A stretch of DNA of 64,000 nt from an uncultured Alphaproteobacteria bacterium. Its GTDB lineage: Bacteria; Pseudomonadota; Alphaproteobacteria; ATCC43930; CGMCC-115725. The position numbers were made by a program, and so were the translations under genes. The number at the start of each line of letters is the position of its first letter. Within the stretch, counting starts at the first letter, position 1. The notes under the pieces are model-generated. The model did no database searches. It worked only from the letters and a program-made list of their open reading frames with translations, and was not told where the DNA came from. Below, piece after piece: positions 1-64,000 of this stretch. Location of the stretch: NCBI GenBank assembly GCA_963812675.1, contig CAWEWR010000006.1, positions 284,723 through 348,722 on the forward strand, read 5' to 3'.

Positions 1-76
1 GGAGCAAGCCGAGACCGGCGAAAGCGAGCATACGCACCGTGTCGATCCTCCAGACGAGAGCCAAGCCTCTATTCCC

Positions 77-1186
77 TCATTGATCGGCGCGAGGCAAGCC
101 GGACTTCGCTCGCGCCGGATTCGGCGGCTGGCTCGCGGCCATCCCCAGGCGCTCGCCATGATATCGGCGAGCCCAGATTCCCTCCCACCACCAGCGGTTC
201 TCGAGATACCACGCGACGGTCTTTCGCAGACCGCTGTCAAAGGTTTCGCGGGGTGTCCAGCGCAGCTCGCGGCCGATCTTAGTGATGTCCATTGCGTAGC
301 GCCGGTCATGTCCGGGCCGGTCCGCGACAAACGTGATCAGCTGCTCATGCGGCCGATGCGCGGAACCCGGCAGCATTTCGTCGAGCAATCGGCAGATCGA
401 CGTGACAACATCTAGATTGGTCCGCTCGGCATTTCCGCCGACATTGTAGCACTCGCCCACCTTGCCCTCGCTGAGGATCTTGAACAGCGCACGGGCGTGG
501 TCCTCGACATAGAGCCAGTCGCGGACGTTGTCGCCCGCGCCGTAGACCGGGATCGGCTCGGCATGCAGCGCTTTCAGAATGGCGAGCGGGATCAGCTTTT
601 CCGGAAAATGGTAGGGACCGTAATTATTTGAGCAATTGCTGACCACGGTCGGCAACCCGAAGGTCTCGCGCCAGGCGCGAACCAGGTGGTCGGAAGCCGC
701 TTTTGACGCCGAGTAAGGCGAGTTCGGCCGATAGGCTGTGGTTTCGGTGAATTTGCCCTCGGGCCCCAGCGAACCGAAGACTTCGTCGGTCGAGACGTGG
801 TGAAAGCGGAACCGTTTGGCACGCTTTGCCGGAAGCTGTTGCCAGTAGGTGAGCGCGGTTTCCAACAGGACATAGGTCCCCTCGATATTGGTCGCGATGA
901 ACGCCGCCGGACCGTCGATCGAGCGGTCGACATGCGATTCTGCGGCGAGGTGGAGGACCGCATCGGGGTCGAATTTTCGAAATATGTCGGAAATCGCCTG
1001 CCGGTCGCAGATGTCGGCGCGGCGAAAGGCATAACGGGGATCGCCCTCGATCGCGCGCAGAGACGTCAAATTCGCCGCATAGGTCAGCTTGTCGACATTG
1101 AGAACGGTGGCGTCAAATTCGCCGACCAGCAGCCGGCAAACCGCCGAACCGATAAACCCGGCGCCGCCGGTGACCAACACTCTCAT
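77..1186 (-). CDS. rfbB: dTDP-glucose 4,6-dehydratase
   Basis: Start taken at [14 protein letters not shown] (Rossmann GxxGxxG). Catalytic YxxxK in [11 protein letters not shown], plus HVSTDEVFG. Length about 369 aa fits RfbB. Confidence 0.9.
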
Positions 1187-1373
1187 CGCCAATTCCGAAT
1201 CCCTACAACTCATCCAGTAACGGCTCCGCCCGCCTTACCCCAGGGTTGAGCCCCCTGCATCGGAGACCTGCGCAGATCGGTCTAGGATGCCGTTGCGCCG
1301 CTCCGGTAGATTGATGTGGGGAAGCTATAGTCGATCGACCCGGCCCGGGTCCAATCTCATTGGAGGGTGCGTT

Positions 1374-2522
1374 ATGCAATACCAGCGAATATCGGCCGAT
1401 TGTCATCTCGACATGCTCTGGTTGCCGCCCGAGCTGTTCACGTCGAACGCGTCGAGCAAACTCAGGGACCTGATGCCCTACGTCGCCGAGAATTCGGACG
1501 GGGTGAAGCGCTGGACCGACAATAACGGTGCCGAGTACGGCCTGTGCGGTGGCGTCGGCGCGACCGGCACGCCGTGGGTTCCGGGCAAGCAATTGCGCGC
1601 CGACAAGATGGCCGAGGCCGGTCTGTACAATGACTATTTCGAAAAGGGGCTGCGGCGGCCGGGCGACCCGCATCTGCGGGTCAAGGACATGGACCGCGAC
1701 GGCGTCGACGCCGAGGTCATCTACGGCATCCTGGCCGCCTGCGCCAAGATGAAGGACCCGGAAGCGGCCGACGAGATGCTGCGCATCTACAACGACTTCA
1801 TGCACAATTTCAGCAGCTACTATCCCGACCGCATGATCGGTCTGGCCTGCCTGCCCTACAACAACATCGAGGGTGCCGCTCGGGAAGTCCGCCGCGTTGC
1901 CAAATTGGGCATGAAGGGCGTCGAGCTGTCCTGCTCCTGGCACATGACGCCGATGTGGCACCCGATGTGGGACCCACTGTGGGAGGCGGTCAACGAGACG
2001 CAGCTGCCGCTGCACTTCCACACCTTCCCGGCGACCGACCCCGAATTGCGCAAGTCCCTGGACCCGGCCATCGCCCGTCGCATGACCTATAGCGGGCTGT
2101 GCCGGTTCCAGATGACCCTGGCGACGATCCTGACCGATTTGATGGGTGCGGCAGTGTTCGAGCGCTTCCCGAACATCCGCGTCGTGTTTGGCGAGAGCGG
2201 CATCGGCTGGATCCCCTACGTCATCGACCGGATGGATTTCGAGTACAAGGACCAGTACCAGGATCTGAAGCTCAAGAAATTGCCGAGCGAATACTGGCGC
2301 AACCAGTGCAGGGCGACGTTCCAATACGACCGCGTCGGCACCAAGCTGATCGAAGACATGGGGGTCGAGACCTTGATGTGGGGCTCGGACTTCCCGCATC
2401 CCGACGGCGTGTGGCCGGAGTCGAAGAAGTACATCGACGAGCAGTTCGCGCATCTGCCGGCCGAAGTCACCTACAGGATGACTTGCGAGAACGCCGGCAA
2501 GTTCTACGGCCTGATGAACTAA
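1374..2522 (+). CDS. amidohydrolase-2 family metal-dependent hydrolase (ACMSD-like)
   Basis: ATG at 1374 preceded by GGAGGG. N-terminal ISADCHLD and C-terminal MWGSDFPHPDG motifs are typical of the family. Paralogue of 9149..10276. Confidence 0.75.
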   Translation: MQYQRISADCHLDMLWLPPELFTSNASSKLRDLMPYVAENSDGVKRWTDNNGAEYGLCGGVGATGTPWVPGKQLRADKMAEAGLYNDYFEKGLRRPGDPHLRVKDMDRDGVDAEVIYGILAACAKMKDPEAADEMLRIYNDFMHNFSSYYPDRMIGLACLPYNNIEGAAREVRRVAKLGMKGVELSCSWHMTPMWHPMWDPLWEAVNETQLPLHFHTFPATDPELRKSLDPAIARRMTYSGLCRFQMTLATILTDLMGAAVFERFPNIRVVFGESGIGWIPYVIDRMDFEYKDQYQDLKLKKLPSEYWRNQCRATFQYDRVGTKLIEDMGVETLMWGSDFPHPDGVWPESKKYIDEQFAHLPAEVTYRMTCENAGKFYGLMN

Positions 2523-2530
2523 CCGCTACG

Positions 2531-2561
2531 ACGGGGTGCGGCATGACCCGCCGCACCCCGT
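2531..2561. terminator. perfect 12-bp stem / 7-nt loop hairpin between convergent genes
   Basis: acggggtgcggc-atgaccc-gccgcaccccgt lies between the amidohydrolase stop (2522) and the MFS stop (2655). There is no T-run, so terminator function is uncertain. Confidence 0.4.
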
Positions 2562-2654
2562 CCATTGGGGCCGAGTGCTTTTCGCGTACCCGGGCCTCTG
2601 TCCGGCACTTGCTCCACGTGTATTGCAGGACCGCTGCTGCCATTCGGCATAGTC

Positions 2655-4202
2655 CTAAGTTCCACTCCGCAATCGCGACGGCGCTCGGACCAGCAGGACC
2701 AGCATCGAAAGGGCCACCAACCCGCCGATCAGCAGCCACGCGTCGTTGAAGGCGGCGACGAGGCCGGCGCGCTCGACCAACGGCGCCACCAATGCCCGCG
2801 TCGCTTCGTCTACCTCGCCGATCGGCACGTCCGTGAAACGCTCTGTCGGCAGGCCGACCAGACGGGCGGCCGACGGATCGCCGGCCTGGAGACGCACGAC
2901 CAGTGACGCGATATGGGCCGGCGTGCGCTGTTGGAGCACGGTGTCGATCAGCGCCAAGCCGATCGCCCCGCCGAGATTGCGCATCAGGTTGAACAAGCCA
3001 CTCGCATTTGGGACACGCAGCGGGTCGAAGCCGCTCAATGCCAGCGCTGTGGACGGCAACAAGCACAGCATGATGGCTGCGCCGCGGAGGAGCTGCTGCC
3101 AGAACAATCCCCAGAAATCGGTCTCGAAGGTCATGAAGCCGTTGCCGACCAGGCCGACAGCGAGCAATGCATAACCAGCGGCGATCAGCAGCCGAGGCTC
3201 GACGCGCCGTTCGAGGATCGTGGCGACCGGCGCCATTACCAGCTGGGCCGCGCCGGTCACCATCATGATCTCGCCGATCGCCAGCGCGTCATAATTGCGG
3301 ATGAGACCGAGATACACCGGCAACAGATAAGTTGCCCCGTAGAGGCCGATGCCGAGAACAAAGCTGAAGCAGCACCCGGCCACAAAATTATGGTCGCGGA
3401 ATGCGACCAGATCGATCAGCGGCGCCGAATGGCGTAAACAGCGCCAGATCACACCACCGGCGCAGAAGAAGCAAATACCTGCGAGCAGCAGTGCTTCCGG
3501 GCTGCCCCAGCCGCGATGGGGAGCTTCCTTGAGCACCAGTAGCAAACTACCGAGAAAGACTGCGAGCAGCGGCAGAGCCAGCAGATCGACCGAGCCGAGG
3601 CGGCGCCAGTCGGGGCGATCGATGTTGACGGCCCAGGCGACCAACAGCGCGACGACTATTCCCGACGGCACATTGATCAGAAATAGCCAATGCCATGAAT
3701 AACGGTCGGTGATGAAGCCGCCAACGGCTGGTCCGAGAGTGGGCGCCAGCATTGCCAACAGGCCCGCGACGAAGGTCGCGCGGCTGCGCCCGAGCCCCTG
3801 GAACATCAGGAAGATCGCCGAGAAAACGAACGGGATCAAAGCTCCGCCGCAGAACCCCTGCAGCACCCGCGCCGGGATCAGTGACCAGAAGCTGTTCGAC
3901 GCGGCGCAGGCCAGGCTGGCGGCGGTGAAGCCGCAAATACAGGCGAGAAAGGCGCCGCGCGTCGACATGACGCGGGTCAGCGAGCCGGTCAGTGGGATGG
4001 CGACGACCTCCGCGATCAGATACGCGGTCTGCACCCAGCTCAATTGATCCAGCGCAATGCCGAGTCCGGCTTGAATATCGGGCAGCGAGCTCGCGACGAT
4101 CTGGATATCGAGGATCGCCATGAACATGCCGATGCTCATGGCGGTGAACCCGACCCACCTCTTGGCCCCGGCGGTGCCTTCCGGTCTCAGGAGCAAAGCC
4201 AC
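2655..4202 (-). CDS. MFS transporter, DHA2 (EmrB/QacA-like) drug/metabolite exporter
   Basis: About 14 hydrophobic segments and an N-terminal FMAILDIQIVASSLPDI motif. Start uncertain: GTG 4202 or ATG 4139. The long 4340 start would overlap the upstream gene by 113 nt. Confidence 0.8.
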   Translation of the reverse strand: MALLLRPEGTAGAKRWVGFTAMSIGMFMAILDIQIVASSLPDIQAGLGIALDQLSWVQTAYLIAEVVAIPLTGSLTRVMSTRGAFLACICGFTAASLACAASNSFWSLIPARVLQGFCGGALIPFVFSAIFLMFQGLGRSRATFVAGLLAMLAPTLGPAVGGFITDRYSWHWLFLINVPSGIVVALLVAWAVNIDRPDWRRLGSVDLLALPLLAVFLGSLLLVLKEAPHRGWGSPEALLLAGICFFCAGGVIWRCLRHSAPLIDLVAFRDHNFVAGCCFSFVLGIGLYGATYLLPVYLGLIRNYDALAIGEIMMVTGAAQLVMAPVATILERRVEPRLLIAAGYALLAVGLVGNGFMTFETDFWGLFWQQLLRGAAIMLCLLPSTALALSGFDPLRVPNASGLFNLMRNLGGAIGLALIDTVLQQRTPAHIASLVVRLQAGDPSAARLVGLPTERFTDVPIGEVDEATRALVAPLVERAGLVAAFNDAWLLIGGLVALSMLVLLVRAPSRLRSGT

Positions 4203-4227
4203 CAGCGGAATCTTCGCGTCGCGGCTC

Positions 4228-4728
4228 TTACACAGCGCGCCGCGGCGCCAGAACGCGCTCCTCAATGCGAATGCGTCGAGCGAGCAGCGCCAGATTGAGC
4301 ACCGAGAACGTCGCGGCCACCGCGACGGCGCCAAAAGCAAGGGGCAACACGGCGATCTCAGCGGCGACCAGCAGATAATTCGGGTGTCGTAGATACCGAA
4401 ATGGGCCGGTTTGCACGAGGGGTGTGTCGTGTAGCGTGATGATGCGCGTCGTCCAGTAGCGGCCCAAGCTCGCGATGACCCAGATCCGGACCGCTTGGAG
4501 CACGGCGAATAGGCCGATCAGCAGCCAGTCGGGCGGGGTTGCAGCCGGCACGAATAAGGCAAGGCTCATAAGCCAGCCGGCATGCAACAACACGAAGAGC
4601 GGGTAAGCTGCGGCATCTGCCTCCACGGCGCCCAGCCGGCGCAGCCGGGCGGTATTGCGTCGCGCGTGGGCAAGCTCGATGAGCCGCTGCAATGCGACCA
4701 GACCGAGCGTCCAGTAGAGCGCAGTCAC
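4228..4728 (-). CDS. isoprenylcysteine carboxyl methyltransferase (ICMT) family membrane methyltransferase
   Basis: C-terminal GPFRYLRHPNYLLVAAEIAVLPLAFG motif on a multi-TM protein. The GTG at 4728 overlaps the PKS stop as GTGA. Confidence 0.75.
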   Translation of the reverse strand: MTALYWTLGLVALQRLIELAHARRNTARLRRLGAVEADAAAYPLFVLLHAGWLMSLALFVPAATPPDWLLIGLFAVLQAVRIWVIASLGRYWTTRIITLHDTPLVQTGPFRYLRHPNYLLVAAEIAVLPLAFGAVAVAATFSVLNLALLARRIRIEERVLAPRRAV

Positions 4729-5783
4729 CGGTTGTCGATAACGAGAAAGCCTGCGGTGAAGCCTGGCCCGAGGGCATTCATCAGCCCATGCTCCCACCGT
4801 GCCCCGGTAGCCCGCGCCTTGGCGAGCATCCGTTCGAGCACAAACATCACAGTCGTCGCCGACATGTTGCCATAGTCGCGCAACACTGCCCGCGCCTCGA
4901 CCAGCGCGCCCTGCGCCAGGCCGAAGGCGTGCTCCAGCGCCTCGATCACCTTGGCGCCTCCGGGGTGACAGAAAAAACAGTCAATATCGTCGATCGCAAG
5001 TCCATGACGGGCGAGGAACTCCGATGCGGCATCTTGCAGTTGCGTCGTGACTAGCTTTGGAATGTCCCGGGAGAAGATCGCTCTGAGGCCATCATCGGCG
5101 ACCTCCCAGCCCATCACGTCGAGGCTGCCGGGCCAGGTGTGCTCGCCGGCGGCGGCCAGGGCCGGGCCCTCGCCTTCAGTCGACAGAAGCGCGGCCGCGG
5201 CCCCGTCGCCGAACAGAGCCGTCGCGACAATATTGCTCTTCGACCAATCGTCGCGCCGGAACGACAACGCGCATAGTTCGACGACCAAGAAGAGCACCGT
5301 CTTGCCGGGGGCGACGGCGGCCTGGCTGGCGGCGCGGGCAAGCCCGAGGACGCCGCCGGCGCAACCGAGCCCAAAGATCGGCAAGCGCTGCACCGTGCTC
5401 CTCAGCCCCATTCGTTCGATCAGCAGCGCATCGAGGCTGGGCGTTGCGATGCCCGTGGTCGAAACGACGACTATGCTGTCGATGTCGTCCTTATGCCGCC
5501 CGGTTGAGCAGAGCACCTGCTCGGTTGCCGCCTCGAGCAGGTCGAGCGCGGAGGCGAGGTAAATGCGGTTGCGCTCGGGCCAGCCATGCGCCCGGTCGTA
5601 CCATTCGAGCGGCACGCAGGAGTATCGCCTCTGTATTCCTGTGTTGAGGAACATTGGCAGCAGGCGATCGAGGTCCGGCGCGCGCCCGAACAAAAGTTTC
5701 ACGCGTTCGATCACGTCGTTCTGGTCGAGCGGGTATGGAGGAACCGCGGTCGCGACGGCGAATAGACGCGGGACAGCAGGCAT
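4725..5783 (-). CDS. type III polyketide synthase (chalcone/stilbene synthase family)
   Basis: Cys-His-Asn triad contexts are present: GLGCAGG, FFCHPGGAKV and YGNMSATTV. Start taken at MPAVPRLF, giving about 352 aa. Confidence 0.85.
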   Translation of the reverse strand: MPAVPRLFAVATAVPPYPLDQNDVIERVKLLFGRAPDLDRLLPMFLNTGIQRRYSCVPLEWYDRAHGWPERNRIYLASALDLLEAATEQVLCSTGRHKDDIDSIVVVSTTGIATPSLDALLIERMGLRSTVQRLPIFGLGCAGGVLGLARAASQAAVAPGKTVLFLVVELCALSFRRDDWSKSNIVATALFGDGAAAALLSTEGEGPALAAAGEHTWPGSLDVMGWEVADDGLRAIFSRDIPKLVTTQLQDAASEFLARHGLAIDDIDCFFCHPGGAKVIEALEHAFGLAQGALVEARAVLRDYGNMSATTVMFVLERMLAKARATGARWEHGLMNALGPGFTAGFLVIDNR

Positions 5784-6077
5784 TGAGCGCACCTTACCCC
5801 CCGAGAAGGCTCCTCGCAATGCGCAGCGCAAAGCGACATTGTACACTTGGCGGTTTTGTCGCGGCCGCGATCCAGCGGGACGGATAGAAACGAGAAATCG
5901 TTCGTCACCGGTGCGCACCGCGATCGGCGGGATACCCGACCGCACCCCGACCGAGCCGCCAAACGAAGACAAGCCCTTGCAAGCGCGCGAACGACCGTCC
6001 ATGGAATTGGGGTCGCGATCTGAGCAGCCTTCGGCGGCGGAGCCGCGGTGCAGAAGGTTATCTCATCGGAGTCGGCG

Positions 6078-7292
6078 ATGTGGGGTCTGTCCGGCGTGTT
6101 GCTGACAAGTAGGCGCGTCATCGTCTGTGGCGCCGTCCTGCTCGTCCTTCAGGCTCTTGCGCTAGCGTATCTAGTCGCCGGAACCTATGGGGTCGTGACG
6201 CGATATGGCCCGACCACCGTTTCTTTTGTCGGCTTCTACGCTGCCGGAAAGCTGGCCGTTGATGGGCACGCCCAATTCGCCTATGACAATGTATTCGACT
6301 ACGATGTGGAAGAATCCATCACCCAAAAGGGCGTTCATTACTTACCATTTCTTTATCCGCCGGTCTATCTGCTCCTTTGTGCGCCGCTCGCATTCCTGCC
6401 ATTTCTGCCTGCCTTCATTTTATTCGTGGTGACGACACTGGCAATCTATCTAGTCGTAGTGCGACGGATCCTTGATGTGCGGGGGGGTGCCTGGTTGCTT
6501 CCGGCGCTGGCTTTCCCGCCGACATTTTGGACCGTGGGCTACGGCCAGAACAGCTTCCTGACCGCCGCGTTGTTTGGCGCTGGGACGCTGCTGGTTGATC
6601 GGCGACCTGTGGCGGCCGGGGTGCTGTTCGGCATGCTGTGCTACAAGCCGCATTTTGCGCTGTTGGTTCCTGTTGCCCTTCTCGCCGGCAGACGCTGGTC
6701 CGCGATCGTTGCGGCCGCCGTCACGATGATCATGGCGTTTGGACTTTCGGTTACGCTGTTCGGTTGGGAAACATGGCAGGGATATTTTCGGGCTTTCTTC
6801 GGATCAGCAAGCACCTACGAGTTCGAAATTACGAGCTTCAACATATTTGCTTCAATAAGTCCTTTTGCGGCAGCTCGCCTGCTTGGGTTGTCCATCGGGC
6901 ATGCGCGTATCGTACAATTGGCCGCGACATTACTTACCATACTTCTGGTAGGTTGGGTCTGGAGCACAAATGCTACCCGCACCAGCCGGGCAGCTGTTCT
7001 CACAGCAGGAACCTTGATCGCAGTGCCCTATGCGCTGTTGTATGACTTGATTATTGCAGCGATAGCCGGCGCATGGCTGATCCGCGCCGGCCGCGATTCC
7101 GGCTTTCTGCGCTGGGAGAAACCCTTGCTTGCGACGGTTTATCTAATGCCGCTATTCGCATTCCAAGCGGGACTAGTGTCGCATCTGCCGTTCGCGCCGC
7201 TCGCCGGCGTTATATTACTGGTGCTTTGTGCATTGCGCGCTTGGCAGGAATATAACTGCGCGAGGTCGCGGTTAGGCCGACGAGATGGCTAA
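6078..7292 (+). CDS. polytopic membrane protein, DUF2029 / GT87-like glycosyltransferase
   Basis: More than 10 TM segments with GT-C-like organisation. ATG 6078 is preceded by GGAG. Family call is from general resemblance only. Confidence 0.55.
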   Translation: MWGLSGVLLTSRRVIVCGAVLLVLQALALAYLVAGTYGVVTRYGPTTVSFVGFYAAGKLAVDGHAQFAYDNVFDYDVEESITQKGVHYLPFLYPPVYLLLCAPLAFLPFLPAFILFVVTTLAIYLVVVRRILDVRGGAWLLPALAFPPTFWTVGYGQNSFLTAALFGAGTLLVDRRPVAAGVLFGMLCYKPHFALLVPVALLAGRRWSAIVAAAVTMIMAFGLSVTLFGWETWQGYFRAFFGSASTYEFEITSFNIFASISPFAAARLLGLSIGHARIVQLAATLLTILLVGWVWSTNATRTSRAAVLTAGTLIAVPYALLYDLIIAAIAGAWLIRAGRDSGFLRWEKPLLATVYLMPLFAFQAGLVSHLPFAPLAGVILLVLCALRAWQEYNCARSRLGRRDG

Positions 7293-7346
7293 CGTATTAT
7301 CGCTACCGCGTTTCCGTCGGTTGCCAGCCGCAAGGCCGTGGGATGA

Positions 7347-7754
7347 TCAGGAAGGATAAGACTGCCGATCGCTCGGTGAGGCGGGGCCCGAACCAACCGG
7401 CTCGGATCTTTCCTCCGCCGACACTTCGGTTTGGAGATCGGCTGTTTGGAGATCGGCCGGGGCGGCGGGGCGCATCGCACGGTGCTGCTGACCTTCATTA
7501 GCAGCGTTCATTACCCGAAAGTAATGCTCGGCATGCTGATAAAGGTTCTCCGCCGCAACTCGGTCGCCACTCGTAGACGCCTCCCGCGCGAGGGTAATGT
7601 AACGTTCGAAGATTTGATGGGGGGTGCCGCGGATTTTGACGTTGGGACCGTTACTATCGAAGCTCTGACTTCGCTGCGGCATCTGTTGCCGATTGCGGTT
7701 GGCATTATTACCGTAATTACGGCCATACGGTCGGCCGGTTTGTCCTGTTCTCAT
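7347..7754 (-). CDS. DUF4167 domain protein
   Basis: N-terminal Arg/Asn/Gln-rich tail, then KIRGTPHQIFERYITLAREASTSGDRVAAENLYQHAEHYFR, the conserved alphaproteobacterial DUF4167 core. Confidence 0.75.
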   Translation of the reverse strand: MRTGQTGRPYGRNYGNNANRNRQQMPQRSQSFDSNGPNVKIRGTPHQIFERYITLAREASTSGDRVAAENLYQHAEHYFRVMNAANEGQQHRAMRPAAPADLQTADLQTEVSAEERSEPVGSGPASPSDRQSYPS

Positions 7755-7974
7755 GATACCTTTTGCACTAATGGTGAAGTTGGGTCGTTATCCAAAGTTC
7801 TCGGAACACGTTCTCAGTCAGGCGCGTTCCGCCGGTTTTCTTTACAGCGCCAACTCTTTCGCGTTCGGCAAGTTAGATGGACTGATCCTCATTTCCAACA
7901 GTTTTTTGACGCAATGCCGGCAGAAACCCGCCTCACTGCCGCCGTCTCACGCAATAGGGCCGTCGGCATGGACA

Positions 7975-8982
7975 TCAGCCGGACAGCGCCTGGGCGAGAA
8001 AAGGCAGGCTCTCGTCCATGCGGTAATCGACACCGCTATGGTTGTCGGAGAACTCCTCGTAACGATGCGCAATGCCGAGCTCGTTCAGCCGCCGCACGAA
8101 CCGGCGGGCGCCGTAGAGCAGATTGAACTGATCCTTCTCGCCGCAGTCGATATAGAGCGCCTTCAGCCTGCGGAGATGGTCCGCCTGTGTGTCGATCGCC
8201 ACAACAGGATCGTGCCGCAACCAGTTCGCCCAGCGTTCCTCGATAACCTCGCAGGTGCCGAACGTGACCGGCAGCCGGATTCCAAGGAATTGGGTGGGAT
8301 CGGGATCGTAGCTGGCTGCCATCGCCAATGCGTTGATCACCTTGAAGGAGCCCTCCGGGTGCTTTTTGGCTGCTTCGAGCTGCTGCCACCATTTCTCGAT
8401 GGAGTTCTCGGTCCCGGCAAGTGCGCGCAGGACCGCCGGCATGTCGGGCAGATAGCACAGCTCGAAGCCCATATCGCCGGAATGACAGGCCGCGGCCGAC
8501 CAGATATCGGAGTGGCGCAGCGCGTGCGTAATCGCGCCATACCCGCCGGAGCTCTTGCCGAACACGCCGCGGCGCCCGGCGCCGCCGCAGCCGAAGCGCT
8601 CTTCGATCGCCGGCAGCATTTCATGCAGCAGGAAGTCCTCCCAAGCGCCGATCGACGCGGAGTTGATGTACTGGTTGCCGCCGAGCCGGGTGAAGCAATC
8701 GGGAAAGGCGACGACGACCGGCGGCATCCGCTCCTCGCCGATCAGCCGGTCGAGCCGTTCCGGGAGGTTCTCGCGGAAGCCGACCCAATTGGTATGGGAC
8801 AGCCCGCTGCCCGTGAAGCCGACGAGATCCACCAGCAGGGGCAGTCCTCGTCCGTCGTGCCCCGCCGGGACGTACACATCGACGACCCTCGCCGACGGAT
8901 CACCCAGCATATTGCTCTCGAGGGCTCGGCTTTCGACAGTGAGCCGGCTGACGGAACCGGTCGACCCGAAAAACTTGCGCAT
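7975..8982 (-). CDS. esterase-family alpha/beta hydrolase
   Basis: Nucleophile elbow GKSSGGYG. Overall similarity to putative esterase / enterochelin-esterase-like proteins. Confidence 0.7.
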   Translation of the reverse strand: MRKFFGSTGSVSRLTVESRALESNMLGDPSARVVDVYVPAGHDGRGLPLLVDLVGFTGSGLSHTNWVGFRENLPERLDRLIGEERMPPVVVAFPDCFTRLGGNQYINSASIGAWEDFLLHEMLPAIEERFGCGGAGRRGVFGKSSGGYGAITHALRHSDIWSAAACHSGDMGFELCYLPDMPAVLRALAGTENSIEKWWQQLEAAKKHPEGSFKVINALAMAASYDPDPTQFLGIRLPVTFGTCEVIEERWANWLRHDPVVAIDTQADHLRRLKALYIDCGEKDQFNLLYGARRFVRRLNELGIAHRYEEFSDNHSGVDYRMDESLPFLAQALSG

Positions 8983-9148
8983 CGCGTCCTACCTCCAGCT
9001 TCTGCCGATATCATCCGCGGAAAATTAGCATCAGGATCCACGCTCGGAGGGTGCTAAAAATGACGTCTGCGCTCGCGCCGCGGTCACAAGCCCGATAGTA
9101 TCGCGATGATCGAGGACAACCCGATGCGGGACGCGATGGAGGTGGGTG

Positions 9149-10276
9149 ATGGCTCTTGCTTATAACGTCATCGATGCCGACGGTCATATTCTGGAGCCGC
9201 TCGACCTCTGGGACAAATACATCGATCCCGAATACCGCGAGCGCCGGCCGCGATTTGTCATCGACGAGAACGGCAAAGAGCGCCTCCAGGTCGAGGGCAA
9301 ACTCTTAGGCAATCCGCGGGGGATCGGCAGCCTCGGCTCGGTCGGTGTCCGGCAGGGTGCGGTCAAGCCCGACACCCTCAAATACGCGGAAGGGAAGAAG
9401 GGCGGGTTCGACCCACACGCCCGCATCGTCGACATGGATGCCGACGGCATCGACGCCGCTTTTCTCTACCCGAGCCTCGGCCTGTTCGCGGGCGCCGTCG
9501 AGGATCCCGGCCTCGCCGCCGGGATGTGCCGCGCCTATAACCGCTGGCTCGCCGATTACTGCAAGCCTTATCCCGAGCGCCTCTTCGGGGTCGCGATGCT
9601 GCCGATGCAGTCGGTCGAGCTCGCGATCGAGGAGATGCGCTACGCTCGCCAAGCGCTCGGCATGCGCGGCGGCTTTTTGCGGCCGAACCCGTATCACGGC
9701 AACAAGATGATCAGCGACCCGATCTACGAGCCATTCTGGGCGATGGCCGAGGAGCTCGACTTCTCGATCGGCTTTCACGAGGGCTCGACCACCGCGATGC
9801 CGACGGTCGGCGTCGACCGCTTCGAGAAGGACCGCGCGGCGCGCCACATGATCAGCCACACGATGGAGATGATGCTGGCGGCGATGGCCGTGATTTGGGG
9901 CGGCGTTGTCGATCGTCACCCGCGGCTGCGCGTCGCGTTCCTCGAATCGGGCGGCGGCTGGATCGCACCCTGGCTCGACCGCATGGACCGGCATTTCGAC
10001 GACCACGGTTTCAACGACACCGCCCCGAAGATGCGGCCGAGCGAGCTCTTCCAGCGCAATTGCTGGATCTCGTTCGAACCGGTCGAGAACAGCATCGCCG
10101 TGCTGGCCGACTATATCGGCCCGCACAAGATCATGTGGGCGACCGACTACCCGCACCAGGACGGCTTCTTCCCCGGCGCGCCGCAGATGCTCCGCGACCG
10201 GCTCGGTCCGCTATCCGCCGACGCGAAGCACCAGGTGTTGGCCGGCGGCGCGATGGGCTTTTACGCCCTGCAGTAA
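9149..10276 (+). CDS. amidohydrolase-2 family protein
   Basis: ATG 9149 after GGAGGTG. VIDADGHILEP N-terminus and WATDYPHQDG C-terminal motif. Confidence 0.8.
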   Translation: MALAYNVIDADGHILEPLDLWDKYIDPEYRERRPRFVIDENGKERLQVEGKLLGNPRGIGSLGSVGVRQGAVKPDTLKYAEGKKGGFDPHARIVDMDADGIDAAFLYPSLGLFAGAVEDPGLAAGMCRAYNRWLADYCKPYPERLFGVAMLPMQSVELAIEEMRYARQALGMRGGFLRPNPYHGNKMISDPIYEPFWAMAEELDFSIGFHEGSTTAMPTVGVDRFEKDRAARHMISHTMEMMLAAMAVIWGGVVDRHPRLRVAFLESGGGWIAPWLDRMDRHFDDHGFNDTAPKMRPSELFQRNCWISFEPVENSIAVLADYIGPHKIMWATDYPHQDGFFPGAPQMLRDRLGPLSADAKHQVLAGGAMGFYALQ

Positions 10277-10346
10277 CGCTGCGGCCGGCCGGGTAGCCGC
10301 CATTCCGAACGGGGGGTCCGGCGCAGGGGCGTTGCTAGACCCATGA

Positions 10347-10503
10347 TGGTGTAATCGCCCGTCCGGACCTTCCACAACAACGATTTCCACGGCATCCGGT
10401 ATTCCGGGATCGTGTTCCGTAAGGTCACGATGTTGGAGATGCCGCAGAGATCGACCGCACAGGCGAATTTCTCGGGCGTGAACGTCAAGCCGACCAGGGC
10501 CGA
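10347..10503 (-). pseudogene. fragment of an S9 peptidase gene (duplicate of part of 12144..14072)
   Basis: The translation LVGLTFTPEKFACAVDLCGISNIVTLRNTIPEY matches LVGLTFTPEKFACAADLCGISNLVTFLNTIPEY of the full gene. The DNA aligns with about 12494-12650. Confidence 0.7.
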
Positions 10504-10595
10504 TGCCGGTCCGCACCATCGCAAACCGACCACCGAGGCGCGCCATCAGACGCCCACCCTTCCCATCGCGATCGATTTCAGCGCTGGGCGCTCGC

Positions 10596-11078
10596 TTAAT
10601 CGACGGCAACCGCAGGCAGCGCCCGGCGTTGCAGGCGCGGAACGATGATAAGACCGGCAGCGGTGAACACGATCGCGGTCGCGACCCCGATTGTTATCCC
10701 GCGCGCCGGGCTATTGACATGCAGAGCCGGCACGCGGATCGCGATCTCGGCAGTCGTTGCGGCGAGCAGACCGAGATAGGACCAGCTCATCAAGCGGTAG
10801 TGCTTGGCGAGCCAGTTGTGCGGGCGCGCCACGACCGCAGCAACGCCGGCGATGACCGTTGCCAAGCTCACTATTGCCAGCGCGTGAAACGGGCCGAAAT
10901 GGCCGGTCAGACGGTAGATCGACAGGGCTGTCACGTTGACGGCGAGCATTGCCATCGCATAGCCCATCCCTATCGCGCGATGGAGGTGCGTGCCTTTGCG
11001 CATTGCTAGGACCATCAAGCCAAAAGCGAGCGCAGCGAGCGCCGCCGCGACATGCGCGGCACCGAGTGGGCTAATCGG
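10596..11078 (-). CDS. DUF2306-like membrane protein
   Basis: Four to five TM helices. Start taken at MPISPLG, overlapping the upstream regulator stop by 8 nt. Confidence 0.5.
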   Translation of the reverse strand, partial: PISPLGAAHVAAALAALAFGLMVLAMRKGTHLHRAIGMGYAMAMLAVNVTALSIYRLTGHFGPFHALAIVSLATVIAGVAAVVARPHNWLAKHYRLMSWSYLGLLAATTAEIAIRVPALHVNSPARGITIGVATAIVFTAAGLIIVPRLQRRALPAVAVD

Positions 11079-11403
11079 CATCGTGAGACCTCCCGAAAGC
11101 CGTTGCTGCGCCACCGCCGTCGAGAATCGCGCGTAGATAGGCGACATAATCGGCGTAGGCGCGAATACCGGTATCGGTCAGGCTGACCCTGGTACGGGGT
11201 TTCCTGCCGTTGAAATCCTTTTCGACCTTGATGTAGCCGGCCTTCTCGAGCGTCCCGAGATGGGCGCCGAGATTGCCCTCGGTCGCGTTGAGGACCGCCC
11301 TGAGCCGCACGAATTCGAGCCGCTCGCGGCGCGGCAATCCGTTCAGCGCGGCCATGATCTTAAGGCGCAGCGGCTGATGGATGACGGCATCGGGCTGTTC
11401 CAT
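11071..11403 (-). CDS. winged-helix transcriptional regulator (HTH_34 / ArsR-MarR-like)
   Basis: IHQPLRLKIMAAL...ATEGNLGAHLGTLEKAGYIKVEKDFNGRKPRTRVSLTDTG is a typical wHTH. It starts 1 nt after the upstream gene's stop codon. Confidence 0.7.
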   Translation of the reverse strand: MEQPDAVIHQPLRLKIMAALNGLPRRERLEFVRLRAVLNATEGNLGAHLGTLEKAGYIKVEKDFNGRKPRTRVSLTDTGIRAYADYVAYLRAILDGGGAATAFGRSHDAD

Positions 11404-11404
11404 C

Positions 11405-12013
11405 TCACACCCCGCGGAACCAGCACCCGGCCAGGATCAGCGCACCGCCGCCGACCCCCGCCATCCACAGATCGAAATGGGCGGGGACCAGAAAGAAGCC
11501 GCCCAGCGTCAACCCGCCGATGACTGCTCCGGCTATGATGAAGCGCAATCCCTGCCAGAGCCCGACCACCGCATAACCGGCTGCGACCACGAGTGGGATG
11601 AACGCGCCGACTTGGCGGCCGTTGACCGGGGCCATGACCGCAAGCGTTGCGGCGATGAAGGCGAAGGCGGTCAGCACGATCCCCGGAAAGCCCCAGCGCA
11701 GCCGAGCCACCGCGGCCGGCCACTTCGGATCGGCTATGCGGCCGGCCTGCCTGTCCCGCCGGGTAGCGCTTCTCAGAGAGATCGCAAAATTGGCGGCAAG
11801 GCCGATCGCAACGATCGTCATCCAGATCGCCAGCCCCCGTCGCGGCCAGGGCTCGTGCAAGCCGTAACCGACCGCCCACAAGACGCCCCACAGGATCAGG
11901 TGCGGACTCGCCTCAAGATAGCCGTAAACGCGCCGGCTGCGGGTTTCGACGGCAGCCATGTCGCGCAGCGCGCCAGCCGCCTCGTCTGGAGAAAGCGTCA
12001 TCGTTCCCTCCAA
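11405..12013 (-). CDS. hypothetical multi-TM membrane protein (first gene of the operon with the wHTH regulator)
   Basis: Five to six hydrophobic helices. Tightly packed with 11071..11403 and 10596..11078. Confidence 0.5.
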   Translation of the reverse strand: MEGTMTLSPDEAAGALRDMAAVETRSRRVYGYLEASPHLILWGVLWAVGYGLHEPWPRRGLAIWMTIVAIGLAANFAISLRSATRRDRQAGRIADPKWPAAVARLRWGFPGIVLTAFAFIAATLAVMAPVNGRQVGAFIPLVVAAGYAVVGLWQGLRFIIAGAVIGGLTLGGFFLVPAHFDLWMAGVGGGALILAGCWFRGV

Positions 12014-12037
12014 TCGTTCAGACCAGAGAGTTATCTA

Positions 12038-12059
12038 TGATACAGAGTACTCTGTATCA
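12038..12059. promoter_or_regulatory. perfect 22-bp palindrome TGATACAGAGTACTCTGTATCA, candidate operator
   Basis: Lies 25-46 nt upstream of the start at 12013 of the operon that encodes a wHTH regulator. Confidence 0.5.
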
Positions 12060-12143
12060 AGCCCGAAAAATGCGCTTTCCTCGCGACCCTCAGGGCTCTC
12101 GCTTACGCCATGCGGAGCATCGCTGTGTCGGTGTGCTGACTGC

Positions 12144-14072
12144 TCAGTCCAATCCGGGGATCAGCTCGCGGCCAGCCTTGAATTCGATCGTCGAGCCGGC
12201 GAAGTCGTCGCCGACCGGCTCGCAGCGACCGCCCAGATGCGCCGCGAGGAACGCTTCGACGACGGCCGTGAAGGAGCGGCGGTTTTCAGGCCGGCCGAGG
12301 CCGTGGCCTTCGTCGCGATAATACACATAGGTCGCGGGAATCCCGTGTTGCTGCATGGCGGCGACGATCTGCTCGGACTCCGAGGCCTTGACGCGCACGT
12401 CGTTGGCACCCTGGCCGATCAGCAGCGGCCGCACGATGCGGTCGGCGCGATTGAGCGGCGAACGCTCCTCCAGCAGCCGCAGCCCCGCCTCGGTGGTGTA
12501 ATCGCCCGTCCGGACCTTCCACAGCGATTTCCAGGTGAGCCAGTATTCCGGGATCGTGTTCAAGAAGGTCACGAGGTTCGAGATGCCGCAGAGATCGGCC
12601 GCGCAGGCGAATTTCTCGGGCGTGAACGTCAAGCCGACCAAAGCCGAATAGCCGCCGTAGCTGGTGCCCACGATCGCGACACGGGCGGGATCGGCGATCC
12701 CTTGCCCGATCGCCCAGTCGACGGCGTCGATCAGATCGTCATGCATCTTGCCCGCCCATTCGAGATTGGCGGCGTTGACAAAGGCTTTTCCAAACCCGGT
12801 AGAACCGCGATAGTTCACGCTCAGCACCGCATAGCCCCGGTTGGCGAGCCATTGGTGATCGGGGTGCAACCCCCAGACGTCACGCGCCCAGGGCCCGCCG
12901 TGGACGAGCAGCACCATCGGCAATGGCTCCCTCGGCTGCGCGTCGCGCGGACGGGACAGGTAATAGACGAGTTCGAGCCCGTCGCGGGTGCGGATGATGA
13001 CGGGCTCCATGGTCACGAAAGGCAGCCCCTCCCATGCCGGCGTCGCTGAAAACAGCTGCCGCGTCTGCCGTGCGCCGCGGTCGTAATGAAAATATTCCAA
13101 CGGCGCGTTGTCATATTGATAAGCGACGATCCACTGCCGCCGGTCTTGCGACATGCCGGTGATCGTCAGATCGCCGCGCGATTGCCGTGTGAGGTAGTCG
13201 AAATCGTCCCGATAATCCGGGTCCAGGACCTGCCATGCGACGTGCTCGAACGCACGCGCGGCGGCCACCGGGCGCTCGGTTATCGGATCGAGCACAAGCT
13301 GGGTGAAATCGGCACGGGCGTCTTCGGCGAGAACCTGCATCGTTCCGCTTGCGAGATCCTGCGCGACCACGGCGGCGGTGTCGCGGCCGCGGCTGTCGAG
13401 CCAATAGAGTTCACGACCGTCGAAGCTGAACTCGATGGCGCGGGTCGCCACCGCGTCCTCCGCGCCGATCCGGCTGAAGAGGGCCCATTCGCCGTTTGCG
13501 CCGCGCTGCAAATACTCGACATCACCGTCTTGAGTGTAACGCACGGCGAAGCGCACACGGAACTGCTGATCGGTGAAATGGAAGGTGAACTCATCGTTCT
13601 GCTGAACCAGTGCGCTTTCCCCGGTCGCAACGTTCACACGGTAGACATCGAAGTAACGCTTGTCCCGCGCGTTGTGCGCGATCAGCAATTCACTGGGAAA
13701 ATGGCGCGAGCTCTGCTGAATGTAGCATTTCACCCCCGCTCCCGGCGTCAGCGCCCGCACGTCGCCGGTCTCCAGATCGACGCGCCAGGCACGCCAATTT
13801 TCGTCGCCGGCCGCCTCGCGAAAAAACACGACATGCCGGTTGTCGTGCATCCAGATGATCCAAGGCCCGAGATTGCGGTCGGTCACCGCGGTTACCGGGC
13901 GCGCCTCTTCGATCGCGTCGATCGGCGCAACCCAAAGATTGAGCACGTCGTCAACAGGAGCACGGAAGGCAATCCGGGTGCCGTCCGGACTGATCCGCAC
14001 AATGCTTCGCTCGGGATCTGCGAAAATCAGGCGGCGGGGAAGTAGGCCGGCGCTCGCTTCTTGGTTGGGCAT
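12144..14072 (-). CDS. S9 family serine peptidase (prolyl oligopeptidase / dipeptidyl aminopeptidase-like)
   Basis: N-terminal beta-propeller-like region. Catalytic GTSYGGY (GxSxGG), GANDVRV and DEGHGL. ATG 14072 is preceded by GGAGGA. Confidence 0.9.
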   Translation of the reverse strand: MPNQEASAGLLPRRLIFADPERSIVRISPDGTRIAFRAPVDDVLNLWVAPIDAIEEARPVTAVTDRNLGPWIIWMHDNRHVVFFREAAGDENWRAWRVDLETGDVRALTPGAGVKCYIQQSSRHFPSELLIAHNARDKRYFDVYRVNVATGESALVQQNDEFTFHFTDQQFRVRFAVRYTQDGDVEYLQRGANGEWALFSRIGAEDAVATRAIEFSFDGRELYWLDSRGRDTAAVVAQDLASGTMQVLAEDARADFTQLVLDPITERPVAAARAFEHVAWQVLDPDYRDDFDYLTRQSRGDLTITGMSQDRRQWIVAYQYDNAPLEYFHYDRGARQTRQLFSATPAWEGLPFVTMEPVIIRTRDGLELVYYLSRPRDAQPREPLPMVLLVHGGPWARDVWGLHPDHQWLANRGYAVLSVNYRGSTGFGKAFVNAANLEWAGKMHDDLIDAVDWAIGQGIADPARVAIVGTSYGGYSALVGLTFTPEKFACAADLCGISNLVTFLNTIPEYWLTWKSLWKVRTGDYTTEAGLRLLEERSPLNRADRIVRPLLIGQGANDVRVKASESEQIVAAMQQHGIPATYVYYRDEGHGLGRPENRRSFTAVVEAFLAAHLGGRCEPVGDDFAGSTIEFKAGRELIPGLD

Positions 14073-14527
14073 GATCCAGGTCCTCCAGTGAAACGGCAGG
14101 ATTGCTTGGCGACGGCCAAACGCGGGCATAGCGGAAGTGGCGGTTATGCGAGTGAGTGTCGGTCATATCTGCAAACGCCATTCCATTGATGGAATGAAAA
14201 TTTCCAAAAGTCTTGCGATCCGCACAAGGAACAGTTTGGGTGGATCTGAGACGTGAACGAACATGTGCCGGGGCGTGGCGGCCACCGCGCCCCGGAACCG
14301 TTCCGGCAGGCCGTCCGGCACGCCGTAGCGCCGAAAGGCGGCGTCCAGCATGTCGAGGAACCGGGCCATATGCGGTGCGACTTGCTCGGGGGTTGGCGTC
14401 ATCATGTCCTCCCTTGTCGCGCAGTGCGCGCGGCCCGGAGAGACGCGGACGCGACCGAAATTTTTATTTTTTTGTTCACCGCTGTCCGCGTCCATGCTGC
14501 CCAGGCGCATACCATCCGGGAGGAGCG

Positions 14528-15091
14528 ATGACAGGCACGTCACAGCAGGTTAAGGAATGGGGCCGGCATGGCGTGCCGCCGCAGCGGGACGTGGGCGCGG
14601 CGCTGGCCGCGCTGTCGGAGGAAGATCTGCTGCGCTTGCGCGCCATCGCCCGGCTGCGCGCCCGCTCCCTCCCTCGCGGCGGCATGTCGTGGTCCGACCT
14701 ATTGCATGAGGCGGTGCTGCGCGCGCTGACGGGCGCGCGGCCGTGGCCGGCGGGCGTGCCGTTGCTCGCCTTTCTGGCGGGCGTCATGCGCAGCCTCTGC
14801 GACGAGCAATGGCGCCGCCACCGCCGCCAGGACCATCTGCCCACCCCGCACGATAGTGGCGGGGCTGACGACCCGGAACGGGCCTGCGCGGCGGCCGAGG
14901 CTCTCGTCGCTATTCAACGGCTGTTCGCGTCCGACGCGGCAGCGCTGAAAGTGATCACCGGACTGATCAGCGGCATGACAGCCGAGGAAATCCGTCGTCA
15001 TTACGGTCTGACCGCTGTGGAATACGACACGACACGCCGACGGATACGGCGGACCATGCTGCGCCACGGTTTGGCTTGGTCTTGGCCATGA
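14528..15091 (+). CDS. ECF-type sigma-70 family factor-like protein
   Basis: ATG after GGAGGAG. Region-2-like DLLHEAVLRAL and region-4 HTH MTAEEIRRHYGLTAVEYDTTRRRIRRTM. Confidence 0.55.
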   Translation: MTGTSQQVKEWGRHGVPPQRDVGAALAALSEEDLLRLRAIARLRARSLPRGGMSWSDLLHEAVLRALTGARPWPAGVPLLAFLAGVMRSLCDEQWRRHRRQDHLPTPHDSGGADDPERACAAAEALVAIQRLFASDAAALKVITGLISGMTAEEIRRHYGLTAVEYDTTRRRIRRTMLRHGLAWSWP

Positions 15092-15408
15092 TCCGCATTG
15101 GTTATCTGCAATCCGTACTGACGGCGCTGCTCGACGCCTTGGAACGGGAACTCCTTGGTGCACATCCAGACGAAGTGCGCGACGCTTTGCGCGAGACCGG
15201 TCGGGCGCGCAACATCGCCTGCCAAGAAGTCCGGGCACTGCTGAACGACGCCATCGCCGCGAGCGAAGACAACTCTGCTGCGACACTGCCGCCCGACACT
15301 TGCGCCGGACTGGATCGGCTTCTTGGCGTTTCGCGAGAGCTTCGAGGTGCGCCTCGCTGCCATCCTCGCCCCAGCGCTTTTCCTGCTTGGAGCTGCCGCC
15401 GGCACTAA
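15088..15408 (+). CDS. hypothetical protein coupled to the sigma-like gene (ATGA overlap)
   Basis: ATG 15088 overlaps the TGA of the upstream gene. No recognisable domain. Confidence 0.3.
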   Translation: MIRIGYLQSVLTALLDALERELLGAHPDEVRDALRETGRARNIACQEVRALLNDAIAASEDNSAATLPPDTCAGLDRLLGVSRELRGAPRCHPRPSAFPAWSCRRH

Positions 15409-15536
15409 CGGGAAGGGTCGCTTCCGTAAGTCAGAGCAAACGGCCGCCTTGGGTCGGACCTTGCCAGACGACCGGTTCCGGTGCAGCGGGCGTCAGTAGG
15501 CCGGTAGCCGCTCGCCACGCGCTGCGAAACTCCTCG

Positions 15537-16493
15537 CTAGGGGACGCCGGCGAGCATGTCCCGCTGCTCGGCGAACACCGCCTTGACCCAATCGATTACC
15601 GCGCGCACGCAGGGGGAGCGGCGCAGATCGCGGTGGACGATGATCCAGTATTCGGCCGCGATTTCGGGGATCGGCGGGGTCAGCCGTTCGAGCAGAGGAT
15701 GGCCGTCGCCGATATAGCACGGCAATTCACCGCGGCCGGTGCCGGCGCGGATCGCCTCGACACGCATCAGCATCGACGAGGCGCGCAGCGCCACCGGCAT
15801 CCCGGTTTCCTCGATCTGCCGCTGGACCCAGCGCGCCGGCGCCCAATGGGCTTGCTCCTCGGTGTAGCCGACCCAGGCGGCGGCCTCCGCGCCGCGACGC
15901 CGGTAAACGGCACAGGCGAAGGTACCCGCTTTCGAGACGTAGAAGTCGCCACTTTCCGGCGGCTCGTGGCGCAGCGCCATATCGGCTTGGCGGCGCACGA
16001 GATTTGCCCTCTGCCGTAACTCGTCGACCAGTTCCAATGTGATGCCGGACGGCAGCGCCGTCCTTGTCGGTGCCGACAGGCAGCGAGCCAGAAACCCGGC
16101 GGCGCACTCGCCGGTCGCAACCCGCACGGTACCGCTGAGCGCCGGCGAGGCCGCCGCGCGCCGCCGCTCCAATGTCAGTACCGCATCCTCGATGCTCTCG
16201 GCCGCCGGGACCAATTGCTCGCCGGCGGCGTTGAGGCGCAGTCCCTCGGGCAGGCGGTCGAACAAATTCGGCCCGCCGAAAGTGGCCTCGAATGCCGCCA
16301 ATCGGCGGGCGATGGTCGGTTGGCTCAGCCCGAGCGCCCGCCCGGCAGCGCGCATCGAGCCCTCCCGGGCGACGGCGAGGAACACCCGGACATCGTCCCA
16401 GTCCATCGCCCCGCGGCGCGATCGCGGCGGCCGGGTCGCCGGCTCATCCCGAGTCTCGTGCCCCGCAATCGCCAATCCGTCGAGAGCAGCCAT
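15537..16493 (-). CDS. LysR family transcriptional regulator
   Basis: HTH is WDDVRVFLAVAREGSMRAAGRALGLSQPTIARRL. ATG 16493 has an AAGGA RBS. The alternative start is ATG 16406. Confidence 0.8.
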   Translation of the reverse strand: MAALDGLAIAGHETRDEPATRPPRSRRGAMDWDDVRVFLAVAREGSMRAAGRALGLSQPTIARRLAAFEATFGGPNLFDRLPEGLRLNAAGEQLVPAAESIEDAVLTLERRRAAASPALSGTVRVATGECAAGFLARCLSAPTRTALPSGITLELVDELRQRANLVRRQADMALRHEPPESGDFYVSKAGTFACAVYRRRGAEAAAWVGYTEEQAHWAPARWVQRQIEETGMPVALRASSMLMRVEAIRAGTGRGELPCYIGDGHPLLERLTPPIPEIAAEYWIIVHRDLRRSPCVRAVIDWVKAVFAEQRDMLAGVP

Positions 16494-16665
16494 GACATGT
16501 TCCTTTTCACAGAAGCCCTCCCCTCGATGGAGGAGGCAATTCGTACCATCAATTGAGCGCCACGAAAACGTTCCAGGGGTCTCCGAAAACGGGGATCGCT
16601 GCAATTAAACCGTGGCGCTAAGCTTCTCAAGACGCCGCGACATCCTTCAACCGATGGAGGAAGAA

Positions 16666-17506
16666 ATGCAAAGCAGACCGCCGATCATCACCGATCTCAC
16701 CGCAGAAGCCGCGAAGCTCACAATGCTCCGCGGCCGGACCGCGCAGACGACGTTCGCGGAACGCCGGGGTAGTGGCAGTGCGGTGCATTTGGGCCGCTAC
16801 CGCGACGGGATGCTGCTTCTTGGCAAGTCCGCCGGGAAAAGCCATTGGGAGACCCATCCCGAGGACGAGCTGCTCTACGTTCTCGACGGAGAAATGACCG
16901 TGGATGTCCTGGAAAAGGACGGGCCGCAATCTTGCGTCGTCGGCGCCGGCATGATCGCCATCGTTCCCCCGGGCGCGTGGCACCGTGTTCACTCCGCGGA
17001 TGGCGTGTCGGTGGTGAGCGCGACGCTTCCCGGTGATCACATCGATCTCGATGTCGACGACCCGCGGACGGGCACGCCCGATCTCGACATAAGCGATACG
17101 ATGAGACCGCTCAGCATCATCGATCTCAACGCCGAGCTCGCGAAGCTGACGATGTTCCGGCGGAGCCCGCAGTCGACGGCCGCAGATCGCAAGGGAAGCG
17201 TCGCACGATTGGCGTCCTACCGCGACGGCCTTCTTTTAGCGATCAAGGCCTCGGGGAAGGATCATTGGGAACGCCATCTCACCGGTGATGAGCTCGTCTA
17301 CATCCTCGACGGCGCTGCGACACTGGAAATCGTGTGCGACGACGGGCCGCCCAAGTCTTTTGCGCTTCGCGCCGGAATGACCGCTGTCATTCCCCAGGGA
17401 GCATGGCACCGCCTTCTTTCCTCGGAGGGCGCAAATGGCCGCGACGCCCTTTCCTGGCGAGACTATCGAGCTCGATGTCGACGACCCTCGAACGGTACAG
17501 CAGTAA
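16666..17506 (+). pseudogene. tandem-cupin (bicupin) protein with apparent frameshift near 17428-17435
   Basis: Two repeats of about 135 aa (GAWHRVHS / GAWHRLLS). After SSEG, the homology to repeat 1 (PGDHIDLDVDDPRTG vs PGETIELDVDDPRTV) continues in the +1 frame and stops at 17504-17506. Confidence 0.6.
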
Positions 17507-17533
17507 CGTCGCAGTCGTGTCAGGTCTGCCGTC

Positions 17534-18439
17534 CTAAGCTAACCGAGGCGCACGGTAGCAAAGCGCCTCGACCAGTAAGGCGAAGGCTGGCGTGGATTGG
17601 CGGCGGCTCGGGTAGTAGAGGTGATAGCCCGAATAGGGAGGGCACCAATCTTCGAGCACCCGCTTGAGACGGCGCTTCGCGATGTAGGGTAGCGCCACGT
17701 CCTCTGGCACATAGGCCAGCCCGAATCCGCCGAGCGCCGCATTGAGCATCTGGAACGTGCCGTTGAAGACGAGTTGGCCCTCGACATGCACCTTCAGCTC
17801 GCGGCCATCTTTCTCGAACTCCCAGGCGTACAATCCGCCATGTGTGGGCAGACGTAAATTGATGCAGTTGTGACCGATCAGTTCCTGCGGCCTCTGCGGT
17901 TCCGGCCGCGCATTGAAATACGACGGGGCCCCTACGACTGCGCTGCGCATGTCCGGCCCGATACGCACGGCGATCATGTCCTTCGCCACTTGCTCGCCGC
18001 CGCGTACGCCGGCGTCGAAGCGCTCCGCGACGATGTCGATGAGGCCATAGTCGATGATGATCTCGACTCTGATTTCCGGATACTGCCGCAGCAATTTCGT
18101 GAGTTTCGGCCAGAGGATCGTGTCGGCCGCATAGTCTGTGGCCGTGATCCGAATGGTGCCGGCGGGCTTCTCCCGCAGTTCGCCCAAAGCCTCGAGGCCG
18201 GCCTCGATCTCATCGAAACGCGGGCCGATGGTGTGAAGCAGGCGTTCGCCCGCTTCCGTCGGGGAGACGCTGCGTGTGGTTCGGGTCAACAGCCGAAGGC
18301 CGAGCCGTTCCTCGAGGCCACGAATGGTGTGGCTGAGCGCAGACTGAGAAACGCCCAGCTTCGCTGCGGCCCGCGTGAAACTGCGCTCTTGCCCGACCGC
18401 CAGGAAGGCCAGCAGGTCATTCAGATTTCCGCGGTGCAT
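17534..18439 (-). CDS. LysR family transcriptional regulator
   Basis: N-terminal HTH LNDLLAFLAVGQERSFTRAAAKLGVSQSALSHTIRGLE, plus a substrate-binding domain. Confidence 0.9.
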   Translation of the reverse strand: MHRGNLNDLLAFLAVGQERSFTRAAAKLGVSQSALSHTIRGLEERLGLRLLTRTTRSVSPTEAGERLLHTIGPRFDEIEAGLEALGELREKPAGTIRITATDYAADTILWPKLTKLLRQYPEIRVEIIIDYGLIDIVAERFDAGVRGGEQVAKDMIAVRIGPDMRSAVVGAPSYFNARPEPQRPQELIGHNCINLRLPTHGGLYAWEFEKDGRELKVHVEGQLVFNGTFQMLNAALGGFGLAYVPEDVALPYIAKRRLKRVLEDWCPPYSGYHLYYPSRRQSTPAFALLVEALCYRAPRLA

Positions 18440-18534
18440 TTATGGCACCAACTCATAAGATTATTCGAATTATAGGGCCTAATCGCGACAGAGACGCGCG
18501 CTAAATCATGGCCAGCGCGACGAGAGGTTAAGCC

Positions 18535-18897
18535 ATGACAAACTTCGATGCCGACAACCTGCGCGAACTGCGGGATGTGCAGGAGGTGGTGATCCGCACC
18601 GAGAAGCACCCCAAGAGCGCGGTCGTGATCTGGGTGGTGGTGGCCGACGACGAGGTCTTCGTGCGTTCGTGGCTGGGCGTCAATGGGCGCTGGTACAGGG
18701 ACCTCGCGGCGGGCGGGCCCGCCACCTTGGAGTTTGCCGGCCGCCGGTTAGCGGTGCAGGCGATCCCGGCGAGTGACCAAGCTGCGGTCGCCCGAGCCAG
18801 CCGCGAACTCTTGGGGAAATATCATCGGAGCAGCCATGCGCAGGAAATGGTCCGCTCCGAAACCTTGCCGACCACGCTGCGGCTAGAGCCGCGCTGA
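18535..18897 (+). CDS. DUF2255 family protein
   Basis: 120 aa. The pattern VVIWVVVADDEVFVRSWLGVNGRWYR is typical of DUF2255. Divergent from the LysR gene. Confidence 0.6.
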   Translation: MTNFDADNLRELRDVQEVVIRTEKHPKSAVVIWVVVADDEVFVRSWLGVNGRWYRDLAAGGPATLEFAGRRLAVQAIPASDQAAVARASRELLGKYHRSSHAQEMVRSETLPTTLRLEPR

Positions 18898-18923
18898 TCC
18901 GTTTCCCGACGCATGCCATAACA

Positions 18924-19002
18924 TCGAGATTGCGTCGTCGCTCCGCTCCTCGCAACGACAACCACTCACGACGTCATTGCGAGCGCAGCGAAACAATCTC
19001 GA
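18924..19002. repeat. REP-like imperfect palindromic element
   Basis: The arms tcgagattgcgtcgtcgctccgctcctcgcaacgac and gtcattgcgagcgcagcgaaacaatctcga are imperfect reverse complements. The gtcattgcgagcg motif is characteristic of Bradyrhizobium/Rhodopseudomonas-type intergenic repeats. Confidence 0.5.
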
Positions 19003-19019
19003 CGGCGCGTAGCGGGACC

Positions 19020-19138
19020 GAGTGTCTGATCCGTACCACTACTTTGGTTGATGCAGGATGATCGGTCTGACGCGGAGCGCCGCTCTCGACTATGCGGCTC
19101 AAGGCATCCGCATCGATGGCGGCCTCCTCGCCGGCTAA
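19020..19138 (+). pseudogene. remnant of an SDR gene (C-terminal part, internally deleted)
   Basis: Translates to ...MIGLTRSAALDYAAQGIRIDGGLLAG*, the post-YxxxK and C-terminal motifs of short-chain dehydrogenases, with no N-terminal half. Confidence 0.5.
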
Positions 19139-19168
19139 TAGAGGGTGCAGAAGTCAAGAAAAACACAA

Positions 19169-19197
19169 TTGACATCTGTACGGTAGCGGCGTACATC
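19169..19197 (+). promoter_or_regulatory. candidate sigma-70 promoter of higBA (TTGACA-17-TACATC)
   Basis: -35 at 19169-19174 and -10 at 19192-19197. The ATG of higB lies only 5 nt downstream, so the transcript may be leaderless. The spacer contains the small inverted repeat tgtac...gtaca. Confidence 0.4.
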
Positions 19198-19202
19198 CCT
19201 AC

Positions 19203-19487
19203 ATGATCATTCGGAGCGTCCGGCATCGGGGCCTGTTGCGCCTCATCGAAGACGACGACAGCCGGGAACTCCGCAATGATCTGGTGCGGCGGTTGCGCAA
19301 CATCCTCGCGGTGCTGATTGCGGCGGCCGACATGGGCGGCGTGACCGGGCCGCCCGGCTGGCGCGTGCACCAGCTCAAGGGCGATCGTGCCGGCACATGG
19401 AGCATTTCGGTCAGCGGCAATTGGCGGCTGACCTTTGAGGTTCGGCAGAACGAAATCTGCAACCTCGACTTGGAGGACTATCACTGA
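19203..19487 (+). CDS. higB: type II toxin HigB (RelE/ParE superfamily, killer protein)
   Basis: 94 aa. VRHRGL...HQLKGDRAGTWSISVSGNWRLTF is typical of HigB. The stop overlaps the higA ATG. Confidence 0.85.
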   Translation: MIIRSVRHRGLLRLIEDDDSRELRNDLVRRLRNILAVLIAAADMGGVTGPPGWRVHQLKGDRAGTWSISVSGNWRLTFEVRQNEICNLDLEDYH

Positions 19488-19807
19488 TGAGCCGCGCACC
19501 TGCCAGAGTAGCAATGGCCCCGCCACATCCTGGCGCGTTCATCCGGGAGGAAATTCTCGACGAGCTCGGCTTGTCGGTGAGTGAAGTTGCAAAGGTGCTC
19601 AACGTACGCCGCGCCACCCTTTCCGACCTGATCAACGGCAACGCGGCGCTGTCGGCTGAAATGGCGCTGCGGATCGAAAAGGCATTCGGGGTGAAGATGG
19701 AGACGCTGTTGAACATGCAGGCATGGCACGACGCCTACGCGATGCGCCAGCGAGAGGGCGAGATTGCGGTTAAGCCTTACCGGCCCCTTGCCCCCGAGCC
19801 GCGCTGA
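19487..19807 (+). CDS. higA: HigA antitoxin (XRE-type HTH)
   Basis: HPGAFIREEILDELGLSVSEVAKVLNVRRATLSDLINGNAALSAEMALRIEKAFG is the canonical HigA HTH. Confidence 0.85.
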   Translation: MSRAPARVAMAPPHPGAFIREEILDELGLSVSEVAKVLNVRRATLSDLINGNAALSAEMALRIEKAFGVKMETLLNMQAWHDAYAMRQREGEIAVKPYRPLAPEPR

Positions 19808-19825
19808 TTGTCCAAAGGGTTAATA

Positions 19826-19873
19826 GGATGCAGCGCTTATTCGGCGAGCAAACACGCGATGATCGGTCTGACG
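19826..19873 (+). pseudogene. second SDR gene remnant carrying the catalytic YxxxK motif
   Basis: Translates to GCSAYSASKHAMIGLT, then diverges. Shares the 16-bp string gatgatcggtctgacg with 19057-19072. Confidence 0.45.
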
Positions 19874-19912
19874 AATGGGCGCCATGTATGCTTCGAAGCG
19901 AGGAGGTCTTCC

Positions 19913-21673
19913 ATGGCCGCTTTAACTGAAGGGCACAGTGCGTCGATCGCCGAGTTCGTTCCCGAGCTCGATCGTCTTGCCGCCGATGTCATGGCCGACT
20001 GGAAAGTGCCAGGCGCAGCTCTCGCCGTGGTGCAGGACGGCAAGCTAGCTCTCGCGAAGGCATACGGTCAGCGCGATGTCGAGGCGAACCTGCCCGTCAC
20101 CTCCGCGACGCAGTTCGTGATCGGCTCGATCACGAAATCGTTCACCGCGACCGGCGTGGCTCTCTTGCACAATGAGGGGCGCCTCGACTGGACCAAGCCC
20201 GTGCGCGACTACATTCCGGAGTTTCGTCTGAACGACCCGGTGGCGAGCGAGCGGGTCACAGTGCAAGACCTGTTGTGTCATCAATCTGGCCTGCCGCGCC
20301 ATGATTGGGTGCATCTGCCAGGCGATTGCTCGGCCGCCGAATTGCTCGGCGTCATGCGTTACCTCGAATCGAGCCGGGATATCCGGGCGGCCTGGCAATA
20401 CAACAACCTCTGTTACAACGTCGCGGGTCTCCTCATCGAACGCCTCAGCGGACAAAGCTATGGGGCGTTCACGCGCGCACGCCTGACCGACCGGCTTGGC
20501 ATGAAGGTCAGCTTCACTCTCGACGATTTTGAAGCATCGGCGGATGCCGCCCGGCCTTATATGATGCACGAAGACACGCGGCTGCCGGCCCTGCGTCTCC
20601 CGATCCGGGTCATCGCTGCCGGGGCGATCAACACCTCGGTCGCGGACATTGCGAGCTGGATGCGGCTGCACCTCGGCAAGGGCGAAATCGACGGCGAGCG
20701 ATTGCTGCCGGCCGCGCTGATCGGCGAATTGCACGCGCCGCGTATTTACAATGCATCACCGAGCTTTGTGGGGTTTGGTGAAGAGCATTATGGCCTCGGC
20801 TTCCGATCAAGCAGCTATCGCGGCGACCGGGTGGTTTTTCACGGCGGCGGCTGGATCGGCTGGGGCACGCTGATGACGCTTGTGCCGGATTTTGGCATCG
20901 GTGTCGCAGTCTTCACCAACCGCAGCCCGAGCCAAGTGCCGCCGACATTGACCTGGTATATCATCGACCGGCTGCGCGGCCGCGATCCGGTCGACTGGCG
21001 CGAACGCTTCCGCAAGCAGCGCGAGGAATCTGTTGCTCACTTTCAGGTCGACAAGGACGCGAGAGAGAAGGCCCGACACAAAGATACGCATCCTGCGCAC
21101 GAACTCGCGGACTATGCCGGCGACTATGAGCACCCCGCCTACGGCGTAATGTCGATCAAGGAGCAGGGTGGAGCGCTGCACTGGTCCTGGCGCAGCATGT
21201 TCGCGACAATGGCGCACCGCCACTATGAAACGTTCGAATTGCCCGAGGTGCCGGACCGTCTGTTGCCAGACAAGCTTGCCATCACCTTCCTGACCAATCG
21301 TGATGGTGGCATTGTCAGTCTCTCGGCGCCGCTGGAGCCCATGGTCAAAGATATTGTGTTCGTCCGTCTCGCGGCTGGCGACTGCACCCTTCCAGCTTTC
21401 CGCGAACGCTGCGTCGGCAGTTTCAAGAGTGGCGCGACGACACATCGTGCGACGCTGGATACGGAAGGCCAGCTAGTGTTGAAGCCCGACAATCAGCCAG
21501 CCTATCGCCTTGCGCCTCAGCAAGGCCGCAGGTTCCGCATCGCGGAACTGGAGGGGTTCTTCGTCGAATTTCGCGGCGAAGAGACGATCATCGGCGAACT
21601 GATCTTTCATCAGCCGAATGGCACGTTCGTCGCAAAGCGTGTGGACGAACAGGGCCCGTACCCGCCTACCTGA
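19913..21673 (+). CDS. serine hydrolase, beta-lactamase/transpeptidase-like family (class C-type)
   Basis: ATG 19913 after AGGAGG. SxxK motif in GSITKSF and YxN motif in WQYNNL. C-terminal extra domain of about 150 aa. Confidence 0.85.
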   Translation: MAALTEGHSASIAEFVPELDRLAADVMADWKVPGAALAVVQDGKLALAKAYGQRDVEANLPVTSATQFVIGSITKSFTATGVALLHNEGRLDWTKPVRDYIPEFRLNDPVASERVTVQDLLCHQSGLPRHDWVHLPGDCSAAELLGVMRYLESSRDIRAAWQYNNLCYNVAGLLIERLSGQSYGAFTRARLTDRLGMKVSFTLDDFEASADAARPYMMHEDTRLPALRLPIRVIAAGAINTSVADIASWMRLHLGKGEIDGERLLPAALIGELHAPRIYNASPSFVGFGEEHYGLGFRSSSYRGDRVVFHGGGWIGWGTLMTLVPDFGIGVAVFTNRSPSQVPPTLTWYIIDRLRGRDPVDWRERFRKQREESVAHFQVDKDAREKARHKDTHPAHELADYAGDYEHPAYGVMSIKEQGGALHWSWRSMFATMAHRHYETFELPEVPDRLLPDKLAITFLTNRDGGIVSLSAPLEPMVKDIVFVRLAAGDCTLPAFRERCVGSFKSGATTHRATLDTEGQLVLKPDNQPAYRLAPQQGRRFRIAELEGFFVEFRGEETIIGELIFHQPNGTFVAKRVDEQGPYPPT

Positions 21674-21822
21674 CAGGATGAGCGCCAACTCGCCGAATTG
21701 TTAAGCGGCAATTCTACTTCGCCGGCGGCATCGCGGAGATCCGCGAGCGAGCCGCCGTGGGTAACGTAAGTTCCTGCGGCTAGCGTCTCGCAACAATCCC
21801 GGCCTGACGCCGGGAGCGGCAG

Positions 21823-23310
21823 CTAGCGTGGCAGCGCTCCCATAATCGTCGCCGCAGTCGCGGAGCGGTAGATCCAGGCCGTATCGTGCACCGGCGCCTT
21901 GTTCGCATCGTAGCCGGCGAAATAGACCGCATCTGCATCCTGCGGAAAGGGCGAAACCCGAATCGATCGGATCGACACCAGCGCTCGACCCGATGGCACG
22001 GCGACCTGATGGAGGTCGTAATGCCCGTTGGAACGGCGCACCAGGTACCAGCCTCCGGCTTCGACGCGGCCGTAACCGACATCGACGATACCGTGACCAG
22101 GGGAGATCGGCGCGCGTGGCGGGATGAAGGCCTCGATCCCGATCAGCAGCGCCTCGCCGCCGGCCGGATCGCGGGCCTTCGCCATGTCGTTATAGGCGGC
22201 GATCACATAGCTCGCCGGCATTCCCCATTGCCGACCGAGAAAATCCGGGAGATCGAGTTCACTAGCCTCGCTGCCGTCGTGCGGATCGACGCGCACGATC
22301 CGCCCCGCGCTGCCTTCGACGGCCGCGAGCAAAACCTCGCCCTGGCCGGAGGAGCCGGGGATTGCAGTCAGGCCGCGCAAGCCGGTCTCGGAGTGGCCGG
22401 GATAGCGGTTGGTGTAGACGAGCCGCCATTGCGGTTCCGTCCCGTCGATGCGCTCGTAAACCTGCTGCCCGACGGCGGCGTAGAGGCGGCCATTGCATTC
22501 GGCAAAGCTGCTGACCCGCAGATAGCCGTTGCGGCCGGAGATTCCCGCCGACGAAACACTCGACAGGTCCAGCTCCGGGGCGGTCCGCCAGCGTATGCGG
22601 CCGGTCGCGGCCGGATCGTAAGTCCCGCTGAAGATGCCGCGCGGGTCCTGCCCGGCAAAGACCTGTTCGATGCCCGTCACCCGGTCGCGATGCCGGCCGA
22701 AGCTGCGCACCTGTGGCAGAAAACCCGGGATCGGGCGGTCCTGCGCCAGGGTCGCGGCGGCCCAGGCGCCGGTCGCGTCGTCGCGGCTGAACACCCGCGC
22801 CGTCCCGCTCAGGTCCCAGTTGGCCGCGATCAGCATCGACACCGGCGCGGGCAGCCGCGCACCGGTGCCGTCGGTCGCGAAGGTGATCTCTTCGAGGGCC
22901 GAGACGGCGAGATCGCGGCGCCGCCCGCCGGGCAACTGCTCGTCGAAGATGTGGTCGACCCTCCAGCGCGCGCCCGACCTATCGAGCACGAGGATTTCGG
23001 CGCCCTGTAAACCCTCTGGCCCCGGTCGGTCCTCCCAGTAGCCGTTGCCGGCGTAGAGTTTTCCGGCATGCGCAGTGAGGACGCGCATTTCCGTGCCGCC
23101 CATGAAGCGGCCCGCATCGTCCCGCGACCCCGGCGCGAACCAGACCGCGGAAGTTTCTTGCGGCGCCGCAGCGACAATTGCGGCCTCCCGTGCAATGCAA
23201 GCGGTAATAATAGCGGCCGAAATTCCAAGCGCGATCAGCCGCCGAAACACTTCGTCAGAACGCACGCCGCGCCCGGCGCGGGCGACACCCGCGCGTAGCC
23301 GTAAAATCAT
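21823..23310 (-). CDS. hypothetical secreted protein
   Basis: Start taken at MILRLRAG. Hydrophobic signal-like LIALGISAAIITACIA. No recognisable catalytic motif. Possibly beta-propeller-like. Confidence 0.45.
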   Translation of the reverse strand: MILRLRAGVARAGRGVRSDEVFRRLIALGISAAIITACIAREAAIVAAAPQETSAVWFAPGSRDDAGRFMGGTEMRVLTAHAGKLYAGNGYWEDRPGPEGLQGAEILVLDRSGARWRVDHIFDEQLPGGRRRDLAVSALEEITFATDGTGARLPAPVSMLIAANWDLSGTARVFSRDDATGAWAAATLAQDRPIPGFLPQVRSFGRHRDRVTGIEQVFAGQDPRGIFSGTYDPAATGRIRWRTAPELDLSSVSSAGISGRNGYLRVSSFAECNGRLYAAVGQQVYERIDGTEPQWRLVYTNRYPGHSETGLRGLTAIPGSSGQGEVLLAAVEGSAGRIVRVDPHDGSEASELDLPDFLGRQWGMPASYVIAAYNDMAKARDPAGGEALLIGIEAFIPPRAPISPGHGIVDVGYGRVEAGGWYLVRRSNGHYDLHQVAVPSGRALVSIRSIRVSPFPQDADAVYFAGYDANKAPVHDTAWIYRSATAATIMGALPR

Positions 23311-23434
23311 GCCGCTATTTTGCACTGGAATTGTGCAACGTAAAAGGGCAATCGGGGTCAGCGGTCTAGGATTGGTGCGCCTTGAGATCATGGCTCGCTC
23401 GCCGGCCCGTTATCCGCTGCGATCCGGATCGCAG

Positions 23435-24289
23435 TTACTTACCTATGCGCTGGTGCAGAAAATCGACCACTTGGCTCCACGCATCTGCGGCCGCCTCGGG
23501 GTCAGGCTTGATGGGGTGCCCCGCTAAGACGCGTGCGCTACCTCGAGCGTCAAACGCGTGGCCGGCGCCCGGATAGATCTTGAGGACGATTTGGCCGGCC
23601 TGTCCGCCGGCCGCCACGCGATCGGCATAACGGCGACACGCATCGGCTCGCGTCCATTCGTCTTCGTCGCCGATCAGGATCAGAATGGGTCCGGTCACGC
23701 CGGCCTTTGTCCAGTTGCAGCCCGGATACCACCCGATGCCGGCAGAGAAATGTTCCGGCAGATGCCACCGGCCTTGCTCCATCGCGACCAGCACGGCAAC
23801 AGCCCCGTGGGAATGCCCTTCGATGACCAGGCGGTCCGGATCGACGAAGCCCGTGCCGATAAGATAGCGGGCGGCGCTCAACGCGTCCCACGCGCGCCGC
23901 TCGGGCGAAACGGTGAGAGGTTGATTGCAGGCCTGCTCGATCCCGCGCGGCTCGAAGCTGTCGAGCACGAGTGCTGCGTAGCCCAAGCCGACGAATCGCT
24001 CGGCGTAGGTTTCGAGGAGGGGCCATCCGCCCCGACGAGGTATATGCCAATTCAGGCCGTCGCAGCCGTGCATGAGGATTGCTGCGGGAAACCGGCCCGG
24101 CCCGCTCGGCCGGAAAAGATAGCCCGCGACCGAGCTGTCAGCCGCGTCCGGCTTGCCTTCGGCGATCAGCGGAACGGCCACTTTGTCGGCACCCGCATGG
24201 GCCGGCCCTGTTGCCCACAGCGACATCAGGAGCGGCAAGGCCACGCGACTGAGGTTTCTAGCGCATGCGGAGACCGAACCCTCCCGCAT
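23435..24289 (-). CDS. secreted alpha/beta hydrolase, dienelactone hydrolase family
   Basis: Signal peptide VALPLLMSLWATGPAHA and nucleophile elbow EGHSHGA. The upstream ORF extension is derived from a pseudogene fragment on the other strand. Confidence 0.7.
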   Translation of the reverse strand: MREGSVSACARNLSRVALPLLMSLWATGPAHAGADKVAVPLIAEGKPDAADSSVAGYLFRPSGPGRFPAAILMHGCDGLNWHIPRRGGWPLLETYAERFVGLGYAALVLDSFEPRGIEQACNQPLTVSPERRAWDALSAARYLIGTGFVDPDRLVIEGHSHGAVAVLVAMEQGRWHLPEHFSAGIGWYPGCNWTKAGVTGPILILIGDEDEWTRADACRRYADRVAAGGQAGQIVLKIYPGAGHAFDARGSARVLAGHPIKPDPEAAADAWSQVVDFLHQRIGK

Positions 24290-24290
24290 C

Positions 24291-24412
24291 CTGCCGGACA
24301 AGCTTGCCATCACCTTCCTGACCAATCGTGATGGCAACATTGTCGCCTCAGAAAGGCCGAAGGTTCCGCATTGTGGAACTGGAGGGCTTCTTTGTCGAAT
24401 TTCGCGGCGAGC
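24291..24412 (+). pseudogene. internally deleted fragment of a beta-lactamase-family paralogue (C-terminal region)
   Basis: LPDKLAITFLTNRDG matches 21259-21305 of the intact gene. It then jumps to a match with 21522-21580 (RFRIAELEGFFVEFRG vs VPHCGTGGLLCRISR in a shifted frame). Confidence 0.6.
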
Positions 24413-24513
24413 CGAGCGATAACGAATTTGAGGGTGCAGAACACCCCTTAGAATCGCTCACCCGTGGTCTTCCCGTATGATGCGCCGGAATTGATGTCGA
24501 AAGGCTGGTTCCG

Positions 24514-25142
24514 ATGAGTATCGAGCTCCACACCTGGGATACCCCGATTGGCCGGAAAATCAGTGTCGCTCTTGAAGAAATGGGCCTATCCTACACAGTC
24601 CACCCCGTGAATATTTTCAGAGGCGAGCAGTTCGACCCGGCCTTTCAGAAGATCAGCCCAAACAATCGCATCCCCGCGGTCGTCGATCCCGAAGGCCCCG
24701 GCGGGGGGCCGATCAGCTTATTTGAATCCGGCGCGATCCTGATCTACCTCGCGAGAAAACCGGCAAATTTTGGCCCAAGGGCGATCTCGCCGCACAGGTA
24801 CCGGTGCTGGAATGGCTGATGTGGCAGATGGGCGGTTTTGGCCCGATCCCCCACCAGTTGAGCCACTTCCTGACGGTCGAGAACGCGGCCGACCGCCGTT
24901 ACGGCATCGAGCGCTACTCGAAGGAAACCCGCCGGCTCTATGCCGTGCTCGACAAACGGCTAGGCGAAGTTCAATTCGCCGGCGGCGACATCTCTATTGC
25001 GGACTTCGCGATTGTGGGCTGGGCTTGGCGGCATCAGCGCCATCAGATCGATTTGGCAAACTTCCCCAACGTCAAGCGGTGGTATGAGACGTTGACGGCT
25101 CGCCCGGGTGTGCAGCGCGGATTTGCAGTCGCTCTAAGCTGA
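24514..25142 (+). pseudogene. Nu-class glutathione S-transferase (YfcG/YghU-like) with 1-nt frameshift at about 24753
   Basis: Frame 1 gives ...SGAILIYLA. Frame 0 continues EKTGKFWPKGDLAAQVPVLEWLMWQMGGFGP, the canonical continuation. gcgag looks like gcggag minus one g. Confidence 0.75.
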
Positions 25143-25262
25143 GGCGCGTTGAGACTGCGCGTCCCGTCTCTGCCACCGAAGGTCTGGATTTTCGCACTCA
25201 TGGCTGGCTTCTCCGATCTGGTCTAGCAGTTGGTGGAAGCCCCGGTGCAAACGGAGTGGCCA

Positions 25263-25426
25263 CTCCCTCGCCCTGCTCGCGGGGAGAGGGTCGGGGTGAG
25301 GGGCAAACCGTCGAGCCGGAAAGATAGCGGTGTTGCGGGGCAAGGACCAAAGGCGCACCGAGCGGAGTCCGAACTCGGAAAAATGGCCCCTCACCCCGCC
25401 CTCTCCCCGCGAGCAGGGCGAGGGAG
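25263..25426. repeat. MITE/REP-like element with 41-42-bp terminal inverted repeats
   Basis: The left arm (25263-25304) and right arm (25386-25426) are reverse complements apart from one indel, with an 81-bp spacer. Related GGGGAGAGGGT-GGGTGAGGGG motifs recur at 56700-56870. Confidence 0.6.
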
Positions 25427-25589
25427 ATGGAGACTCCTGGCAAGAAATCCAGACTTAGTGTGACCGAATGCCTGCGGTTGCCGAAACAAATCATGCGGCG
25501 TCCGGCGCCGCGCGCAATTCGTCGCCACAAGATATAGACTGGTCGGACAATGACGAGCTCCATGGCCACGTAGCTGGAGGATCAGATTT

Positions 25590-25973
25590 ATGACTGAGAC
25601 GAATGACCAATTCGAAGGCAGCTGTTTGTGCGGCGCGATCCGTTTTATCGCGACCGGTGAACCGAAAGGAGTATATTGGTGCCATTGTCAAAGTTGCCGC
25701 AAGCACAGTGGCGCACCTGCTTCGGTTTTTGTCGCATTCGAACACACGGCTTATCGGGTCACACAGGGTGAGATAACGAAGTTCGATTCTACGCCGGGAA
25801 GAACGCGGCGCGGATTTTGTGCCCGGTGCGGGTCAACTTTGACCTGCGAAAGTGCGCGGTTGCCGACCGAAACGCATTTCTATGTGGGCGCATTCGATCG
25901 CGCTGCCGAATTTCAGCCAGCGCGGCATGTATTCCCTGAGGAGCACTTGTCGTGGATACACATAGATAACTGA
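25590..25973 (+). CDS. GFA family protein (glutathione-dependent formaldehyde-activating / CENP-V fold)
   Basis: Zinc-binding Cys clusters CLCGAIRF, CHCQSCRKHSG and CARCGSTL. Confidence 0.85.
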   Translation: MTETNDQFEGSCLCGAIRFIATGEPKGVYWCHCQSCRKHSGAPASVFVAFEHTAYRVTQGEITKFDSTPGRTRRGFCARCGSTLTCESARLPTETHFYVGAFDRAAEFQPARHVFPEEHLSWIHIDN

Positions 25974-26001
25974 ATGCGCGACCCAGAAAGAGATCGCGCG
26001 C

Positions 26002-26637
26002 TCATATCTCTATTTCATTTCTCTCCTCCTTCGTGAAAATTGCCCCATAGTGGTAGGGCGGCAATTCAACGATTCGGTTCGGTACGAAACCGGCAGCTCC
26101 AACAAGCACCTCGACATCGCGGGCTTCGATCCGCATCTCCGTCTGGGGTCCGCGCGGCTGTTCGAGGACCACTGTTTCCTCGCGGGGACGACGATGCCAG
26201 TTGATGACCCCGAATTGCCCTTTCGGTTTGAGGATTGCCGCGACGGCGCGCGCCAAGCCCGGCTGATCCGGGACACCGTGAAAGGTGTTGGCGAGGAAAA
26301 CGTAATCGACCGGCTCTGGCACGACTGCATCCAAAGCCATCGCGTCGGCCACGATAAAATGGCAGTTAGTCAACCCAGCCGCAGCAACGAGCGAACGCGC
26401 GCGATCGAGCAACTGAGGGTCGATGTCGATAGCATGGACGCGATCTGCAATACGGGCGAGCGGGGCCGTGAACAGCCCGTCTCCGCAGCAAAGATCAACC
26501 GCAACCGTCCCGGGCTTCACGCCCATTTCGACAAGAACATTCCCGGGATCGGGCCACAGCGCCTGCCACCAATCGACATCGGGCATCGTTGTTGCCGGGA
26601 AAAAACCGACGATCTTCCGATTCTCACATGCGCTCAA
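26002..26637 (-). CDS. class I SAM-dependent methyltransferase
   Basis: Motif I VAVDLCCGDGLF, with the acidic post-I residue in HAIDID. Confidence 0.8.
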   Translation of the reverse strand: MSACENRKIVGFFPATTMPDVDWWQALWPDPGNVLVEMGVKPGTVAVDLCCGDGLFTAPLARIADRVHAIDIDPQLLDRARSLVAAAGLTNCHFIVADAMALDAVVPEPVDYVFLANTFHGVPDQPGLARAVAAILKPKGQFGVINWHRRPREETVVLEQPRGPQTEMRIEARDVEVLVGAAGFVPNRIVELPPYHYGAIFTKEERNEIEI

Positions 26638-26650
26638 GGATCGCCATCCT

Positions 26651-27313
26651 TTGACCGCCAGGCTTCATTCAATCATTCTTGTTATTGCAAATCTCGACCA
26701 GCTTGCCCATGCGCATCGGCTCGAATTGCTCGAACATCTCGGGCAGGGCGAGCGCAGCGTCGAGGATTTGGCGGTCCGCGCGGGCCTCACCCTCGCGAAT
26801 GCATCCAGACATTTGCAGCTTCTGCGCCGCGCCGCGCTCGTAGAGGGTCGACGCGACGGCAAGCGCGTCTACTGTCGGCTCGCGGGCGAGGAGGTGGTGG
26901 TGGGTTTGCTCGCCGCCCTCAGCCGTGTTGGCGAGCGCAACAGCGCCGAAATCGCGCGCATAACGGCGAACTATTTCCGCGACGAGTTCGACCCGGTATC
27001 ACGCGATGAGTTGCTCGACCGCCTGCGCTGCGGGGCCGCGACCGTCCTCGATGTCAGGCCGGAAGACGAGTTCGCCAGCGGGCATTTGCCCAACGCCCTG
27101 AACATTCCGTTATCCCAATTAGAACGGCGCTTGGCCGAACTGCCGCCGGACCAGGAGATCGTCGCCTATTGCCGCGGCCCGTGGTGCGTCCTCTCATTCG
27201 AAGCTGTCGCATTGCTGCGCCTGCGCGGCTACCGGGCGCGGCGGATGGAAGATGGATTTCCTGAATGGAAGACGGCAGGGCTGCCCACCAACCAGGAAAT
27301 TAGAGACCGATAA
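26651..27313 (+). CDS. ArsR-family HTH regulator fused to a rhodanese domain
   Basis: HRLELLEHL...SVEDLAVRAGLTLANASRHLQLLRRAALV is the ArsR HTH. The rhodanese active-site loop is AYCRGPWCVLS. The TTG start at 26651 is tentative. Confidence 0.7.
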   Translation: MTARLHSIILVIANLDQLAHAHRLELLEHLGQGERSVEDLAVRAGLTLANASRHLQLLRRAALVEGRRDGKRVYCRLAGEEVVVGLLAALSRVGERNSAEIARITANYFRDEFDPVSRDELLDRLRCGAATVLDVRPEDEFASGHLPNALNIPLSQLERRLAELPPDQEIVAYCRGPWCVLSFEAVALLRLRGYRARRMEDGFPEWKTAGLPTNQEIRDR

Positions 27314-27326
27314 CTACCTTTAGGTT

Positions 27327-28091
27327 TTAGTGTGACGCAATACCCGCAGTTGAACCGCCATCGACCGGAAGAGCCACACCGGTGATGAAACTGGCGTCCT
27401 CAGACAGCAGGAAAGCAATGGCTGCCGCAACCTCTTCGGGTCGGCCTTCGCGGCCAATCGGATGAGCGGCGCGAATCCGCGTCACATTTTCGGGGTCCTC
27501 AAACATCGGCGCCGTCATCGGCGTGCGGATCATCCCTGGCACGACGGCATTGACGCGGACCCCGAGCGGTCCGAGCTCCAATGCCATCGTCTGGGTGATC
27601 CCCACGACCCCGTACTTCGACGCGGCATAGGGGAGGCGGTTGGGCACGCCCCTGATCCCGGCCGCGGAGCTGAGGTTCACGATTGCCGCCTGGGTTTGCG
27701 CTTGCCTCACCGCACGAGCGAAAGCCTGGCACATGTTGAACGTGCCTTCGAGGTTGACCGACAGGACGTTCCGCCAAACCTCGGGATCGGTATCCAGAAC
27801 GTTGCCGACGCCCCGGATGCCGGCGCTGTTGACCAGCCCATAGAGTTTTCCGAACCGTCGAGCCGCTCCGGACACGAACGCGGCCACCTGGTCCCGGTCC
27901 GCAACGTCGACGCCGATGCCATAAATCCTTTCGCTGTTCCCAAGTTCGGACACGACCTTATCGAGTTCTTCTTTCCGCAAATCTGCGGCGGCGATCGACG
28001 CGCCTTCGGCGAACAGCCGCCGGACGCAGGCCGCGCCGATGCCGCTGCCGGCGCCGGTTACCAAGACTGTCTTGTCTTCAAAGCGTTTCAT
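27327..28091 (-). CDS. SDR family oxidoreductase
   Basis: TGAGSGIGAA cofactor motif, NSAG, and catalytic YAASKYGVVG. Confidence 0.9.
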   Translation of the reverse strand: MKRFEDKTVLVTGAGSGIGAACVRRLFAEGASIAAADLRKEELDKVVSELGNSERIYGIGVDVADRDQVAAFVSGAARRFGKLYGLVNSAGIRGVGNVLDTDPEVWRNVLSVNLEGTFNMCQAFARAVRQAQTQAAIVNLSSAAGIRGVPNRLPYAASKYGVVGITQTMALELGPLGVRVNAVVPGMIRTPMTAPMFEDPENVTRIRAAHPIGREGRPEEVAAAIAFLLSEDASFITGVALPVDGGSTAGIASH

Positions 28092-28306
28092 TCGACTACT
28101 CCTTACGCTGGTCTTGCTTGGGATAACCTACTTAGACCGCGCAAGGAGCCGAACTAGTCCCAAAAATCGGCATGGACTTATGAGCAGCAGCCATAAACGC
28201 TACGGGGAAACCACAATCTTCTCGTCCAATCGCCTGCTTAAAACTGTGTGCCGGGTCTCAGCATCAAAATATTTTCGATAGCTGCGGTGCCGCCAGCGTC
28301 ACACCC

Positions 28307-30250
28307 TCAAGTTGTATTGTTGGGGATCAGCCGGGCGGTCTCCAGAGATGTCGCAATGTTCTGAAAGATCGTTTTTATGGTACTGTAGTTGTTTTTCGAG
28401 GGACAGGGTGAGGCGGTACCGTCAGTGGAATAGAACTTCGCCGGGTCGTTGACGTAGGTACCTGCTGTCGTGCCCGGGGCGTTGGCGATTTGCTGCAATG
28501 AATAACACGCGCCGTTAGGTGCTGCGCCGGCGTAGCTCCCTGTATCGGTAGTGCACGTGCTACTCGTTCCGTTGTCGTCATAGTAGACCGCATACACCCG
28601 AGTCCCCGCCGCCGCCGCGGTCTGGGCCGCAGTGACCGCCGCTGCGCACTCATTGCTGGCGGATTTCAACGGCCCCATCTGCGCTGCGGTCGAAGTGGCG
28701 CTGCCATCGGTCAGCAGGACGATCACGTTGGTCCCGCCCTGTCCACCGGCGGCGACGCGGGCCGCTTGCTCCGTGACGAGTGCGTTTTGCGCCGCGGTGA
28801 TCGCATCGGTGTAGTAGGTCCCGAGCCCGCCGGGTGTTTTGAGGCAGCCCGACCCGGTTATCTTCACGATGTTCGAGCTGGTGTTCAGAGAGGCCGTGTC
28901 GGAGGTGCGATAATCGTTACCGAAGCCGACGATTTGGTAGAGCGGCGCGGCGATGATCGTATCGCCTTTGAGGACGCCTGGGCCGGTCGGACTGGCGCTC
29001 ATCACTGCAGTCGTGGGAAGCGTCACCGAGCTGATGGTTGTGCCGGTTCCCCACCAGGGCCAGCTCCCGGTGCCCGCTGGGATGCTCGTCCCGAACGTGA
29101 TCAAATCACCAATAGCCACTCCGGTCCCGGTGGCGTTTTTCGACATCGTTACGGTATTGGCGATCGACGAGACCGCCGAAACTGTGGTGCCCGACGCAAT
29201 CGCACTGGGAGTGGTCGTGTCGTGGATTGTCATGCCCGGGGTGATTTTGGTCGTCACCACGCCGCTCGGGAACGTTAAAACCTTTGACCCAGGCAGCGTT
29301 ACCAGGCTCGTCGGTGTGCCCAGATCGGTTACCACGGCCCACCGCGACCCGGTATTGAATTCGGTCGCCGCAGTCATGCTTGTTTTCAACGACAGCGTGC
29401 TGGTTGTCGTGGCTGCGCCGGTAGTGTTCACGACCCCTGAATATCCTCCTCCTCCCGAGCCCCACTGCGCCGGAATTTGCGGGTTTGTGCAGCCGATATC
29501 GGTCGTCGCTTGACTGGCGTTGGTCACGGGCGGGAACACAAAGAGCGCGACCTCGTCGACCGGGCTACCGGATGTAGCGCCGGCTTGCCAAGGCCAAAGC
29601 TCGCCAAGGAGAGTTTGAGCCCCGTCCACCGCGCAGGCGATTGCGGTGCTATAACCCGAACAGGCGGTCGCGGCGGGTCCCGTCGGAGCGCCGCCCATCG
29701 ACCCGGTCGTGTCGACGATGATGGCCACGTTGAGCGGTGTCGGGACGCCGCCTCTCATGCTCGCGCTTGCGGTTGCTGAGATGCTCACCGTATTGATCCC
29801 AAAAACCCTCGCGAAGAACGTCGGGACTTGGGCGGTCTGGACCACTTGGATACCGTTTGTGCCATTTGTGCCGGCGCAATTGGCAGATGCTACCGCGCAT
29901 GACGGCGTCTGATTGGTGCTGCACGCAAGTCCGACGCTCGTATAACATTTGAGGGTCGCCGTGACTGTAACACTGGTGAGATTTGCATTGCCGTTTAGGC
30001 TCCCCGTTGCGCTGTACGCGGTCGCCTGGGTGATCGCCGCTCCACCTGTGCCAATGACCTGCGCTCCTGCCAGCGCCGCCGCATCGCTCGAAGCCTGGAG
30101 CGCTCTCTGGGCGGAGAAGACAAAGCCGGCATCGACACCGAGCGCGCCGAGCCCGATAAGGACAGGGAGCGCGACCGCCGCCAGAATGGCTACGGCGCCG
30201 CTGTCGTTCCGAAGCACCCTACGGAAAAAGGAAATTCCGTCCCGGTTCAT
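28307..30250 (-). CDS. TadG-like pilus-associated protein with vWA domain
   Basis: Start at MNRDG (ATGA overlap with tadE). N-terminal TadE/G-like hydrophobic segment GAVAILAAVALPVLIGL, MIDAS-like DTTGSMGG and later VLLTDGSATS. Long Thr/Ser/Gly-rich middle region. Confidence 0.7.
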   Translation of the reverse strand: MNRDGISFFRRVLRNDSGAVAILAAVALPVLIGLGALGVDAGFVFSAQRALQASSDAAALAGAQVIGTGGAAITQATAYSATGSLNGNANLTSVTVTATLKCYTSVGLACSTNQTPSCAVASANCAGTNGTNGIQVVQTAQVPTFFARVFGINTVSISATASASMRGGVPTPLNVAIIVDTTGSMGGAPTGPAATACSGYSTAIACAVDGAQTLLGELWPWQAGATSGSPVDEVALFVFPPVTNASQATTDIGCTNPQIPAQWGSGGGGYSGVVNTTGAATTTSTLSLKTSMTAATEFNTGSRWAVVTDLGTPTSLVTLPGSKVLTFPSGVVTTKITPGMTIHDTTTPSAIASGTTVSAVSSIANTVTMSKNATGTGVAIGDLITFGTSIPAGTGSWPWWGTGTTISSVTLPTTAVMSASPTGPGVLKGDTIIAAPLYQIVGFGNDYRTSDTASLNTSSNIVKITGSGCLKTPGGLGTYYTDAITAAQNALVTEQAARVAAGGQGGTNVIVLLTDGSATSTAAQMGPLKSASNECAAAVTAAQTAAAAGTRVYAVYYDDNGTSSTCTTDTGSYAGAAPNGACYSLQQIANAPGTTAGTYVNDPAKFYSTDGTASPCPSKNNYSTIKTIFQNIATSLETARLIPNNTT

Positions 30251-30735
30251 TGAACACCCTCTGTCATGGTTGATGTAAGTTGGCAGGTTGACGCCCAGAA
30301 GTTGAACCCTGCCAACATTGCGCCGCATGGATAAGTCACGGTGACAGCCGCAGGCTGTAGGGAGCCGCCCGAGGATGGCGCTGCGGCTGTCAACGCCGTC
30401 GAACACGCCGAGTCGGTCGCGCACGCCGTCCCGTTAACCGAAAGGGTAATCGTCAGATTGGCTGGAGTGAGGATCGGTGCCGCTGCTTTGATCGCGCTCA
30501 CCGTGTCGGTATAGGGCGTTGTGTCCGAGCGGCTGATCGCGAACTGCATTGCACCCACGTTCACCGCATTTGTCAGCATCACGTAGTTTCCCAGGGTGAG
30601 CCCGAACTGAACCAACCCCAGCAACAAAAAGAGCAGCACAGGAGCAATCAGCGCAAACTCGATCGCTGCTATACCCTTCTCCCCGAGACTGCCATCGTTG
30701 CGATGTTTTCCGGCTGCTAGTGCTTTGATCGCCAT
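30247..30735 (-). CDS. TadE-like pseudopilin
   Basis: GIAAIEFALIAPVLLFLLLGLVQFG is the canonical TadE N-terminal motif. Confidence 0.75.
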   Translation of the reverse strand: MAIKALAAGKHRNDGSLGEKGIAAIEFALIAPVLLFLLLGLVQFGLTLGNYVMLTNAVNVGAMQFAISRSDTTPYTDTVSAIKAAAPILTPANLTITLSVNGTACATDSACSTALTAAAPSSGGSLQPAAVTVTYPCGAMLAGFNFWASTCQLTSTMTEGVQ

Positions 30736-31578
30736 GGCCGGCCTCTCTTCGTCCCCCGTGTGTCGCTAGAAAAACGGCGAAGCATCTGCGCCTCTGGAAG
30801 CGAGGAGTCGCTGACTCTCGCAAAGATATGCACCACCGGGGTAAACACCCGGTTAACCTGGAGAGACGCTCAAGCCTAACAGGCTGCTAAAGCTGGTCGC
30901 GCCGCAAAATGGCCTGTCCGGTTCCTATCGGACCAGCCTAGCCTTCGGGCGTTGCGTAAAACGGAATACGCCCCCGGTCAGTTCTCGGACGTGTTCCGGT
31001 CCTGCCACAGGCAGTGGTAGAAATTAGATACACATTGATCGAAGGGGCCGCGATTTTGCTGACGCTCAGAGTGCCGACGACCCAAGCAGTGCTGAATGGG
31101 GGTAAGCGGAATCGTCGACAGCGCCCTAGAGCGGCACGGCTATTGCCACCACCGAAGCCAACCCGGTGATCTGCGGCGCCGCATAGAGTTTGGCGCCAAA
31201 CGGCGCCAGGGCCACAACTAAAACGGCTCCAACCGGCGCCGGCGCAACATCGCCGCCGAACTCGGTCTGTTGATCACCCGCGGCGGCAGTGATCGTCAAG
31301 GCGCTAGGAGAGAGCCAAACGGAATCCTAGGACCTGGTTGCGTCAATTGGCGTATGTCGTACCCATCTCGCTTCGGTATCCTCGCTCGGAAGGGACGACA
31401 AATTTTCGACGGGCGGGTGAAAGTTCGGTACGCTAATTTTTGCAACGAGGTACTAGCGTGCCCGCCTGCGTGGAGGAGGCGGATTCTGTGATGGAGAAGA
31501 GGGATTCGTACCATCGGGTCCCCTGGCGGTGGTCGGTCGGAAGCGCGAACGCCGCCGACCGCCGCCGACAAGCGATGC

Positions 31579-31764
31579 CTAGGGGGTGGGTATGGTGATG
31601 CCGTTGAGGGTAGTACCTACGTTCTGGAACAGAGCGGTCAGATCATTCCCGAGCGCTTGTGCACCGACCGCGATGGCAAGGGCGACGAAAACAATAAGCA
31701 TCGCGTATTCGGTAGCGGTGGCACCGCCTTCGTCACTGCCAAAGCGTCTGGTCAGAGCGAGCAT
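31579..31764 (-). CDS. flp: Flp family type IVb pilin
   Basis: Start taken at MLALTRRF. The Flp motif G/ATATEYAMLIVFVALAI gives a mature peptide of about 45 aa. Confidence 0.85.
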   Translation of the reverse strand: MLALTRRFGSDEGGATATEYAMLIVFVALAIAVGAQALGNDLTALFQNVGTTLNGITIPTP

Positions 31765-31971
31765 TTGACGTTCCTTCTCCAACGGGACTGGCCTGTAGCC
31801 AGTGGGCGCCAAAAGCGATCACAATCGCTACTCAGCCGACGCCTGAATTTAACTGCGATGGTGTCAGCCCGCTGTACAGGCCAGCGTCAGAAAAACGCCT
31901 TTTTGAATTATTTTATTAGATTGCCGCGCGATTGGACCCATCCTGGTCAGACTGACTTTCGGCGAGCGGCG

Positions 31972-32517
31972 TCAACCTCGACGGACATGCGGGCGAGCGG
32001 CATCGACCAGCATCGCGGATGGGGCGAGGCGCGGACCCTCACCCTCGTCCACCGGCGCGACGATGGTCACGCCCCAGGCGCGCAGCTTGTTTAGCGAGGC
32101 CCGCGCCTCGGGGTGGTTCAGGAGCGGTGCGTTCAACGACGGGCCCACGATCACCGGCGTACCGCGCCCTATCGCCTCGGCGACCACGGATAACGCGAGG
32201 TTGTCGGCAATGCCATGCGCCAGCTTGTTCAGCGAGTTGAAGCTGCAGGGCGCGAACACCACCACGCCACGCGGCGGTCGCGGGCGGATGGCCAGATCGA
32301 AGTAGGATTCGACGACCTGGACGCCCTTGACTTCCGCGAGGTCGCGCGGCGCGATCACGCGCGAAGCATTCGGTGTCGGGATTGCGATAACGGTTGAAAA
32401 GCCGAGCCCGACCAGCCGACCCAGAATCTCGGGACAGCGCGCCGCCGTCGTCGTGCCGCTGAGCATCAGGTAGGCTACCTCAAAACGTTGGCCGCCAGCC
32501 GCAGCGTTGGGGCTCAT
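31972..32517 (-). CDS. flavoprotein, HFCD (phosphopantothenoylcysteine decarboxylase-like) family
   Basis: Size and pattern (LSGTTTAARCPE..., APCSFNSLNKLAHGIADNL) fit the PF02441-type flavoprotein fold. Confidence 0.65.
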   Translation of the reverse strand: MSPNAAAGGQRFEVAYLMLSGTTTAARCPEILGRLVGLGFSTVIAIPTPNASRVIAPRDLAEVKGVQVVESYFDLAIRPRPPRGVVVFAPCSFNSLNKLAHGIADNLALSVVAEAIGRGTPVIVGPSLNAPLLNHPEARASLNKLRAWGVTIVAPVDEGEGPRLAPSAMLVDAARPHVRRG

Positions 32518-32970
32518 TTCGTTATCGAGGCCCCAAGGGGAAATCAGGATTTTCGTTCAACGTCATCGATTTCCTTGCACGCCCGGCTAGGCGGGGCACG
32601 GCGAGTGTAGATAGCATTGCATACCGCAGAGACTCTTTTTCGTGGCGCACAAAATTTTTCCCGGACAGCCCTGCCGCTTGTGGCCGGGGATATCGCGCGG
32701 TTCTGATCCACCGGGGTGGGGTCTCATCTGTGGACACGCGCGAAGTTTTAAACAGCTCCGCCACAAGGAGGCCGCGCAAACTTGAATGCGCTTTTCATTG
32801 ATGTTAAAGAAATTTGCTTAATAAACCTCAACTCGACCAGCCGAGCCTGGAGCGAGGGGCGAGCGTGTTGAGCCTAATCGTCGTGAAGCGGTCGATTGGC
32901 GTGGGCTGGTGACTAAAGATCCGCTTTCGAATACCGTGAGATTGTCGGCTCGGCTGCGGGAGTAAGGATA

Positions 32971-35172
32971 TTGCGGACCTCGAGGGGCTGTCTCCCGGCG
33001 ATCATCCTTTTCGCAACCTTGCTGTCGGGCGCGGCCGCGGCGGCGAACCGGTCGCCTGCCGCCGGCGAAGAAGCGACGCCAAAGCAAATCCAAGAGCTGA
33101 TGACTTTGCTCGCCGATCCGAAGGTGCGTGATTGGCTGGAACAGGAGAGCAAGGCGAACGCCGCCCAGGCACGGGCGACGGATGCCGAAGCGATTTCGAT
33201 TTCGCACGAGTTCGATTCCCGTGTCGCCGCAATTCGCGAGCACATCGTCGCGCTCGGCGCCGCGCTGCCTGATCTACCCGGCCAGATTGAGCACGCCCAC
33301 GGCCTCGTCTCGGCCGATCTGGGAGATCATGGGAGGATCAAGGGCCTGTCGCTCCTCGCGGTTTTTGTGGTCCTGGGCTTTGGCGTCGAGTGGCTGTTTC
33401 GAAGGGCAACGGCGAGGATCCGCGCCCGTCTCGACGGCCTTCCAGTGGCAACCGTGAACGACCGCCTGCGAATTGTGGCCGTGCGCTTCGCCTTTGCCGT
33501 GGGTCTGGTGGCGGCCTTCGCCCTGGGGAGTGTCGGCGCCTTCCTCGCGCTGGACTGGCCACCGCTGCTTCGCGAGATGGTCTTCGGCTATCTCCTCGTC
33601 TTTCTCGTGATCCGTGTCGCGGCCGTCGTGGGCCACTTTTTGTTATCCCCCCATCACGAGCACTTCCGCATCATTCCGATGGACGCGGCGGCGGCTCGCT
33701 TCTGGCACCGGCGGCTTGTCGTGTTTGTCGGCTGGTTTGCCTTCGGTTATGTGGAGGTCGGGCTCCTCAGCACGCTCGGCCTGTCGCTGGCGGGCCGCCA
33801 GCTCATAGCCTACGTACTCGGCCTTGGCCTGCTGGCCATTGCACTGGAAGCGGTTTGGCGACGCCCCGTCGCGCCGGAAGACAGCGCGGAAGCGCTGGAA
33901 ACCAGCACGGAAGCGCCCGAAGCCGGCACGGAAGCGCCGGCGCGCGAAACGCATCGCCTCGGACGCGGCGCCCAAAACGCGTTGCTGTCGGTAGCCGTCG
34001 TGCTGTTATGGGTACTTTGGGTACTCCACGCCATGGCGGGCTTTTGGCTCGTTCTGGTCGTCATCACCCTGCCGCTCGCGATAAGCGTGACCCGCCGCGC
34101 AGTCGAACATCTGCTTCGACCGCCCGGTTCTCCGCAGGTCGGTGAAGGTCCGCCCGGCGTCATCGCGATAAGCCTCGAACGCGGCATACGCGCGCTGCTC
34201 TTCATCGCCGCGGCAGCAGTCCTCGCCTGGGGTTGGGGTATCGACCTCATGCAGCACCTCACCACGGCAGAAGACACGCTGTTCAGCCGCCTGATACACG
34301 GAGCGTTGAGCGCCATCATCATTCTGCTCGTCGCCGACGTCCTGTGGCACGCCACGAAGACGGCGATCGATCGCAAGCTCGCCGAAGTCGCCGACCCGGG
34401 GCAGCCGAGCACCGACGAGGCGCGTCGGCGGGGCCGGCTGCGGACGCTATTGCCGATATTCCGGAATATTCTGTTCGTCGCCGTCATCGCCGTCGCCGTA
34501 TTGATGGCGCTGTCGGCGATGGGCGTGCCGATCACGCCGCTGGTCGCCGGCGCCGGCGTCTTCGGTATCGCGGTCGGCTTCGGTGCGCAAACCTTTGCCC
34601 GCGACATCATCGCCGGCATGTTTTACCTGCTCGACGACGCGTTCCGGGTCGGCGAGTACATTCAAAGCGGTAATTACAAGGGCACCGTCGAGGGCTTCAG
34701 CATTCGCTCAGTTAGGTTGCGGCACCACCGCGGCCCGGTCTACACCGTGCCGTTCAGCCTCTTGGGCGCGGTGCAGAACCAGAGCCGCGACTGGGTCATC
34801 GACAAGATCGCGATCGGTATCACCTATGACAGCGATCTCACCCTCGCCAAGAAGCTGATCAAGCAGATCGGGCTGGATCTCGCGAAAGACCCCGAATACG
34901 CGCCGCTGATCCTCGAACCCCTAAAAATGCAGGGTGTCGACAACCTCGGCGATTTCGCGGTTCAGATCCGGGCGAAGATGATGACTCTGCCGGGCGAGCA
35001 GTTCGTCATCCGGCGAGCGGCCTATGCGATGATCAAAAAGGCGTTCGACGAGAACGGCATCAAATTCGCGTTCCCGACCGTGCAGGTCGCCGGCGAGGGC
35101 GACGCTGCGAGGGCGGCGATTGCCCAGGAGGCCCTGGAGCTCACCCGGCCGCAGGCGCACGCGGCGGAATAG
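32971..35172 (+). CDS. large mechanosensitive ion channel family protein (MscS/MscK-like)
   Basis: TTG start after AAGGA, then a signal peptide and about 10 TM helices. Conserved pore/beta domain FGIAVGFGAQTFARDIIAGMFYLLDDAFRVGEYI...GTVEGFSIRSVRLR. Confidence 0.85.
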   Translation: MRTSRGCLPAIILFATLLSGAAAAANRSPAAGEEATPKQIQELMTLLADPKVRDWLEQESKANAAQARATDAEAISISHEFDSRVAAIREHIVALGAALPDLPGQIEHAHGLVSADLGDHGRIKGLSLLAVFVVLGFGVEWLFRRATARIRARLDGLPVATVNDRLRIVAVRFAFAVGLVAAFALGSVGAFLALDWPPLLREMVFGYLLVFLVIRVAAVVGHFLLSPHHEHFRIIPMDAAAARFWHRRLVVFVGWFAFGYVEVGLLSTLGLSLAGRQLIAYVLGLGLLAIALEAVWRRPVAPEDSAEALETSTEAPEAGTEAPARETHRLGRGAQNALLSVAVVLLWVLWVLHAMAGFWLVLVVITLPLAISVTRRAVEHLLRPPGSPQVGEGPPGVIAISLERGIRALLFIAAAAVLAWGWGIDLMQHLTTAEDTLFSRLIHGALSAIIILLVADVLWHATKTAIDRKLAEVADPGQPSTDEARRRGRLRTLLPIFRNILFVAVIAVAVLMALSAMGVPITPLVAGAGVFGIAVGFGAQTFARDIIAGMFYLLDDAFRVGEYIQSGNYKGTVEGFSIRSVRLRHHRGPVYTVPFSLLGAVQNQSRDWVIDKIAIGITYDSDLTLAKKLIKQIGLDLAKDPEYAPLILEPLKMQGVDNLGDFAVQIRAKMMTLPGEQFVIRRAAYAMIKKAFDENGIKFAFPTVQVAGEGDAARAAIAQEALELTRPQAHAAE

Positions 35173-35629
35173 ACCGTTCCGCCAGCTGTCGGCGCAAAGC
35201 CCGCGTTTCCTCGAAACGGACCGTTACATCGCGCAGGATCGCCGCGATCCCTTCCATTCGGCCCGCACCGTCCCGGAACGGCAGGATCGTGAACTCGATC
35301 GAAATACGCTGCCCGCCTTTTCGCAGCGCCGGCACCGCCAGAATTTCGCCGGCGCCGTAACGGGTGCTCCCGGTCTGCATCGTGACCGAATAACCGGCCC
35401 AATGACGCGCGCGCAAGCCTTCTGGGATGATGATGTCGAGAGATTGGCCCAACGCTTCGGCTTCGGCAAAGCCGAAGATTCGCGCGGCACCGAGGTTCCA
35501 AAATCGGATGATGCCCTGGGCGTCGGCATAAATAATCGCGTCGGGGGCTTCACGGAGGATCGTATGCGACAAGCGGCCGATGTCGATGGCCACCGCATTA
35601 TCCGTAATGGTCGATGTAGCGTCGGACAT
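35141..35629 (-). CDS. stand-alone PAS domain protein
   Basis: ILREAPDAIIYADAQGIIRFWNLGAARIFGFAEAEALGQSLDIIIP is a typical PAS core. The first 10 codons overlap the end of the upstream gene. Confidence 0.8.
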   Translation of the reverse strand: MSDATSTITDNAVAIDIGRLSHTILREAPDAIIYADAQGIIRFWNLGAARIFGFAEAEALGQSLDIIIPEGLRARHWAGYSVTMQTGSTRYGAGEILAVPALRKGGQRISIEFTILPFRDGAGRMEGIAAILRDVTVRFEETRALRRQLAERSIPPRAPAAG

Positions 35630-37820
35630 AGGTTTCCCAGGTGATCTGCTCGCCGCAATATAAATATTTGGTGTTCGCGTCGGCCCATTTGACCCCGAGC
35701 GCCTCGGCTACCTTGGGATGCACCGGCACTTGCAGCCGTTTCAAATGATCGAGAATACCGACGGAGCGGTAGTTTCGATCGAGCCCCAATTCCCGCAACA
35801 GAAATTGCATCAGCATCCCGGTGATTTGCCCGTTCGGGTGGTTTGTCGTGTAAAACAATCTTCGTCTCTGGAAGTTATCTAAGATGAACTGGCCGATCTC
35901 GCAGCCGAATTGCTTGTCCATCGCCGTGAGACGCCGTTTCTCGAAATCGTGCAGTCGGGCGAAATTGATGATGCCATCGACCGACAGCATGCGATAGGCG
36001 AGGAAGCGTTGCTCCCGGTCGGGGATCTCCTTGCGCAACCGCGCGAGCAGCCCGTCGTGATAGAGGAACGTCAGGTTGGGCCACTCGCGTTCATAGGCTT
36101 CCTTGTCGCCCGGTCCGTTGTAATGGTCGAACGGCCACAACGAGGCGAAATGCAACAGTGGAAATTTGATGATCCGGACGCCGTCCAAAATATAGGGCCG
36201 AAGAGGATAATTCTCCCAATCCCTGATGTCTTGCACCAGCAGGACATCGCAGCTTTTTACCTCGGCTATACCGGCCTCGTGCAGGTTCTGCTGCAGCGCG
36301 ACAAAATGATATTTCACATCCAGGCGGTCATGAAACTCACCCGAACGCGCCAGGGCTTCGTGAACCGTTTGAGCCTGGCAGTTGCCGACGATCAGAACTC
36401 TCGTTCTTTGGGGAGAAACGAGGAAGTTCGGTGACTTCGCCGGCGGGTTTTCTCTGCTGAGCTCGTGCAGGTTGGCCGCGCTGACGGTGAGGTCGGCATT
36501 GCCCAGATGCAGAAATCTGAACTCGAAGCCGATCTCGTCCCGGCTTTCGCAGCTCAACTCCGGCGGCACATCGAAATCGAACGAGGCCGCTTCCCGCGCC
36601 AGCGCTTCCGCGGTGAACTCGCACCTTGCCCGCAGCCCCCCAGCGTCTCCGGTTCTTGGGAGGCTCAGGGCGGGGATGCAAAACGACCGGCTCCTGGCGA
36701 TGACCTCGACCCCGAGGACCGGCTGCGACACGGTCCGCGGCGAACCCGCCCGGCAATGAAAGCTCAGCCGATATCGGCCCGAAGGGAGCCGTAACCGGGG
36801 CCGAACGCCGGAGAGGAAACGGCCCGCCGGGTCGGAATGGCGAACCGTCACGCAGTCGGCTTCACGAGCTCCGATCCGGCCTTTTGCGAGACGCCCGAGC
36901 AACCGCCATACCCGCGGCGAAGACGCGGCCTCTATTGTCTGCTTTACGTCGACGGCCTTTATGGTCAGACCGGAATTGCCCAAACGGTGGAGGCGAAGGC
37001 CGATGACGATGTCCTGGCCGCCTTCGAGCGCCAGCTCGGTTGGCACAGCGAAGTCGAAAGACGCCGCTCCGCCACACAATTCTGCGGAGGTAAAATCACG
37101 CCAGGCCAGCTGGACCCCGCCCGACGGGGGCCGGTCGAGTAGGGAATTCCAACTCCAGCGGCCATCTTGCCAGCGTCGCCGGGCGGTGATTTCGACCCCC
37201 AGCACGGGCTCGGCTGGCATTTGCGGAACCCCGGGGTCGCCGCGGATTTCGAGCCGGTAGTGCCCTGCCGGCAGCTGCAGAGAGGGCCGGCCGCCGTCGA
37301 GCCGCCCGAGCATCCGCCACATCCTCGGCGGCGCCGTCCGCGTCTCCTCGCTCTCGATCTGCTGCAGATCGACCGCGGCGATCGTAAGACCGGCATTCCC
37401 AAGATGGAAAAAGCGAAACTCGAGCCTCGCTTCATCGCCGGCTCCGAGTCCAAGGTTCGGCGGCACCGCGAAATCGAGCGAGGCGGTTTCGTCCTGCAAT
37501 TCCACAGCAGTCAGATCGCGCCAGGCGAGCTGAACACGGTTCATCGCGATGACCTCGACCCCGAGCACCGGCTCGCTCGGCAGCCGCGGTTTTCCCGGCC
37601 GGCAGCGGAAACTCAACCGATAGGAGCCGGCGCGCAGCTGCCAATACGGCCCAAAGAGGAGGCAGCCGGCCGGTTCCCTGCGGCGCACGGAAGTGACCCC
37701 GCCGGCGCCGCGCGTTCCGATCGCGGTCTTTTCGAGGCGCTCGAGCACATGCCACTGTGGCAGCGGCTCTTCCTCCGAAGCGATTGCGCCGCCAGTGGTT
37801 TCGGCAACTGCAGACGACAT
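35598..37820 (-). CDS. hypothetical protein: three tandem repeats of about 130 aa, plus a C-terminal WcbI-like domain
   Basis: Repeats (nt about 36462-37757) share LPAGxYRL, EPVLGVEV/I, ASFDFAVP and FRFxHLGNxxLT. The C-terminal domain begins VLIVGNCQAQT. The WcbI-like assignment is from memory only. Confidence 0.55.
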   Translation of the reverse strand: MSSAVAETTGGAIASEEEPLPQWHVLERLEKTAIGTRGAGGVTSVRRREPAGCLLFGPYWQLRAGSYRLSFRCRPGKPRLPSEPVLGVEVIAMNRVQLAWRDLTAVELQDETASLDFAVPPNLGLGAGDEARLEFRFFHLGNAGLTIAAVDLQQIESEETRTAPPRMWRMLGRLDGGRPSLQLPAGHYRLEIRGDPGVPQMPAEPVLGVEITARRRWQDGRWSWNSLLDRPPSGGVQLAWRDFTSAELCGGAASFDFAVPTELALEGGQDIVIGLRLHRLGNSGLTIKAVDVKQTIEAASSPRVWRLLGRLAKGRIGAREADCVTVRHSDPAGRFLSGVRPRLRLPSGRYRLSFHCRAGSPRTVSQPVLGVEVIARSRSFCIPALSLPRTGDAGGLRARCEFTAEALAREAASFDFDVPPELSCESRDEIGFEFRFLHLGNADLTVSAANLHELSRENPPAKSPNFLVSPQRTRVLIVGNCQAQTVHEALARSGEFHDRLDVKYHFVALQQNLHEAGIAEVKSCDVLLVQDIRDWENYPLRPYILDGVRIIKFPLLHFASLWPFDHYNGPGDKEAYEREWPNLTFLYHDGLLARLRKEIPDREQRFLAYRMLSVDGIINFARLHDFEKRRLTAMDKQFGCEIGQFILDNFQRRRLFYTTNHPNGQITGMLMQFLLRELGLDRNYRSVGILDHLKRLQVPVHPKVAEALGVKWADANTKYLYCGEQITWETYVRRYIDHYG

Positions 37821-37892
37821 TTACCTTCGCATGGTCATCGGAGACACACCCGATAAAGAGCATTCTGCTGCCCCCGTGCCAATATCTTCGGC

Positions 37893-40800
37893 ATGGAGAT
37901 TGTCACCGCGACACCTCTCCCCTCGGCATCGCCGCTGCGTGCGGCGATCCGCGACAGCTGCCGGATCGACGAAAGCGAGGCGGTTGCGCGCATTCTGGCC
38001 GCGGCCGCTATCCCGGCCGAGATGCGCGACCGCATCGCCGACCGGGCGCGGGCATTCGTCGCCGCAGTGCGCCGCGAACGCCTCGGCAAAGGCGGCATCG
38101 ACGCGTTTCTGCACGAATATGCGCTGTCCTCGCCCGAGGGGGTCGCCCTCCTGTGCCTCGCCGAAGCCTTGCTGCGGGTGCCTGATGCGGAGACCGTCGA
38201 CCGCCTGATCCGCGACAAGATCGGTGAGGCGAATTGGGAAAGTCACCTCGGCCGGTCCGAATCGATCTTTGTCAACGCCTCGACCTGGGCATTGATGCTG
38301 ACCGGCCGGCTGCTGCACGCCGAGCCGGCGGAGCCCAACTTGCGCGGCGCGCTGCGCCGCTTCGTCGCCCGCTCGGGCGAGCCGGTCGTGCGCCAGGCGG
38401 TGATCGCGGCAATGCGCATCCTCGGGCGCCAGTTCGTCATCGGGCGCACGATCGAGGAGGCGATCGAGCGCGCCCGCGAAGTCGAGCGGCACGGCTACAG
38501 GCATTCCTACGACATGCTCGGCGAGGCGGCGCGCACCGCGGCCGACGCCGCGCGCTATTTCGAGGCCTATGGTCACGCGATCGCGGCAATCGGCCGGTCG
38601 ACGGGGAGCCGGGACATCGCCGAGGCTCCGGGCATCTCGGTAAAGCTGTCGGCCTTGCACCCGCGCTGCGAGATGGCGCAGCGCGATCGGGTGCTGCGCG
38701 AATTGTCGCCGCGCCTGATCGAGCTCGCCTGCCGCGCCCGGAAGGCCGGCATCGGCTTTACGATCGATGCCGAAGAAGCCGATCGTCTCGAACTCTCGCT
38801 CGATCTCGTCGAGGAGTTGGCGCTCGCCCCGGAGCTCGCCGGCTGGGATGGCCTCGGCCTCGCTGTCCAGGCCTATCAGAAGCGAGCCTTGCCGGTCATC
38901 GACTGGCTCGCCGATCTGGCCGGGCGCGCGGGGCGGCGGCTGATGGTGCGCCTCGTCAAAGGCGCCTATTGGGACAGCGAGATCAAGCGCGCGCAGGAGC
39001 GCGGGCTCGACGGCTATCCGGTCTACACGCGCAAAGTCGCGACCGACGTGTCCTACCTCGCCTGCGCGAACCGGCTGCTGGCCCACGGCACGGCCCTCTA
39101 TCCGCAATTCGCGACGCACAACGCCCATACCGTTGCCGCCGTCCTCGAAATGGCCGGCAATCGCCGGGATTGGGAATTCCAGCGTCTGCACGGCATGGGG
39201 GAGGCGCTATACGAGCAGATCGTCGGGTCCGAACACCTAGACCGGCCCTGCCGGATCTACGCGCCGGTCGGCAGCCACGAGGATCTGCTCCCCTACCTCG
39301 TGCGCCGGCTGCTCGAAAACGGCGCCAATACCTCGTTTGTCAACCGCATCGTCGACGACCGGCAACCGATCGACGAGATCATCGCCGACCCGATCGCGCG
39401 CCTCGCCCAATTGCCGGTGAAGCCGCATCCCCGCATCCCGCTGCCGCGCGACCTTTACGGGCCGGAGCGCAAGAATGCGGCCGGGCTGGACCTCGACGAT
39501 CCGACGACGTTGGCGGCATTGCGCGGGGGACTCGCCGCGGCGCTGCGGCGGCCGTGGCGAGCGGCGCCGATCGTCGGCGGCATCGAGCAGGCCGGCGCCG
39601 CCGGGCCCGTATTCGATCCGAGCGACCGGCGGCGCCGGGTCGGCGAGGTGGCCACGGCCGGTCCGGCGGATGTCGACCGGGCATTGACGCGGGCGGTACG
39701 CAGCGCCCCCGCATGGGATCGCACCCCGGCAAACGAGCGGGCCGCGCTGCTCGAAGCCGCGGCCGACCTCTACGAGAGCCGCTGCGCGGAGCTGATGGCG
39801 CTGATCGTCCGGGAAGGCGGCCGCACGATCCCCGACGCGCTCTCCGAGGTTCGCGAGGCGGTCGATTACCTGCGCTATTATGCGATGCGCGCGCGGGCGG
39901 ATTTTGCCGGACCTACACCCTTGCCCGGCCCCGCCGGCGAGCGCAACGAGATCGAATTGCGGGGCCGCGGCGTCTTCGCCTGCATCTCGCCATGGAATTT
40001 CCCGCTGGCGATCTTCACCGGCCAGATCGCCGCGGCGCTCGCCGCCGGCAACGCCGTCGTCGCCAAGCCCGCCGAGCAGACGCCGCTGATCGCCGCCGCC
40101 GGGGTGCGGCTGCTGCTCGAGGCGGGGATCCCGGGCGAGGTCCTCCATCTGCTGCCGGGGACCGGCGAGGAGGTCGGCGCGCCGCTCGTCGCCGATCCGC
40201 GCATCGCCGGGATCGCCTTTACCGGCTCGACCGAGACCGCGCGCCATATCAACCTCGAACTGGCGCGCCGCCCCGGCCCGATCGTGCCGTTCATCGCCGA
40301 GACCGGCGGGCAGAACGCGATGATCGTCGATTCCTCGGCGCTCGCCGAGCAGGCCGTCGCCGACGTACTCACCTCGGCCTTCGACAGCGCCGGACAGCGC
40401 TGCTCGGCCGCGCGCCTCCTCTATGTGCAGGCCGACATCGCCGACCGGCTGTTGGCGATGCTGGCGGGCGCGATGGCGGAGCTGGCGATCGGCGACCCCG
40501 GCTTGATCGCCACCGATGTCGGCCCGGTCATCGATGCCGCGGCTAGAGAGGCGCTGGAGCAGCACGCGGCGCGGATGGAGCGCGAGGGCCGGCTGATCTA
40601 TCGCTGCACCCTGCCGTCCGGCACCGAGCACGGCACTTATTTTGCGCCGCAAGCCTTCAAGATCGACAGCGCCGCGCGGCTCACCGGGGAGGTCTTCGGC
40701 CCGATCCTTCACGTCGTGCGCTGGCATGCCGACCGTCTCGACGCGGTCATCGACGAAATCGCCGCGACTGGCTATGGCCTGACCCTCGGCATCCACAGCC

Positions 40801-41045
40801 GGATCGACGAGACCGTGCGCCACATCCTCGCGCGCGTCCGGGTCGGCAACAGCTACGTCAACCGCAGCATGATCGGCGCCGTCGTCGGCGTGCAGCCCTT
40901 CGGCGGCGAAGCCCTCTCCGGCACCGGCCCCAAGGCCGGCGGCCCGCGCTACCTCCAGCGCTTCGCAACCGAGCGCACCGTCTCGACCGACACCACCGCC
41001 GCCGGCGGCAACGCCACATTGCTGTCATTGCAGGAGGATGGGTAG
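37893..41045 (+). CDS. putA: bifunctional proline dehydrogenase / L-glutamate-gamma-semialdehyde dehydrogenase
   Basis: 1050 aa. PRODH barrel followed by an aldehyde dehydrogenase domain (FTGSTETA, ETGGQNAMIVD, GQRCSA). No N-terminal RHH domain. Confidence 0.95.
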   Translation: MEIVTATPLPSASPLRAAIRDSCRIDESEAVARILAAAAIPAEMRDRIADRARAFVAAVRRERLGKGGIDAFLHEYALSSPEGVALLCLAEALLRVPDAETVDRLIRDKIGEANWESHLGRSESIFVNASTWALMLTGRLLHAEPAEPNLRGALRRFVARSGEPVVRQAVIAAMRILGRQFVIGRTIEEAIERAREVERHGYRHSYDMLGEAARTAADAARYFEAYGHAIAAIGRSTGSRDIAEAPGISVKLSALHPRCEMAQRDRVLRELSPRLIELACRARKAGIGFTIDAEEADRLELSLDLVEELALAPELAGWDGLGLAVQAYQKRALPVIDWLADLAGRAGRRLMVRLVKGAYWDSEIKRAQERGLDGYPVYTRKVATDVSYLACANRLLAHGTALYPQFATHNAHTVAAVLEMAGNRRDWEFQRLHGMGEALYEQIVGSEHLDRPCRIYAPVGSHEDLLPYLVRRLLENGANTSFVNRIVDDRQPIDEIIADPIARLAQLPVKPHPRIPLPRDLYGPERKNAAGLDLDDPTTLAALRGGLAAALRRPWRAAPIVGGIEQAGAAGPVFDPSDRRRRVGEVATAGPADVDRALTRAVRSAPAWDRTPANERAALLEAAADLYESRCAELMALIVREGGRTIPDALSEVREAVDYLRYYAMRARADFAGPTPLPGPAGERNEIELRGRGVFACISPWNFPLAIFTGQIAAALAAGNAVVAKPAEQTPLIAAAGVRLLLEAGIPGEVLHLLPGTGEEVGAPLVADPRIAGIAFTGSTETARHINLELARRPGPIVPFIAETGGQNAMIVDSSALAEQAVADVLTSAFDSAGQRCSAARLLYVQADIADRLLAMLAGAMAELAIGDPGLIATDVGPVIDAAAREALEQHAARMEREGRLIYRCTLPSGTEHGTYFAPQAFKIDSAARLTGEVFGPILHVVRWHADRLDAVIDEIAATGYGLTLGIHSRIDETVRHILARVRVGNSYVNRSMIGAVVGVQPFGGEALSGTGPKAGGPRYLQRFATERTVSTDTTAAGGNATLLSLQEDG

Positions 41046-41103
41046 CGTGATCCAGCCGAGCACAAAATCTCGAAACCGGGTCTTCTAAATATAGTCAGGC
41101 GAG

Positions 41104-41352
41104 TTAAGACCGTTTTGACGCGCGCGCAACCAGACGAAGATCAGAATCAGGCTCTTTGTAATGTATCAATCCGTAGGAAGGAAACTTAATCAAAACACCG
41201 CTGTTGAGATAGCTCCACTCCGTTTTTGGACAGTCGTCACTATACTCCCCCGTATCGATGGAGCAAACAACAACCCCCTGCTGTTCTTTGTCTATGGCCA
41301 CGATATCACCTAGTTTCACGTCCTGCCCGTCGGGGTATTTCATCCAGGGCAT
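41104..41352 (-). CDS. hypothetical small protein (possible immunity-like partner)
   Basis: Start taken at MPWMKY, 4 nt after the upstream stop. Low GC (about 42-50%). No recognisable motif. Confidence 0.4.
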   Translation of the reverse strand: MPWMKYPDGQDVKLGDIVAIDKEQQGVVVCSIDTGEYSDDCPKTEWSYLNSGVLIKFPSYGLIHYKEPDSDLRLVARASKRS

Positions 41353-41356
41353 CTCT

Positions 41357-41701
41357 CTAGTTTGCAAATGCCTCGATGGGAATAGCACCTCGAGGCAAAT
41401 TCGAAGGCGAAACCGCCCCTACAGCTTGCCAAAAGCATCGACAATTATTCGGATTTTGGTTCGCTCTGTAAAGATTGTAATGAGGGCCGGCGATGCCGTG
41501 TTGCGGGGTGCTCGGCGTCTCTAGCCGACGGTAGGCGATAGTTCCAACGGGAACCAACTTCCCGCTCACAGTCCGACAGGGAGGGCAGCGTGAGCCGTCG
41601 TCGTATTGCTGCTGCACGCTGTTGGTCATTTGTTGGATGATCGTTGCAACCAAAACCCGTCGTCGCCCGAACTTGGATAACCTGCTTTGAGGAAAATCCA
41701 A
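41357..41701 (-). CDS. hypothetical protein (Cys/His/Asn-rich, unknown family)
   Basis: 114-aa ORF in a low-GC segment, containing CPPC and GPHYNLYRANQNPNNCRCFW. Function unknown. Confidence 0.4.
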   Translation of the reverse strand: MDFPQSRLSKFGRRRVLVATIIQQMTNSVQQQYDDGSRCPPCRTVSGKLVPVGTIAYRRLETPSTPQHGIAGPHYNLYRANQNPNNCRCFWQAVGAVSPSNLPRGAIPIEAFAN

Positions 41702-41891
41702 ACTCCTTGGCCGCCCGCTTTACACGGTGCCGTCGCCGCGCAGCGCGGAAGAACGCTGGCTGAGCATCGGCGAGTTAAATGGGCGCTTTCTCTGCGTGGT
41801 TTGGACGTGGCGAGGCGGGGCCATTCGGGTCATCACGATGAGGAGAGCCCGCGATGAAGAAAAGCGACGATACCGCACGCTATACGGCTGA
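41691..41891 (+). pseudogene. brnT: 5'-truncated brnT (DUF497 ribonuclease toxin) remnant
   Basis: Only the C-terminal part is present: EERWLSIGELNGRFLCVVWTWRGGAIRVITMRRARDEEKRRY. There is no start codon or N-terminal half. The open frame begins right after a TGA at 41688-41690. Confidence 0.6.
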
Positions 41892-42186
41892 ACAGCTCGC
41901 AACGATGCGTCGGCGCGGCGAGAGCCGCACCGACTGGGCGCGGTTCGATGCGACGACGCAGGCCGAGCTGGAGGCCAGCATCGCCGCCGATCCCGACGAC
42001 GTGCATGAGGCGCCGCAATGGGACCAGGCCGTGCTGGGCCTGCCGCCCCGAAAGGAGCACATCAATATCCGCGTCGATGCGGACGTGCTGGAGTGGTTCA
42101 GGCAAACCGGCCGAGGCTATCAGACCCGCATGAACAACGTCTTGCGTGCTTTCGTCGAGAGCCGCAGGCGCATGCGCCAATCATGA
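41854..42186 (+). CDS. brnA: BrnA antitoxin (DUF4415 family)
   Basis: INIRVDADVLEWFRQTGRGYQTRMNNVLRAFVE is the characteristic BrnA C-terminus. It overlaps the brnT remnant by 38 nt. Confidence 0.8.
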   Translation: MKKSDDTARYTAEQLATMRRRGESRTDWARFDATTQAELEASIAADPDDVHEAPQWDQAVLGLPPRKEHINIRVDADVLEWFRQTGRGYQTRMNNVLRAFVESRRRMRQS

Positions 42187-42261
42187 TAAGGGTCCCGCAG
42201 TAGAGCACCCACTGTTTTGGCAACGCATTGGTCCGCGTGGCGCGGACGATCCCTTTTTGCG

Positions 42262-42360
42262 AATTCCGGGATCCTTTACGACCGCGCCCGGCGACTACCC
42301 CCGCAGACCCCCAGGTGGCCAGCCGGCAGCCTTGCGCGGTCGTGTCGAACTCCGGCATCG
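42262..42360 (-). pseudogene. fragment of a third terminase-large-subunit-like gene
   Basis: MPEFDTTAQGCRLAT and the underlying DNA match 47895-47950 and 56240-56297. Homology ends exactly at 42360, next to the stop of the kinase gene. Confidence 0.6.
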
Positions 42361-42870
42361 TTATGGCATGCCGCGAGCCACAATGCCCGTGGCCACGGCA
42401 ATCGCTAGGTCGCGGTCGGTCACTGGAAGACTAAGTTGCCGCAGAACATAGATATAACCACAAGCCAACACTTCCCTGTCGCCGAAGCCCTCAGCATGCG
42501 CCCACGTCCGCGCGGCGCGGATATACTCAGGGACCAATGAGAGCGCGCAGAATGCCTCCCGATCGAACCAGTCGATAGTGCCGGATCCTGCGGCCCACTG
42601 CAGCAAGTCCCGATGCCCATGCGGGTGAAAGAACGGGCTCAGTTCCAGTGTTACGGCTTCGAGCGCGCTCGGTAGCGGCCGAACCGACCCATAATCGATC
42701 AACATCACCCGATTGTTGATGTCGACCCGCGCGTTTTCCCCATGAAGATCACCATGCCGCGTACAGATATTGACGGAAATCTCCCTGTCTTCGAAGCGCT
42801 GCCAGTCAATTGATCCCAGCTGGGCGTGAAGCGCATGCAGCCGGTCTTCTCGGACCACCAGTTTCGCCAA
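42361..42870 (-). CDS. protein-kinase / aminoglycoside-phosphotransferase-like C-lobe (downstream half of the split receiver-kinase)
   Basis: Catalytic loop HGDLHGENARVD and metal-binding LIDYG. In the same frame as 42898..43788, separated by TGA plus 9 codons. Confidence 0.65.
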   Translation of the reverse strand: MAKLVVREDRLHALHAQLGSIDWQRFEDREISVNICTRHGDLHGENARVDINNRVMLIDYGSVRPLPSALEAVTLELSPFFHPHGHRDLLQWAAGSGTIDWFDREAFCALSLVPEYIRAARTWAHAEGFGDREVLACGYIYVLRQLSLPVTDRDLAIAVATGIVARGMP

Positions 42871-42897
42871 TTCGCCTATGGGTCTTTGTCTGGTGAT

Positions 42898-43788
42898 TCA
42901 ACTCATAAACCAAGGTTCCTCGGTATGTCGGAGCATCCGCACGCAGGCGGCCCCATCGGCATCAGACTCGTGTAAAACCTGAAACAGTGACCGGTCATAG
43001 CCGTCAAGCAGGCGGTAGAACGCGCCCTTTTTTCCTGCGACACGCGCAATTTCTCCACTAACGACTGGAGCATAAGTACCGGCCGGCAGCCTTACGATCT
43101 CCTGCTCGTAATTCAGCATCTCCCTTGCAATTATATTATAGTCGCCAAGCTTACTTGCTGCTGATATCCGAACGCCGCCTTGAGCGTCCCTGACATCGGC
43201 TTTCAGCACACTCGCGCCGGACAACCCGTCGCTTAGAACTTCAATATCGACGCACACTCCATTTTGGCGGCGCGCAAAGCAACGCAATAATCTCGCTTCG
43301 GCTTCGTTCAATGACATACCGGCACCCTTGGTATTAATCTCTATATCATCCGTTACCCGAGCGGTCTTAGCTATCTCCGCAGCGGCTTCGTAGAAAGGTC
43401 TAAGAGTGGCTTTTTGAAAGCGCCGGATCAGTCCAATTGGTTTGCGATCTCCCCAAACATCGCATTGCCTTCCCTCGGCGATTAATTGATCGACATACTC
43501 CTCTTCCATCGGTAAGCCAGTCAGGAAAAAGAGCGGCGTGTCCGGCGCCTTCTCCTGCACCGCACCAAGAACGGCTCTGCCGTGAATAACATCGGGGTCT
43601 AACCGCCCCGGCGCGGTCGGAATGCGCTGATCCAGCACGATCAGGTCGAATACCTTAGCACCGACCCGGCCGATTGCCGTATCCCTGTCCTCAGCTACCT
43701 CGACATTGCCGGCACCAAAGATCCTCTCTAATTCTGGCAAGATGCTCGCAACGCGAGCTAGCTCGTCCTCGACCAGAAGACAGCGCAT
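42898..43788 (-). CDS. response-regulator receiver domain fused to kinase-like N-lobe (upstream half)
   Basis: REC motifs CLLVEDE, DLIVLDQRIP and LFFLTG. Followed by the glycine-loop-like LSDGLSGASVLKADV. Ends at an in-frame TGA (42898-42900). Confidence 0.7.
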   Translation of the reverse strand: MRCLLVEDELARVASILPELERIFGAGNVEVAEDRDTAIGRVGAKVFDLIVLDQRIPTAPGRLDPDVIHGRAVLGAVQEKAPDTPLFFLTGLPMEEEYVDQLIAEGRQCDVWGDRKPIGLIRRFQKATLRPFYEAAAEIAKTARVTDDIEINTKGAGMSLNEAEARLLRCFARRQNGVCVDIEVLSDGLSGASVLKADVRDAQGGVRISAASKLGDYNIIAREMLNYEQEIVRLPAGTYAPVVSGEIARVAGKKGAFYRLLDGYDRSLFQVLHESDADGAACVRMLRHTEEPWFMS

Positions 43789-43797
43789 GATTGCCTC

Positions 43798-44688
43798 TCA
43801 TTTGCTGAGGCCAATAACCGGCCAGGTGAGAGTGAGGACGCAGCCCTTGTCCTTTTGGGGGATCAGCTCGGCAGTCCCCGACAAGGAAACCATCGCAGCC
43901 CGCAGGGCCGGTAGGCCGTGTCCGATATGGCCCTTGCTGCTCGTGCCAATCTCGAAAGCCCCGGGGATGCTGCCGTGAAAGCCGATACCCTCATCGAGGA
44001 TCGATATCCAGTAATCGCGGTCCGTCGCATCCCAGTTGATGACGATCGCCGGCCTGTGGTCCGCCGTCGCCACGGGAAGGCACGCCTCGATAGAATTGCG
44101 CAGCCCATTCGTGACTGCCATCGTGATAAGCGACGGATCGCCCTGTACCAACAACGGAGCTGGTCCAGCAAAACTCAGCAGACACTTACTGTGCTCAAGA
44201 TCATGGGGCAGGCAGTCACGAATAACCGTGGCCAGATCGAAATCTTCAATTACCGCTGGCTTGGCGGCGTTATAGAGCTTTGCAATAGCTGCGACCTGTA
44301 ATTTGATCTGACCTATCCGCGTTTTCGTTTCGCTCGCTTCGAAGTCCACAATTTCGGCTGCCGCTCTTTGCTCGATATCCCCAATAAGTGGATTTAGCTG
44401 ATGAAGCACACGCTCCGTCACATGGCGCAGTGACTTCACATAGGCTTCGTCGTAAATCGCTTTCGCCTGCTCCGCCGGCGGTTCCGCCGCAACCGGCACC
44501 TGCGCGCTCAACGCTTGAAGGGCAGAAGCGAATTGTTGCCTGATCTGCGGCACCGTTTCGCCGTAGAACGCCGCCTCGATCACGTTGCGATCGACGAGAG
44601 TTGGGTTGGCGGCGATCTCCCGGCCGGCAAGACGGCGATCGGCCGAGCGCTTCGATGACACGAGGGCGGCAAACTGTTCAGGCGTCAT
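43798..44688 (-). CDS. soluble histidine kinase (DHp + HATPase_c), no TM or classical sensor domain
   Basis: H-box-like SLRHVTERVLHQLNPL, N-box NGLRNSIEA, G1 DEGIGF and G2 GHGLPAL. Short HEAT-like N-terminus. ATGA overlap with the upstream ATPase gene. Confidence 0.75.
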   Translation of the reverse strand: MTPEQFAALVSSKRSADRRLAGREIAANPTLVDRNVIEAAFYGETVPQIRQQFASALQALSAQVPVAAEPPAEQAKAIYDEAYVKSLRHVTERVLHQLNPLIGDIEQRAAAEIVDFEASETKTRIGQIKLQVAAIAKLYNAAKPAVIEDFDLATVIRDCLPHDLEHSKCLLSFAGPAPLLVQGDPSLITMAVTNGLRNSIEACLPVATADHRPAIVINWDATDRDYWISILDEGIGFHGSIPGAFEIGTSSKGHIGHGLPALRAAMVSLSGTAELIPQKDKGCVLTLTWPVIGLSK

Positions 44689-46532
44689 TCATTCGAATGC
44701 CGTCTATAGAAATCCGCGCGCGTCCGAAATGCTTCGATACCGCCCTCCATCACGCCCGTGATCGCAGCTACCGTTTTCGGATGGTCAAGCGGCTCGGCGT
44801 GCATGACAAAGCCACGGCGCCCATTCGATCCGAGCCGCGCGACACGCGCGGCCTCACCCAGAACCGGTATGTTTGCGTTGTGTGTGGTAAAGAGGATCTG
44901 ACCCTTGGCGGACCGCTTTCTGATTGCGCCGATCAAAGTCTCGACGATGAAGGCGTTGTCCAGATGATCCTCGGGCTGATCAACGATCAAAACGCGATCA
45001 GGATTTTGCAGCAAGATTGACAGGACGACTGTACAGCGCTGCCCCACAGACACGCTGTCCATCGGCTTAAAGTCCGCGCCATCGAGCAATTCGAAATCGA
45101 CCGCGTCTTCCAGAGCGATACTGATTATGTTGTCGCTGCCGCCAGCCCGCAGCTGGGCTGCAATCCGTTCGGCGCGATCCAGGCTGATCTTCGCCGTTTT
45201 GCTGATAAATTGGACGTCGTTGGCTTCAACGGCCTCTATCAATTCGCGAGGCGTCATAGTGACGACTATGGCCCTGGCGAGTTCATTATACCTCAGCCCG
45301 CTGCCGCGCAGCACGTTGATTACCGCGCCGACAAATTCGCTGACCTGAGCCGCCTGCCGGACCCTCACGCGGATAAACGGCGACAAATTGCTCGTCAGCA
45401 GCTTGGCGATGCGCTGTCGCTCCGCACACCGCGCTTCCCGCAGGGCATCGAGCTCGTCGAGCAGGGCGCGGCGCTGCTTCTGTACCCGTCCAGCCCGCTC
45501 CAGCCTTTGGCCCACCAAAGCCTTCAGCGCTTCCAGCTGGGTCGATTTCTCCCTCAAACCGGCCAATTGCCGGGCCGCGGCGCCGGCACCCTCCTTGAGA
45601 CCTTCGACCTCTCGCCGGATGGCCCGCGCCTGCTCTTCCAGCGGCGCACGCTCTTTCTCGACCGCTCGGATCGACGCTTCGATGTCCTCTACGGACGCGG
45701 CGAGCAGGTCGTGCGCGGAATTGATATGTCTCTCCGCTTGGGCGAGCTTAAGCCGAACCGGTTGAAGTATGTCGGTTGCGCCGGCCGACCTCGGCCAATC
45801 ATCGAGCGAGAAGCCGAAGACTTTGACCCCCTCCGTCTCATCGCGATAATTTTTCGTGGTTTCCAACGCGCGACGCAAAGCATCGCCTCTGACAGCCAAA
45901 TTCGCGCTCTGGGCAGCTAGTCCCTCAAGCTGCTTCTGCTTCGCATCCAGAAGCGATGAGCTCTTCGAAATTTCCGCGGCGCGTGCCTCGGCGCGGTTCA
46001 GCTCGACGACGATACTCTCCGAACCGGCTAACCGCTCGCTGATCTCATCCGCTTCGCGCAATAGGCTAAACACCTCGGTCGTCAACGAGCGTATTTGCGT
46101 AACAAGCCTGCGTTCCTCGGAACGCTGCACCGAGCTCGCCGGCAGAAACAAATCGACAATGTTCAACCGGCCCCGACTACTCAGGCCGACCAACTCCAGG
46201 TTGTTCTGCGAGAAAATCAGGGGGCGCGAGAGCCCTGGTTCCAGCCCCTCGGGCTCGGCGTTCGCCGCCCGCGAGATATCGATGTCGTTTTCTCCATCTT
46301 CGATCGAGAGCGTAACCTGACCATCTTGCAGAACCGACAACGCTTGTTCTCGCGAGCGTTTCTGATCTTCCTCGTCCGCCGATCCGGGTTGGTCGAAACA
46401 ATACCGGATCAGCTCGATAACCGATGATTTGCCGGTGCCGCGCCCGCCGATCAGCACGTTTAGCCCCGGCTCAAACCGGAGGTCCAAACCATCGAGAAAG
46501 CCGCCCTCGACCTGCATCCGCCTGACGATCAC
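44685..46532 (-). CDS. SMC/Rad50-like ABC-type ATPase with central coiled-coil-like region
   Basis: Walker A GGRGTGKSS at residues 29-37. Middle of about 250 aa rich in A/E/R/L/Q. Signature-like SVGQR and Walker B/D-loop VLIVDQPEDHLD, then FTTHN. Confidence 0.8.
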   Translation of the reverse strand: MIVRRMQVEGGFLDGLDLRFEPGLNVLIGGRGTGKSSVIELIRYCFDQPGSADEEDQKRSREQALSVLQDGQVTLSIEDGENDIDISRAANAEPEGLEPGLSRPLIFSQNNLELVGLSSRGRLNIVDLFLPASSVQRSEERRLVTQIRSLTTEVFSLLREADEISERLAGSESIVVELNRAEARAAEISKSSSLLDAKQKQLEGLAAQSANLAVRGDALRRALETTKNYRDETEGVKVFGFSLDDWPRSAGATDILQPVRLKLAQAERHINSAHDLLAASVEDIEASIRAVEKERAPLEEQARAIRREVEGLKEGAGAAARQLAGLREKSTQLEALKALVGQRLERAGRVQKQRRALLDELDALREARCAERQRIAKLLTSNLSPFIRVRVRQAAQVSEFVGAVINVLRGSGLRYNELARAIVVTMTPRELIEAVEANDVQFISKTAKISLDRAERIAAQLRAGGSDNIISIALEDAVDFELLDGADFKPMDSVSVGQRCTVVLSILLQNPDRVLIVDQPEDHLDNAFIVETLIGAIRKRSAKGQILFTTHNANIPVLGEAARVARLGSNGRRGFVMHAEPLDHPKTVAAITGVMEGGIEAFRTRADFYRRHSNE

Positions 46533-46864
46533 CGGGCTACCTCTCCCTTACACCAGCATCCCATTCCCACCCAGACATGCTCCTCCAACCGATCAGCGTT
46601 CGCCTCTCCCGTCCCCGGCCTGCGGCGTAGCTTAGCATTTGGCGGAACGCTCGCTAACCCCAACCTTGGGGCCCTTCCTAAACGGCTGCTCAGGTGAAGG
46701 GTTTTCGGATGCCGGCTCGTCGTGACCTATCCGCGCGTGATGAAGGCCGGCGTCCGAAAGCCTCCCAGGGGGGAACCGGCGGGGGTTGGTTGGTAAGTCT
46801 GCCGTGACCAGGCTCGCGCCTCACCCCGCCATTCTCAGCAACTGCGGAAGCCGACCGCCGACAG

Positions 46865-48361
46865 CTACGCCGGCTTCGGTGTCGGCGGATCGCGAAGCTC
46901 TTCGGCGAGCATTCTGTAATAACCGTAGAAGCCGCCCGGCTCTCGACTGGCGCCTTTGAACCAGTCGAGCATTTGGGCGGTCGAGTCGACTTGGTCGTCG
47001 TGCTTGGCGTTGGGGAAGGTGGACAGCTCGGCGAGGTATCGGGCGAGCCATGGCGCCTCTTCGGGCAGGTGCACGAAGCCGTTCTCGATCATTGCGGTCT
47101 GCGCGTGCATTCGCATGACCTTGTCCGACTGCGGGCGGTAGCGGGTGACGGCGTGGAGGCCGTCGGCGATCAGTTCCTGGATCAATTGCGTGCCCGAGGC
47201 CTTGTCCTCGATCAATACGACCGAGGGGGCGAAGCGCTCGTATTGCTCGCGCACGGCGCGCTTCAATTCGGGATACTCCATGCGCCGGCGCAAGACGTTG
47301 ATCAAATAGAGGTTCTTGCCCGCGACGCCCCAGCTCGTGCACACGCTGAAATCGCTGAGCTCGGTCGCCTTGTTGGCGGTGTCCCAGCTCTGCGCGATGC
47401 GCTCGAAGCGCGGCGGCAACTCGTCGGGCGCGTAGCGCCGGAACCAGGCCGCCTTGACGAGGCCGCCGCCCAATGGGGCAGGGGCCTGCTGGTACTGGCC
47501 GGCGAAATTGTATTCCCCGATCGTGCGGCGGATATGCGCGAGCACCGCATCGGGCTCGCGCTCCGGGTGCAACGCCTCGCCGCGGCGGCGCGCGAATTGT
47601 TGCGGGCCCAGCACCGTGTCGACGAGCAGCGCCTCGTCCTCCTCGGCGAATGCCGGGAAGCGCACGGTCTCCCACGCCTCCTGCGCCAGCACGTGGCCGG
47701 TGAGGTCGTCTTCCTGCAATCGGTGCATGATGAGGACGATCGCGCCGGTGAGCTTGTCGTTGAGACGGCTGTAGAGGGTGTGGTCGAACCAGTCGTTCGC
47801 CGCCTGGCGCTGGGTTTGCGACAATGCCTCCTCGGGCTTTAAGGGATCGTCGATGACGATGAGGTCGGCGCCGCGCCCGGTCAATACGCCGCCGACCGAG
47901 GTGGCGAGGCGGCAGCCCTGCGCGGTCGTGTCAAATTCGGGCATCGCGGCGCGCAGCGGCGACAGGCGCGTCGGGAAGATCCTTTGGTACCAGTCGCTGG
48001 CGACGATATGCCGGCAATCGCGCGACAATTTGTCGGCGAGGTCCTGCGCATAGCTGACGCAGAGGATCTGCGCCGACGGGTCGTGCCCGAGACACCACGC
48101 CGGAAACGCGACCGAGGCGAGCAGCGACTTCAGGTGGCGCGGCGGCAGGTTGACGACGAGGCGGCGGATGGCGCCGGTGCGCACTGCGGTCAATTTGGCG
48201 GCGATGATTTCGATATGCCAGCTCATCGCGAAGCGGGTGCGCGGGTTGAGCTCACGAAAGGCGCGCGCGGCAAAGTCGTACCACAGGAATGCCGCACAAG
48301 AGTCGTGCCCGCGTCGCCGCAACGAGGGCGGCTCTGACGCATCGCGTATTAATTGCCACAT
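46865..48361 (-). CDS. phage terminase large subunit-like protein, copy 1
   Basis: ATPase Walker B-like ADLIVIDDP. C-terminal nuclease-like VLIEDKASG and HDDQVDSTAQMLDW. About 90% identical to copy 2. Start uncertain. Confidence 0.75.
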   Translation of the reverse strand: MWQLIRDASEPPSLRRRGHDSCAAFLWYDFAARAFRELNPRTRFAMSWHIEIIAAKLTAVRTGAIRRLVVNLPPRHLKSLLASVAFPAWCLGHDPSAQILCVSYAQDLADKLSRDCRHIVASDWYQRIFPTRLSPLRAAMPEFDTTAQGCRLATSVGGVLTGRGADLIVIDDPLKPEEALSQTQRQAANDWFDHTLYSRLNDKLTGAIVLIMHRLQEDDLTGHVLAQEAWETVRFPAFAEEDEALLVDTVLGPQQFARRRGEALHPEREPDAVLAHIRRTIGEYNFAGQYQQAPAPLGGGLVKAAWFRRYAPDELPPRFERIAQSWDTANKATELSDFSVCTSWGVAGKNLYLINVLRRRMEYPELKRAVREQYERFAPSVVLIEDKASGTQLIQELIADGLHAVTRYRPQSDKVMRMHAQTAMIENGFVHLPEEAPWLARYLAELSTFPNAKHDDQVDSTAQMLDWFKGASREPGGFYGYYRMLAEELRDPPTPKPA

Positions 48362-48450
48362 CGCGCTTGCGATCGAAGGTGCCAACGATGCACCCTTGAT
48401 TCACCTATCGTCCCTAAACCTAATTTACCGACGAATACCTGGGGGCACGC

Positions 48451-50025
48451 ATGGCAACGAGTAGCAAGACCAGAAACGGGCGGGAGACGCCGAAACAATC
48501 GTTCGAGGCCACGTTGTGGGCTGCGGCCGACAAGCTGCGTGGCAATATGGATGCCGCCGAATACAAGCACGTCGCGCTCGGCCTCATCTTCCTGAAATAC
48601 ATTTCCGACCGTTTCGAAGAGCGGCGCGCTCGCGCGCTCGATGATCCGGAGGAAGCGCCCCTCGTCGACGAGCGTGACCTCTACATCGGCGACAACGTTT
48701 TCTGGGTGCCCGACAAGGCGCGGTGGGATTTCATTAAGGAGAACGCCACCAGCGTAGAGCCGACGATCGGCCAACTGCTCGATGAGGCCATGCTGCTGCT
48801 TGAAGCCGAGAACGCGAGCCTCAAAGGCGTGCTGACCAAGAATTACGCCCGGCCGGAACTCGACCAGATCCGGCTTGGCGAGGTCATCAAGTTGTTCTCC
48901 GACCTCGCCTTCCGGGACGAGCACCACGGTGAGGACGTGCTCGGCCGCGTCTACGAATATTTCCTCGGCCAGTTCGCAATTGCCGAAGGCAAGCGCGGCG
49001 GCCAGTTTTATACGGCTGGCTCGGTCGTGCGCGTGCTGGTCGAGATGCTGCAGCCGTTCGAGGGCCGCGTCTACGACCCGTGCTGCGGCTCGGGCGGCAT
49101 GTTCGTGCAGTCGGAGCGGTTCGTCGAGGCGCATAACGGTCGCCGCAACGATGTCTCGATCTTCGGCCAGGAATCGAACCCGACGACCTGGCGCCTCGCG
49201 AAGATGAACCTCGCGATCCGCGGCATCGAGGCCAATCTTGGCCCGAAATGGGCCGACAGCTTCCACGAGGATCTGCACCCCGGCCTCAAGGCCGATTTCG
49301 TGCTCGCCAACCCGCCCTTCAACGACAGCGACTGGGGCGGCGAACGGCTGCGTTCAGGCGAGCGCTGGCGCTATGGCGTGCCGCCCGCTGGCAACGCCAA
49401 TTTCGCCTGGGTGCAGCACTTTATCGACCATCAAGCGCCGCACGGTTACGCCGGGTTTGTGCTGGCCAACGGCTCGCTGTCGAGCCAGCAATCCGGCGAG
49501 GGCGAGATCCGCCGCGCGATCATCGAGGCCGACCTGGTCGACTGCATCGTCAGCCTGCCCGGCCAGCTGTTCTTCACGACGCAGATCCCGGTCTCTTTGT
49601 GGTTCCTGACCCGCGACAAGTCGAACGGGCTCGTGCGCGCCGAGCGGCTGCGCGACCGCAGAGGCGAGACCCTGTTCATCGACGCCCGCAAGCTCGGCAC
49701 GATGGAGACGCGCATTCTGCGAGTATTGAGCGATGCGGATGTCGCCAAGATCGCCGATGCCTACCACGCTTGGCGCGAGACCGGCGGCCGTTATGCGGAC
49801 GACCCCGGCTTCTGCAAGTCAGCGACGACCGAGGAGATCGCCGCCCAAGGCCATGTCTTGACCGCCGGCCGATATGTCGGAACCGCAGCGGCGGAAGGCG
49901 ACGAGGAGGCGTTTAACGAAAAGATGGAGCGGCTCCTCGCGAAATTGTGCCAGCAACAAGCTGAGGCTGCGAAGCTGGATGCGGCCATCATTGCCAACCT
50001 TCGGGAGCTTGGGTGTGGCAACTGA
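48451..50025 (+). CDS. hsdM: type I restriction-modification system, DNA methyltransferase subunit
   Basis: Motif [11 protein letters not shown] and motif [14 protein letters not shown]-terminal HsdM_N-like [32 protein letters not shown]. Confidence 0.95.
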
Positions 50026-51307
50026 TGGTAATGTTAAAACATTGGGCGATTATTTCACGCTCCAACGCGGGACCACCTACAACAGCCGGCTACTGGGACA
50101 GCCGGGACCAGTTCTGTTGGGACTTGCTACCATCCAACGCAACGGCGGATTTCGCAGAGACTCTCTTCGGACATACGGTGGGGAGTCCCCGGCCAAGCTG
50201 ATGGTCGAGCCCGGGGAACTCTATCTCTCCTTAAAAGATGTGACCCAATCCGCAGATTTGCTCGGCGCAGTCGCAAGGCTGCCGCATGATCATCCTTCCG
50301 GCAGATTGACCCAAGACACGGTCAAACTAGCTCCAAAATTCGAAGGGGTGCCGCAGGGCTATCTTTATTGGTTGCTTCGAACTCCGCTGTACAGAGACTA
50401 CTGTCGAGCACACGCAACAGGGACGACCAACCTGGGTTTGGCTCGTGAGGATTTCCTTTCCTTTCCTGCTCCGCAACCTACGCCGACGCAGCTCCGGATG
50501 GTTCAAGTCCTGAATGCACTGGAAGATAAGATCGAGACGAACCGGCGGATGGCGGAGACGCTTGAGGCGATGGCGCGGGCGCTGTTCCTGAGCTGGTTTG
50601 TAGATTTCGAGCCCGTCCGCGCCAAGGCCGACGGCCGTCCGATTGGCGTCCCCGATGACCTCGCCGCCCTCTTCCCCGACCGTTTTGAGGAGGACGGGTT
50701 ACCAACCGGATGGCGTCTTACTACTCTTGACGAGGTCTGTCATCTTAATCCTGAAAGCTGGACCCGTAACAATAGACCGGATGTTATCGAGTATGTTGAC
50801 CTCGCAAATACGAAATCTGGCATTATTGAAGCAACGCAGATATTCAGTCGAGATGCCGCGCCAAGTAGAGCGCAGCGTGTACTTCGTTGTGGGGACACCA
50901 TCGTGGGCACGGTTCGACCTGGTAATAACTCTTATGCCCAGGTGGCTATCGATGGGTTGACTGGCAGTACGGGCTTTGCCGTGCTCCGACCTAAGCGACC
51001 AGAATTCGTCTCTTTCGTTTACTTGATAGCGACGGCGGCCAGCAATATTGAAGCGCTCGCCCAGCTCGCCGATGGCGCCGCCTACCCCGCCGTGAGGTCA
51101 GAGGTGGTATTACAGACGCCTTTACCTCTGCCCGATGATCGTCGTGTCTTGAAGAGGTTTTCTGGGGCGGTTGACCCGTTGATGTCTCGCCGGCGCATGG
51201 CGCTGGTCAACAGTGAAACGCTTGAAGCGACCCGAGACATGCTCCTCCCCAAGCTAATCTCCGGCGAACTTCGCATCGCCGACGCCGAGCGCATCTCCGT
51301 CGCCTGA
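50015..51307 (+). CDS. hsdS: type I R-M specificity subunit
   Basis: GTG 50015 is 7 nt after GGGAG and overlaps the hsdM end. Two target-recognition domains are separated by the conserved helix [26 protein letters not shown]-terminal [11 protein letters not shown]. Confidence 0.85.
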
Positions 51308-51309
51308 CC

Positions 51310-51999
51310 ATGCCGTACATGCTCCAGATGCTGCGGGCGCTGATGCAGGAGCATCCGGACCGGGCAGAACGTTTGCGCGTGCATGTCGAGGCGTTGGAGG
51401 CCAGCATCGAGGGTCAGCCGGCGTTCTGCCTTCAAAACGTGCGGACCTTGTTCGAGGCGGCGCATGCGACGATCGCTCCGCAACTGGGGGTGACATTCGG
51501 GAAAAGCAGCGGCTTCCCCGGTCGTATGCGCAGTGTGATCGAGAAGATGGACTTCTCGATTACCGATCATCCGGACGCCACCAAGATACATGCGACGATC
51601 ACCGCCTTGCTGAAGGGCATCGACGACACAGCGGTTGCGCTGGCGGATCTCAGCAACATTCCCAATATGCGTCATGGCGGCTCGCTTGATTGGGGCACGC
51701 TCGAACGCCAGCACGCGTTGATGCTCGGCGGATTGTGCGACGCGCTGGTGAGCTTCCTATTCGGTGTCGCCTGGCGGCGCCCGGCGGCAGGGGCGACAGC
51801 GCCGGGGCCCGATCGCTACGAGGATTTCGCGGCATTCAATACCTGGCTCGACGACGAGCACGAGAACGTGGAAATCGCCGGTTCGCTGTTCCTGCCGAGC
51901 AAAATCCTGTACCTGCTGGACACCACACAGTACGAGGCCGTGCGGATGGATTGGGAGGCCCAGCAGGCGATCAACGTCGCCGGTCGGGAGGCTCAGTGA
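51310..51999 (+). CDS. unknown protein embedded in the type I R-M operon (possibly Abi_C-like)
   Basis: Starts 2 nt after the hsdS stop, and its stop overlaps the hsdR GTG (GTGA). [10 protein letters not shown] weakly recalls the RN..G.aHG motif of abortive-infection C-terminal domains. Not verified. Confidence 0.5.
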
Positions 52000-54900
52000 C
52001 GGAATTCTACTCGATCGCCGAAACGCGAGCCGCCGGCTTCCGCGAGGAGGCCGTCGAGCTGGCAGCGTTGTCGTGGTTCGAGCTGATTGGCTGGCGCAGC
52101 GTTCCGGGCGATTATCTGGCGCCTGGCGGGCCGAGCGGGGCGCGCTCCGACTATCGGCACGCGCTGCTGGAGCCCGAATTGCGCAGCGCGCTGGCGACAC
52201 TGAACCCGGATGCGGCGCCGGCGACGATCGACGCGGCGGTACGCACCGTGCTGGCGGTGCCGAGCCAGGATTTGCTTGAAAACAACCGCGCCTTTCACCC
52301 ACTGCTGGCCTCGGGCGTCCCGGTCGAGATTACCGATAAGGGGGAACGCCGCACCGTCGGACTGCGCCTTCTTGACCGCGTCAACCCGCGCGCCAACCGG
52401 CTGCTGGTCGCCAATCAGTTCATCGTCCGAGGCGAGCGGGAGGCGGTCCGCGCCGACATCGCCGTCTTCGTCAACGGCTTGCCTCTGGCGGTTCTGGAAT
52501 TGAAGAGCCCCGCCGACACGCAGGCGACGCTCGAACGGGCCTACACCCAACTGCAGAACTACAAGGCCAAGGCGCCCGAGCTGATGCGCTGCAACCAGGT
52601 TCTGGTGATCAGCGATGGGATCGAGGCTCGGATCGGCTCATTGACTTCCGGGATCGACCGCTTCGGGCCATGGCGCACGATCGACGGCGAGAGCGACGAC
52701 GATGACGGGCGCGCCGAGCTCGAAGTGCTGATCCGCGGCGTCTTCGCGCCCGAGCGCTTTCTCGACCTGATCGTCGATTATGTGGCGTTCGAGATTGAGG
52801 ACGGCGTCGTCAAATCGAAGAAGCTCGCCGGCTATCATCAGTTCCATGCGGTGCGCAAGGCACTGGCCTCGACGGTGCGCGCCGCCGGCGTCCGCGGCGG
52901 ACGCAAGGGTGGGGTCATCTGGCATACGCAAGGCTCGGGCAAGTCGCTGACGATGCTGTTCTTCGTGCGCCAGCTTCAGCTATCCCGCGAGCTGAAGAAC
53001 CCGACCATCGTCATCGAGACCGACCGCAACGACCTTGACGATCAGCTGTTCGGCACGTTCTGCGCGCATGGCTCGGCGTTGCGCATCACGCCGCGTCAGG
53101 CCGACAGCGCGGCCGAGATGCGCCAATTGCTCAAGGTCGATATCGGCGGTATCGCCTTCACCTCGATCCAGAAATTCCGCGGCGCGGATGGCGGCCACCC
53201 GATTTTAACCGACCGCAGCAATGTCATCGTCATCGCTGACGAGGCGCACCGGACTCAGTATGGGCTCGGCCGGCGCTTCATTGTCGGCGAGGCGGCGGTA
53301 CACGAGCAGGTCGGGTTTGCCGCCTATTTGCGCCAAGCTTTGCCCAACGCCACATTCGTCGGCTTCACTGGAACGCCGATCGACTTGCACGACCGCAGCA
53401 CCGAAGGCGTCTTCGGAGAAATCGTCGACACCTACGACATGAGCCAGGCCGTCGCCGACAAGGCGACGGTGCCGATTCACTACACCGCCCGGCTCGCCAA
53501 GCTCCATCTGCGCCTCTCCGACGAGGAGCGCGAGCAAATGGACGCGCTCGCAGAGGAGCTGACGGAGGGGGACGAAACCGCCGTTGAACGCGGCAAGGGA
53601 AAGCTCACCCGCTTCGAGGAAGTGGTCGGCGCACCGGAGCGCGTTGCCGAGATCGCTGCAGATATCGTCGCGCATTTCGAGCAGCGGCGCGAGGCGATGG
53701 CGGGCGGCAAGGGCATGGTCGTCGCGATCAGCCGCCGCGTTGCCGTCGACCTCTACGACCAGATCGAGGTGCTGCGCCCAGATTGGGTCTCGGCCGATCC
53801 GCAAGACGACGCTGTCGGCCTGTTAAAGGTGGTCATTACTGGCAACGGCAACGAGGACCCGCCGGCCCTGCAACCCCATCTGCGCAGCAAACGGCGCCGT
53901 GAGGCCATTGCCGAAAAATTCAAAAATCCGGATTCGGGCTTCGATCTGGTGATCGTTCGCGACATGTGGCTGACCGGCTTCGACGCCCCGTCATTACACA
54001 CGCTCTATATCGACAAGCCGATGCGCGGGCACGGGCTGATGCAGGCGATAGCGCGCGTCAATCGGGTGTGGGGTGACAAGCCCGGCGGTCTCGTCGTCGA
54101 TTACCTCGGCATCGGCGCAGAGTTGCGCGAGGCATTGGCGCAATACAGCGACCGTGACCGCCACCAGATTCGCCTCGACCTGGACGAGGCGGTCCGCCAG
54201 ACATTGATGCGTCTGGAAAGTGCCGAGGCGCTGCTCGGCGGCGCGCCGTGGCGCTCATTCTTCGGCGAACGACCGGCCGGGCGGCTTACGGTGTTGAAGC
54301 GCTGTCTCGAAAGCGTGTTGACGGGCGGCCTCCGCGACGAGTTTCTGAAAACGGCGACCGAACTCGAAACCGCCTATGCGCTGGCGGCTGGTGACGAGCG
54401 GATGACCGCGCGTCACGACGAGATCGCTTTGATAGCAGTGATGCGCGCCAACCTTATCAAGTACACATCGAGCAGCGGGCGCGGCCGAAGCGGCGTCGAG
54501 CAGCAGCTTCGCCAGCTACTGTCGCGCGCGGTGATGGCCGACGGCATTCTCGACGTGTTCAAATCCGCCGGTCTCGATGAGCCGAACCTGTCGGTCCTTT
54601 CCGAGGAGTTTCTTGCGGAGGTCGGCCAGACCAAGGAAAAGAGCCTGGCCGTGGAAACGCTCCGGCGGCTGCTTGCCGGAGAGATCATGGCTCGCGAACG
54701 GACCAATATCGTTGTCGCCCGCAAGCTGAGCGAGCGCCTCGACGACACCTTGCGCAAGTACCACAACCGAGCCGTCGACAGTGTCCAGGTGATCGAGGAA
54801 CTCATCGCCTTGGCAAAGGACATCAGCGCCGAGACAACCAGAGGCGCAGAACTAGGCTTGAACGGCGAGGAACTAGCTTTTTACGACGCGCTGGCCGAAA

Positions 54901-55139
54901 ACGGCTCGGCGCGCGACCTGATGGCGCACGAGCAGCTGCGGCTGTTAGCGCAAATCCTGGTCCAAACGATCCGGGGCTCAGCGACGATCGACTGGACCAA
55001 AAAGGAGAGCGTGCGGGCAAAGATGCGGATCGAGGTCCGCAAACTGCTGGCGCGTTACGGTTACCCGCCGGACCTCCAGCGGGCTGCCGTAGACCTGGTG
55101 ATCCGGCAAGCGGAGTCGCTCGCGGGAGCCTGGGCGTAA
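51996..55139 (+). CDS. hsdR: type I R-M restriction endonuclease/helicase subunit
   Basis: GTG start gives VTEFYSIAE. Walker [15 protein letters not shown] box [11 protein letters not shown] and motif [10 protein letters not shown]. Confidence 0.95.
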
Positions 55140-55181
55140 TCAGCGCGCAGCCCCGCGGCGAGCCTACATTTCAGGACTTGG

Positions 55182-56696
55182 TCACCTGCCGAGAAGCCCC
55201 AACCGCTTCGCGATCGCCGATAACGGCTCGGGGAGCTGGGTCTGCGGCTCTTGGGCGAGAGCCCTGTAATATCGGTAGAACCCGCCCGGCTCCCGGCCTG
55301 CGCTCTTGAACCAGTCGAGCATTTGGGCGGTCGAGTCGACCTGGTCGTCGTGCTTGGCGTTGGGGAAGGCGGTCAGCTCGGCGAGGTATGGGGCGAGCCA
55401 CGGGGCCGCCGCCGGGAGATAGACAAAGCCGTTCTCGATCATTGCGGTTTGCGCGTGCAGGCGCATGACCTTGTCCGACTGCGGGCGGTAGCGGGTGACG
55501 GCGTGGAGGCCGTCGGCGAGCAATTCCTGGATCAATTGCGTGCCCGACGCCTTGTCCTCGATCAGCACGACCGAGGGCGCGAACCGCTCGTATTGCTCGC
55601 GCACTGCGCGCTTCAATTCGGGGTATTCCATGCGGCGGCGTAAGACGTCGATCAGGTAGAGGTTCTTGCCCGCGACGCCCCAGCTCGTGCAGACGCTGAA
55701 ATCGCTGAGCTCGGTCGCCTTGTTGGCGGTGTCCCAGCTCTGCACGATGCGCTCGAAGCGCGGCGGCGCTTCGTCCGGCCCGTGGCGCCGGAACCAGGCC
55801 GCCTTGACGAGGCCGCCGCCCAACGGGGCGGGCGCCTGCTGGTATTGCCCCGCGAAATTGTATTCGCCGATCGTGCGGCGGATATGCGCGAGCACCGCCA
55901 AGGGCTCGCGCTCCGGGTGCAACGCCTCGCCGCGGCGGCGCGCGAAATGTTGCGGCCCCAGCACCGTGTCGACGAGCAGCGCCTCGTCCGCCTCGGCGAT
56001 CGCCGGGAAGCGCACGGTCTCCCACGCCTCCTGCGCCAGCACATGGCCGACGAGATCATCCTCGTGCAATCGGTGCATGATGAGGACGATCGCGCCCCCG
56101 AGCTTGTCGTTGAGGCGGCTGTAGAGGGTGTGATCGAACCAGTCGTTGGCCGCCTGGCGCTGGGTTTGCGACAATGCCTCCTCGGGCTTTAAGGGATCGT
56201 CGATGACGATGAGGTCGGCGCCGCGCCCGGTCAAGACGCCGCCGACCGAGGTGGCGAGCCGGCAGCCCTGCGCCGTCGTGTCGAATTCGGGCATCGCGGC
56301 GCGCTGCGGCGACAGGCGGGTCGGGAAGACCCTTTGGTACCAGCCGCTGGCGAGGATATGCCGGCAATCGCGCGACAGTTTGTCGGCGAGGTCCTGCGCA
56401 TAGCTGACGCACAGGATCTGCGCCGACGGGTCGTGCCCGAGACACCACGCCGGAAACGCGACCGAGGCGAGCAATGACTTCAGGTGGCGCGGCGGCAGGT
56501 TGACGACGAGGCGGCGGATGCCGCCGTCGCGCACGGCGATGAGTTTCGCGGCGATGATCTCGACGTGCCAGTTCATCGCAAAGCGCGTCCGCGGGTTCAA
56601 TTCGCGGAAGCAGCATTGCGCAAAGCTGACCAGATCGCGCCGCAGCAGCGCCTGGTACTCGGAGTGGCTCAGCGTCTGCCGGACTATAGGTTTCAC
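55182..56696 (-). CDS. phage terminase large subunit-like protein, copy 2
   Basis: Collinear with copy 1 at an offset of 8350 nt. The GTG 56696 start after GGAGGA is tentative. The upstream ORF extension runs through a REP-like element. Confidence 0.75.
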   Translation of the reverse strand: MKPIVRQTLSHSEYQALLRRDLVSFAQCCFRELNPRTRFAMNWHVEIIAAKLIAVRDGGIRRLVVNLPPRHLKSLLASVAFPAWCLGHDPSAQILCVSYAQDLADKLSRDCRHILASGWYQRVFPTRLSPQRAAMPEFDTTAQGCRLATSVGGVLTGRGADLIVIDDPLKPEEALSQTQRQAANDWFDHTLYSRLNDKLGGAIVLIMHRLHEDDLVGHVLAQEAWETVRFPAIAEADEALLVDTVLGPQHFARRRGEALHPEREPLAVLAHIRRTIGEYNFAGQYQQAPAPLGGGLVKAAWFRRHGPDEAPPRFERIVQSWDTANKATELSDFSVCTSWGVAGKNLYLIDVLRRRMEYPELKRAVREQYERFAPSVVLIEDKASGTQLIQELLADGLHAVTRYRPQSDKVMRLHAQTAMIENGFVYLPAAAPWLAPYLAELTAFPNAKHDDQVDSTAQMLDWFKSAGREPGGFYRYYRALAQEPQTQLPEPLSAIAKRLGLLGR

Positions 56697-56699
56697 CTC

Positions 56700-56870
56700 C
56701 AAAATTTCCTCCTCTCCCCCCGCCGGCCGGGGAGAGGGTAGGGTGAGGGGGGCCGACGAGGTTTTCGCGCTTGCGGCGCCGCCCACCTCACCCTCCCGTC
56801 GCTGCGCGCCGGGTCCCTCCCCCGGATCGCGTCCGGGGCAGGCTCTCTCCCCCCTAAAGGGCGGAGAGGG
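56700..56870. repeat. REP-like GC-rich palindromic element between DUF5681 and the terminase gene
   Basis: ccggggagagggtagggtgagggggg, its partial complement cccacctcaccctccc, and ctctcccccctaaagggcggagagggg. Same motif family as 25263-25426. Confidence 0.45.
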
Positions 56871-57282
56871 GCTCATCCGTGTCTCCGTGGTAAAGCTTTG
56901 CCGATTCCATACGCCGCAGGCGGGCCAGCAAATTTTCGACGACCTCCTCGTCTGCGGGCGTGAACGGCGGCGCTTCCGGCGGCGGCGCGGTGCCGGCCCG
57001 CTTTTCGATGTCCTTCAGCATGTCGATCAGCATCTTGGTCGCACGCAGATCGGCGCCGGTCGATTTGTCGACCAATTGCGCGATGACCGCCTCGCGCTTG
57101 GTGATCTGCCGGCTGTGGCCGTCGGTCGTGACGATGACCGGCTCGTCGAGCGCGCGCACCAGCAACTCCGGCAGGTTTTTCGGGCGCGGGCCGCGCGGGT
57201 TGCCGGACTGGCCCTTCTGGAACCGGCTGTGCAGCGGCGGCCTGCCGCGGCCGACCTTGTATTCGCCAGCGCTCTCATCCAT
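56854..57282 (-). CDS. DUF5681 domain protein (commonly paired with this terminase-like gene)
   Basis: GRGRPPLHSRFQKGQSGNPRGPRPKN is the DUF5681 signature. Confidence 0.7.
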   Translation of the reverse strand: MDESAGEYKVGRGRPPLHSRFQKGQSGNPRGPRPKNLPELLVRALDEPVIVTTDGHSRQITKREAVIAQLVDKSTGADLRATKMLIDMLKDIEKRAGTAPPPEAPPFTPADEEVVENLLARLRRMESAKLYHGDTDEPLSAL

Positions 57283-57384
57283 GCAAATGCCGCCAATTAG
57301 CGATAGCCAAGCCCGAATTGGTGCTTATATCACCAGCGGCTGTCATTGTCAATTTAACAATACATGTAAGCGCAATGAAGACTT

Positions 57385-57529
57385 TTCCCTGCGGTTTCCC
57401 TGCCGAGCTGCCGGCAGGGAAGATGTTTTCCCTGCCGGTAGCGCGTCGCGCGGGCAGAAAGCTTGCGGCCGCAACGGCTTGCTGAGCGGCGGACGAATTT
57501 TTTCCCGTGTTTTCCCGGGCGGCAGGGAA
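57385..57529. promoter_or_regulatory. cluster of TTCCCTGCC / GGCAGGGAA 9-mers (iteron or operator-like)
   Basis: Direct copies at 57385, 57396 and 57428, inverted copies at 57413 and 57521. 57396-57421 is a 10-bp perfect inverted repeat with a 6-nt spacer. Partial copies at 57501 and 57511. Confidence 0.35.
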
Positions 57530-57559
57530 ACGCCCGCGAGTGGCTGACCGGGGCGAACC

Positions 57560-57588
57560 TTGCCTCGCGGCGGCGGCTTCGCTATATC
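57560..57588 (+). promoter_or_regulatory. candidate sigma-70 promoter of tRNA-Pro (TTGCCT-17-TATATC)
   Basis: The -10 ends 15 nt before the mature tRNA 5' end. Confidence 0.45.
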
Positions 57589-57603
57589 TCGCCCCTTGGT
57601 CGG

Positions 57604-57680
57604 CGGAGTGTAGCTCAGCCTGGTAGAGCACTGCTTTCGGGAGGCAGGGGCCGGAGGTTCAAATCCTCTCACTCCGACCA
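57604..57680 (+). tRNA. tRNA-Pro (anticodon CGG), CCA-encoded
   Basis: Cloverleaf folded by hand: acceptor CGGAGTG/CACTCCG, D arm GCTC/GAGC, anticodon stem CTGCT/GGCAG with loop TTCGGGA, T arm GGAGG-TTCAAAT-CCTCT, discriminator A, CCA. Confidence 0.9.
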
Positions 57681-57729
57681 GTATTTTTCTCCCGGCAAAC
57701 CCCACGGCATCGGCGAGTAGGAGTAGGCT

Positions 57730-57996
57730 GTGGTTGCGGTCATCGACGGGAAGGAAGAGGCGGGCGGCGCCCGGTACATCGAGTTCAAAGTCTGCCTGAG
57801 CCCGGCCGATCCCGATCGTGCGCTCGGCAGCTGGCGCTTTCCCGAAAGCGGAAGGGCAATCGATCACAGCAAGCTCGGCAACACGATAGAGGCAGATTTT
57901 CGGTTCGCGGTGGACTGCGCCGATCAGCACGGCATCCCGTTCGTGTGGGTCAACGATCCCGACGAGTTGTTTCCGCCTTGGACCCGCCCGAGATAG
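57730..57996 (+). CDS. hypothetical protein
   Basis: GTG start 9 nt after AGGAG. 88 aa with no recognisable motif. Confidence 0.4.
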   Translation: MVAVIDGKEEAGGARYIEFKVCLSPADPDRALGSWRFPESGRAIDHSKLGNTIEADFRFAVDCADQHGIPFVWVNDPDELFPPWTRPR

Positions 57997-58016
57997 GCCG
58001 GTCCGCGCGCAACAGC

Positions 58017-59717
58017 TCAATGAGTTTCGAAGACCGCTTGATATAGGGCGACCTTCTCGCCAATGGCGGCGGCTTCTGTCGAGGTGGGATGATCCGGGTC
58101 GGCCGCCGGCGGCAGGCTGCCGAACTTCATCAGGCAGGCCATCAAGAGCAGCCGGGCCTTTGTCGCGGTCAGGTTCGAGCCGCCGATGAAGCACGGATCG
58201 TGCAATGGCACAAAGCCCTCGGTATTGCCGCGCCCGACGCGGACGACCGGAAGCCCGCTGTGCACGGCTCGCAGCATCAGCCGGTGCCGGGCGGTCGAGG
58301 CTGGCCGGCCGTAAGGGGTGAATCCCTCTACGACAAAGCCGGCGAGCGGCGCCGATCTCAGCATGTGTCCGATCATCGCGATTAGATCGACTTCCGCCTC
58401 GGGATCGACCGTGCTGTCGTCGTCCCAATAGCTGGCGTCCTTAGCGATCGCCACCTTGGGGATCACCGTGTCGAGCAACGCCCCGTCCGGCGCTTTGATT
58501 GCGACCGGAACGGTTGCGATGCGCGAGCCTTCGCGGCGTACGCCGGTAACCTGCAACGGTAGCGAGGTGAGGTTTACCTCGGACCGCCACGTGTGGCGCG
58601 CGGTCGGCAGATAATGAAGAAGCGGCGGGCCGTCATGGCCGGCTGCGCCGAGGATCCCGCCGTGACCGCCGGTCGCCACATAGCCGCCCGGCCGCGCATC
58701 GACCTTCTGGACGGCGCGCGCGGCAAAGACCCGCTGCTCCTGGATCAGAACCGCGCCGGCCTGGTTGCGGCCCTCATCGTCCTGCCAGACCCGCGAGGCG
58801 ATGTATTCGACGGAATCGACGATGTTCTTCGGCCCGTCATTGCTGACCATGCCGTGCGGCCGCTGAGCGGCGTTGCCGCAAATCGGCACGGTCGTGTCGA
58901 TCAAGAGGTTGAGCCAGTAGATCGTCTCCTCGATCCGGGGGCTGCCCTCGGTCCAGATCGCGCCGTCGTATTTGCCGCTTGCGAGGATCTGTTGGACGGC
59001 GTTGGTCGCCCGCGCCAGCGCAGAACGCGGCGCCGAGGCGGCGAGGTGAGGGGGCTTGTAGGGGAAGAAATCGACGCCGCGCCGCTCGGGCGGAATGTCG
59101 CCCGCGCCCGTATCGGTGCGGCGGTCGGCCGACAAGCCCTTCGTGTAGCCCGACGGCGGCAGGACGCGATAGAAGTCGATCTCGGTCTTGCCGGAAATCA
59201 GGTTTCCGGCGCCGTGCTCGCCGATCTGCAGCCGGTCGATCTCCTCGAAGCTGCGCGAGCCGTCGGGGAAGAAGCCTTGCCGTGCCTTGGGTTCGGGAGC
59301 ATTGGGAAAGGCGCATTCCTCCTCCCATGGCAAACCGTCCGCCTGCAGCGCCATATAGGGCAGGGGGTAGAGCCCGTCTTCCGGACGCAGCTCGACTTCG
59401 TAGACCGGCTTGTCGTCGGCGCTCTGCCGCTCCCGGTGCACTTGCCCGGCGCTGCCGATGTAGCCGTCCGGAGGGCCGTAAAGCTCGGCCGCGTCGGCTT
59501 CGAGCGGATGCGCGCTGAACTGCTCGACATACACGGTGACCGGCGCTGCCAGGCGCTGCGCGCGCAAGACATCGAACCGCGCCGGGCTCCCGTCCGGGTT
59601 CATCAGAGGACGGAGCTGGTGCTTCGCCCTCGCCTTGTTGGAGGTGACCAGAGGCGGGGTATTCTGGATCGTGGCATTGGGGCCGGCCAAATGCGCGATC
59701 CGCGCCTTTCGTGTCAT
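58017..59717 (-). CDS. asparaginase-domain-containing protein (tentative)
   Basis: N-terminal IAHLAGPNATI, then DGAIWTEGSPRIEETIYWLNLLIDTTVPICGNAAQRP. These parallel the asparaginase TGGTI and HGTDTLEETA...PVV.TGA.RP motifs. Confidence 0.55.
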   Translation of the reverse strand: MTRKARIAHLAGPNATIQNTPPLVTSNKARAKHQLRPLMNPDGSPARFDVLRAQRLAAPVTVYVEQFSAHPLEADAAELYGPPDGYIGSAGQVHRERQSADDKPVYEVELRPEDGLYPLPYMALQADGLPWEEECAFPNAPEPKARQGFFPDGSRSFEEIDRLQIGEHGAGNLISGKTEIDFYRVLPPSGYTKGLSADRRTDTGAGDIPPERRGVDFFPYKPPHLAASAPRSALARATNAVQQILASGKYDGAIWTEGSPRIEETIYWLNLLIDTTVPICGNAAQRPHGMVSNDGPKNIVDSVEYIASRVWQDDEGRNQAGAVLIQEQRVFAARAVQKVDARPGGYVATGGHGGILGAAGHDGPPLLHYLPTARHTWRSEVNLTSLPLQVTGVRREGSRIATVPVAIKAPDGALLDTVIPKVAIAKDASYWDDDSTVDPEAEVDLIAMIGHMLRSAPLAGFVVEGFTPYGRPASTARHRLMLRAVHSGLPVVRVGRGNTEGFVPLHDPCFIGGSNLTATKARLLLMACLMKFGSLPPAADPDHPTSTEAAAIGEKVALYQAVFETH

Positions 59718-59733
59718 CGGTCGATCTCCCCGA

Positions 59734-60738
59734 TCAGCCGGCCGGCGTCGGCGCGTGCGGGTGAAGCAGCCCGGCGTCGCGAAGATCGGCCCACAGCGCG
59801 GCCGGTATCGGATAGCGCAGGAGCCTCACATTGGCGTGGAACTCTTCGACGTTGCGCGGACCCGGAATGACCGCCGCCACCGCCGGATGCGCGAGGGGGA
59901 ACTGCAACGCCGCGGCCGCCAAGGGCACCCGATGGTTGTCGCAGACCGCCTGGATGGCATTGACCCGGGCGACGATCTCGGGCGGCGCCGTCTTGTAGTT
60001 CCAGGTGTCGCGGCCGGCGAGGATGCCGGAGTTCAGCGGGCCGCCGACCACAATCGATGTTCCGGCCTTCTCGCATCTCGGCAGCAGATCATCGAGCGGC
60101 GCCTGTTCGAGCAGGGTATACCGGCCGGCCAGCAGGAACGCGTCCCAGTCGCCCCACTCCATGGCCTCTAGCAAGACCTCCCGCTCGTTGACGCCGATGC
60201 CGATCGCTCGCACCGTGCCGGCGGCTCGAAGTTTTTCGAGAGCGCGATAGCCGCCGTCGCGCAAGGTGCGCATCAGCTGGGGATGAGCCGCGCCATGCTG
60301 CATGGCGCCGATGTCGTGCACGTAGAGAATGTCTATCCTCGCCAGCCCTAGCCGCTGCAGGCTGTCCTCGAAAGAACGCATGACCCCGTCATAGGGATAG
60401 TCGTAGACCGGGTCGAACGGCAGCGGATGGCGGCGTTCAGTGTCCTCGGCCACGGCCGCGCGAGGGCGAAGCAGGCGCCCGACCTTTGTCGACAGCACCC
60501 ATTCGTCGCGCGGGACCCAGCGCATCGCATCGCCGACGCAACGCTCAGCCTGGCCAACGCCGTAATACGGGGCGGTGTCGATATAGGATACCCCCGAGGC
60601 CCAAGCGGCCTCGACGATGGCTTCGGCCTCTTGCCGGGAGACCGCGACGCGGCTGCCGCCGAGGGTCGCGCAGCCGAGACCCAGCTCCGTCACTTCAACC
60701 GCAGTCCGTCCGATCCTTCGCTTCCCGAAACCGGGCAT
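59734..60738 (-). CDS. aldo/keto reductase
   Basis: GLGCATLGG..., YIDTAPYYG, and the VHD and GRY contexts typical of AKR11/12-type enzymes. Confidence 0.9.
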   Translation of the reverse strand: MPGFGKRRIGRTAVEVTELGLGCATLGGSRVAVSRQEAEAIVEAAWASGVSYIDTAPYYGVGQAERCVGDAMRWVPRDEWVLSTKVGRLLRPRAAVAEDTERRHPLPFDPVYDYPYDGVMRSFEDSLQRLGLARIDILYVHDIGAMQHGAAHPQLMRTLRDGGYRALEKLRAAGTVRAIGIGVNEREVLLEAMEWGDWDAFLLAGRYTLLEQAPLDDLLPRCEKAGTSIVVGGPLNSGILAGRDTWNYKTAPPEIVARVNAIQAVCDNHRVPLAAAALQFPLAHPAVAAVIPGPRNVEEFHANVRLLRYPIPAALWADLRDAGLLHPHAPTPAG

Positions 60739-60886
60739 CGCGCTCGCTCCTGCTGTCGATTCAGATTGCTTCGTGGGCTATGGGGAACGTGACCGCTTGC
60801 GCCCCAGACTGCCGCACCTCGCCGTTGACGAAGTTGCGCGTTGGGGAATAGCCGTCAGCTTTATCATCGCGAGCACAGAGAAAAGC

Positions 60887-61123
60887 TCAGGCCCCTAGTT
60901 CCGCCACGGGGTCGCTGCCGAAAAGCCATTCTTCGCTGATCGTGCCGTCGCCGTTGTCTACCGTCACTTTAGCGGGCTCGTCGGATTCGGCCAAGCGAAC
61001 GGCCTCAGCGATCGCCTCCTCGCGGCCCGGAAATCCGCTCCGTGGGTGATCTTCCCCCTCCTTCGTCACTGTCCAACCCTGCGCGGTCGGATGAACCCGA
61101 TAAACGTGGCGTCCCAACATCAT
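60887..61123 (-). CDS. DUF2188 domain protein
   Basis: Small protein with W.V.KEG......F..REEAIAEAVRLA....A.V.V.N.DG.I pattern. Confidence 0.55.
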   Translation of the reverse strand: MMLGRHVYRVHPTAQGWTVTKEGEDHPRSGFPGREEAIAEAVRLAESDEPAKVTVDNGDGTISEEWLFGSDPVAELGA

Positions 61124-61410
61124 CGATCTCCTTGCGGTTGCGCCAATCGACCCGCGAACAAACCAGTCTGCCCGGCGTGTTCCGGTGGGCGGAATGGGTC
61201 TATAGCCCGACCAAAAAAACCGGTGTCGACGCTAGCCGACACCGGTAAGGTTGCGGGTGGCAAACCCGCGACAGGGAGACTTTGCCAAGCCGGACTGCGA
61301 ATATGAGGCGAGTGTCCGGCACCTCGCCTAGCGCGCTAACTCGCTGTCCAGAAAAAGGTTCCAGGTGATGAAAGTTAAATCGTTATGTCGCGTCACGAGG
61401 TTTTCCGGGA

Positions 61411-62064
61411 CTACGCCGGGCGTGCCATATGCGCCGGCTTGGCCACGCCGGGGTGCGGCCGTCGCCGCGGCAGACCCGCGCTCGTGGCGGTGACATGCGA
61501 ACGCAGAGCGGGTGGGCGCGGATGCCGGGGCAAGACGCAGCGAGGCTTCGATTCGCTCACGGCCGCCTCGGTCTTCTCGTCTGGCACCGCACCGGTGAGC
61601 CTGCGCAGGGCTTCCCTGCCGCGCGACAATCGCGAGCGGATCGTCCCGACTGGCACATCCAAAACCGCGGCAACCTCCTCGTAGCGCATTCCCTCCAAAC
61701 CGACGAGCAAGATGACCGAGCGTTGCTCCTCCGGTAGCTGGGCGATTGCGCGCTCCAGATCGCGCAGTTCGAGCCGCTTGCCCTGCTGCGGTGCGCGGCT
61801 CAGCATCGGCTCGGTTTCGTTCAACCTTACCGCGCCGCCTTCCCGTACGGCACGCCTGATGTGATTAACGTATTGATTATGCAAGATTGTAAACAGCCAG
61901 GCGCGAAGATCGGATCCCTCTTGCCAAAGATGCAACTTGCCAAGCGCGCGGGTCAGGCAGTCCTGGACGAGATCGTCGGCGCTGACAGTGTCGCGCGTCA
62001 GTGCCCGTGCGTAACGCCGCAGCCGCGGAATTTCGGCTTCGATGTCATGGAAAGTGTCAACCAC
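61411..62064 (-). CDS. ECF-type RNA polymerase sigma factor
   Basis: GTG 62064 is 5 nt after GGAGGAG. Region 2 DLVQDCLTRAL...WLFTILHN and region 4 MRYEEVAAVLDVPVGTIRSRLSRGREAL. Unusual C-terminal tail of about 55 aa. Confidence 0.75.
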   Translation of the reverse strand: MVDTFHDIEAEIPRLRRYARALTRDTVSADDLVQDCLTRALGKLHLWQEGSDLRAWLFTILHNQYVNHIRRAVREGGAVRLNETEPMLSRAPQQGKRLELRDLERAIAQLPEEQRSVILLVGLEGMRYEEVAAVLDVPVGTIRSRLSRGREALRRLTGAVPDEKTEAAVSESKPRCVLPRHPRPPALRSHVTATSAGLPRRRPHPGVAKPAHMARPA

Positions 62065-62284
62065 AGGTGCTCCTCCGGCATTCACGATCGGCTCGACAGC
62101 CGATCCGGCGCGACCGAATGTAGGTGGCAGGGCGTAATCCGATGATGTCACGGGAACCGGTTTTCTGTAAGATTTTGTAACTATATGTATGCATGTATGC
62201 GGTTCAGAATGTGACCCCGGTTCCCCAACCGCACGGTTGTCGGCGGGGTCGAACCATGTCGAGAGGTAATGGAAGCTCGCCGGC

Positions 62285-63007
62285 ATGACTGATAACGGTC
62301 ACATCCTAATTGTCGACGATCAGCGCGAAATCTGCGACCTCGTCCAGGAATATCTGTCCGGTGAGGGTTACCGGGTTTCAACCGCTCAGGACGGCGCAGA
62401 GATGCGAAGGGTGATGGCGCAATCTCCGGTCGATCTCGTCATCCTGGATCTGATGCTGCCCGGTGAGGACGGACTTACTTTGGCCCGCTCGCTGCGTCAG
62501 GAATCGAGCGTCGGGATCATCATTTTGACCGGGCGGGGCGAGATCGTCGACCGCATCATCGGTCTCGAGATGGGGGCCGACGACTATCTGCCAAAGCCGT
62601 TCCATTTGCGCGAGCTGCTGGCACGAGTCAAAAGCGTGCTCCGCCGTGCTTCGTCGCGCAATACCGAGAGGCAGACGGCCCCGGCACGCTCAAAGGCGCG
62701 ATTTGCCGGCTGGAACCTCGATCTATCGAGCCGCGAGCTCTATTCGCCTTCGGGCAAGGAGGTCAGGCTCACCACCGGAGAGTTCGATCTGCTCGCAGCG
62801 TTTGTCAACAACGCTAATCAAGTGCTGACCCGGGATCGGCTTTTGGATCTTGCGCGCAATCGCGAGGCCGGACCTTTCGACCGGACGATCGATGTCCAGG
62901 TCGGGCGGCTCCGGCGCAAGCTGGAGGACGACCCGCAAAGGCCGATGATGATCAAGACGGTGCGCGGCACCGGTTATATTTTTACGCCGCCTGTCGAAGT
63001 GATCTAG
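62285..63007 (+). CDS. OmpR-family response regulator
   Basis: ILIVDDQ, DLVILDLMLPGEDG and KPF. Winged-helix C-terminus IKTVRGTGYIF. Confidence 0.9.
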   Translation: MTDNGHILIVDDQREICDLVQEYLSGEGYRVSTAQDGAEMRRVMAQSPVDLVILDLMLPGEDGLTLARSLRQESSVGIIILTGRGEIVDRIIGLEMGADDYLPKPFHLRELLARVKSVLRRASSRNTERQTAPARSKARFAGWNLDLSSRELYSPSGKEVRLTTGEFDLLAAFVNNANQVLTRDRLLDLARNREAGPFDRTIDVQVGRLRRKLEDDPQRPMMIKTVRGTGYIFTPPVEVI

Positions 63008-63011
63008 CCGA

Positions 63012-63707
63012 TCAGACGGTCAGATAGCTGCGCACCGCTGTTTCGTCCATTTCATCGCGTCGGCCGGACAACACTATCTCGCCGCGCTGCATGACGAGGT
63101 ATGAAGCGGCGAGGTCGCGGGCGAATTCAAAATACTGCTCGACCAAAAGGATCGCCATATCGCCGCGCTCGGCGAGGGCGCGGATCACCCGCTCGATCTG
63201 CTTGATGATCGAGGGTTGGATTCCTTCGGTCGGCTCGTCGAGGATCAGCAAACGAGGGCGGGTGACGAGGGCGCGTGCGATGGCCAACTGTTGCTGCTGA
63301 CCGCCCGACAGGTCGCCCCCGCGGCGGTGCAGCATTTCCCTCAATACCGGAAAAAGGGCGAAGATCTCGTCGGGGAGGTCGCGTTCGCTGCGCGGCAGCG
63401 GGGCGAAGCCGGTCGCGAGGTTCTCCAGCACCGTGAGCCGCGGAAAGATCTCGCGGCCTTGCGGCACCAGCGCCAGGCCCGTGCGGGCACGTTCATGCGG
63501 CGGAAATCCGTTGAGGAGACGGTCCTCCCAACAGATGCGGCCGGAGCGGATCGGCTGTAGCCCGCAGATCGCGCGCAGCAGGCTGGTCTTGCCGACGCCG
63601 TTGCGGCCGAGGATGCAGGTCACTTCGCCCTTCCGCGCGGTCAGGCTGACGCGGCGCAGCGTGTGGCTCGCGCCGTAATAGAGATCGACGGCTTCCACCG
63701 ACAGCAT
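63012..63707 (-). CDS. urtE: urea ABC transporter ATP-binding protein UrtE
   Basis: GRNGVGKTS, LSGGQQQQLAIARAL and LILDEPTEGIQPSII (UrtE-type signature). Confidence 0.8.
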   Translation of the reverse strand: MLSVEAVDLYYGASHTLRRVSLTARKGEVTCILGRNGVGKTSLLRAICGLQPIRSGRICWEDRLLNGFPPHERARTGLALVPQGREIFPRLTVLENLATGFAPLPRSERDLPDEIFALFPVLREMLHRRGGDLSGGQQQQLAIARALVTRPRLLILDEPTEGIQPSIIKQIERVIRALAERGDMAILLVEQYFEFARDLAASYLVMQRGEIVLSGRRDEMDETAVRSYLTV

Positions 63708-63710
63708 GGC

Positions 63711-64000
63711 TCAGCGGCCGAGATAGACTTCAATCACCCGGGGATTGTCCTGAACGTGATCGATCGAACCTTCCGCCAGGACAGATCCCTCATGCAGCAC
63801 GGTTACCCGCGCGCCGAGGCTGCGAACAAAAGCCATGTCGTGCTCGACGACGACGATCGTGCGGTCATTAGCGAGATCGAGGATCAATTCGGCGGTTTTT
63901 TCGGTCTCACGGTCGGTCATTCCGGCGACCGGCTCGTCGAGCAGCAACAACTTGCGGTCGTGGATCAACAGCATTCCGATTTCTAGCCATTGCTTTTGGC
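63711..64000 (-). CDS. urtD: urea ABC transporter ATP-binding protein UrtD (3' part; runs off the window)
   Basis: The frame is open to the window edge: ...KQWLEIGMLLIHDRKLLLLDEPVAGMTDRETEKTAELI...VVEHDM. Confidence 0.8.
   Translation of the reverse strand, partial: QKQWLEIGMLLIHDRKLLLLDEPVAGMTDRETEKTAELILDLANDRTIVVVEHDMAFVRSLGARVTVLHEGSVLAEGSIDHVQDNPRVIEVYLGR

Follow-up and report, generated by a model that had tools for sequence, protein, structure and literature searches.

We find that a 14-kb slot behind a stranded phage packaging module undergoes fast gene turnover in a soil alphaproteobacterium. The slot runs from a DUF5681-terL module beside tRNA-Pro to putA and contains an R-M system, a three-gene ATPase/kinase system and TA remnants, with each cassette bounded by a further copy or scar of terL (Table 1). 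The reading that we favour, with some reserve, is that the region is probably a recombination and gene-turnover hotspot that was nucleated by a stranded, satellite-like packaging module and grew serially on terL homology. Phage and satellite hotspots are known as places where defence islands gather; here, the marker of a slot with base-pair-sharp edges is a two-gene packaging module that has been stripped of all other phage functions and yet is as conserved as a housekeeping gene.

Throughout, the window is the whole 64,000-nt stretch of DNA analysed. An earlier note made from its sequence had listed the features of this region, each of which we recover where it had been placed, and had read them along the minus strand. 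Of these, the R-M genes and brnA are encoded on the other strand from terL. The three terminase-like landmarks described there resolve into two near-full terL copies and a third that is merely a 79-bp scar, in which terminase homology does stop at 42360. As had been reported, no integrase, portal or capsid gene is found in the entire window, nor is there a tRNA-derived direct repeat or a partial copy of the tRNA.

Table 1. Features of the slot and its flanks, in window coordinates
Feature	Position	Strand	Evidence and remarks
putA	37893-41045	+	Pfam; conserved right landmark
Two small low-GC ORFs, 94 and 114 aa	41104-41701	-	GC 0.53 versus 0.71 in putA
brnT remnant	41745-41849	+	BrnT aa 43-77; tblastn with L015 BrnT E=1e-10
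brnA, intact	41854-42186	+	PF14384 E=1e-18
terL scar, 79 bp (TerL aa 195-219)	42282-42360	-	Starts right after the cassette 2 stop codon
Cassette 2, self-contained three-gene unit	42358-46694	-	Pfam
REC+TCAD9 kinase	42361-43788	-	Pfam; one in-frame stop at 42898-42900
HATPase_c protein	43798-44688	-	Pfam
SMC-like ATPase	44685-46532	-	Pfam
terL copy 1 (TerL1)	46865-48385	-	PF17289 E=1e-17; near-full, without DUF5681 upstream
Cassette 1	48451-55139	+	Type I R-M and Abi_C-domain gene; convergent with terL2
hsdM	48451-50025	+	Pfam; PADLOC MTase_I 2e-200
hsdS	~50015-51307	+	Pfam; PADLOC Specificity_I 1e-67
Abi_C-domain gene	51310-51999	+	Pfam
hsdR	51996-55139	+	Pfam; PADLOC REase_I 2e-299
terL copy 2 (TerL2)	55182-56702 (ORF 55182-56876)	-	PF17289 E=2e-19; phrog_38 E=9e-113; intact
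GC-rich self-complementary ~180-nt insert, DUF5681/terL2 junction	56698-56877	-	RNAfold -104 kcal/mol
DUF5681 gene	56854-57282	-	PF18932 E=2e-20; phrog_26239
Upstream region travelling with the module	57283-57535	-	Hairpins ~57510-57535 and 57404-57445
tRNA-Pro(CGG)	57604-57680	+	ARAGORN; Rfam 63.7 bits; conserved left landmark

Conserved flanks and a variable slot

Four orthologous loci (the window, L015, L016 and L087) have akr-asp-tRNA-Pro-DUF5681-terL and putA in common at 86-96% identity, and the slot content differs in all four genomes. On the left, homology stops at 55180, 2 bp beyond the terL2 stop codon; the right edge is the putA stop codon, with homology resuming from 41057 in L015 and from 41045 in L016. 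The exceptions to this unshared content are the terL scars and a match between L015 and L087 that runs into brnT (11534-12181 in L087). Several of the genomes compared are MAGs from long reads in which even putA seems to be frameshifted, and pseudogene calls in them are unreliable. This comparison of related genomes between tRNA-Pro and putA, for which the earlier note had called, reveals conserved flanks and different cargo rather than core synteny, and it supports a variable cargo slot behind terL at this locus.

The abutment to tRNA-Pro is present but incidental: the island lies 5' of the tRNA, the tRNA is found there only in orthologous loci, and tRNA-Pro is not the attachment site of the island. 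Beyond the window, a tRNA adjoins the module only in L015 and L016, with L026 and L075 each having an unrelated tRNA elsewhere in the locus, and homology to the region upstream of the module extends in other chromosomal contexts to 57535 (L088-L091) or to 57437 (L003-L005). An island that was carried into tRNA-Pro by an integrase, later lost, would account for the adjacency, and insertion at tRNA-Pro does take place in this clade, where L015 has an insert of 1.86 kb bordered by a 39-bp repeat of the tRNA-Pro 3' end. The island, however, is 5' of the tRNA, while canonical insertions occupy the 3' end, and the L015 insert is on the opposite side of the tRNA from the island. The window has neither the repeat nor the integrase, and the module occupies non-tRNA sites elsewhere. 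This origin is largely refuted, and we give it almost no credence.

The packaging module and the terL copies

TerL2, the positional orthologue of terL in L015, L016 and L087, is under purifying selection, with an omega of 0.14 (versus L015) that is like those of putA, asp and akr (0.12-0.16); TerL1 has an omega of 0.23-0.33. The family has the domains of a large terminase, namely a C-terminal RNase H-like nuclease domain and an N-terminal ATPase. The acidic nuclease residues D319, E377/D378 and D447/D448 are invariant among 28 diverse TerL members, including both copies in the window, while Walker A reads PPR(H/S)LKS with an invariant K70 and Walker B reads hhhhDDP(L)KP with invariant D163/D164. 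The family profile matches the ATPase domain of the solved terminases 8dgc (E=1.5e-4) and 4bij (E=2.4e-4), and Pfam Terminase_6N gives a sub-threshold match.

DUF5681 lies immediately upstream of terL in 66/77 genome loci, has an omega of 0.25-0.29 and is presumed, from its position only, to be the small terminase or packaging-specificity subunit. Its AF2 model has a pLDDT of 66 and yields Foldseek matches only to another DUF5681, and hhalign detects no similarity to the annotated TerS of Roseobacter phage CRP-901. The GC-rich insert at the junction with terL2 recurs at the same position in L004, L010 and L015 and partially in L005 and L006. The first 63 codons of the ORF at 55182-56876 are translated insert and thus a false N-terminal extension; the true TerL2 start is at about 56696-56702.

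The two terL copies form direct repeats on the same strand at a distance of 8350 bp and align over 1364 bp (46897-48260) at 91.5% nucleotide identity (E=0), a similarity well outside what chance would give, with terL family homology around TerL1 spanning 46800-48275. Same-strand direct repeats favour unequal exchange, and terL could have been copied in situ, through unequal crossing-over or replication slippage, with unrelated cassettes inserted later and no accretion of elements. We regard this as highly improbable. In pairwise comparisons, TerL1 is nearer to copies in other genomes (93.2% nucleotide identity to L001a and 92.3% to L004) than to TerL2 (89.4%), and the 10.6% that separates TerL1 from TerL2 exceeds the 5.4% between TerL2 and its positional orthologue in L015 (94.6% identity). 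Furthermore, the other terL loci have no DNA homologue of the initial ~37 TerL1 codons, the C-terminal tail of TerL1 differs from that of TerL2, and no second full terL copy is present in the orthologous L015, L016 and L087. TerL1 does not, on these comparisons, appear to be a recent local duplicate, and the serial accretion of related elements proposed in the earlier note fits the sequence data (93% identity of TerL1 to other genomes' copies versus 89% to TerL2).

The terL scar is 81% identical to both copies (blastn E=4e-12; tblastn E=4e-6). A neighbouring ORF (42361-42870), considered as a terminase, was rejected, being the C-terminal kinase part of the REC-TCAD9 gene.

Cassettes in the slot

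Cassette 1 is a complete type I R-M system with hsdM, hsdS and hsdR all intact, and it was found in none of the related loci compared. Cassette 2 is a putative, defence-like system for which PADLOC returns weak ATPase matches only. Its operon also occurs in other genomes without terL, the match in L178 covering exactly 42358-46694 at 87% nucleotide identity. The REC-TCAD9 homologues in other genomes are intact at 476-480 aa. In the window copy, TCAD9 scores 27.8 bits, under the Pfam cut-off of 40. On the putA side of the slot, the brnT remnant is truncated by the low-GC ORF pair and is without ~42 N-terminal codons, so that the BrnTA pair is not intact. The low-GC ORFs have no Pfam or PADLOC family at threshold and no homologue among the related loci.

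Related loci and the full-length unit

Across loci, conservation ends at the terL 3' end. L003-L006 and L010 share at least 11 kb of upstream synteny up to that point, L007 and L011 have conserved upstream synteny with different downstream sequence, and L090 and L091 are 96.6% identical to the terL stop, after which comes BrnT or Vsr. The slot pattern recurs at a minimum of three further chromosomal sites, where terL fragments bound defence-like, TA or unknown cassettes. In 12/77 genome loci, as well as in L078 and L090, an intact terL is followed downstream by further terL copies or fragments on the same strand. Most of what lies between terL copies is defence, TA or unknown cargo (cyclase-STAND, SF1 helicase-REase, RES, BrnTA, HigBA, HepT/MNT, Hsp70-like, and nSTAND-WD40 with SIR2). 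The 3' fragments of terL are found in both orientations, and fragment start points vary, lying at aa 348-503 or internally. In L088-L095, the module has relocated along with 442 bp of putA.

Turnover at 'spots' between core genes is common, as in E. coli, and the right boundary of the slot is the stop codon of a housekeeping gene. The region could then be an ordinary hotspot in which recombination occurs in any conserved flank (putA, asp or tRNA) and the terminase is a bystander flank; such inter-core-gene 'spots' are used in PMC12829572. We consider this very unlikely here, as the terL-anchored pattern is seen at those unrelated chromosomal sites with different right flanks, terL itself was involved in the joins, as its scars within the slot show, and the module has moved with a piece of putA in L088-L095.

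In full-length relatives, the integrase that the window lacks is represented by a large serine recombinase accompanied by DUF2924. The full unit comprises ~6 genes in ~6.5 kb: the large serine recombinase, DUF2924, a small gene, a ParB-methyltransferase, DUF5681 and TerL. Portal and capsid genes were found within 10 kb of terL in none of ~175 loci (including 77 genome loci and 80 IMG/VR contigs). Complete units form head-to-tail arrays in L172, L173 and L144, with several copies in L020, and the family is multi-copy in Acidobacteriota and Alphaproteobacteria, reaching up to 5 loci per MAG. It ranges over Alphaproteobacteria, Acidobacteriota, Dormibacterota and Binataceae and is very abundant in soil metagenomes and MAGs (at least 8000 protein-search candidates), and we found no description of the DUF5681-TerL parent family in the literature searched. 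The terL anchor may be usable as bait for new defence systems in soil metagenomes.

The search for other DUF5681-terL pairs that had been suggested recovers the pair in the 66 loci noted above, with variable content downstream as anticipated, but slot behaviour is shown for some lineages only. Family-wide, the genes right after terL are often housekeeping and show no compositional dip. In many loci, terL is simply where a small mobile unit ends, so that much of this variable downstream content is ordinary chromosome.

How the slot may have grown

Under the hotspot model, the module would derive from this widespread family of small elements without capsid genes, with only DUF5681-terL left in this lineage, inherited vertically beside tRNA-Pro and kept intact by selection. 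Being present in multiple copies, with 85-95% identity from one related genome to another, terL could serve as a portable homology arm, such that incoming DNA with a whole or partial terL and an adjacent cassette would recombine at the resident terL. Each event would place a new cassette directly behind the intact terL and shift the older terL downstream, where it would be truncated. At least three layers may be distinguished from the tRNA side: terL2 with the R-M system, terL1 with the ATPase/HATPase_c/REC-kinase genes, and the scar together with brnA, what is left of brnT, and the low-GC pair. As cargo of the addiction type, R-M and TA genes that lie between direct terL repeats would counteract their own loss through deletion across the repeats. 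We infer from the scars that the joining mechanism is homologous recombination on terL. The starts of terL fragments are variable, and therefore there is no single crossover site and some junctions, such as that of cassette 2 with the scar at 42358-42360, must be illegitimate. Similar scars could also be left by the decay of a tandem array of whole elements, which counts against the hotspot model.

In such a decay, deletions in a head-to-tail array of satellite-like or prophage elements would have taken the recombinase, the ParB-methyltransferase, DUF5681 and the 5' parts of terL, leaving a terL without a present role among the cargo of dead elements. Arrays of complete units do exist, as described above, full units do have a large serine recombinase, and terL fragments of many lengths are expected from random deletion. 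However, terL2 and DUF5681 are under purifying selection in at least four species-level genomes that are without all other genes of the element, and in four genomes, each with a different cassette, the divergence begins precisely at the stop codon of terL. Cassette 2 also exists independently of any element gene elsewhere, and the window has no remnant of a recombinase, a ParB or a second DUF5681. We therefore judge passive decay to be rather unlikely as the origin of the slot.

A more active role is conceivable, in which DUF5681-TerL is a working capsid-less packaging initiator (a "lateral-transduction engine") that uses the capsids of a helper phage or GTA and is selected for spreading defence cargo; we think this unlikely. 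The initiator would cut near its own locus, and chromosomal DNA would be packaged unidirectionally through terL into the slot, rendering the cargo hyper-mobile. Terminase breaks at the terL end followed by end-joining might explain why cassettes start at the stop codon, why fragments occur in both orientations and why putA co-moved in L088-L095. If the terminase is active, it would offer a simple, testable route for the mobilisation of defence genes in soil bacteria.

Comparison with known systems

In capsid-forming PICIs and gene transfer agents, portal, capsid and head-completion genes stand beside terL. These systems resemble the family described here in having their own TerL outside a full phage genome, but none of those genes lies within 10 kb of terL in the same ~175 loci. 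The TerL of Roseobacter phage CRP-901 belongs to the same family (phrog_38) and is among the closest cultured phage terminases, although identity is at most 38% and the phage terL is directly followed by a portal gene.

The accessory genes of PICI/SaPI satellites come after the packaging gene terS. The likeness to these satellites (PMC12829572) lies in an integrase, regulators and a distal packaging gene followed by variable accessory or defence genes, and both they and the family here are without tail and lysis genes. What sets the full relatives apart from PICI/SaPI is that they combine a large serine recombinase and DUF2924 with a ParB-methyltransferase, unusually encode their own large terminase, and lack primase/replication and capsid-remodelling genes. 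The window has no integrase or att sites of its own and no virion genes, its packaging genes being DUF5681 and TerL only. The minimalist PICMI satellites (PMC10803314) likewise have very few genes and none for capsid remodelling, but they are found in Vibrionaceae and consist of different genes, whereas the present family is from soil Acidobacteriota and Alphaproteobacteria.

In lateral transduction, defence islands lie downstream of prophage or PICI pac sites (PMC12829572; PMC8575950), and these platforms also have variable defence genes on one side only of a terminase-bearing element. The cargo side here is in the terS-to-terL direction, in which pac phages package, a likeness that is positional only.

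In the hotspots of P2-like prophages and P4-like satellites (Rousset et al. 2022, PMC9122126), to which the locus had been compared, phage-derived genes flank a slot that is rich in defence and TA genes and differs between close relatives, and exchange is presumed to proceed via recombination in the conserved flanks (PMC9122126). In contrast, the locus here is without a complete phage or satellite, one of its flanks is the housekeeping gene putA, and truncated copies of the anchor, terL, pile up in the slot, which is not described for P2/P4. Conserved flanks with different cargo are seen in the window with L015, L016 and L087, in L003-L006 with L010, and in L090 with L091. As for the cargo itself, R-M is clear in the window, the cargo of its relatives ranges over STAND, SIR2, helicase-REase and TA genes along with many unknowns, and across the family as a whole the content is mixed with housekeeping genes.

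Organization of the island

When read along the minus strand from tRNA-Pro, the island runs from a DUF5681 gene through three stretches of large terminase gene (terL), each followed by different cargo, to the stop codon of putA (see table). It lies in a high-GC alphaproteobacterial chromosome; the rest of the window carries ordinary genes of metabolism and regulation, a PhyR-type regulator among them, and no phage-like genes were found there. The earlier note had described this arrangement as a composite island with three terminase-like landmarks, and the overall observation is confirmed with corrections. Two of the landmarks are long terL copies (terL1 and terL2) that have 1364 bp in common at 91.5% identity, whereas the third is a scar of only 79 bp, 81% identical to both copies. 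Furthermore, the ORF at 42361-42870 encodes the C-terminal kinase part of the REC-TCAD9 gene, and the terL2 ORF begins with 63 codons of translated intergenic insert.

Features of the island in minus-strand order (window positions)
Feature	Position	Remark
tRNA-Pro(CGG)	57604-57680	start of the minus-strand order
DUF5681	56854-57282	first after tRNA-Pro
GC-rich self-complementary insert, ~180 nt	56698-56877	between DUF5681 and terL2; -104 kcal/mol
terL2	55182 to about 56700	after the insert
Complete type I R-M with an extra Abi_C-domain gene	48451-55139	strand opposite to terL
terL1	46865-48385	after the R-M cassette
Three-gene operon: SMC-like ATPase, HATPase_c protein, REC+TCAD9 kinase	42361-46532	after terL1
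terL scar, 79 bp	42282-42360	
brnA and 5'-truncated brnT	41745-42186	strand opposite to terL
Two small low-GC ORFs	41104-41701	
putA stop codon	41045	far end of the island

Apart from the terL copies themselves, no flanking repeats were found around the cassettes in the window, and the only Rfam match in the island is the tRNA. The insert between DUF5681 and terL2 recurs in the same place in three related loci (L004, L010 and L015; 87-92%) and partly in two more (L005 and L006), and no further copy was seen in the rest of the window. It may be a REP/MITE-like element or may have a function, for instance as a pac site or in regulation. Three other sets of short direct repeats in the window (10347-10503/12494-12647, 88%; 16675-17071/17104-17495, 68%; 21264-21579/24292-24410, 91-92%) are unrelated to the island.

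The three-gene operon is a discrete unit: a soil contig matches 42358-46694 at 87% with no match beyond, and the operon also occurs on a Bradyrhizobium chromosome and at the border of an ICE-like region. The operon's stop codon is followed immediately by the terL scar, an illegitimate junction. A single in-frame stop at 42898-42900 splits the kinase gene into ORFs of 296 and 169 aa, while homologues in three other carriers of the operon (L178, L179 and L181) are intact at 476-480 aa; the stop is either a recent pseudogene mutation or an assembly error.

A variable slot between terL and putA

A scan at one genome per species yielded 77 related loci. The chromosomal site of the window is represented by L015, L016 and a metagenome contig, L087, in all of which akr, an asparaginase-like gene, an 88-aa ORF, tRNA-Pro, DUF5681 and terL are syntenic with the window at 86-96%; putA lies further on in L015 and L016, and the L087 contig stops short of it. 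Homology ends at 55180, 2 bp past the terL2 stop codon, in all three comparisons, and restarts at the putA stop codon (41045/41057) wherever putA is present. Between these boundaries, the window holds 14.1 kb; L015 holds brnT-brnA, a 365-bp terL 3' fragment and low-GC unknown ORFs; L016 holds higB-higA, a 350-bp terL 3' fragment and four unknown genes; and L087 holds brnT and then reverse-transcriptase-like and RAYT-like fragments. The 77 related loci contain none of the window's cargo proteins, so the alternative that the gene order is conserved core synteny fails, and the slot is real.

A higB/higA-like pair elsewhere in the window (19166-19810) is 85.7% identical in nucleotide sequence to the L016 pair directly behind terL (11517-12165), and therefore this TA cassette family circulates between the terL slot and other sites on the chromosome. 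A block of ~600 bp beside the putA stop in L015 (17017-17651), by eye a PIN-type toxin-antitoxin pair, occurs twice in L001 (90-718 and 18157-18478), where it flanks the terL copies on both sides.

The same pattern at other sites

At five other loci (L003, L004, L005, L006 and L010), upstream synteny extends over at least 11 kb (88-90%) but stops at the terL 3' end, and all that follows is different; L007 and L011 likewise diverge behind terL. Contigs L090 and L091 are 96.6% identical as far as the terL stop, behind which the former has BrnT-antitoxin and a terL 3' fragment and the latter has Vsr. In L078-L086, ParB_N-DUF5681-TerL precedes nSTAND1-WD40, SIR2_2 and a REC protein, and a terL fragment appears 8.6 kb further downstream. 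In 12 of the 77 genome loci, an intact terL has extra terL copies or fragments downstream of it on the same strand, and the cargo between copies includes a cyclase-AAA_16 STAND protein, an SF1 helicase fused to REase_MTES_1575, RES toxin, BrnTA, HepT/MNT-like pairs, an Hsp70-like ATPase, DUF7689 and many unknowns. Because the fragments start anywhere from aa 348 to 503, with internal pieces as well, a single site-specific crossover point in terL is excluded.

In L034 and L039, the last ~290-520 bp of terL recur inverted ~1 kb downstream of the intact gene (L039 12604-12890), and thus terL 3' ends have been duplicated in both orientations. The terL island of L007 is followed by two aldo-keto-reductase genes (18887-20828) that in L011 (7157-9093) lie upstream of DUF5681, a change of side of the same kind as that of putA between the window and L088/L013.

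Identity and maintenance of the terminase module

Both window copies match Terminase_6C, and TerL2 matches phrog_38 at E=9e-113. In an alignment of 28 family members down to 55% identity, including TerL1 and TerL2, the Walker A-like PPRxLKS, the Walker B hhhhDDP, the QRLHEDD coupling motif and the nuclease acidic residues (QSWDTA, IEDKASG, KxDDQVDS) are all kept. A phmmer search of TerL against the PDB gave no match, and a family profile gave weak matches to solved terminase ATPase domains. The nearest cultured-phage TerL is at most 38% identical, and in that phage a portal gene directly follows terL. DUF5681 lies directly 5' of terL in 66 of the 77 related loci; it is a candidate TerS, for which the AF2 model was weak (pLDDT 66), Foldseek uninformative and hhalign against a phage TerS negative.

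By Nei-Gojobori estimates, TerL2 compared with L015 has an omega of 0.14 at a dS of 0.17, alongside omega values of 0.14 for putA, 0.16 for asp and 0.12 for akr, with a dS of 0.29-0.40 for the flanking genes overall. The corresponding omega is 0.25-0.29 for DUF5681 and 0.23-0.33 for TerL1. The DUF5681-terL module is thus being maintained rather than drifting. TerL1 is 89.4% identical to TerL2, compared with 93.2% to the L001 copy and 92.3% to that of L004, whereas TerL2 is 94.6% identical to its positional orthologue. TerL1 is thus nearer to copies in other genomes than to TerL2, so the two stem from separate family lineages rather than a recent local duplication. They also have unlike C-terminal tails.

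More generally, the tails differ among lineages (46865-46900 versus 55182-55250; columns 560-722 of alignment A2), TerL1 ending in ...DPPTPKPA and TerL2 in ...PEPLSAIAKRLGLLGR. Since the C-terminal end of a terminase usually contacts the portal, these differences might reflect different helper capsids.

The parent element family

A protein search returned at least 7998 matches among 8000 candidates, the best 120 of which are at least 73% identical, and a single MAG can hold up to five family loci. From neighbour clustering and 80 IMG/VR contigs, we derive a canonical unit of ~6.5 kb comprising a large serine recombinase, DUF2924, a small variable gene, a ParB-DNA methyltransferase (phrog_498), DUF5681 and TerL; in an alternative arrangement, DUF2924 and the recombinase follow terL. 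Units occur head to tail in L172, L173 and L144, and the terL 3' end is the limit of nucleotide conservation across loci. Capsid-forming PICIs carry whole head modules, whereas no portal or capsid gene was found beside this unit in the clustered loci or the 80 contigs. Known satellites usually have their own terS and borrow terL from a helper (PMC9618062), whereas the unit here encodes its own TerL. Set against both, a unit with TerL and a putative small subunit but without capsid genes is unusual. No relevant description of DUF5681, or of DUF2924 + terminase elements, was found in the literature searched. The finding is a variant of the known phage and satellite hotspot theme, linked to a family of soil elements that is very abundant and apparently undescribed.

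The earlier note's proposal of a variable cargo slot behind terL holds for the window's sublineage and a few others, where the alignments demonstrate slot behaviour, but not family-wide. In the family census, the three genes next behind terL are mostly singletons, many of them housekeeping (AcrB, Cpn60, PFK and others), with few recurrent families; no GC dip marks foreign DNA downstream of terL across 38 loci; and TA parts occur among small ORFs within 1 kb of terL in only a handful of loci. The downstream-gene and small-ORF censuses thus rule out a defence slot as a universal family property, and in many loci the variable downstream content merely reflects an element that sits in different places.

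Recombination, mobility and the tRNA

The evidence is best read as a recombination hotspot that formed around a stranded packaging module kept by selection, in support, with corrections, of the serial accretion or recombination proposed earlier. A multi-copy, highly conserved terL would act as a portable homology arm, and successive recombination events would leave truncated copies downstream. With R-M and TA cargo enclosed by direct terL repeats, selection would then act against deletion.

There is also evidence that the module travels together with neighbouring sequence. In L088-L095, it (57535 to 55180, 85-88%) is preceded by a 442-bp putA 3' piece (41038 to 40597, 89-90%), the two linked via 43 unrelated bases (e.g., L090 898-1383, upstream of DUF5681). 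This junction would be the expected product of a circle or tandem duplication of module, cargo and putA 3' end. If such a circle integrated through the putA piece in Campbell fashion, exactly this order would result, and a full putA is predicted beyond the cargo; a metagenome scan for a rightward extension of L090 returned a single short contig in the wrong direction. More speculatively, the terminase itself may mobilize the slot, either by packaging DNA in situ from terS towards terL, as happens in the lateral transduction of defence islands (PMC12829572, PMC8575950), or through breaks made at the terL end. Terminase-driven mobilization would fit the purifying selection, the variability on one side only and the junction that carries putA.

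The adjacency to tRNA-Pro pointed out previously is correct, but the tRNA is incidental, because the island lies on its 5' side, no tRNA-derived direct repeat is found in the window, a tRNA accompanies the module only in the orthologous L015 and L016, and the insertion at this tRNA in L015 lies on its other side. In L015, the tRNA-Pro 3' end is repeated perfectly over 39 bp (7165-7203 and 9061-9099), flanking a 1.86-kb insert that is absent from the window and lies on the 3' side of the tRNA, opposite the terminase island; it looks like a canonical tRNA-integrated remnant.

Follow-up and report, generated by a model that had tools for sequence, protein, structure and literature searches.

An SMC-like ATPase, a soluble histidine kinase and a receiver-fused kinase form a mobile three-gene cassette: a candidate anti-invader phosphorelay

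Detocs (DtcA/DtcB/DtcC) is a defensive two-component system encoded by a three-gene cassette. Its histidine kinase senses via its own TPR repeats and phosphorylates a receiver to which, in place of a DNA-binding domain, an enzyme is directly fused as effector. This effector, in most cases an ATP nucleosidase (PNP), can be swapped, and a stand-alone receiver, DtcB, acts as buffer. Detocs provides the precedent for a His-Asp relay driving an immune effector. Ppl, as a single gene, has been validated in anti-phage defence, and TrlF is part of the Photorhabdus temperature-restriction locus, where its partners are TrlG/TrlR. Both TrlF and Ppl carry an N-terminal PHP (phosphoesterase) domain of ~295 residues. 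Lamassu LmuB, Wadjet JetC and Rad50/SbcC/RecN are sensors of DNA ends or topology whose ABC head is split by an antiparallel coiled coil. Kinases are the presumed outputs of Stk2, PglW of BREX and the TerY-P triad, all Hanks-type Ser/Thr kinases with other partners, and TCAD9 kinases belong to the vWA-MoxR-VMAP ternary conflict systems.

Here, a cassette that combines such parts is described in a 64,000 nt stretch of DNA (the window) from an uncultured Alphaproteobacteria bacterium. Its three genes are located on the minus strand. Gene 1 (44685..46532, 615 aa, GTG start) encodes an SMC/Rad50-like ABC ATPase, gene 2 (43798..44688, 296 aa) a soluble histidine kinase and gene 3 (42361..43788, 475 codons) a receiver joined to an APH/ChoK-like, protein-kinase-like domain. 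The coupled layout reported in the first-pass annotation was confirmed by reading the sequence: genes 1 and 2 share an ATGA overlap (44685-44688), and genes 2 and 3 are separated by a 9-nt gap before 43788 ('TGA gaggcaatc ATG'). All motifs quoted there were found as well (GGRGTGKS, SVGQR and LIVDQPEDHLD in the ATPase, HGDLHGEN and LIDYG in the kinase), and its domain assignments agree with Pfam. The upstream leader/promoter region (46533..46661, minus strand) travels with the cassette. It contains the ribosome-binding site GGGAGAGG directly 5' of the gene 1 GTG start; a sigma-70 consensus promoter was not found in it. The 3' end abuts a 51-nt remnant of a terminase-like gene (42310..42360, minus strand; context only), which is 86% identical to 47896-47946 within the terminase-like gene 46865-48385. 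The island context could also be verified, as the neighbours in the window include a type I R-M operon, within which an Abi_C gene is located, as well as an orphan BrnA antitoxin (the TA remnant) and terminase-like genes. G+C is 0.57-0.59 in the cassette region versus 0.64-0.71 in the flanks.

The trio is a conserved unit and not a chance neighbourhood. A histidine-kinase profile and pattern scan of 185,579 species representatives yielded 39 species-level loci, and in all 39 ATPase, kinase and receiver-kinase follow in the same order, with one contig (L018) ending before gene 3. Loci reached via the ATPase (3/3) or via the effector (6/6) likewise carry the trio, as do both opened plasmid records. 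This linkage at every locus is the opposite of the scattered two-component genes against which conserved co-occurrence was to be checked. Among 33 intact trios, median pairwise identities are only 41, 33 and 31% for the three proteins. They correlate pairwise with r = 0.89-0.91 (528 pairs), which was read as co-evolution. At this divergence, Lys35, S495/G497/Q498, D518, E521 and the H-loop H551 of the ATPase as well as H96 and N198 of the kinase and D8, D53, K126, E223, D347, N352 and D365 of the effector are invariant in 33/33 trios; Q109 and K213 show one exception each. By this sequence criterion, the active sites of all three enzymes are under strong purifying selection.

Gene 1 matches AAA_21, AAA_23 and SMC_N in Pfam. 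Over its full length it aligns to the C-terminal two-thirds of the NCBIfam TrlF model (TrlF/Ppl/Spaf_1101; E 1.8e-69, positions 296-943 of 944), with a score of 235 bits that lies below the curated family cut-off of 350, and it aligns to the C-terminus of Ppl (E 1.8e-22). On sequence grounds, it belongs to the TrlF/Ppl clade, minus the N-terminal PHP domain. TrlF and Ppl have this domain in place of the separate relay of the cassette, and in contrast to TrlF, gene 1 is partnered by a histidine kinase and a receiver-kinase. The AF2 model (pLDDT 86.7) finds its best Foldseek matches in the Smc head, MukB, JetC, Rad50, RecN and LmuB, with E 1e-7 to 1e-10 for the LmuB, JetC and Rad50/RecN group. 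Sequence likeness to this group is, however, confined to the P-loop region. Kleisin/KITE, LmuA/LmuC, JetA/B/D or Mre11 partners are absent from the cassette, and the arm is short (~105-125 residues per helix) and hingeless. The earlier comparison with Lamassu, Gabija and Septu holds only generically, and the real relatives are the PHP-fused TrlF/Ppl ATPases. The Walker A motif (P-loop, GGRGTGKS, residues 29-36; 46425..46448, minus strand) has G32, G34 and K35 invariant in 33 trios. It precedes an antiparallel coiled-coil arm (residues 133-383; 45384..46136, minus strand), for which AF2 secondary structure gives helices 133-239 and 257-383 and an apex at 240-256. A CxxC zinc hook is absent from the apex sequence. 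A small helical insert (residues 397-470; 45123..45344, minus strand) separates the coiled coil from the C-terminal half of the head. Its residues 418-462 match NCBIfam ruvA marginally (E 2.6e-4), and its profile matches seven RuvA structures at residues 84-131, again marginally (E 0.003-0.035). The insert bears a weak resemblance to RuvA domain II (helix-hairpin-helix) and is a possible DNA binder. The ABC signature (S495, G497, Q498) and Walker B/D-loop (D518, E521, D522), both at 44961..45050 (minus strand) and invariant in 33 trios, align with those of ABC-F.

Gene 2 opens with a short helical region (1-85), followed by the DHp domain that contains H96 and by a CA domain (183-291). HATPase_c is its only Pfam match. 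The N-terminal region is possibly HEAT-like, as judged from a weak HEAT_2 match in 2/10 homologues. Transmembrane, PAS, HAMP or TPR sensor domains were not found, and the maximum Kyte-Doolittle 19-residue mean of 1.21 is not of transmembrane grade, in agreement with the cytoplasmic, sensor-less kinase postulated before. The family profile retrieves FixL-type DHp-CA structures (E 7e-10) and aligns 'LlHelnpl' with the FixL H-box 'AHELNQPL'. The predicted phospho-accepting His, H96 (codon 44401..44403, minus strand), does not vary among 33 trios; the same applies to N198, G234, G236, H254, G256 and G258.

Gene 3 consists of a receiver (1-147) and an APH/ChoK-like kinase domain (~176-475). Pfam reports Response_reg, TCAD9 (40.1 bits, cut-off 40.0) and, weakly, APH. 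The receiver matches solved response regulators (E 1.4e-11). Across 33 trios, its D8, D53 and K126 do not vary, and T/S90 is conserved. D53 (codon 43630..43632, minus strand) is the predicted phospho-accepting Asp and, together with the invariant H96, backs the proposed His-to-Asp wiring at the sequence level. The catalytic loop of the kinase, H345-G-D347-L-H-G-E-N352 (42733..42756, minus strand), is followed 12 codons downstream by the Mg-binding D365 (LIDYG). None of H345, D347, H349, N352, D365 and E223 varies among 33 trios; at K213, a single trio of the 33 has Arg instead of Lys. The protein-kinase-like fold, the HGDxHxxN loop and the IDxG Mg-binding Asp are common to gene 3, TCAD9 kinases and APH/choline-kinase-type enzymes. 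Unlike in these, the kinase is receiver-fused and paired with a histidine kinase. The TCAD9 match covers 61 gene 3 residues of a 429-position model, and vWA, MoxR and VMAP genes are not found near the cassette. With the AF2 model (pLDDT 93.1), Foldseek retrieves APH(3') (E 1.7e-6), followed by choline and ethanolamine kinases. Since these nearest structures phosphorylate small molecules, the label 'protein kinase' is unproven. Likeness to Stk2, PglW or TerY-P was not detected in PADLOC.

In the window, gene 3 is one 475-codon frame broken by a single in-frame TGA (codon 297; 42898..42900, minus strand) into 42898-43788 and 42361-42870, which splits the kinase between N- and C-lobes. In L064, a near-identical contig from another sample, the gene is intact with AAA (Lys) at the TGA position, and the two contigs differ by three substitutions within 7 nt at the stop. 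Because of this intact counterpart, the pseudogene status is uncertain: the copy is either freshly inactivated or mis-assembled, and an assembly error may explain it. Overall, 8/40 loci are disrupted, three of them from cultured isolates, as expected for costly accessory genes.

The spread of the trio is patchy but covers more than ten phyla. Hosts are Alpha-, Beta- and Gammaproteobacteria as well as Chloroflexota, Verrucomicrobiota, Acidobacteriota, Planctomycetota, Spirochaetia, Nitrospirales, Actinomycetota and Melainabacteria. The trio is a discrete, horizontally mobile cassette. It is 87.7% identical over 4311 nt to a copy in an unrelated context (L001), and this homology comprises exactly the cassette: it begins at 46661, ends 5 nt past the last stop codon and is bordered by unrelated flanks. 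The effector gene occurs on 47 plasmid records. One trio adjoins repA on a Klebsiella pneumoniae IncF plasmid, one, on a Shinella plasmid, is flanked by IS elements and relaxase/RepC, and one resides inside an ICE next to ArdC, ParB, a relaxase and Shedu. Among 139 immediate neighbours, Pfam found resolvase (5), ResIII (5), integrases, transposases and TrwC relaxase, and PADLOC found type III, I, IIG and IV restriction enzymes, SoFic, HmaB/C and DrmMI. Single loci have TIR + SIR2, HEPN/MNT + McrA-like, type III R-M or TPR-CHAT as defence neighbours. Searches of 50,697 phage genomes and 2.9 million viral contigs retrieved no copy, which is neutral for a role in defence.

No model of a named system in PADLOC 2.0 (PADLOC-DB 2.0) or NCBIfam 20.0 (2026) matches the trio, and a full-text literature search that did not extend to the surveys of Krishnan et al. 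(2020, NAR) and Burroughs and Aravind (2020) found no description of it. This accords with the initial view that the combination is not a named system, and the trio is provisionally considered undescribed. It shares with Detocs the three-gene format, the kinase signalling to a receiver fused to an enzyme, the conserved His and Asp and the defence-island context. In contrast to Detocs, its kinase is sensor-less and paired with an SMC-like ATPase, a buffer receiver is missing and the effector is always an APH-like kinase. The histidine kinase matches no PADLOC model of any system.

What might such a cassette do? Database annotations ('response regulator', 'sensor histidine kinase', 'AAA family ATPase') and distant kinase matches to ordinary NtrC- or LuxR-type systems of Planctomycetota would fit a housekeeping two-component system with an ATPase gene adjoining by chance. 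This is very improbable: it is contradicted by the linkage at every examined locus across more than ten phyla and by the patchy distribution (39/185,579 species representatives in the pattern scan). Moreover, a DNA-binding output domain is lacking, the G+C of the cassette is below that of the host and related copies have unrelated flanks. Toxic kinases are established elsewhere, e.g. HipA and zeta toxins, and the cassette is compact, recombinase-less, horizontally spread and often disrupted. Hence, it could be an addiction (toxin-antitoxin-like) module, in which the relay restrains a kinase toxin and loss is harmful without any benefit against invaders. This appears improbable, as an SMC-like ATP-driven sensor and a two-step phosphorelay far exceed the machinery needed, all three active sites are under strong purifying selection and none of the components resembles a labile antitoxin.

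A better, but still rather unlikely, alternative is a signalling module that serves its mobile element and not host immunity. With its ATPase watching over the DNA of the element itself and its kinase tuning the physiology of host or element, the module could act as a replication, partition or DNA-damage checkpoint of a plasmid or ICE or as a competition/exclusion device against rival elements. The frequent carriage on plasmids and ICEs described above is in favour of it, and it is common for SMC-like ATPases, the Foldseek matches JetC and MukB among them, to act on the DNA topology of plasmids or chromosomes. On the other hand, many copies are chromosomal and located by restriction/defence genes instead of replication/partition genes, and the cassette moves alone between unrelated contexts. 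Exclusion of rival elements overlaps with defence and does not contradict it.

Defence is the best-supported, though inferred, reading, because the trio is a conserved unit, has mobile and defence neighbours and matches no named system. A few observations count against it: all 559 effector-family representatives (50% clustering, 465-486 aa) have one architecture, and swapping of effectors, as in the modular systems Detocs, CBASS and Avs, was not seen; neither a buffer receiver nor an evident antitoxin-like safeguard against autoimmunity is present; and at L007 the trio is surrounded by housekeeping genes, and neither defence nor mobile genes adjoin it. With somewhat better than even confidence, we regard the trio as a self-contained mobile conflict cassette, most likely an anti-phage/anti-plasmid immune system based on an ATPase-controlled phosphorelay. 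An ATPase dimer with coiled-coil arms and, possibly, the helix-hairpin-helix insert would recognize abnormal DNA of the invader; DNA ends, replication intermediates and small circles are candidate substrates. ATP-driven engagement of the heads would then be relayed to the sensor-less histidine kinase, probably via its N-terminal helical domain. Gene linkage and the kinase's lack of a sensor suggest that the ATPase may be the sensor that talks to this kinase. By analogy with the established two-component mechanism, and with the residues and folds in place, the kinase would autophosphorylate at H96, from where the phosphoryl group would move on to the receiver's D53. This may release the fused APH/ChoK-like kinase, which would phosphorylate a host or invader target, either protein or small molecule. 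As a result, either the infected cell could be arrested or the invader blocked.

The three genes are encoded on the minus strand and tightly packed. Gene 1 (44685-46532) is an ORF for the 615 aa ATPase and gene 2 (43798-44688) an ORF for the 296 aa histidine kinase. Gene 3 (42361-43788), the receiver-kinase gene, is a 475-codon frame with a single internal stop that divides it into 42898-43788 and 42361-42870. In the sequence, the stop codon of gene 1 and the start codon of gene 2 overlap as ATGA, and the junction between genes 2 and 3 reads TGA gaggcaatc ATG, a spacing of 9 bases. The cassette has a G+C content of 0.57-0.59, which is below that of its surroundings. A promoter/terminator scan of the coding strand yielded no signal exceeding the shuffled expectation, and a hydrophobicity check found no transmembrane-grade stretch in any of the three proteins. 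The ORF list and the junction sequence agree with the first-pass annotation, which had claimed three genes with an ATGA overlap and a 9-nt gap. Its domain calls were recovered by Pfam: AAA_21, AAA_23 and SMC_N for gene 1, only HATPase_c for gene 2, and Response_reg, TCAD9 and a weak APH match for gene 3.

The ATPase contains the full ABC set comprising Walker A, Q-loop, signature, Walker B, D-loop and H-loop. Across 33 intact trios, K35 (Walker A), S495, G497 and Q498 (signature), D518 (Walker B), E521, D522 and H551 (H-loop) are invariant, and Q109 of the Q-loop is Gln in 32 of them. In the AlphaFold (AF2) model (pLDDT 86.7), the ABC head is split by antiparallel helices (residues 133-239 and 257-383), so that the coiled coil sits between the two head halves as in SMC/Rad50-like ABC ATPases. 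Residues 240-256 (SLDDWPRSAGATDILQP) form a short apex without a cysteine pair; it is neither an SMC hinge nor a Rad50 CxxC zinc hook. Foldseek matched the model to Smc heads, MukB, JetC, Rad50, RecN and Lamassu LmuB. Motifs, model and structural matches all bear out the proposed Rad50/SMC-like ATPase with a coiled-coil middle. After the coiled coil, the model shows a small helical insert (residues 397-470) with a marginal resemblance to RuvA domain II (E ~0.003). A helix-hairpin-helix, and with it DNA binding by this insert, is a weak lead from this match.

Sequence comparison points to the PHP-fused ATPases TrlF, Ppl (an anti-phage protein) and Spaf_1101 as the closest kin; the matches to TrlF and Ppl score below the curated cut-offs. 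The TrlF NCBIfam model matches with an E value of 1.8e-69 over model positions 296-943 of 944 at 235.5 bits (curated cut-off 350). Ppl (79 bits, cut-off 1000) and then Spaf_1101 rank behind it. TrlF and Ppl carry an N-terminal PHP phosphoesterase domain, whereas the ATPase of the trio has no Pfam match to PHP: It starts at the Walker A region, and its TrlF match begins at model position 296. A useful evolutionary reading is that of one ATPase clade, in which the PHP domain is fused in Ppl and TrlF versus a detached phosphorelay plus kinase in the trio.

In the histidine kinase, the DHp helix bears an H-box His, and the CA domain has its N, G1 and G2 boxes. The family profile of the kinase aligns with FixL-type DHp-CA structures and places the invariant His on the FixL H-box. 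H96, N198, G234, G236, H254, G256 and G258 are invariant in the 33 intact trios, and position 232 is Asp in 32 of 33. Only about 85 residues precede the DHp helix, and two of ten homologues show a weak HEAT_2/HEAT-repeat signal there. Pfam detected no recognised sensor domain, in agreement with the view of a histidine kinase devoid of both transmembrane segments and a classical sensor. This lack of a sensor is the main reason to think that a partner protein supplies the signal. By analogy to the established two-component mechanism, H96 would be autophosphorylated and the phosphate then transferred to D53 of the receiver.

The effector model is confident (pLDDT 93.1). Its receiver matches solved receivers (E 1.4e-11) and is canonical except for an insertion of about 10 residues after D53. 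The acidic pocket, phospho-acceptor Asp, switch Thr/Ser and Lys are all in place: D8, D53 and K126 are invariant in the 33 intact trios, position 7 is Glu in 32 trios and Asp in the other, and 28 trios have Thr and 5 have Ser at position 90. The fused kinase has the bilobal fold, the beta3 Lys, the alphaC Glu, the HxDxxxxN loop and the Mg-binding Asp. E223, H345, D347, N352 and D365 are invariant in the same trios, and K213 is Lys in 32 of 33. Its nearest structures are APH(3') aminoglycoside kinases (APH(3')-Ia: E 1.7e-6, TM 0.53-0.61 normalised to the target in Foldseek), followed by choline, ethanolamine and glucosamine kinases, with Hanks-type protein kinases ranking lower. By its fold and catalytic residues, the effector is a catalytically complete, protein-kinase-like enzyme, with either a protein or a small molecule as its predicted substrate. 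Of the earlier description, the receiver and the APH/eukaryote-like kinase fold stand on Pfam, Foldseek and conserved residues, but the term 'protein kinase' exceeds the evidence, as the nearest structures are small-molecule kinases. The name TCAD9 (PF19974) was given to kinases attached to vWA-MoxR-VMAP systems, and the authors of that work suggested small molecules as possible substrates of such APH-like kinases. Full membership of the effector in TCAD9 was set aside as unproven: The match comprises 61 N-lobe residues (model positions 7-67 of 429) at 40.1 bits, right at the threshold of 40.0, and precomputed TCAD9 matches in effector homologues are mostly designated 'weak'.

In the window, the ATPase and histidine kinase genes are intact, and identical protein sequences are found in other assemblies. 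The effector gene is interrupted by an in-frame TGA at 42898-42900. A near-identical contig from another sample (L064) carries an intact effector gene and shares 700 of 704 aligned bases with the window, the downstream terminase remnant included. Window positions 42892-42900 read ATGAGTTGA, and the same site in L064 reads ATAAGTAAA. Three substitutions fall within 7 nt at the TGA, and one other mismatch is present in the 704 aligned bases. Because the three substitutions cluster in 7 bases of otherwise identical DNA, the sequence suggests that a small complex mutation arose here or that the assembly contains a local consensus error, the source being a 360-kb metagenome-assembled contig. Recoding of the TGA was rejected, since homologues carry Lys, Gln, Pro or Thr at this position, never Cys/Sec.

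The linkage of the three genes is obligate. Context look-ups recovered the trio for six of six effector homologues and for three of three ATPase homologues with only 40-48% identity. The order was always ATPase (607-649 aa), HATPase_c protein (294-300 aa) and receiver-kinase (473-477 aa). When one genome from each of 185,579 species was scanned with the histidine-kinase profile, 39 true family members were identified, all with the trio in the same order; the contig of one of them (L018) breaks off ahead of gene 3. A further locus, the fortieth, has decayed to a remnant. The co-occurrence search proposed by the first-pass annotation thus found the genes linked in all nine look-ups and all 39 family members. 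The weakest scan matches, from Planctomycetota (L049-L057), belong to ordinary two-component systems of the NtrC or LuxR type and were excluded from the family. Hosts comprise Alpha-, Beta- and Gammaproteobacteria, Chloroflexota, Verrucomicrobiota, Acidobacteriota, Planctomycetota, Spirochaetia, Nitrospirales, Actinomycetota and Melainabacteria, and taxonomy is not mirrored by sequence similarity among the trio copies. Cultured hosts include strains of Methylobacterium, Bradyrhizobium, Caulobacter, Pseudomonas and Agrobacterium. Median pairwise identities in the 33 intact trios are 41% for the ATPase, 33% for the histidine kinase and 31% for the effector, and the identities of the three proteins correlate with r = 0.89-0.91. 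These conserved residues and correlations argue that all three enzymes are under selection and co-evolving. Effector homologues are uniformly 470-480 aa long. The wider effector family comprises 559 representatives (50% clustering, E <= 1e-30), all with the APH-like kinase as effector; among the best 150 of these, the non-fragments are all 449-486 aa long and match end to end.

The cassette is mobile. The window and a related cassette in unrelated surroundings (L001) share 87.7% nucleotide homology over exactly 46661-42356, i.e. the three genes and about 130 bp upstream. As the homology is limited to the cassette and the flanks are unrelated, the cassette moves as a unit. Neither terminal repeats nor a target-site duplication were seen at its borders. 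The effector gene is present in 47 plasmid records, and both plasmids that were opened, a conjugative IncFIB/FII plasmid of Klebsiella pneumoniae and a Shinella plasmid, carry the whole trio. On the IncF plasmid pKp46596-2 of K. pneumoniae (L058), the trio is located near repA and adjoins a SMEK-domain gene. In Piscirickettsia salmonis, 36 plasmid records contain an effector homologue. In many of these, the match spans two annotated hypothetical proteins, which points to a split gene. Genes are split, truncated or decayed in 8 of 40 species-level loci (L025, L031, L032, L033, L036, L044, L045 and L048), among them those of three cultured isolates, Variovorax sp. E3, Pelagerythrobacter aerophilus and Hansschlegelia beijingensis. 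In L033, about 1 kb is inserted between the ATPase and kinase genes. No match to the trio was found in 50,697 phage genomes or in a viral contig collection, and no near match to the Klebsiella cassette in 5,426 E. coli genomes.

The surroundings were surveyed in the 139 nearest ORFs of 38 loci using Pfam and PADLOC. Pfam identified resolvases (5), ResIII (5), integrases, several transposases, TniB and a TrwC relaxase. PADLOC found restriction enzymes of type III (3), type IV (2), type IIG and type I, and in addition SoFic (2), HmaB/HmaC, a DpdE/ZorD-like helicase and DrmMI. No fourth conserved gene accompanies the trio, no family being present in more than 5 of the 139 neighbours. One effector-derived locus has a TIR protein, a SIR2 protein and a ParB-methylase near the trio, and another a TPR-CHAT gene. 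Elsewhere, the trio lies within an ICE carrying a Shedu gene, or with HEPN/nucleotidyltransferase and McrA-like genes beside an integrase. One ATPase-derived locus comprises a methylase-ParB-DUF499 cluster and a PIN toxin-antitoxin pair, another a type III R-M system. One locus (L007) is located among housekeeping genes. Qualitatively, this is a setting typical of accessory defence genes.

In the window, the trio is part of an island of about 16 kb between putA and tRNA-Pro (57604-57680). As the first-pass annotation had noticed, the island also contains a type I R-M operon, a toxin-antitoxin remnant and terminase-like genes. The R-M operon includes a 229 aa Abi_C-domain gene between hsdS and hsdR (51310-51999), and the remnant is an orphan BrnA antitoxin gene (41854-42186) with no recognisable BrnT toxin adjacent. 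Two terminase-large-subunit-like genes (46865-48385 and 55182-56876), 90% identical to each other, bracket the R-M operon, and a 51-nt remnant of the same gene (42310-42360) abuts the trio. The island looks as if cargo cassettes had repeatedly inserted at a single site of a terminase-like gene, and it may be the defence hotspot of a satellite or a GTA-like element.

Detocs is the closest validated precedent of the trio; its phage defence is lost when the kinase His, the receiver Asp or the effector is mutated. Both share a receiver-effector fusion. However, DtcA has an N-terminal TPR sensor, whereas no TPR was found in the ~85-residue N-terminus of the trio kinase. DtcB is a stand-alone buffer receiver for which the trio has no counterpart, and DtcC combines its receiver with PNP (an ATP nucleosidase) or a swapped toxic effector instead of an APH-like kinase. 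Detocs sequences do not match the trio either, and identity with Detocs was rejected on all these grounds. Lamassu combines LmuB with the LmuA effector and LmuC, but trio loci have no LmuA- or LmuC-like neighbours, and the best LmuB match of the ATPase in PADLOC (E 1.6e-13) is strongest around the P-loop (residues 18-48). The vWA, MoxR AAA+ and VMAP genes of vWA-MoxR-VMAP ternary systems are absent from the Pfam tables of the nine look-up loci and from the 25 commonest neighbour families. TrlF belongs to a three-gene Photorhabdus temperature-restriction locus (TRL) that arrests growth at 36-37 °C. TrlG of this locus has AlbA_2 and HATPase_c_4 domains, an architecture resembling the Schlafen-histidine-kinase-like fusion that a recent phage-defence paper reported as the commonest bacterial Schlafen architecture. 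By this analogy, TRL, which includes the PHP-ABC ATPase TrlF, is itself a possible defence system of the Schlafen type.

Database searches gave a similar picture. PADLOC-DB 2.0 returned only generic ABC-ATPase matches for the ATPase (Ppl, mad3, LmuB, AriA and GajA), none for the histidine kinase and receiver-only matches for the effector (SduA variant, PDC-M60B/C); no named or candidate system model of PADLOC 2.0 matches gene 2, nor gene 3 outside the receiver. Genes 2 and 3 correspond to no NCBIfam family (June 2026), and the score of the ATPase stays below the TrlF cut-off. In the full-text literature that was searched, no description of the trio was found; two comparative-genomics surveys that possibly cover the neighbourhood lie outside it. 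A DefensePredictor figure with HATPase and REC domains also displays a purine phosphorylase and looks Detocs-like, and the receiver domains of CoCoNuT are unrelated to the trio. Provisionally, the trio is classed as an undescribed two-component-type conflict cassette.

From the architecture, a signalling chain can be proposed. The ATPase would be the sensor, probably of invader DNA, and would control the histidine kinase. According to the two-component mechanism, the latter would phosphorylate itself at H96 and pass the phosphate to D53. The phosphorylated receiver would activate rather than inhibit the fused kinase, whose action would halt the invader or the infected cell. Wherever the earlier interpretation is computationally testable, i.e. 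in architecture, linkage, context and the lack of a match to a named system in PADLOC 2.0, NCBIfam and the literature searched, it was supported. That the trio is a genuine new immune system appears to be roughly an even bet. The more specific proposal, a new type in which an SMC/Rad50-like ATPase reading invader DNA signals via a sensor-less histidine kinase and a receiver to an APH-like kinase, falls slightly short of even chances. The trio is directly testable, because it is small (4.3 kb) and available both on a conjugative K. pneumoniae plasmid and in cultured strains, and the catalytic residues for point-mutant controls are all mapped.

If the trio acts in defence, it would join SMC-like DNA sensors and His-Asp phosphorelays, two well-studied machineries not previously seen in combination. 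This raises the questions how engagement of the ATPase heads would turn on a histidine kinase, which target an aminoglycoside-kinase-like enzyme phosphorylates to stop an invader, and how autoimmunity is avoided without a buffer protein. Should the proposal hold true, it would provide the first SMC-family sensor feeding a His-Asp phosphorelay. It would also be the second two-component-type defence system after Detocs and mechanistically distinct from it, with a kinase instead of a nucleosidase as the killing or blocking activity.
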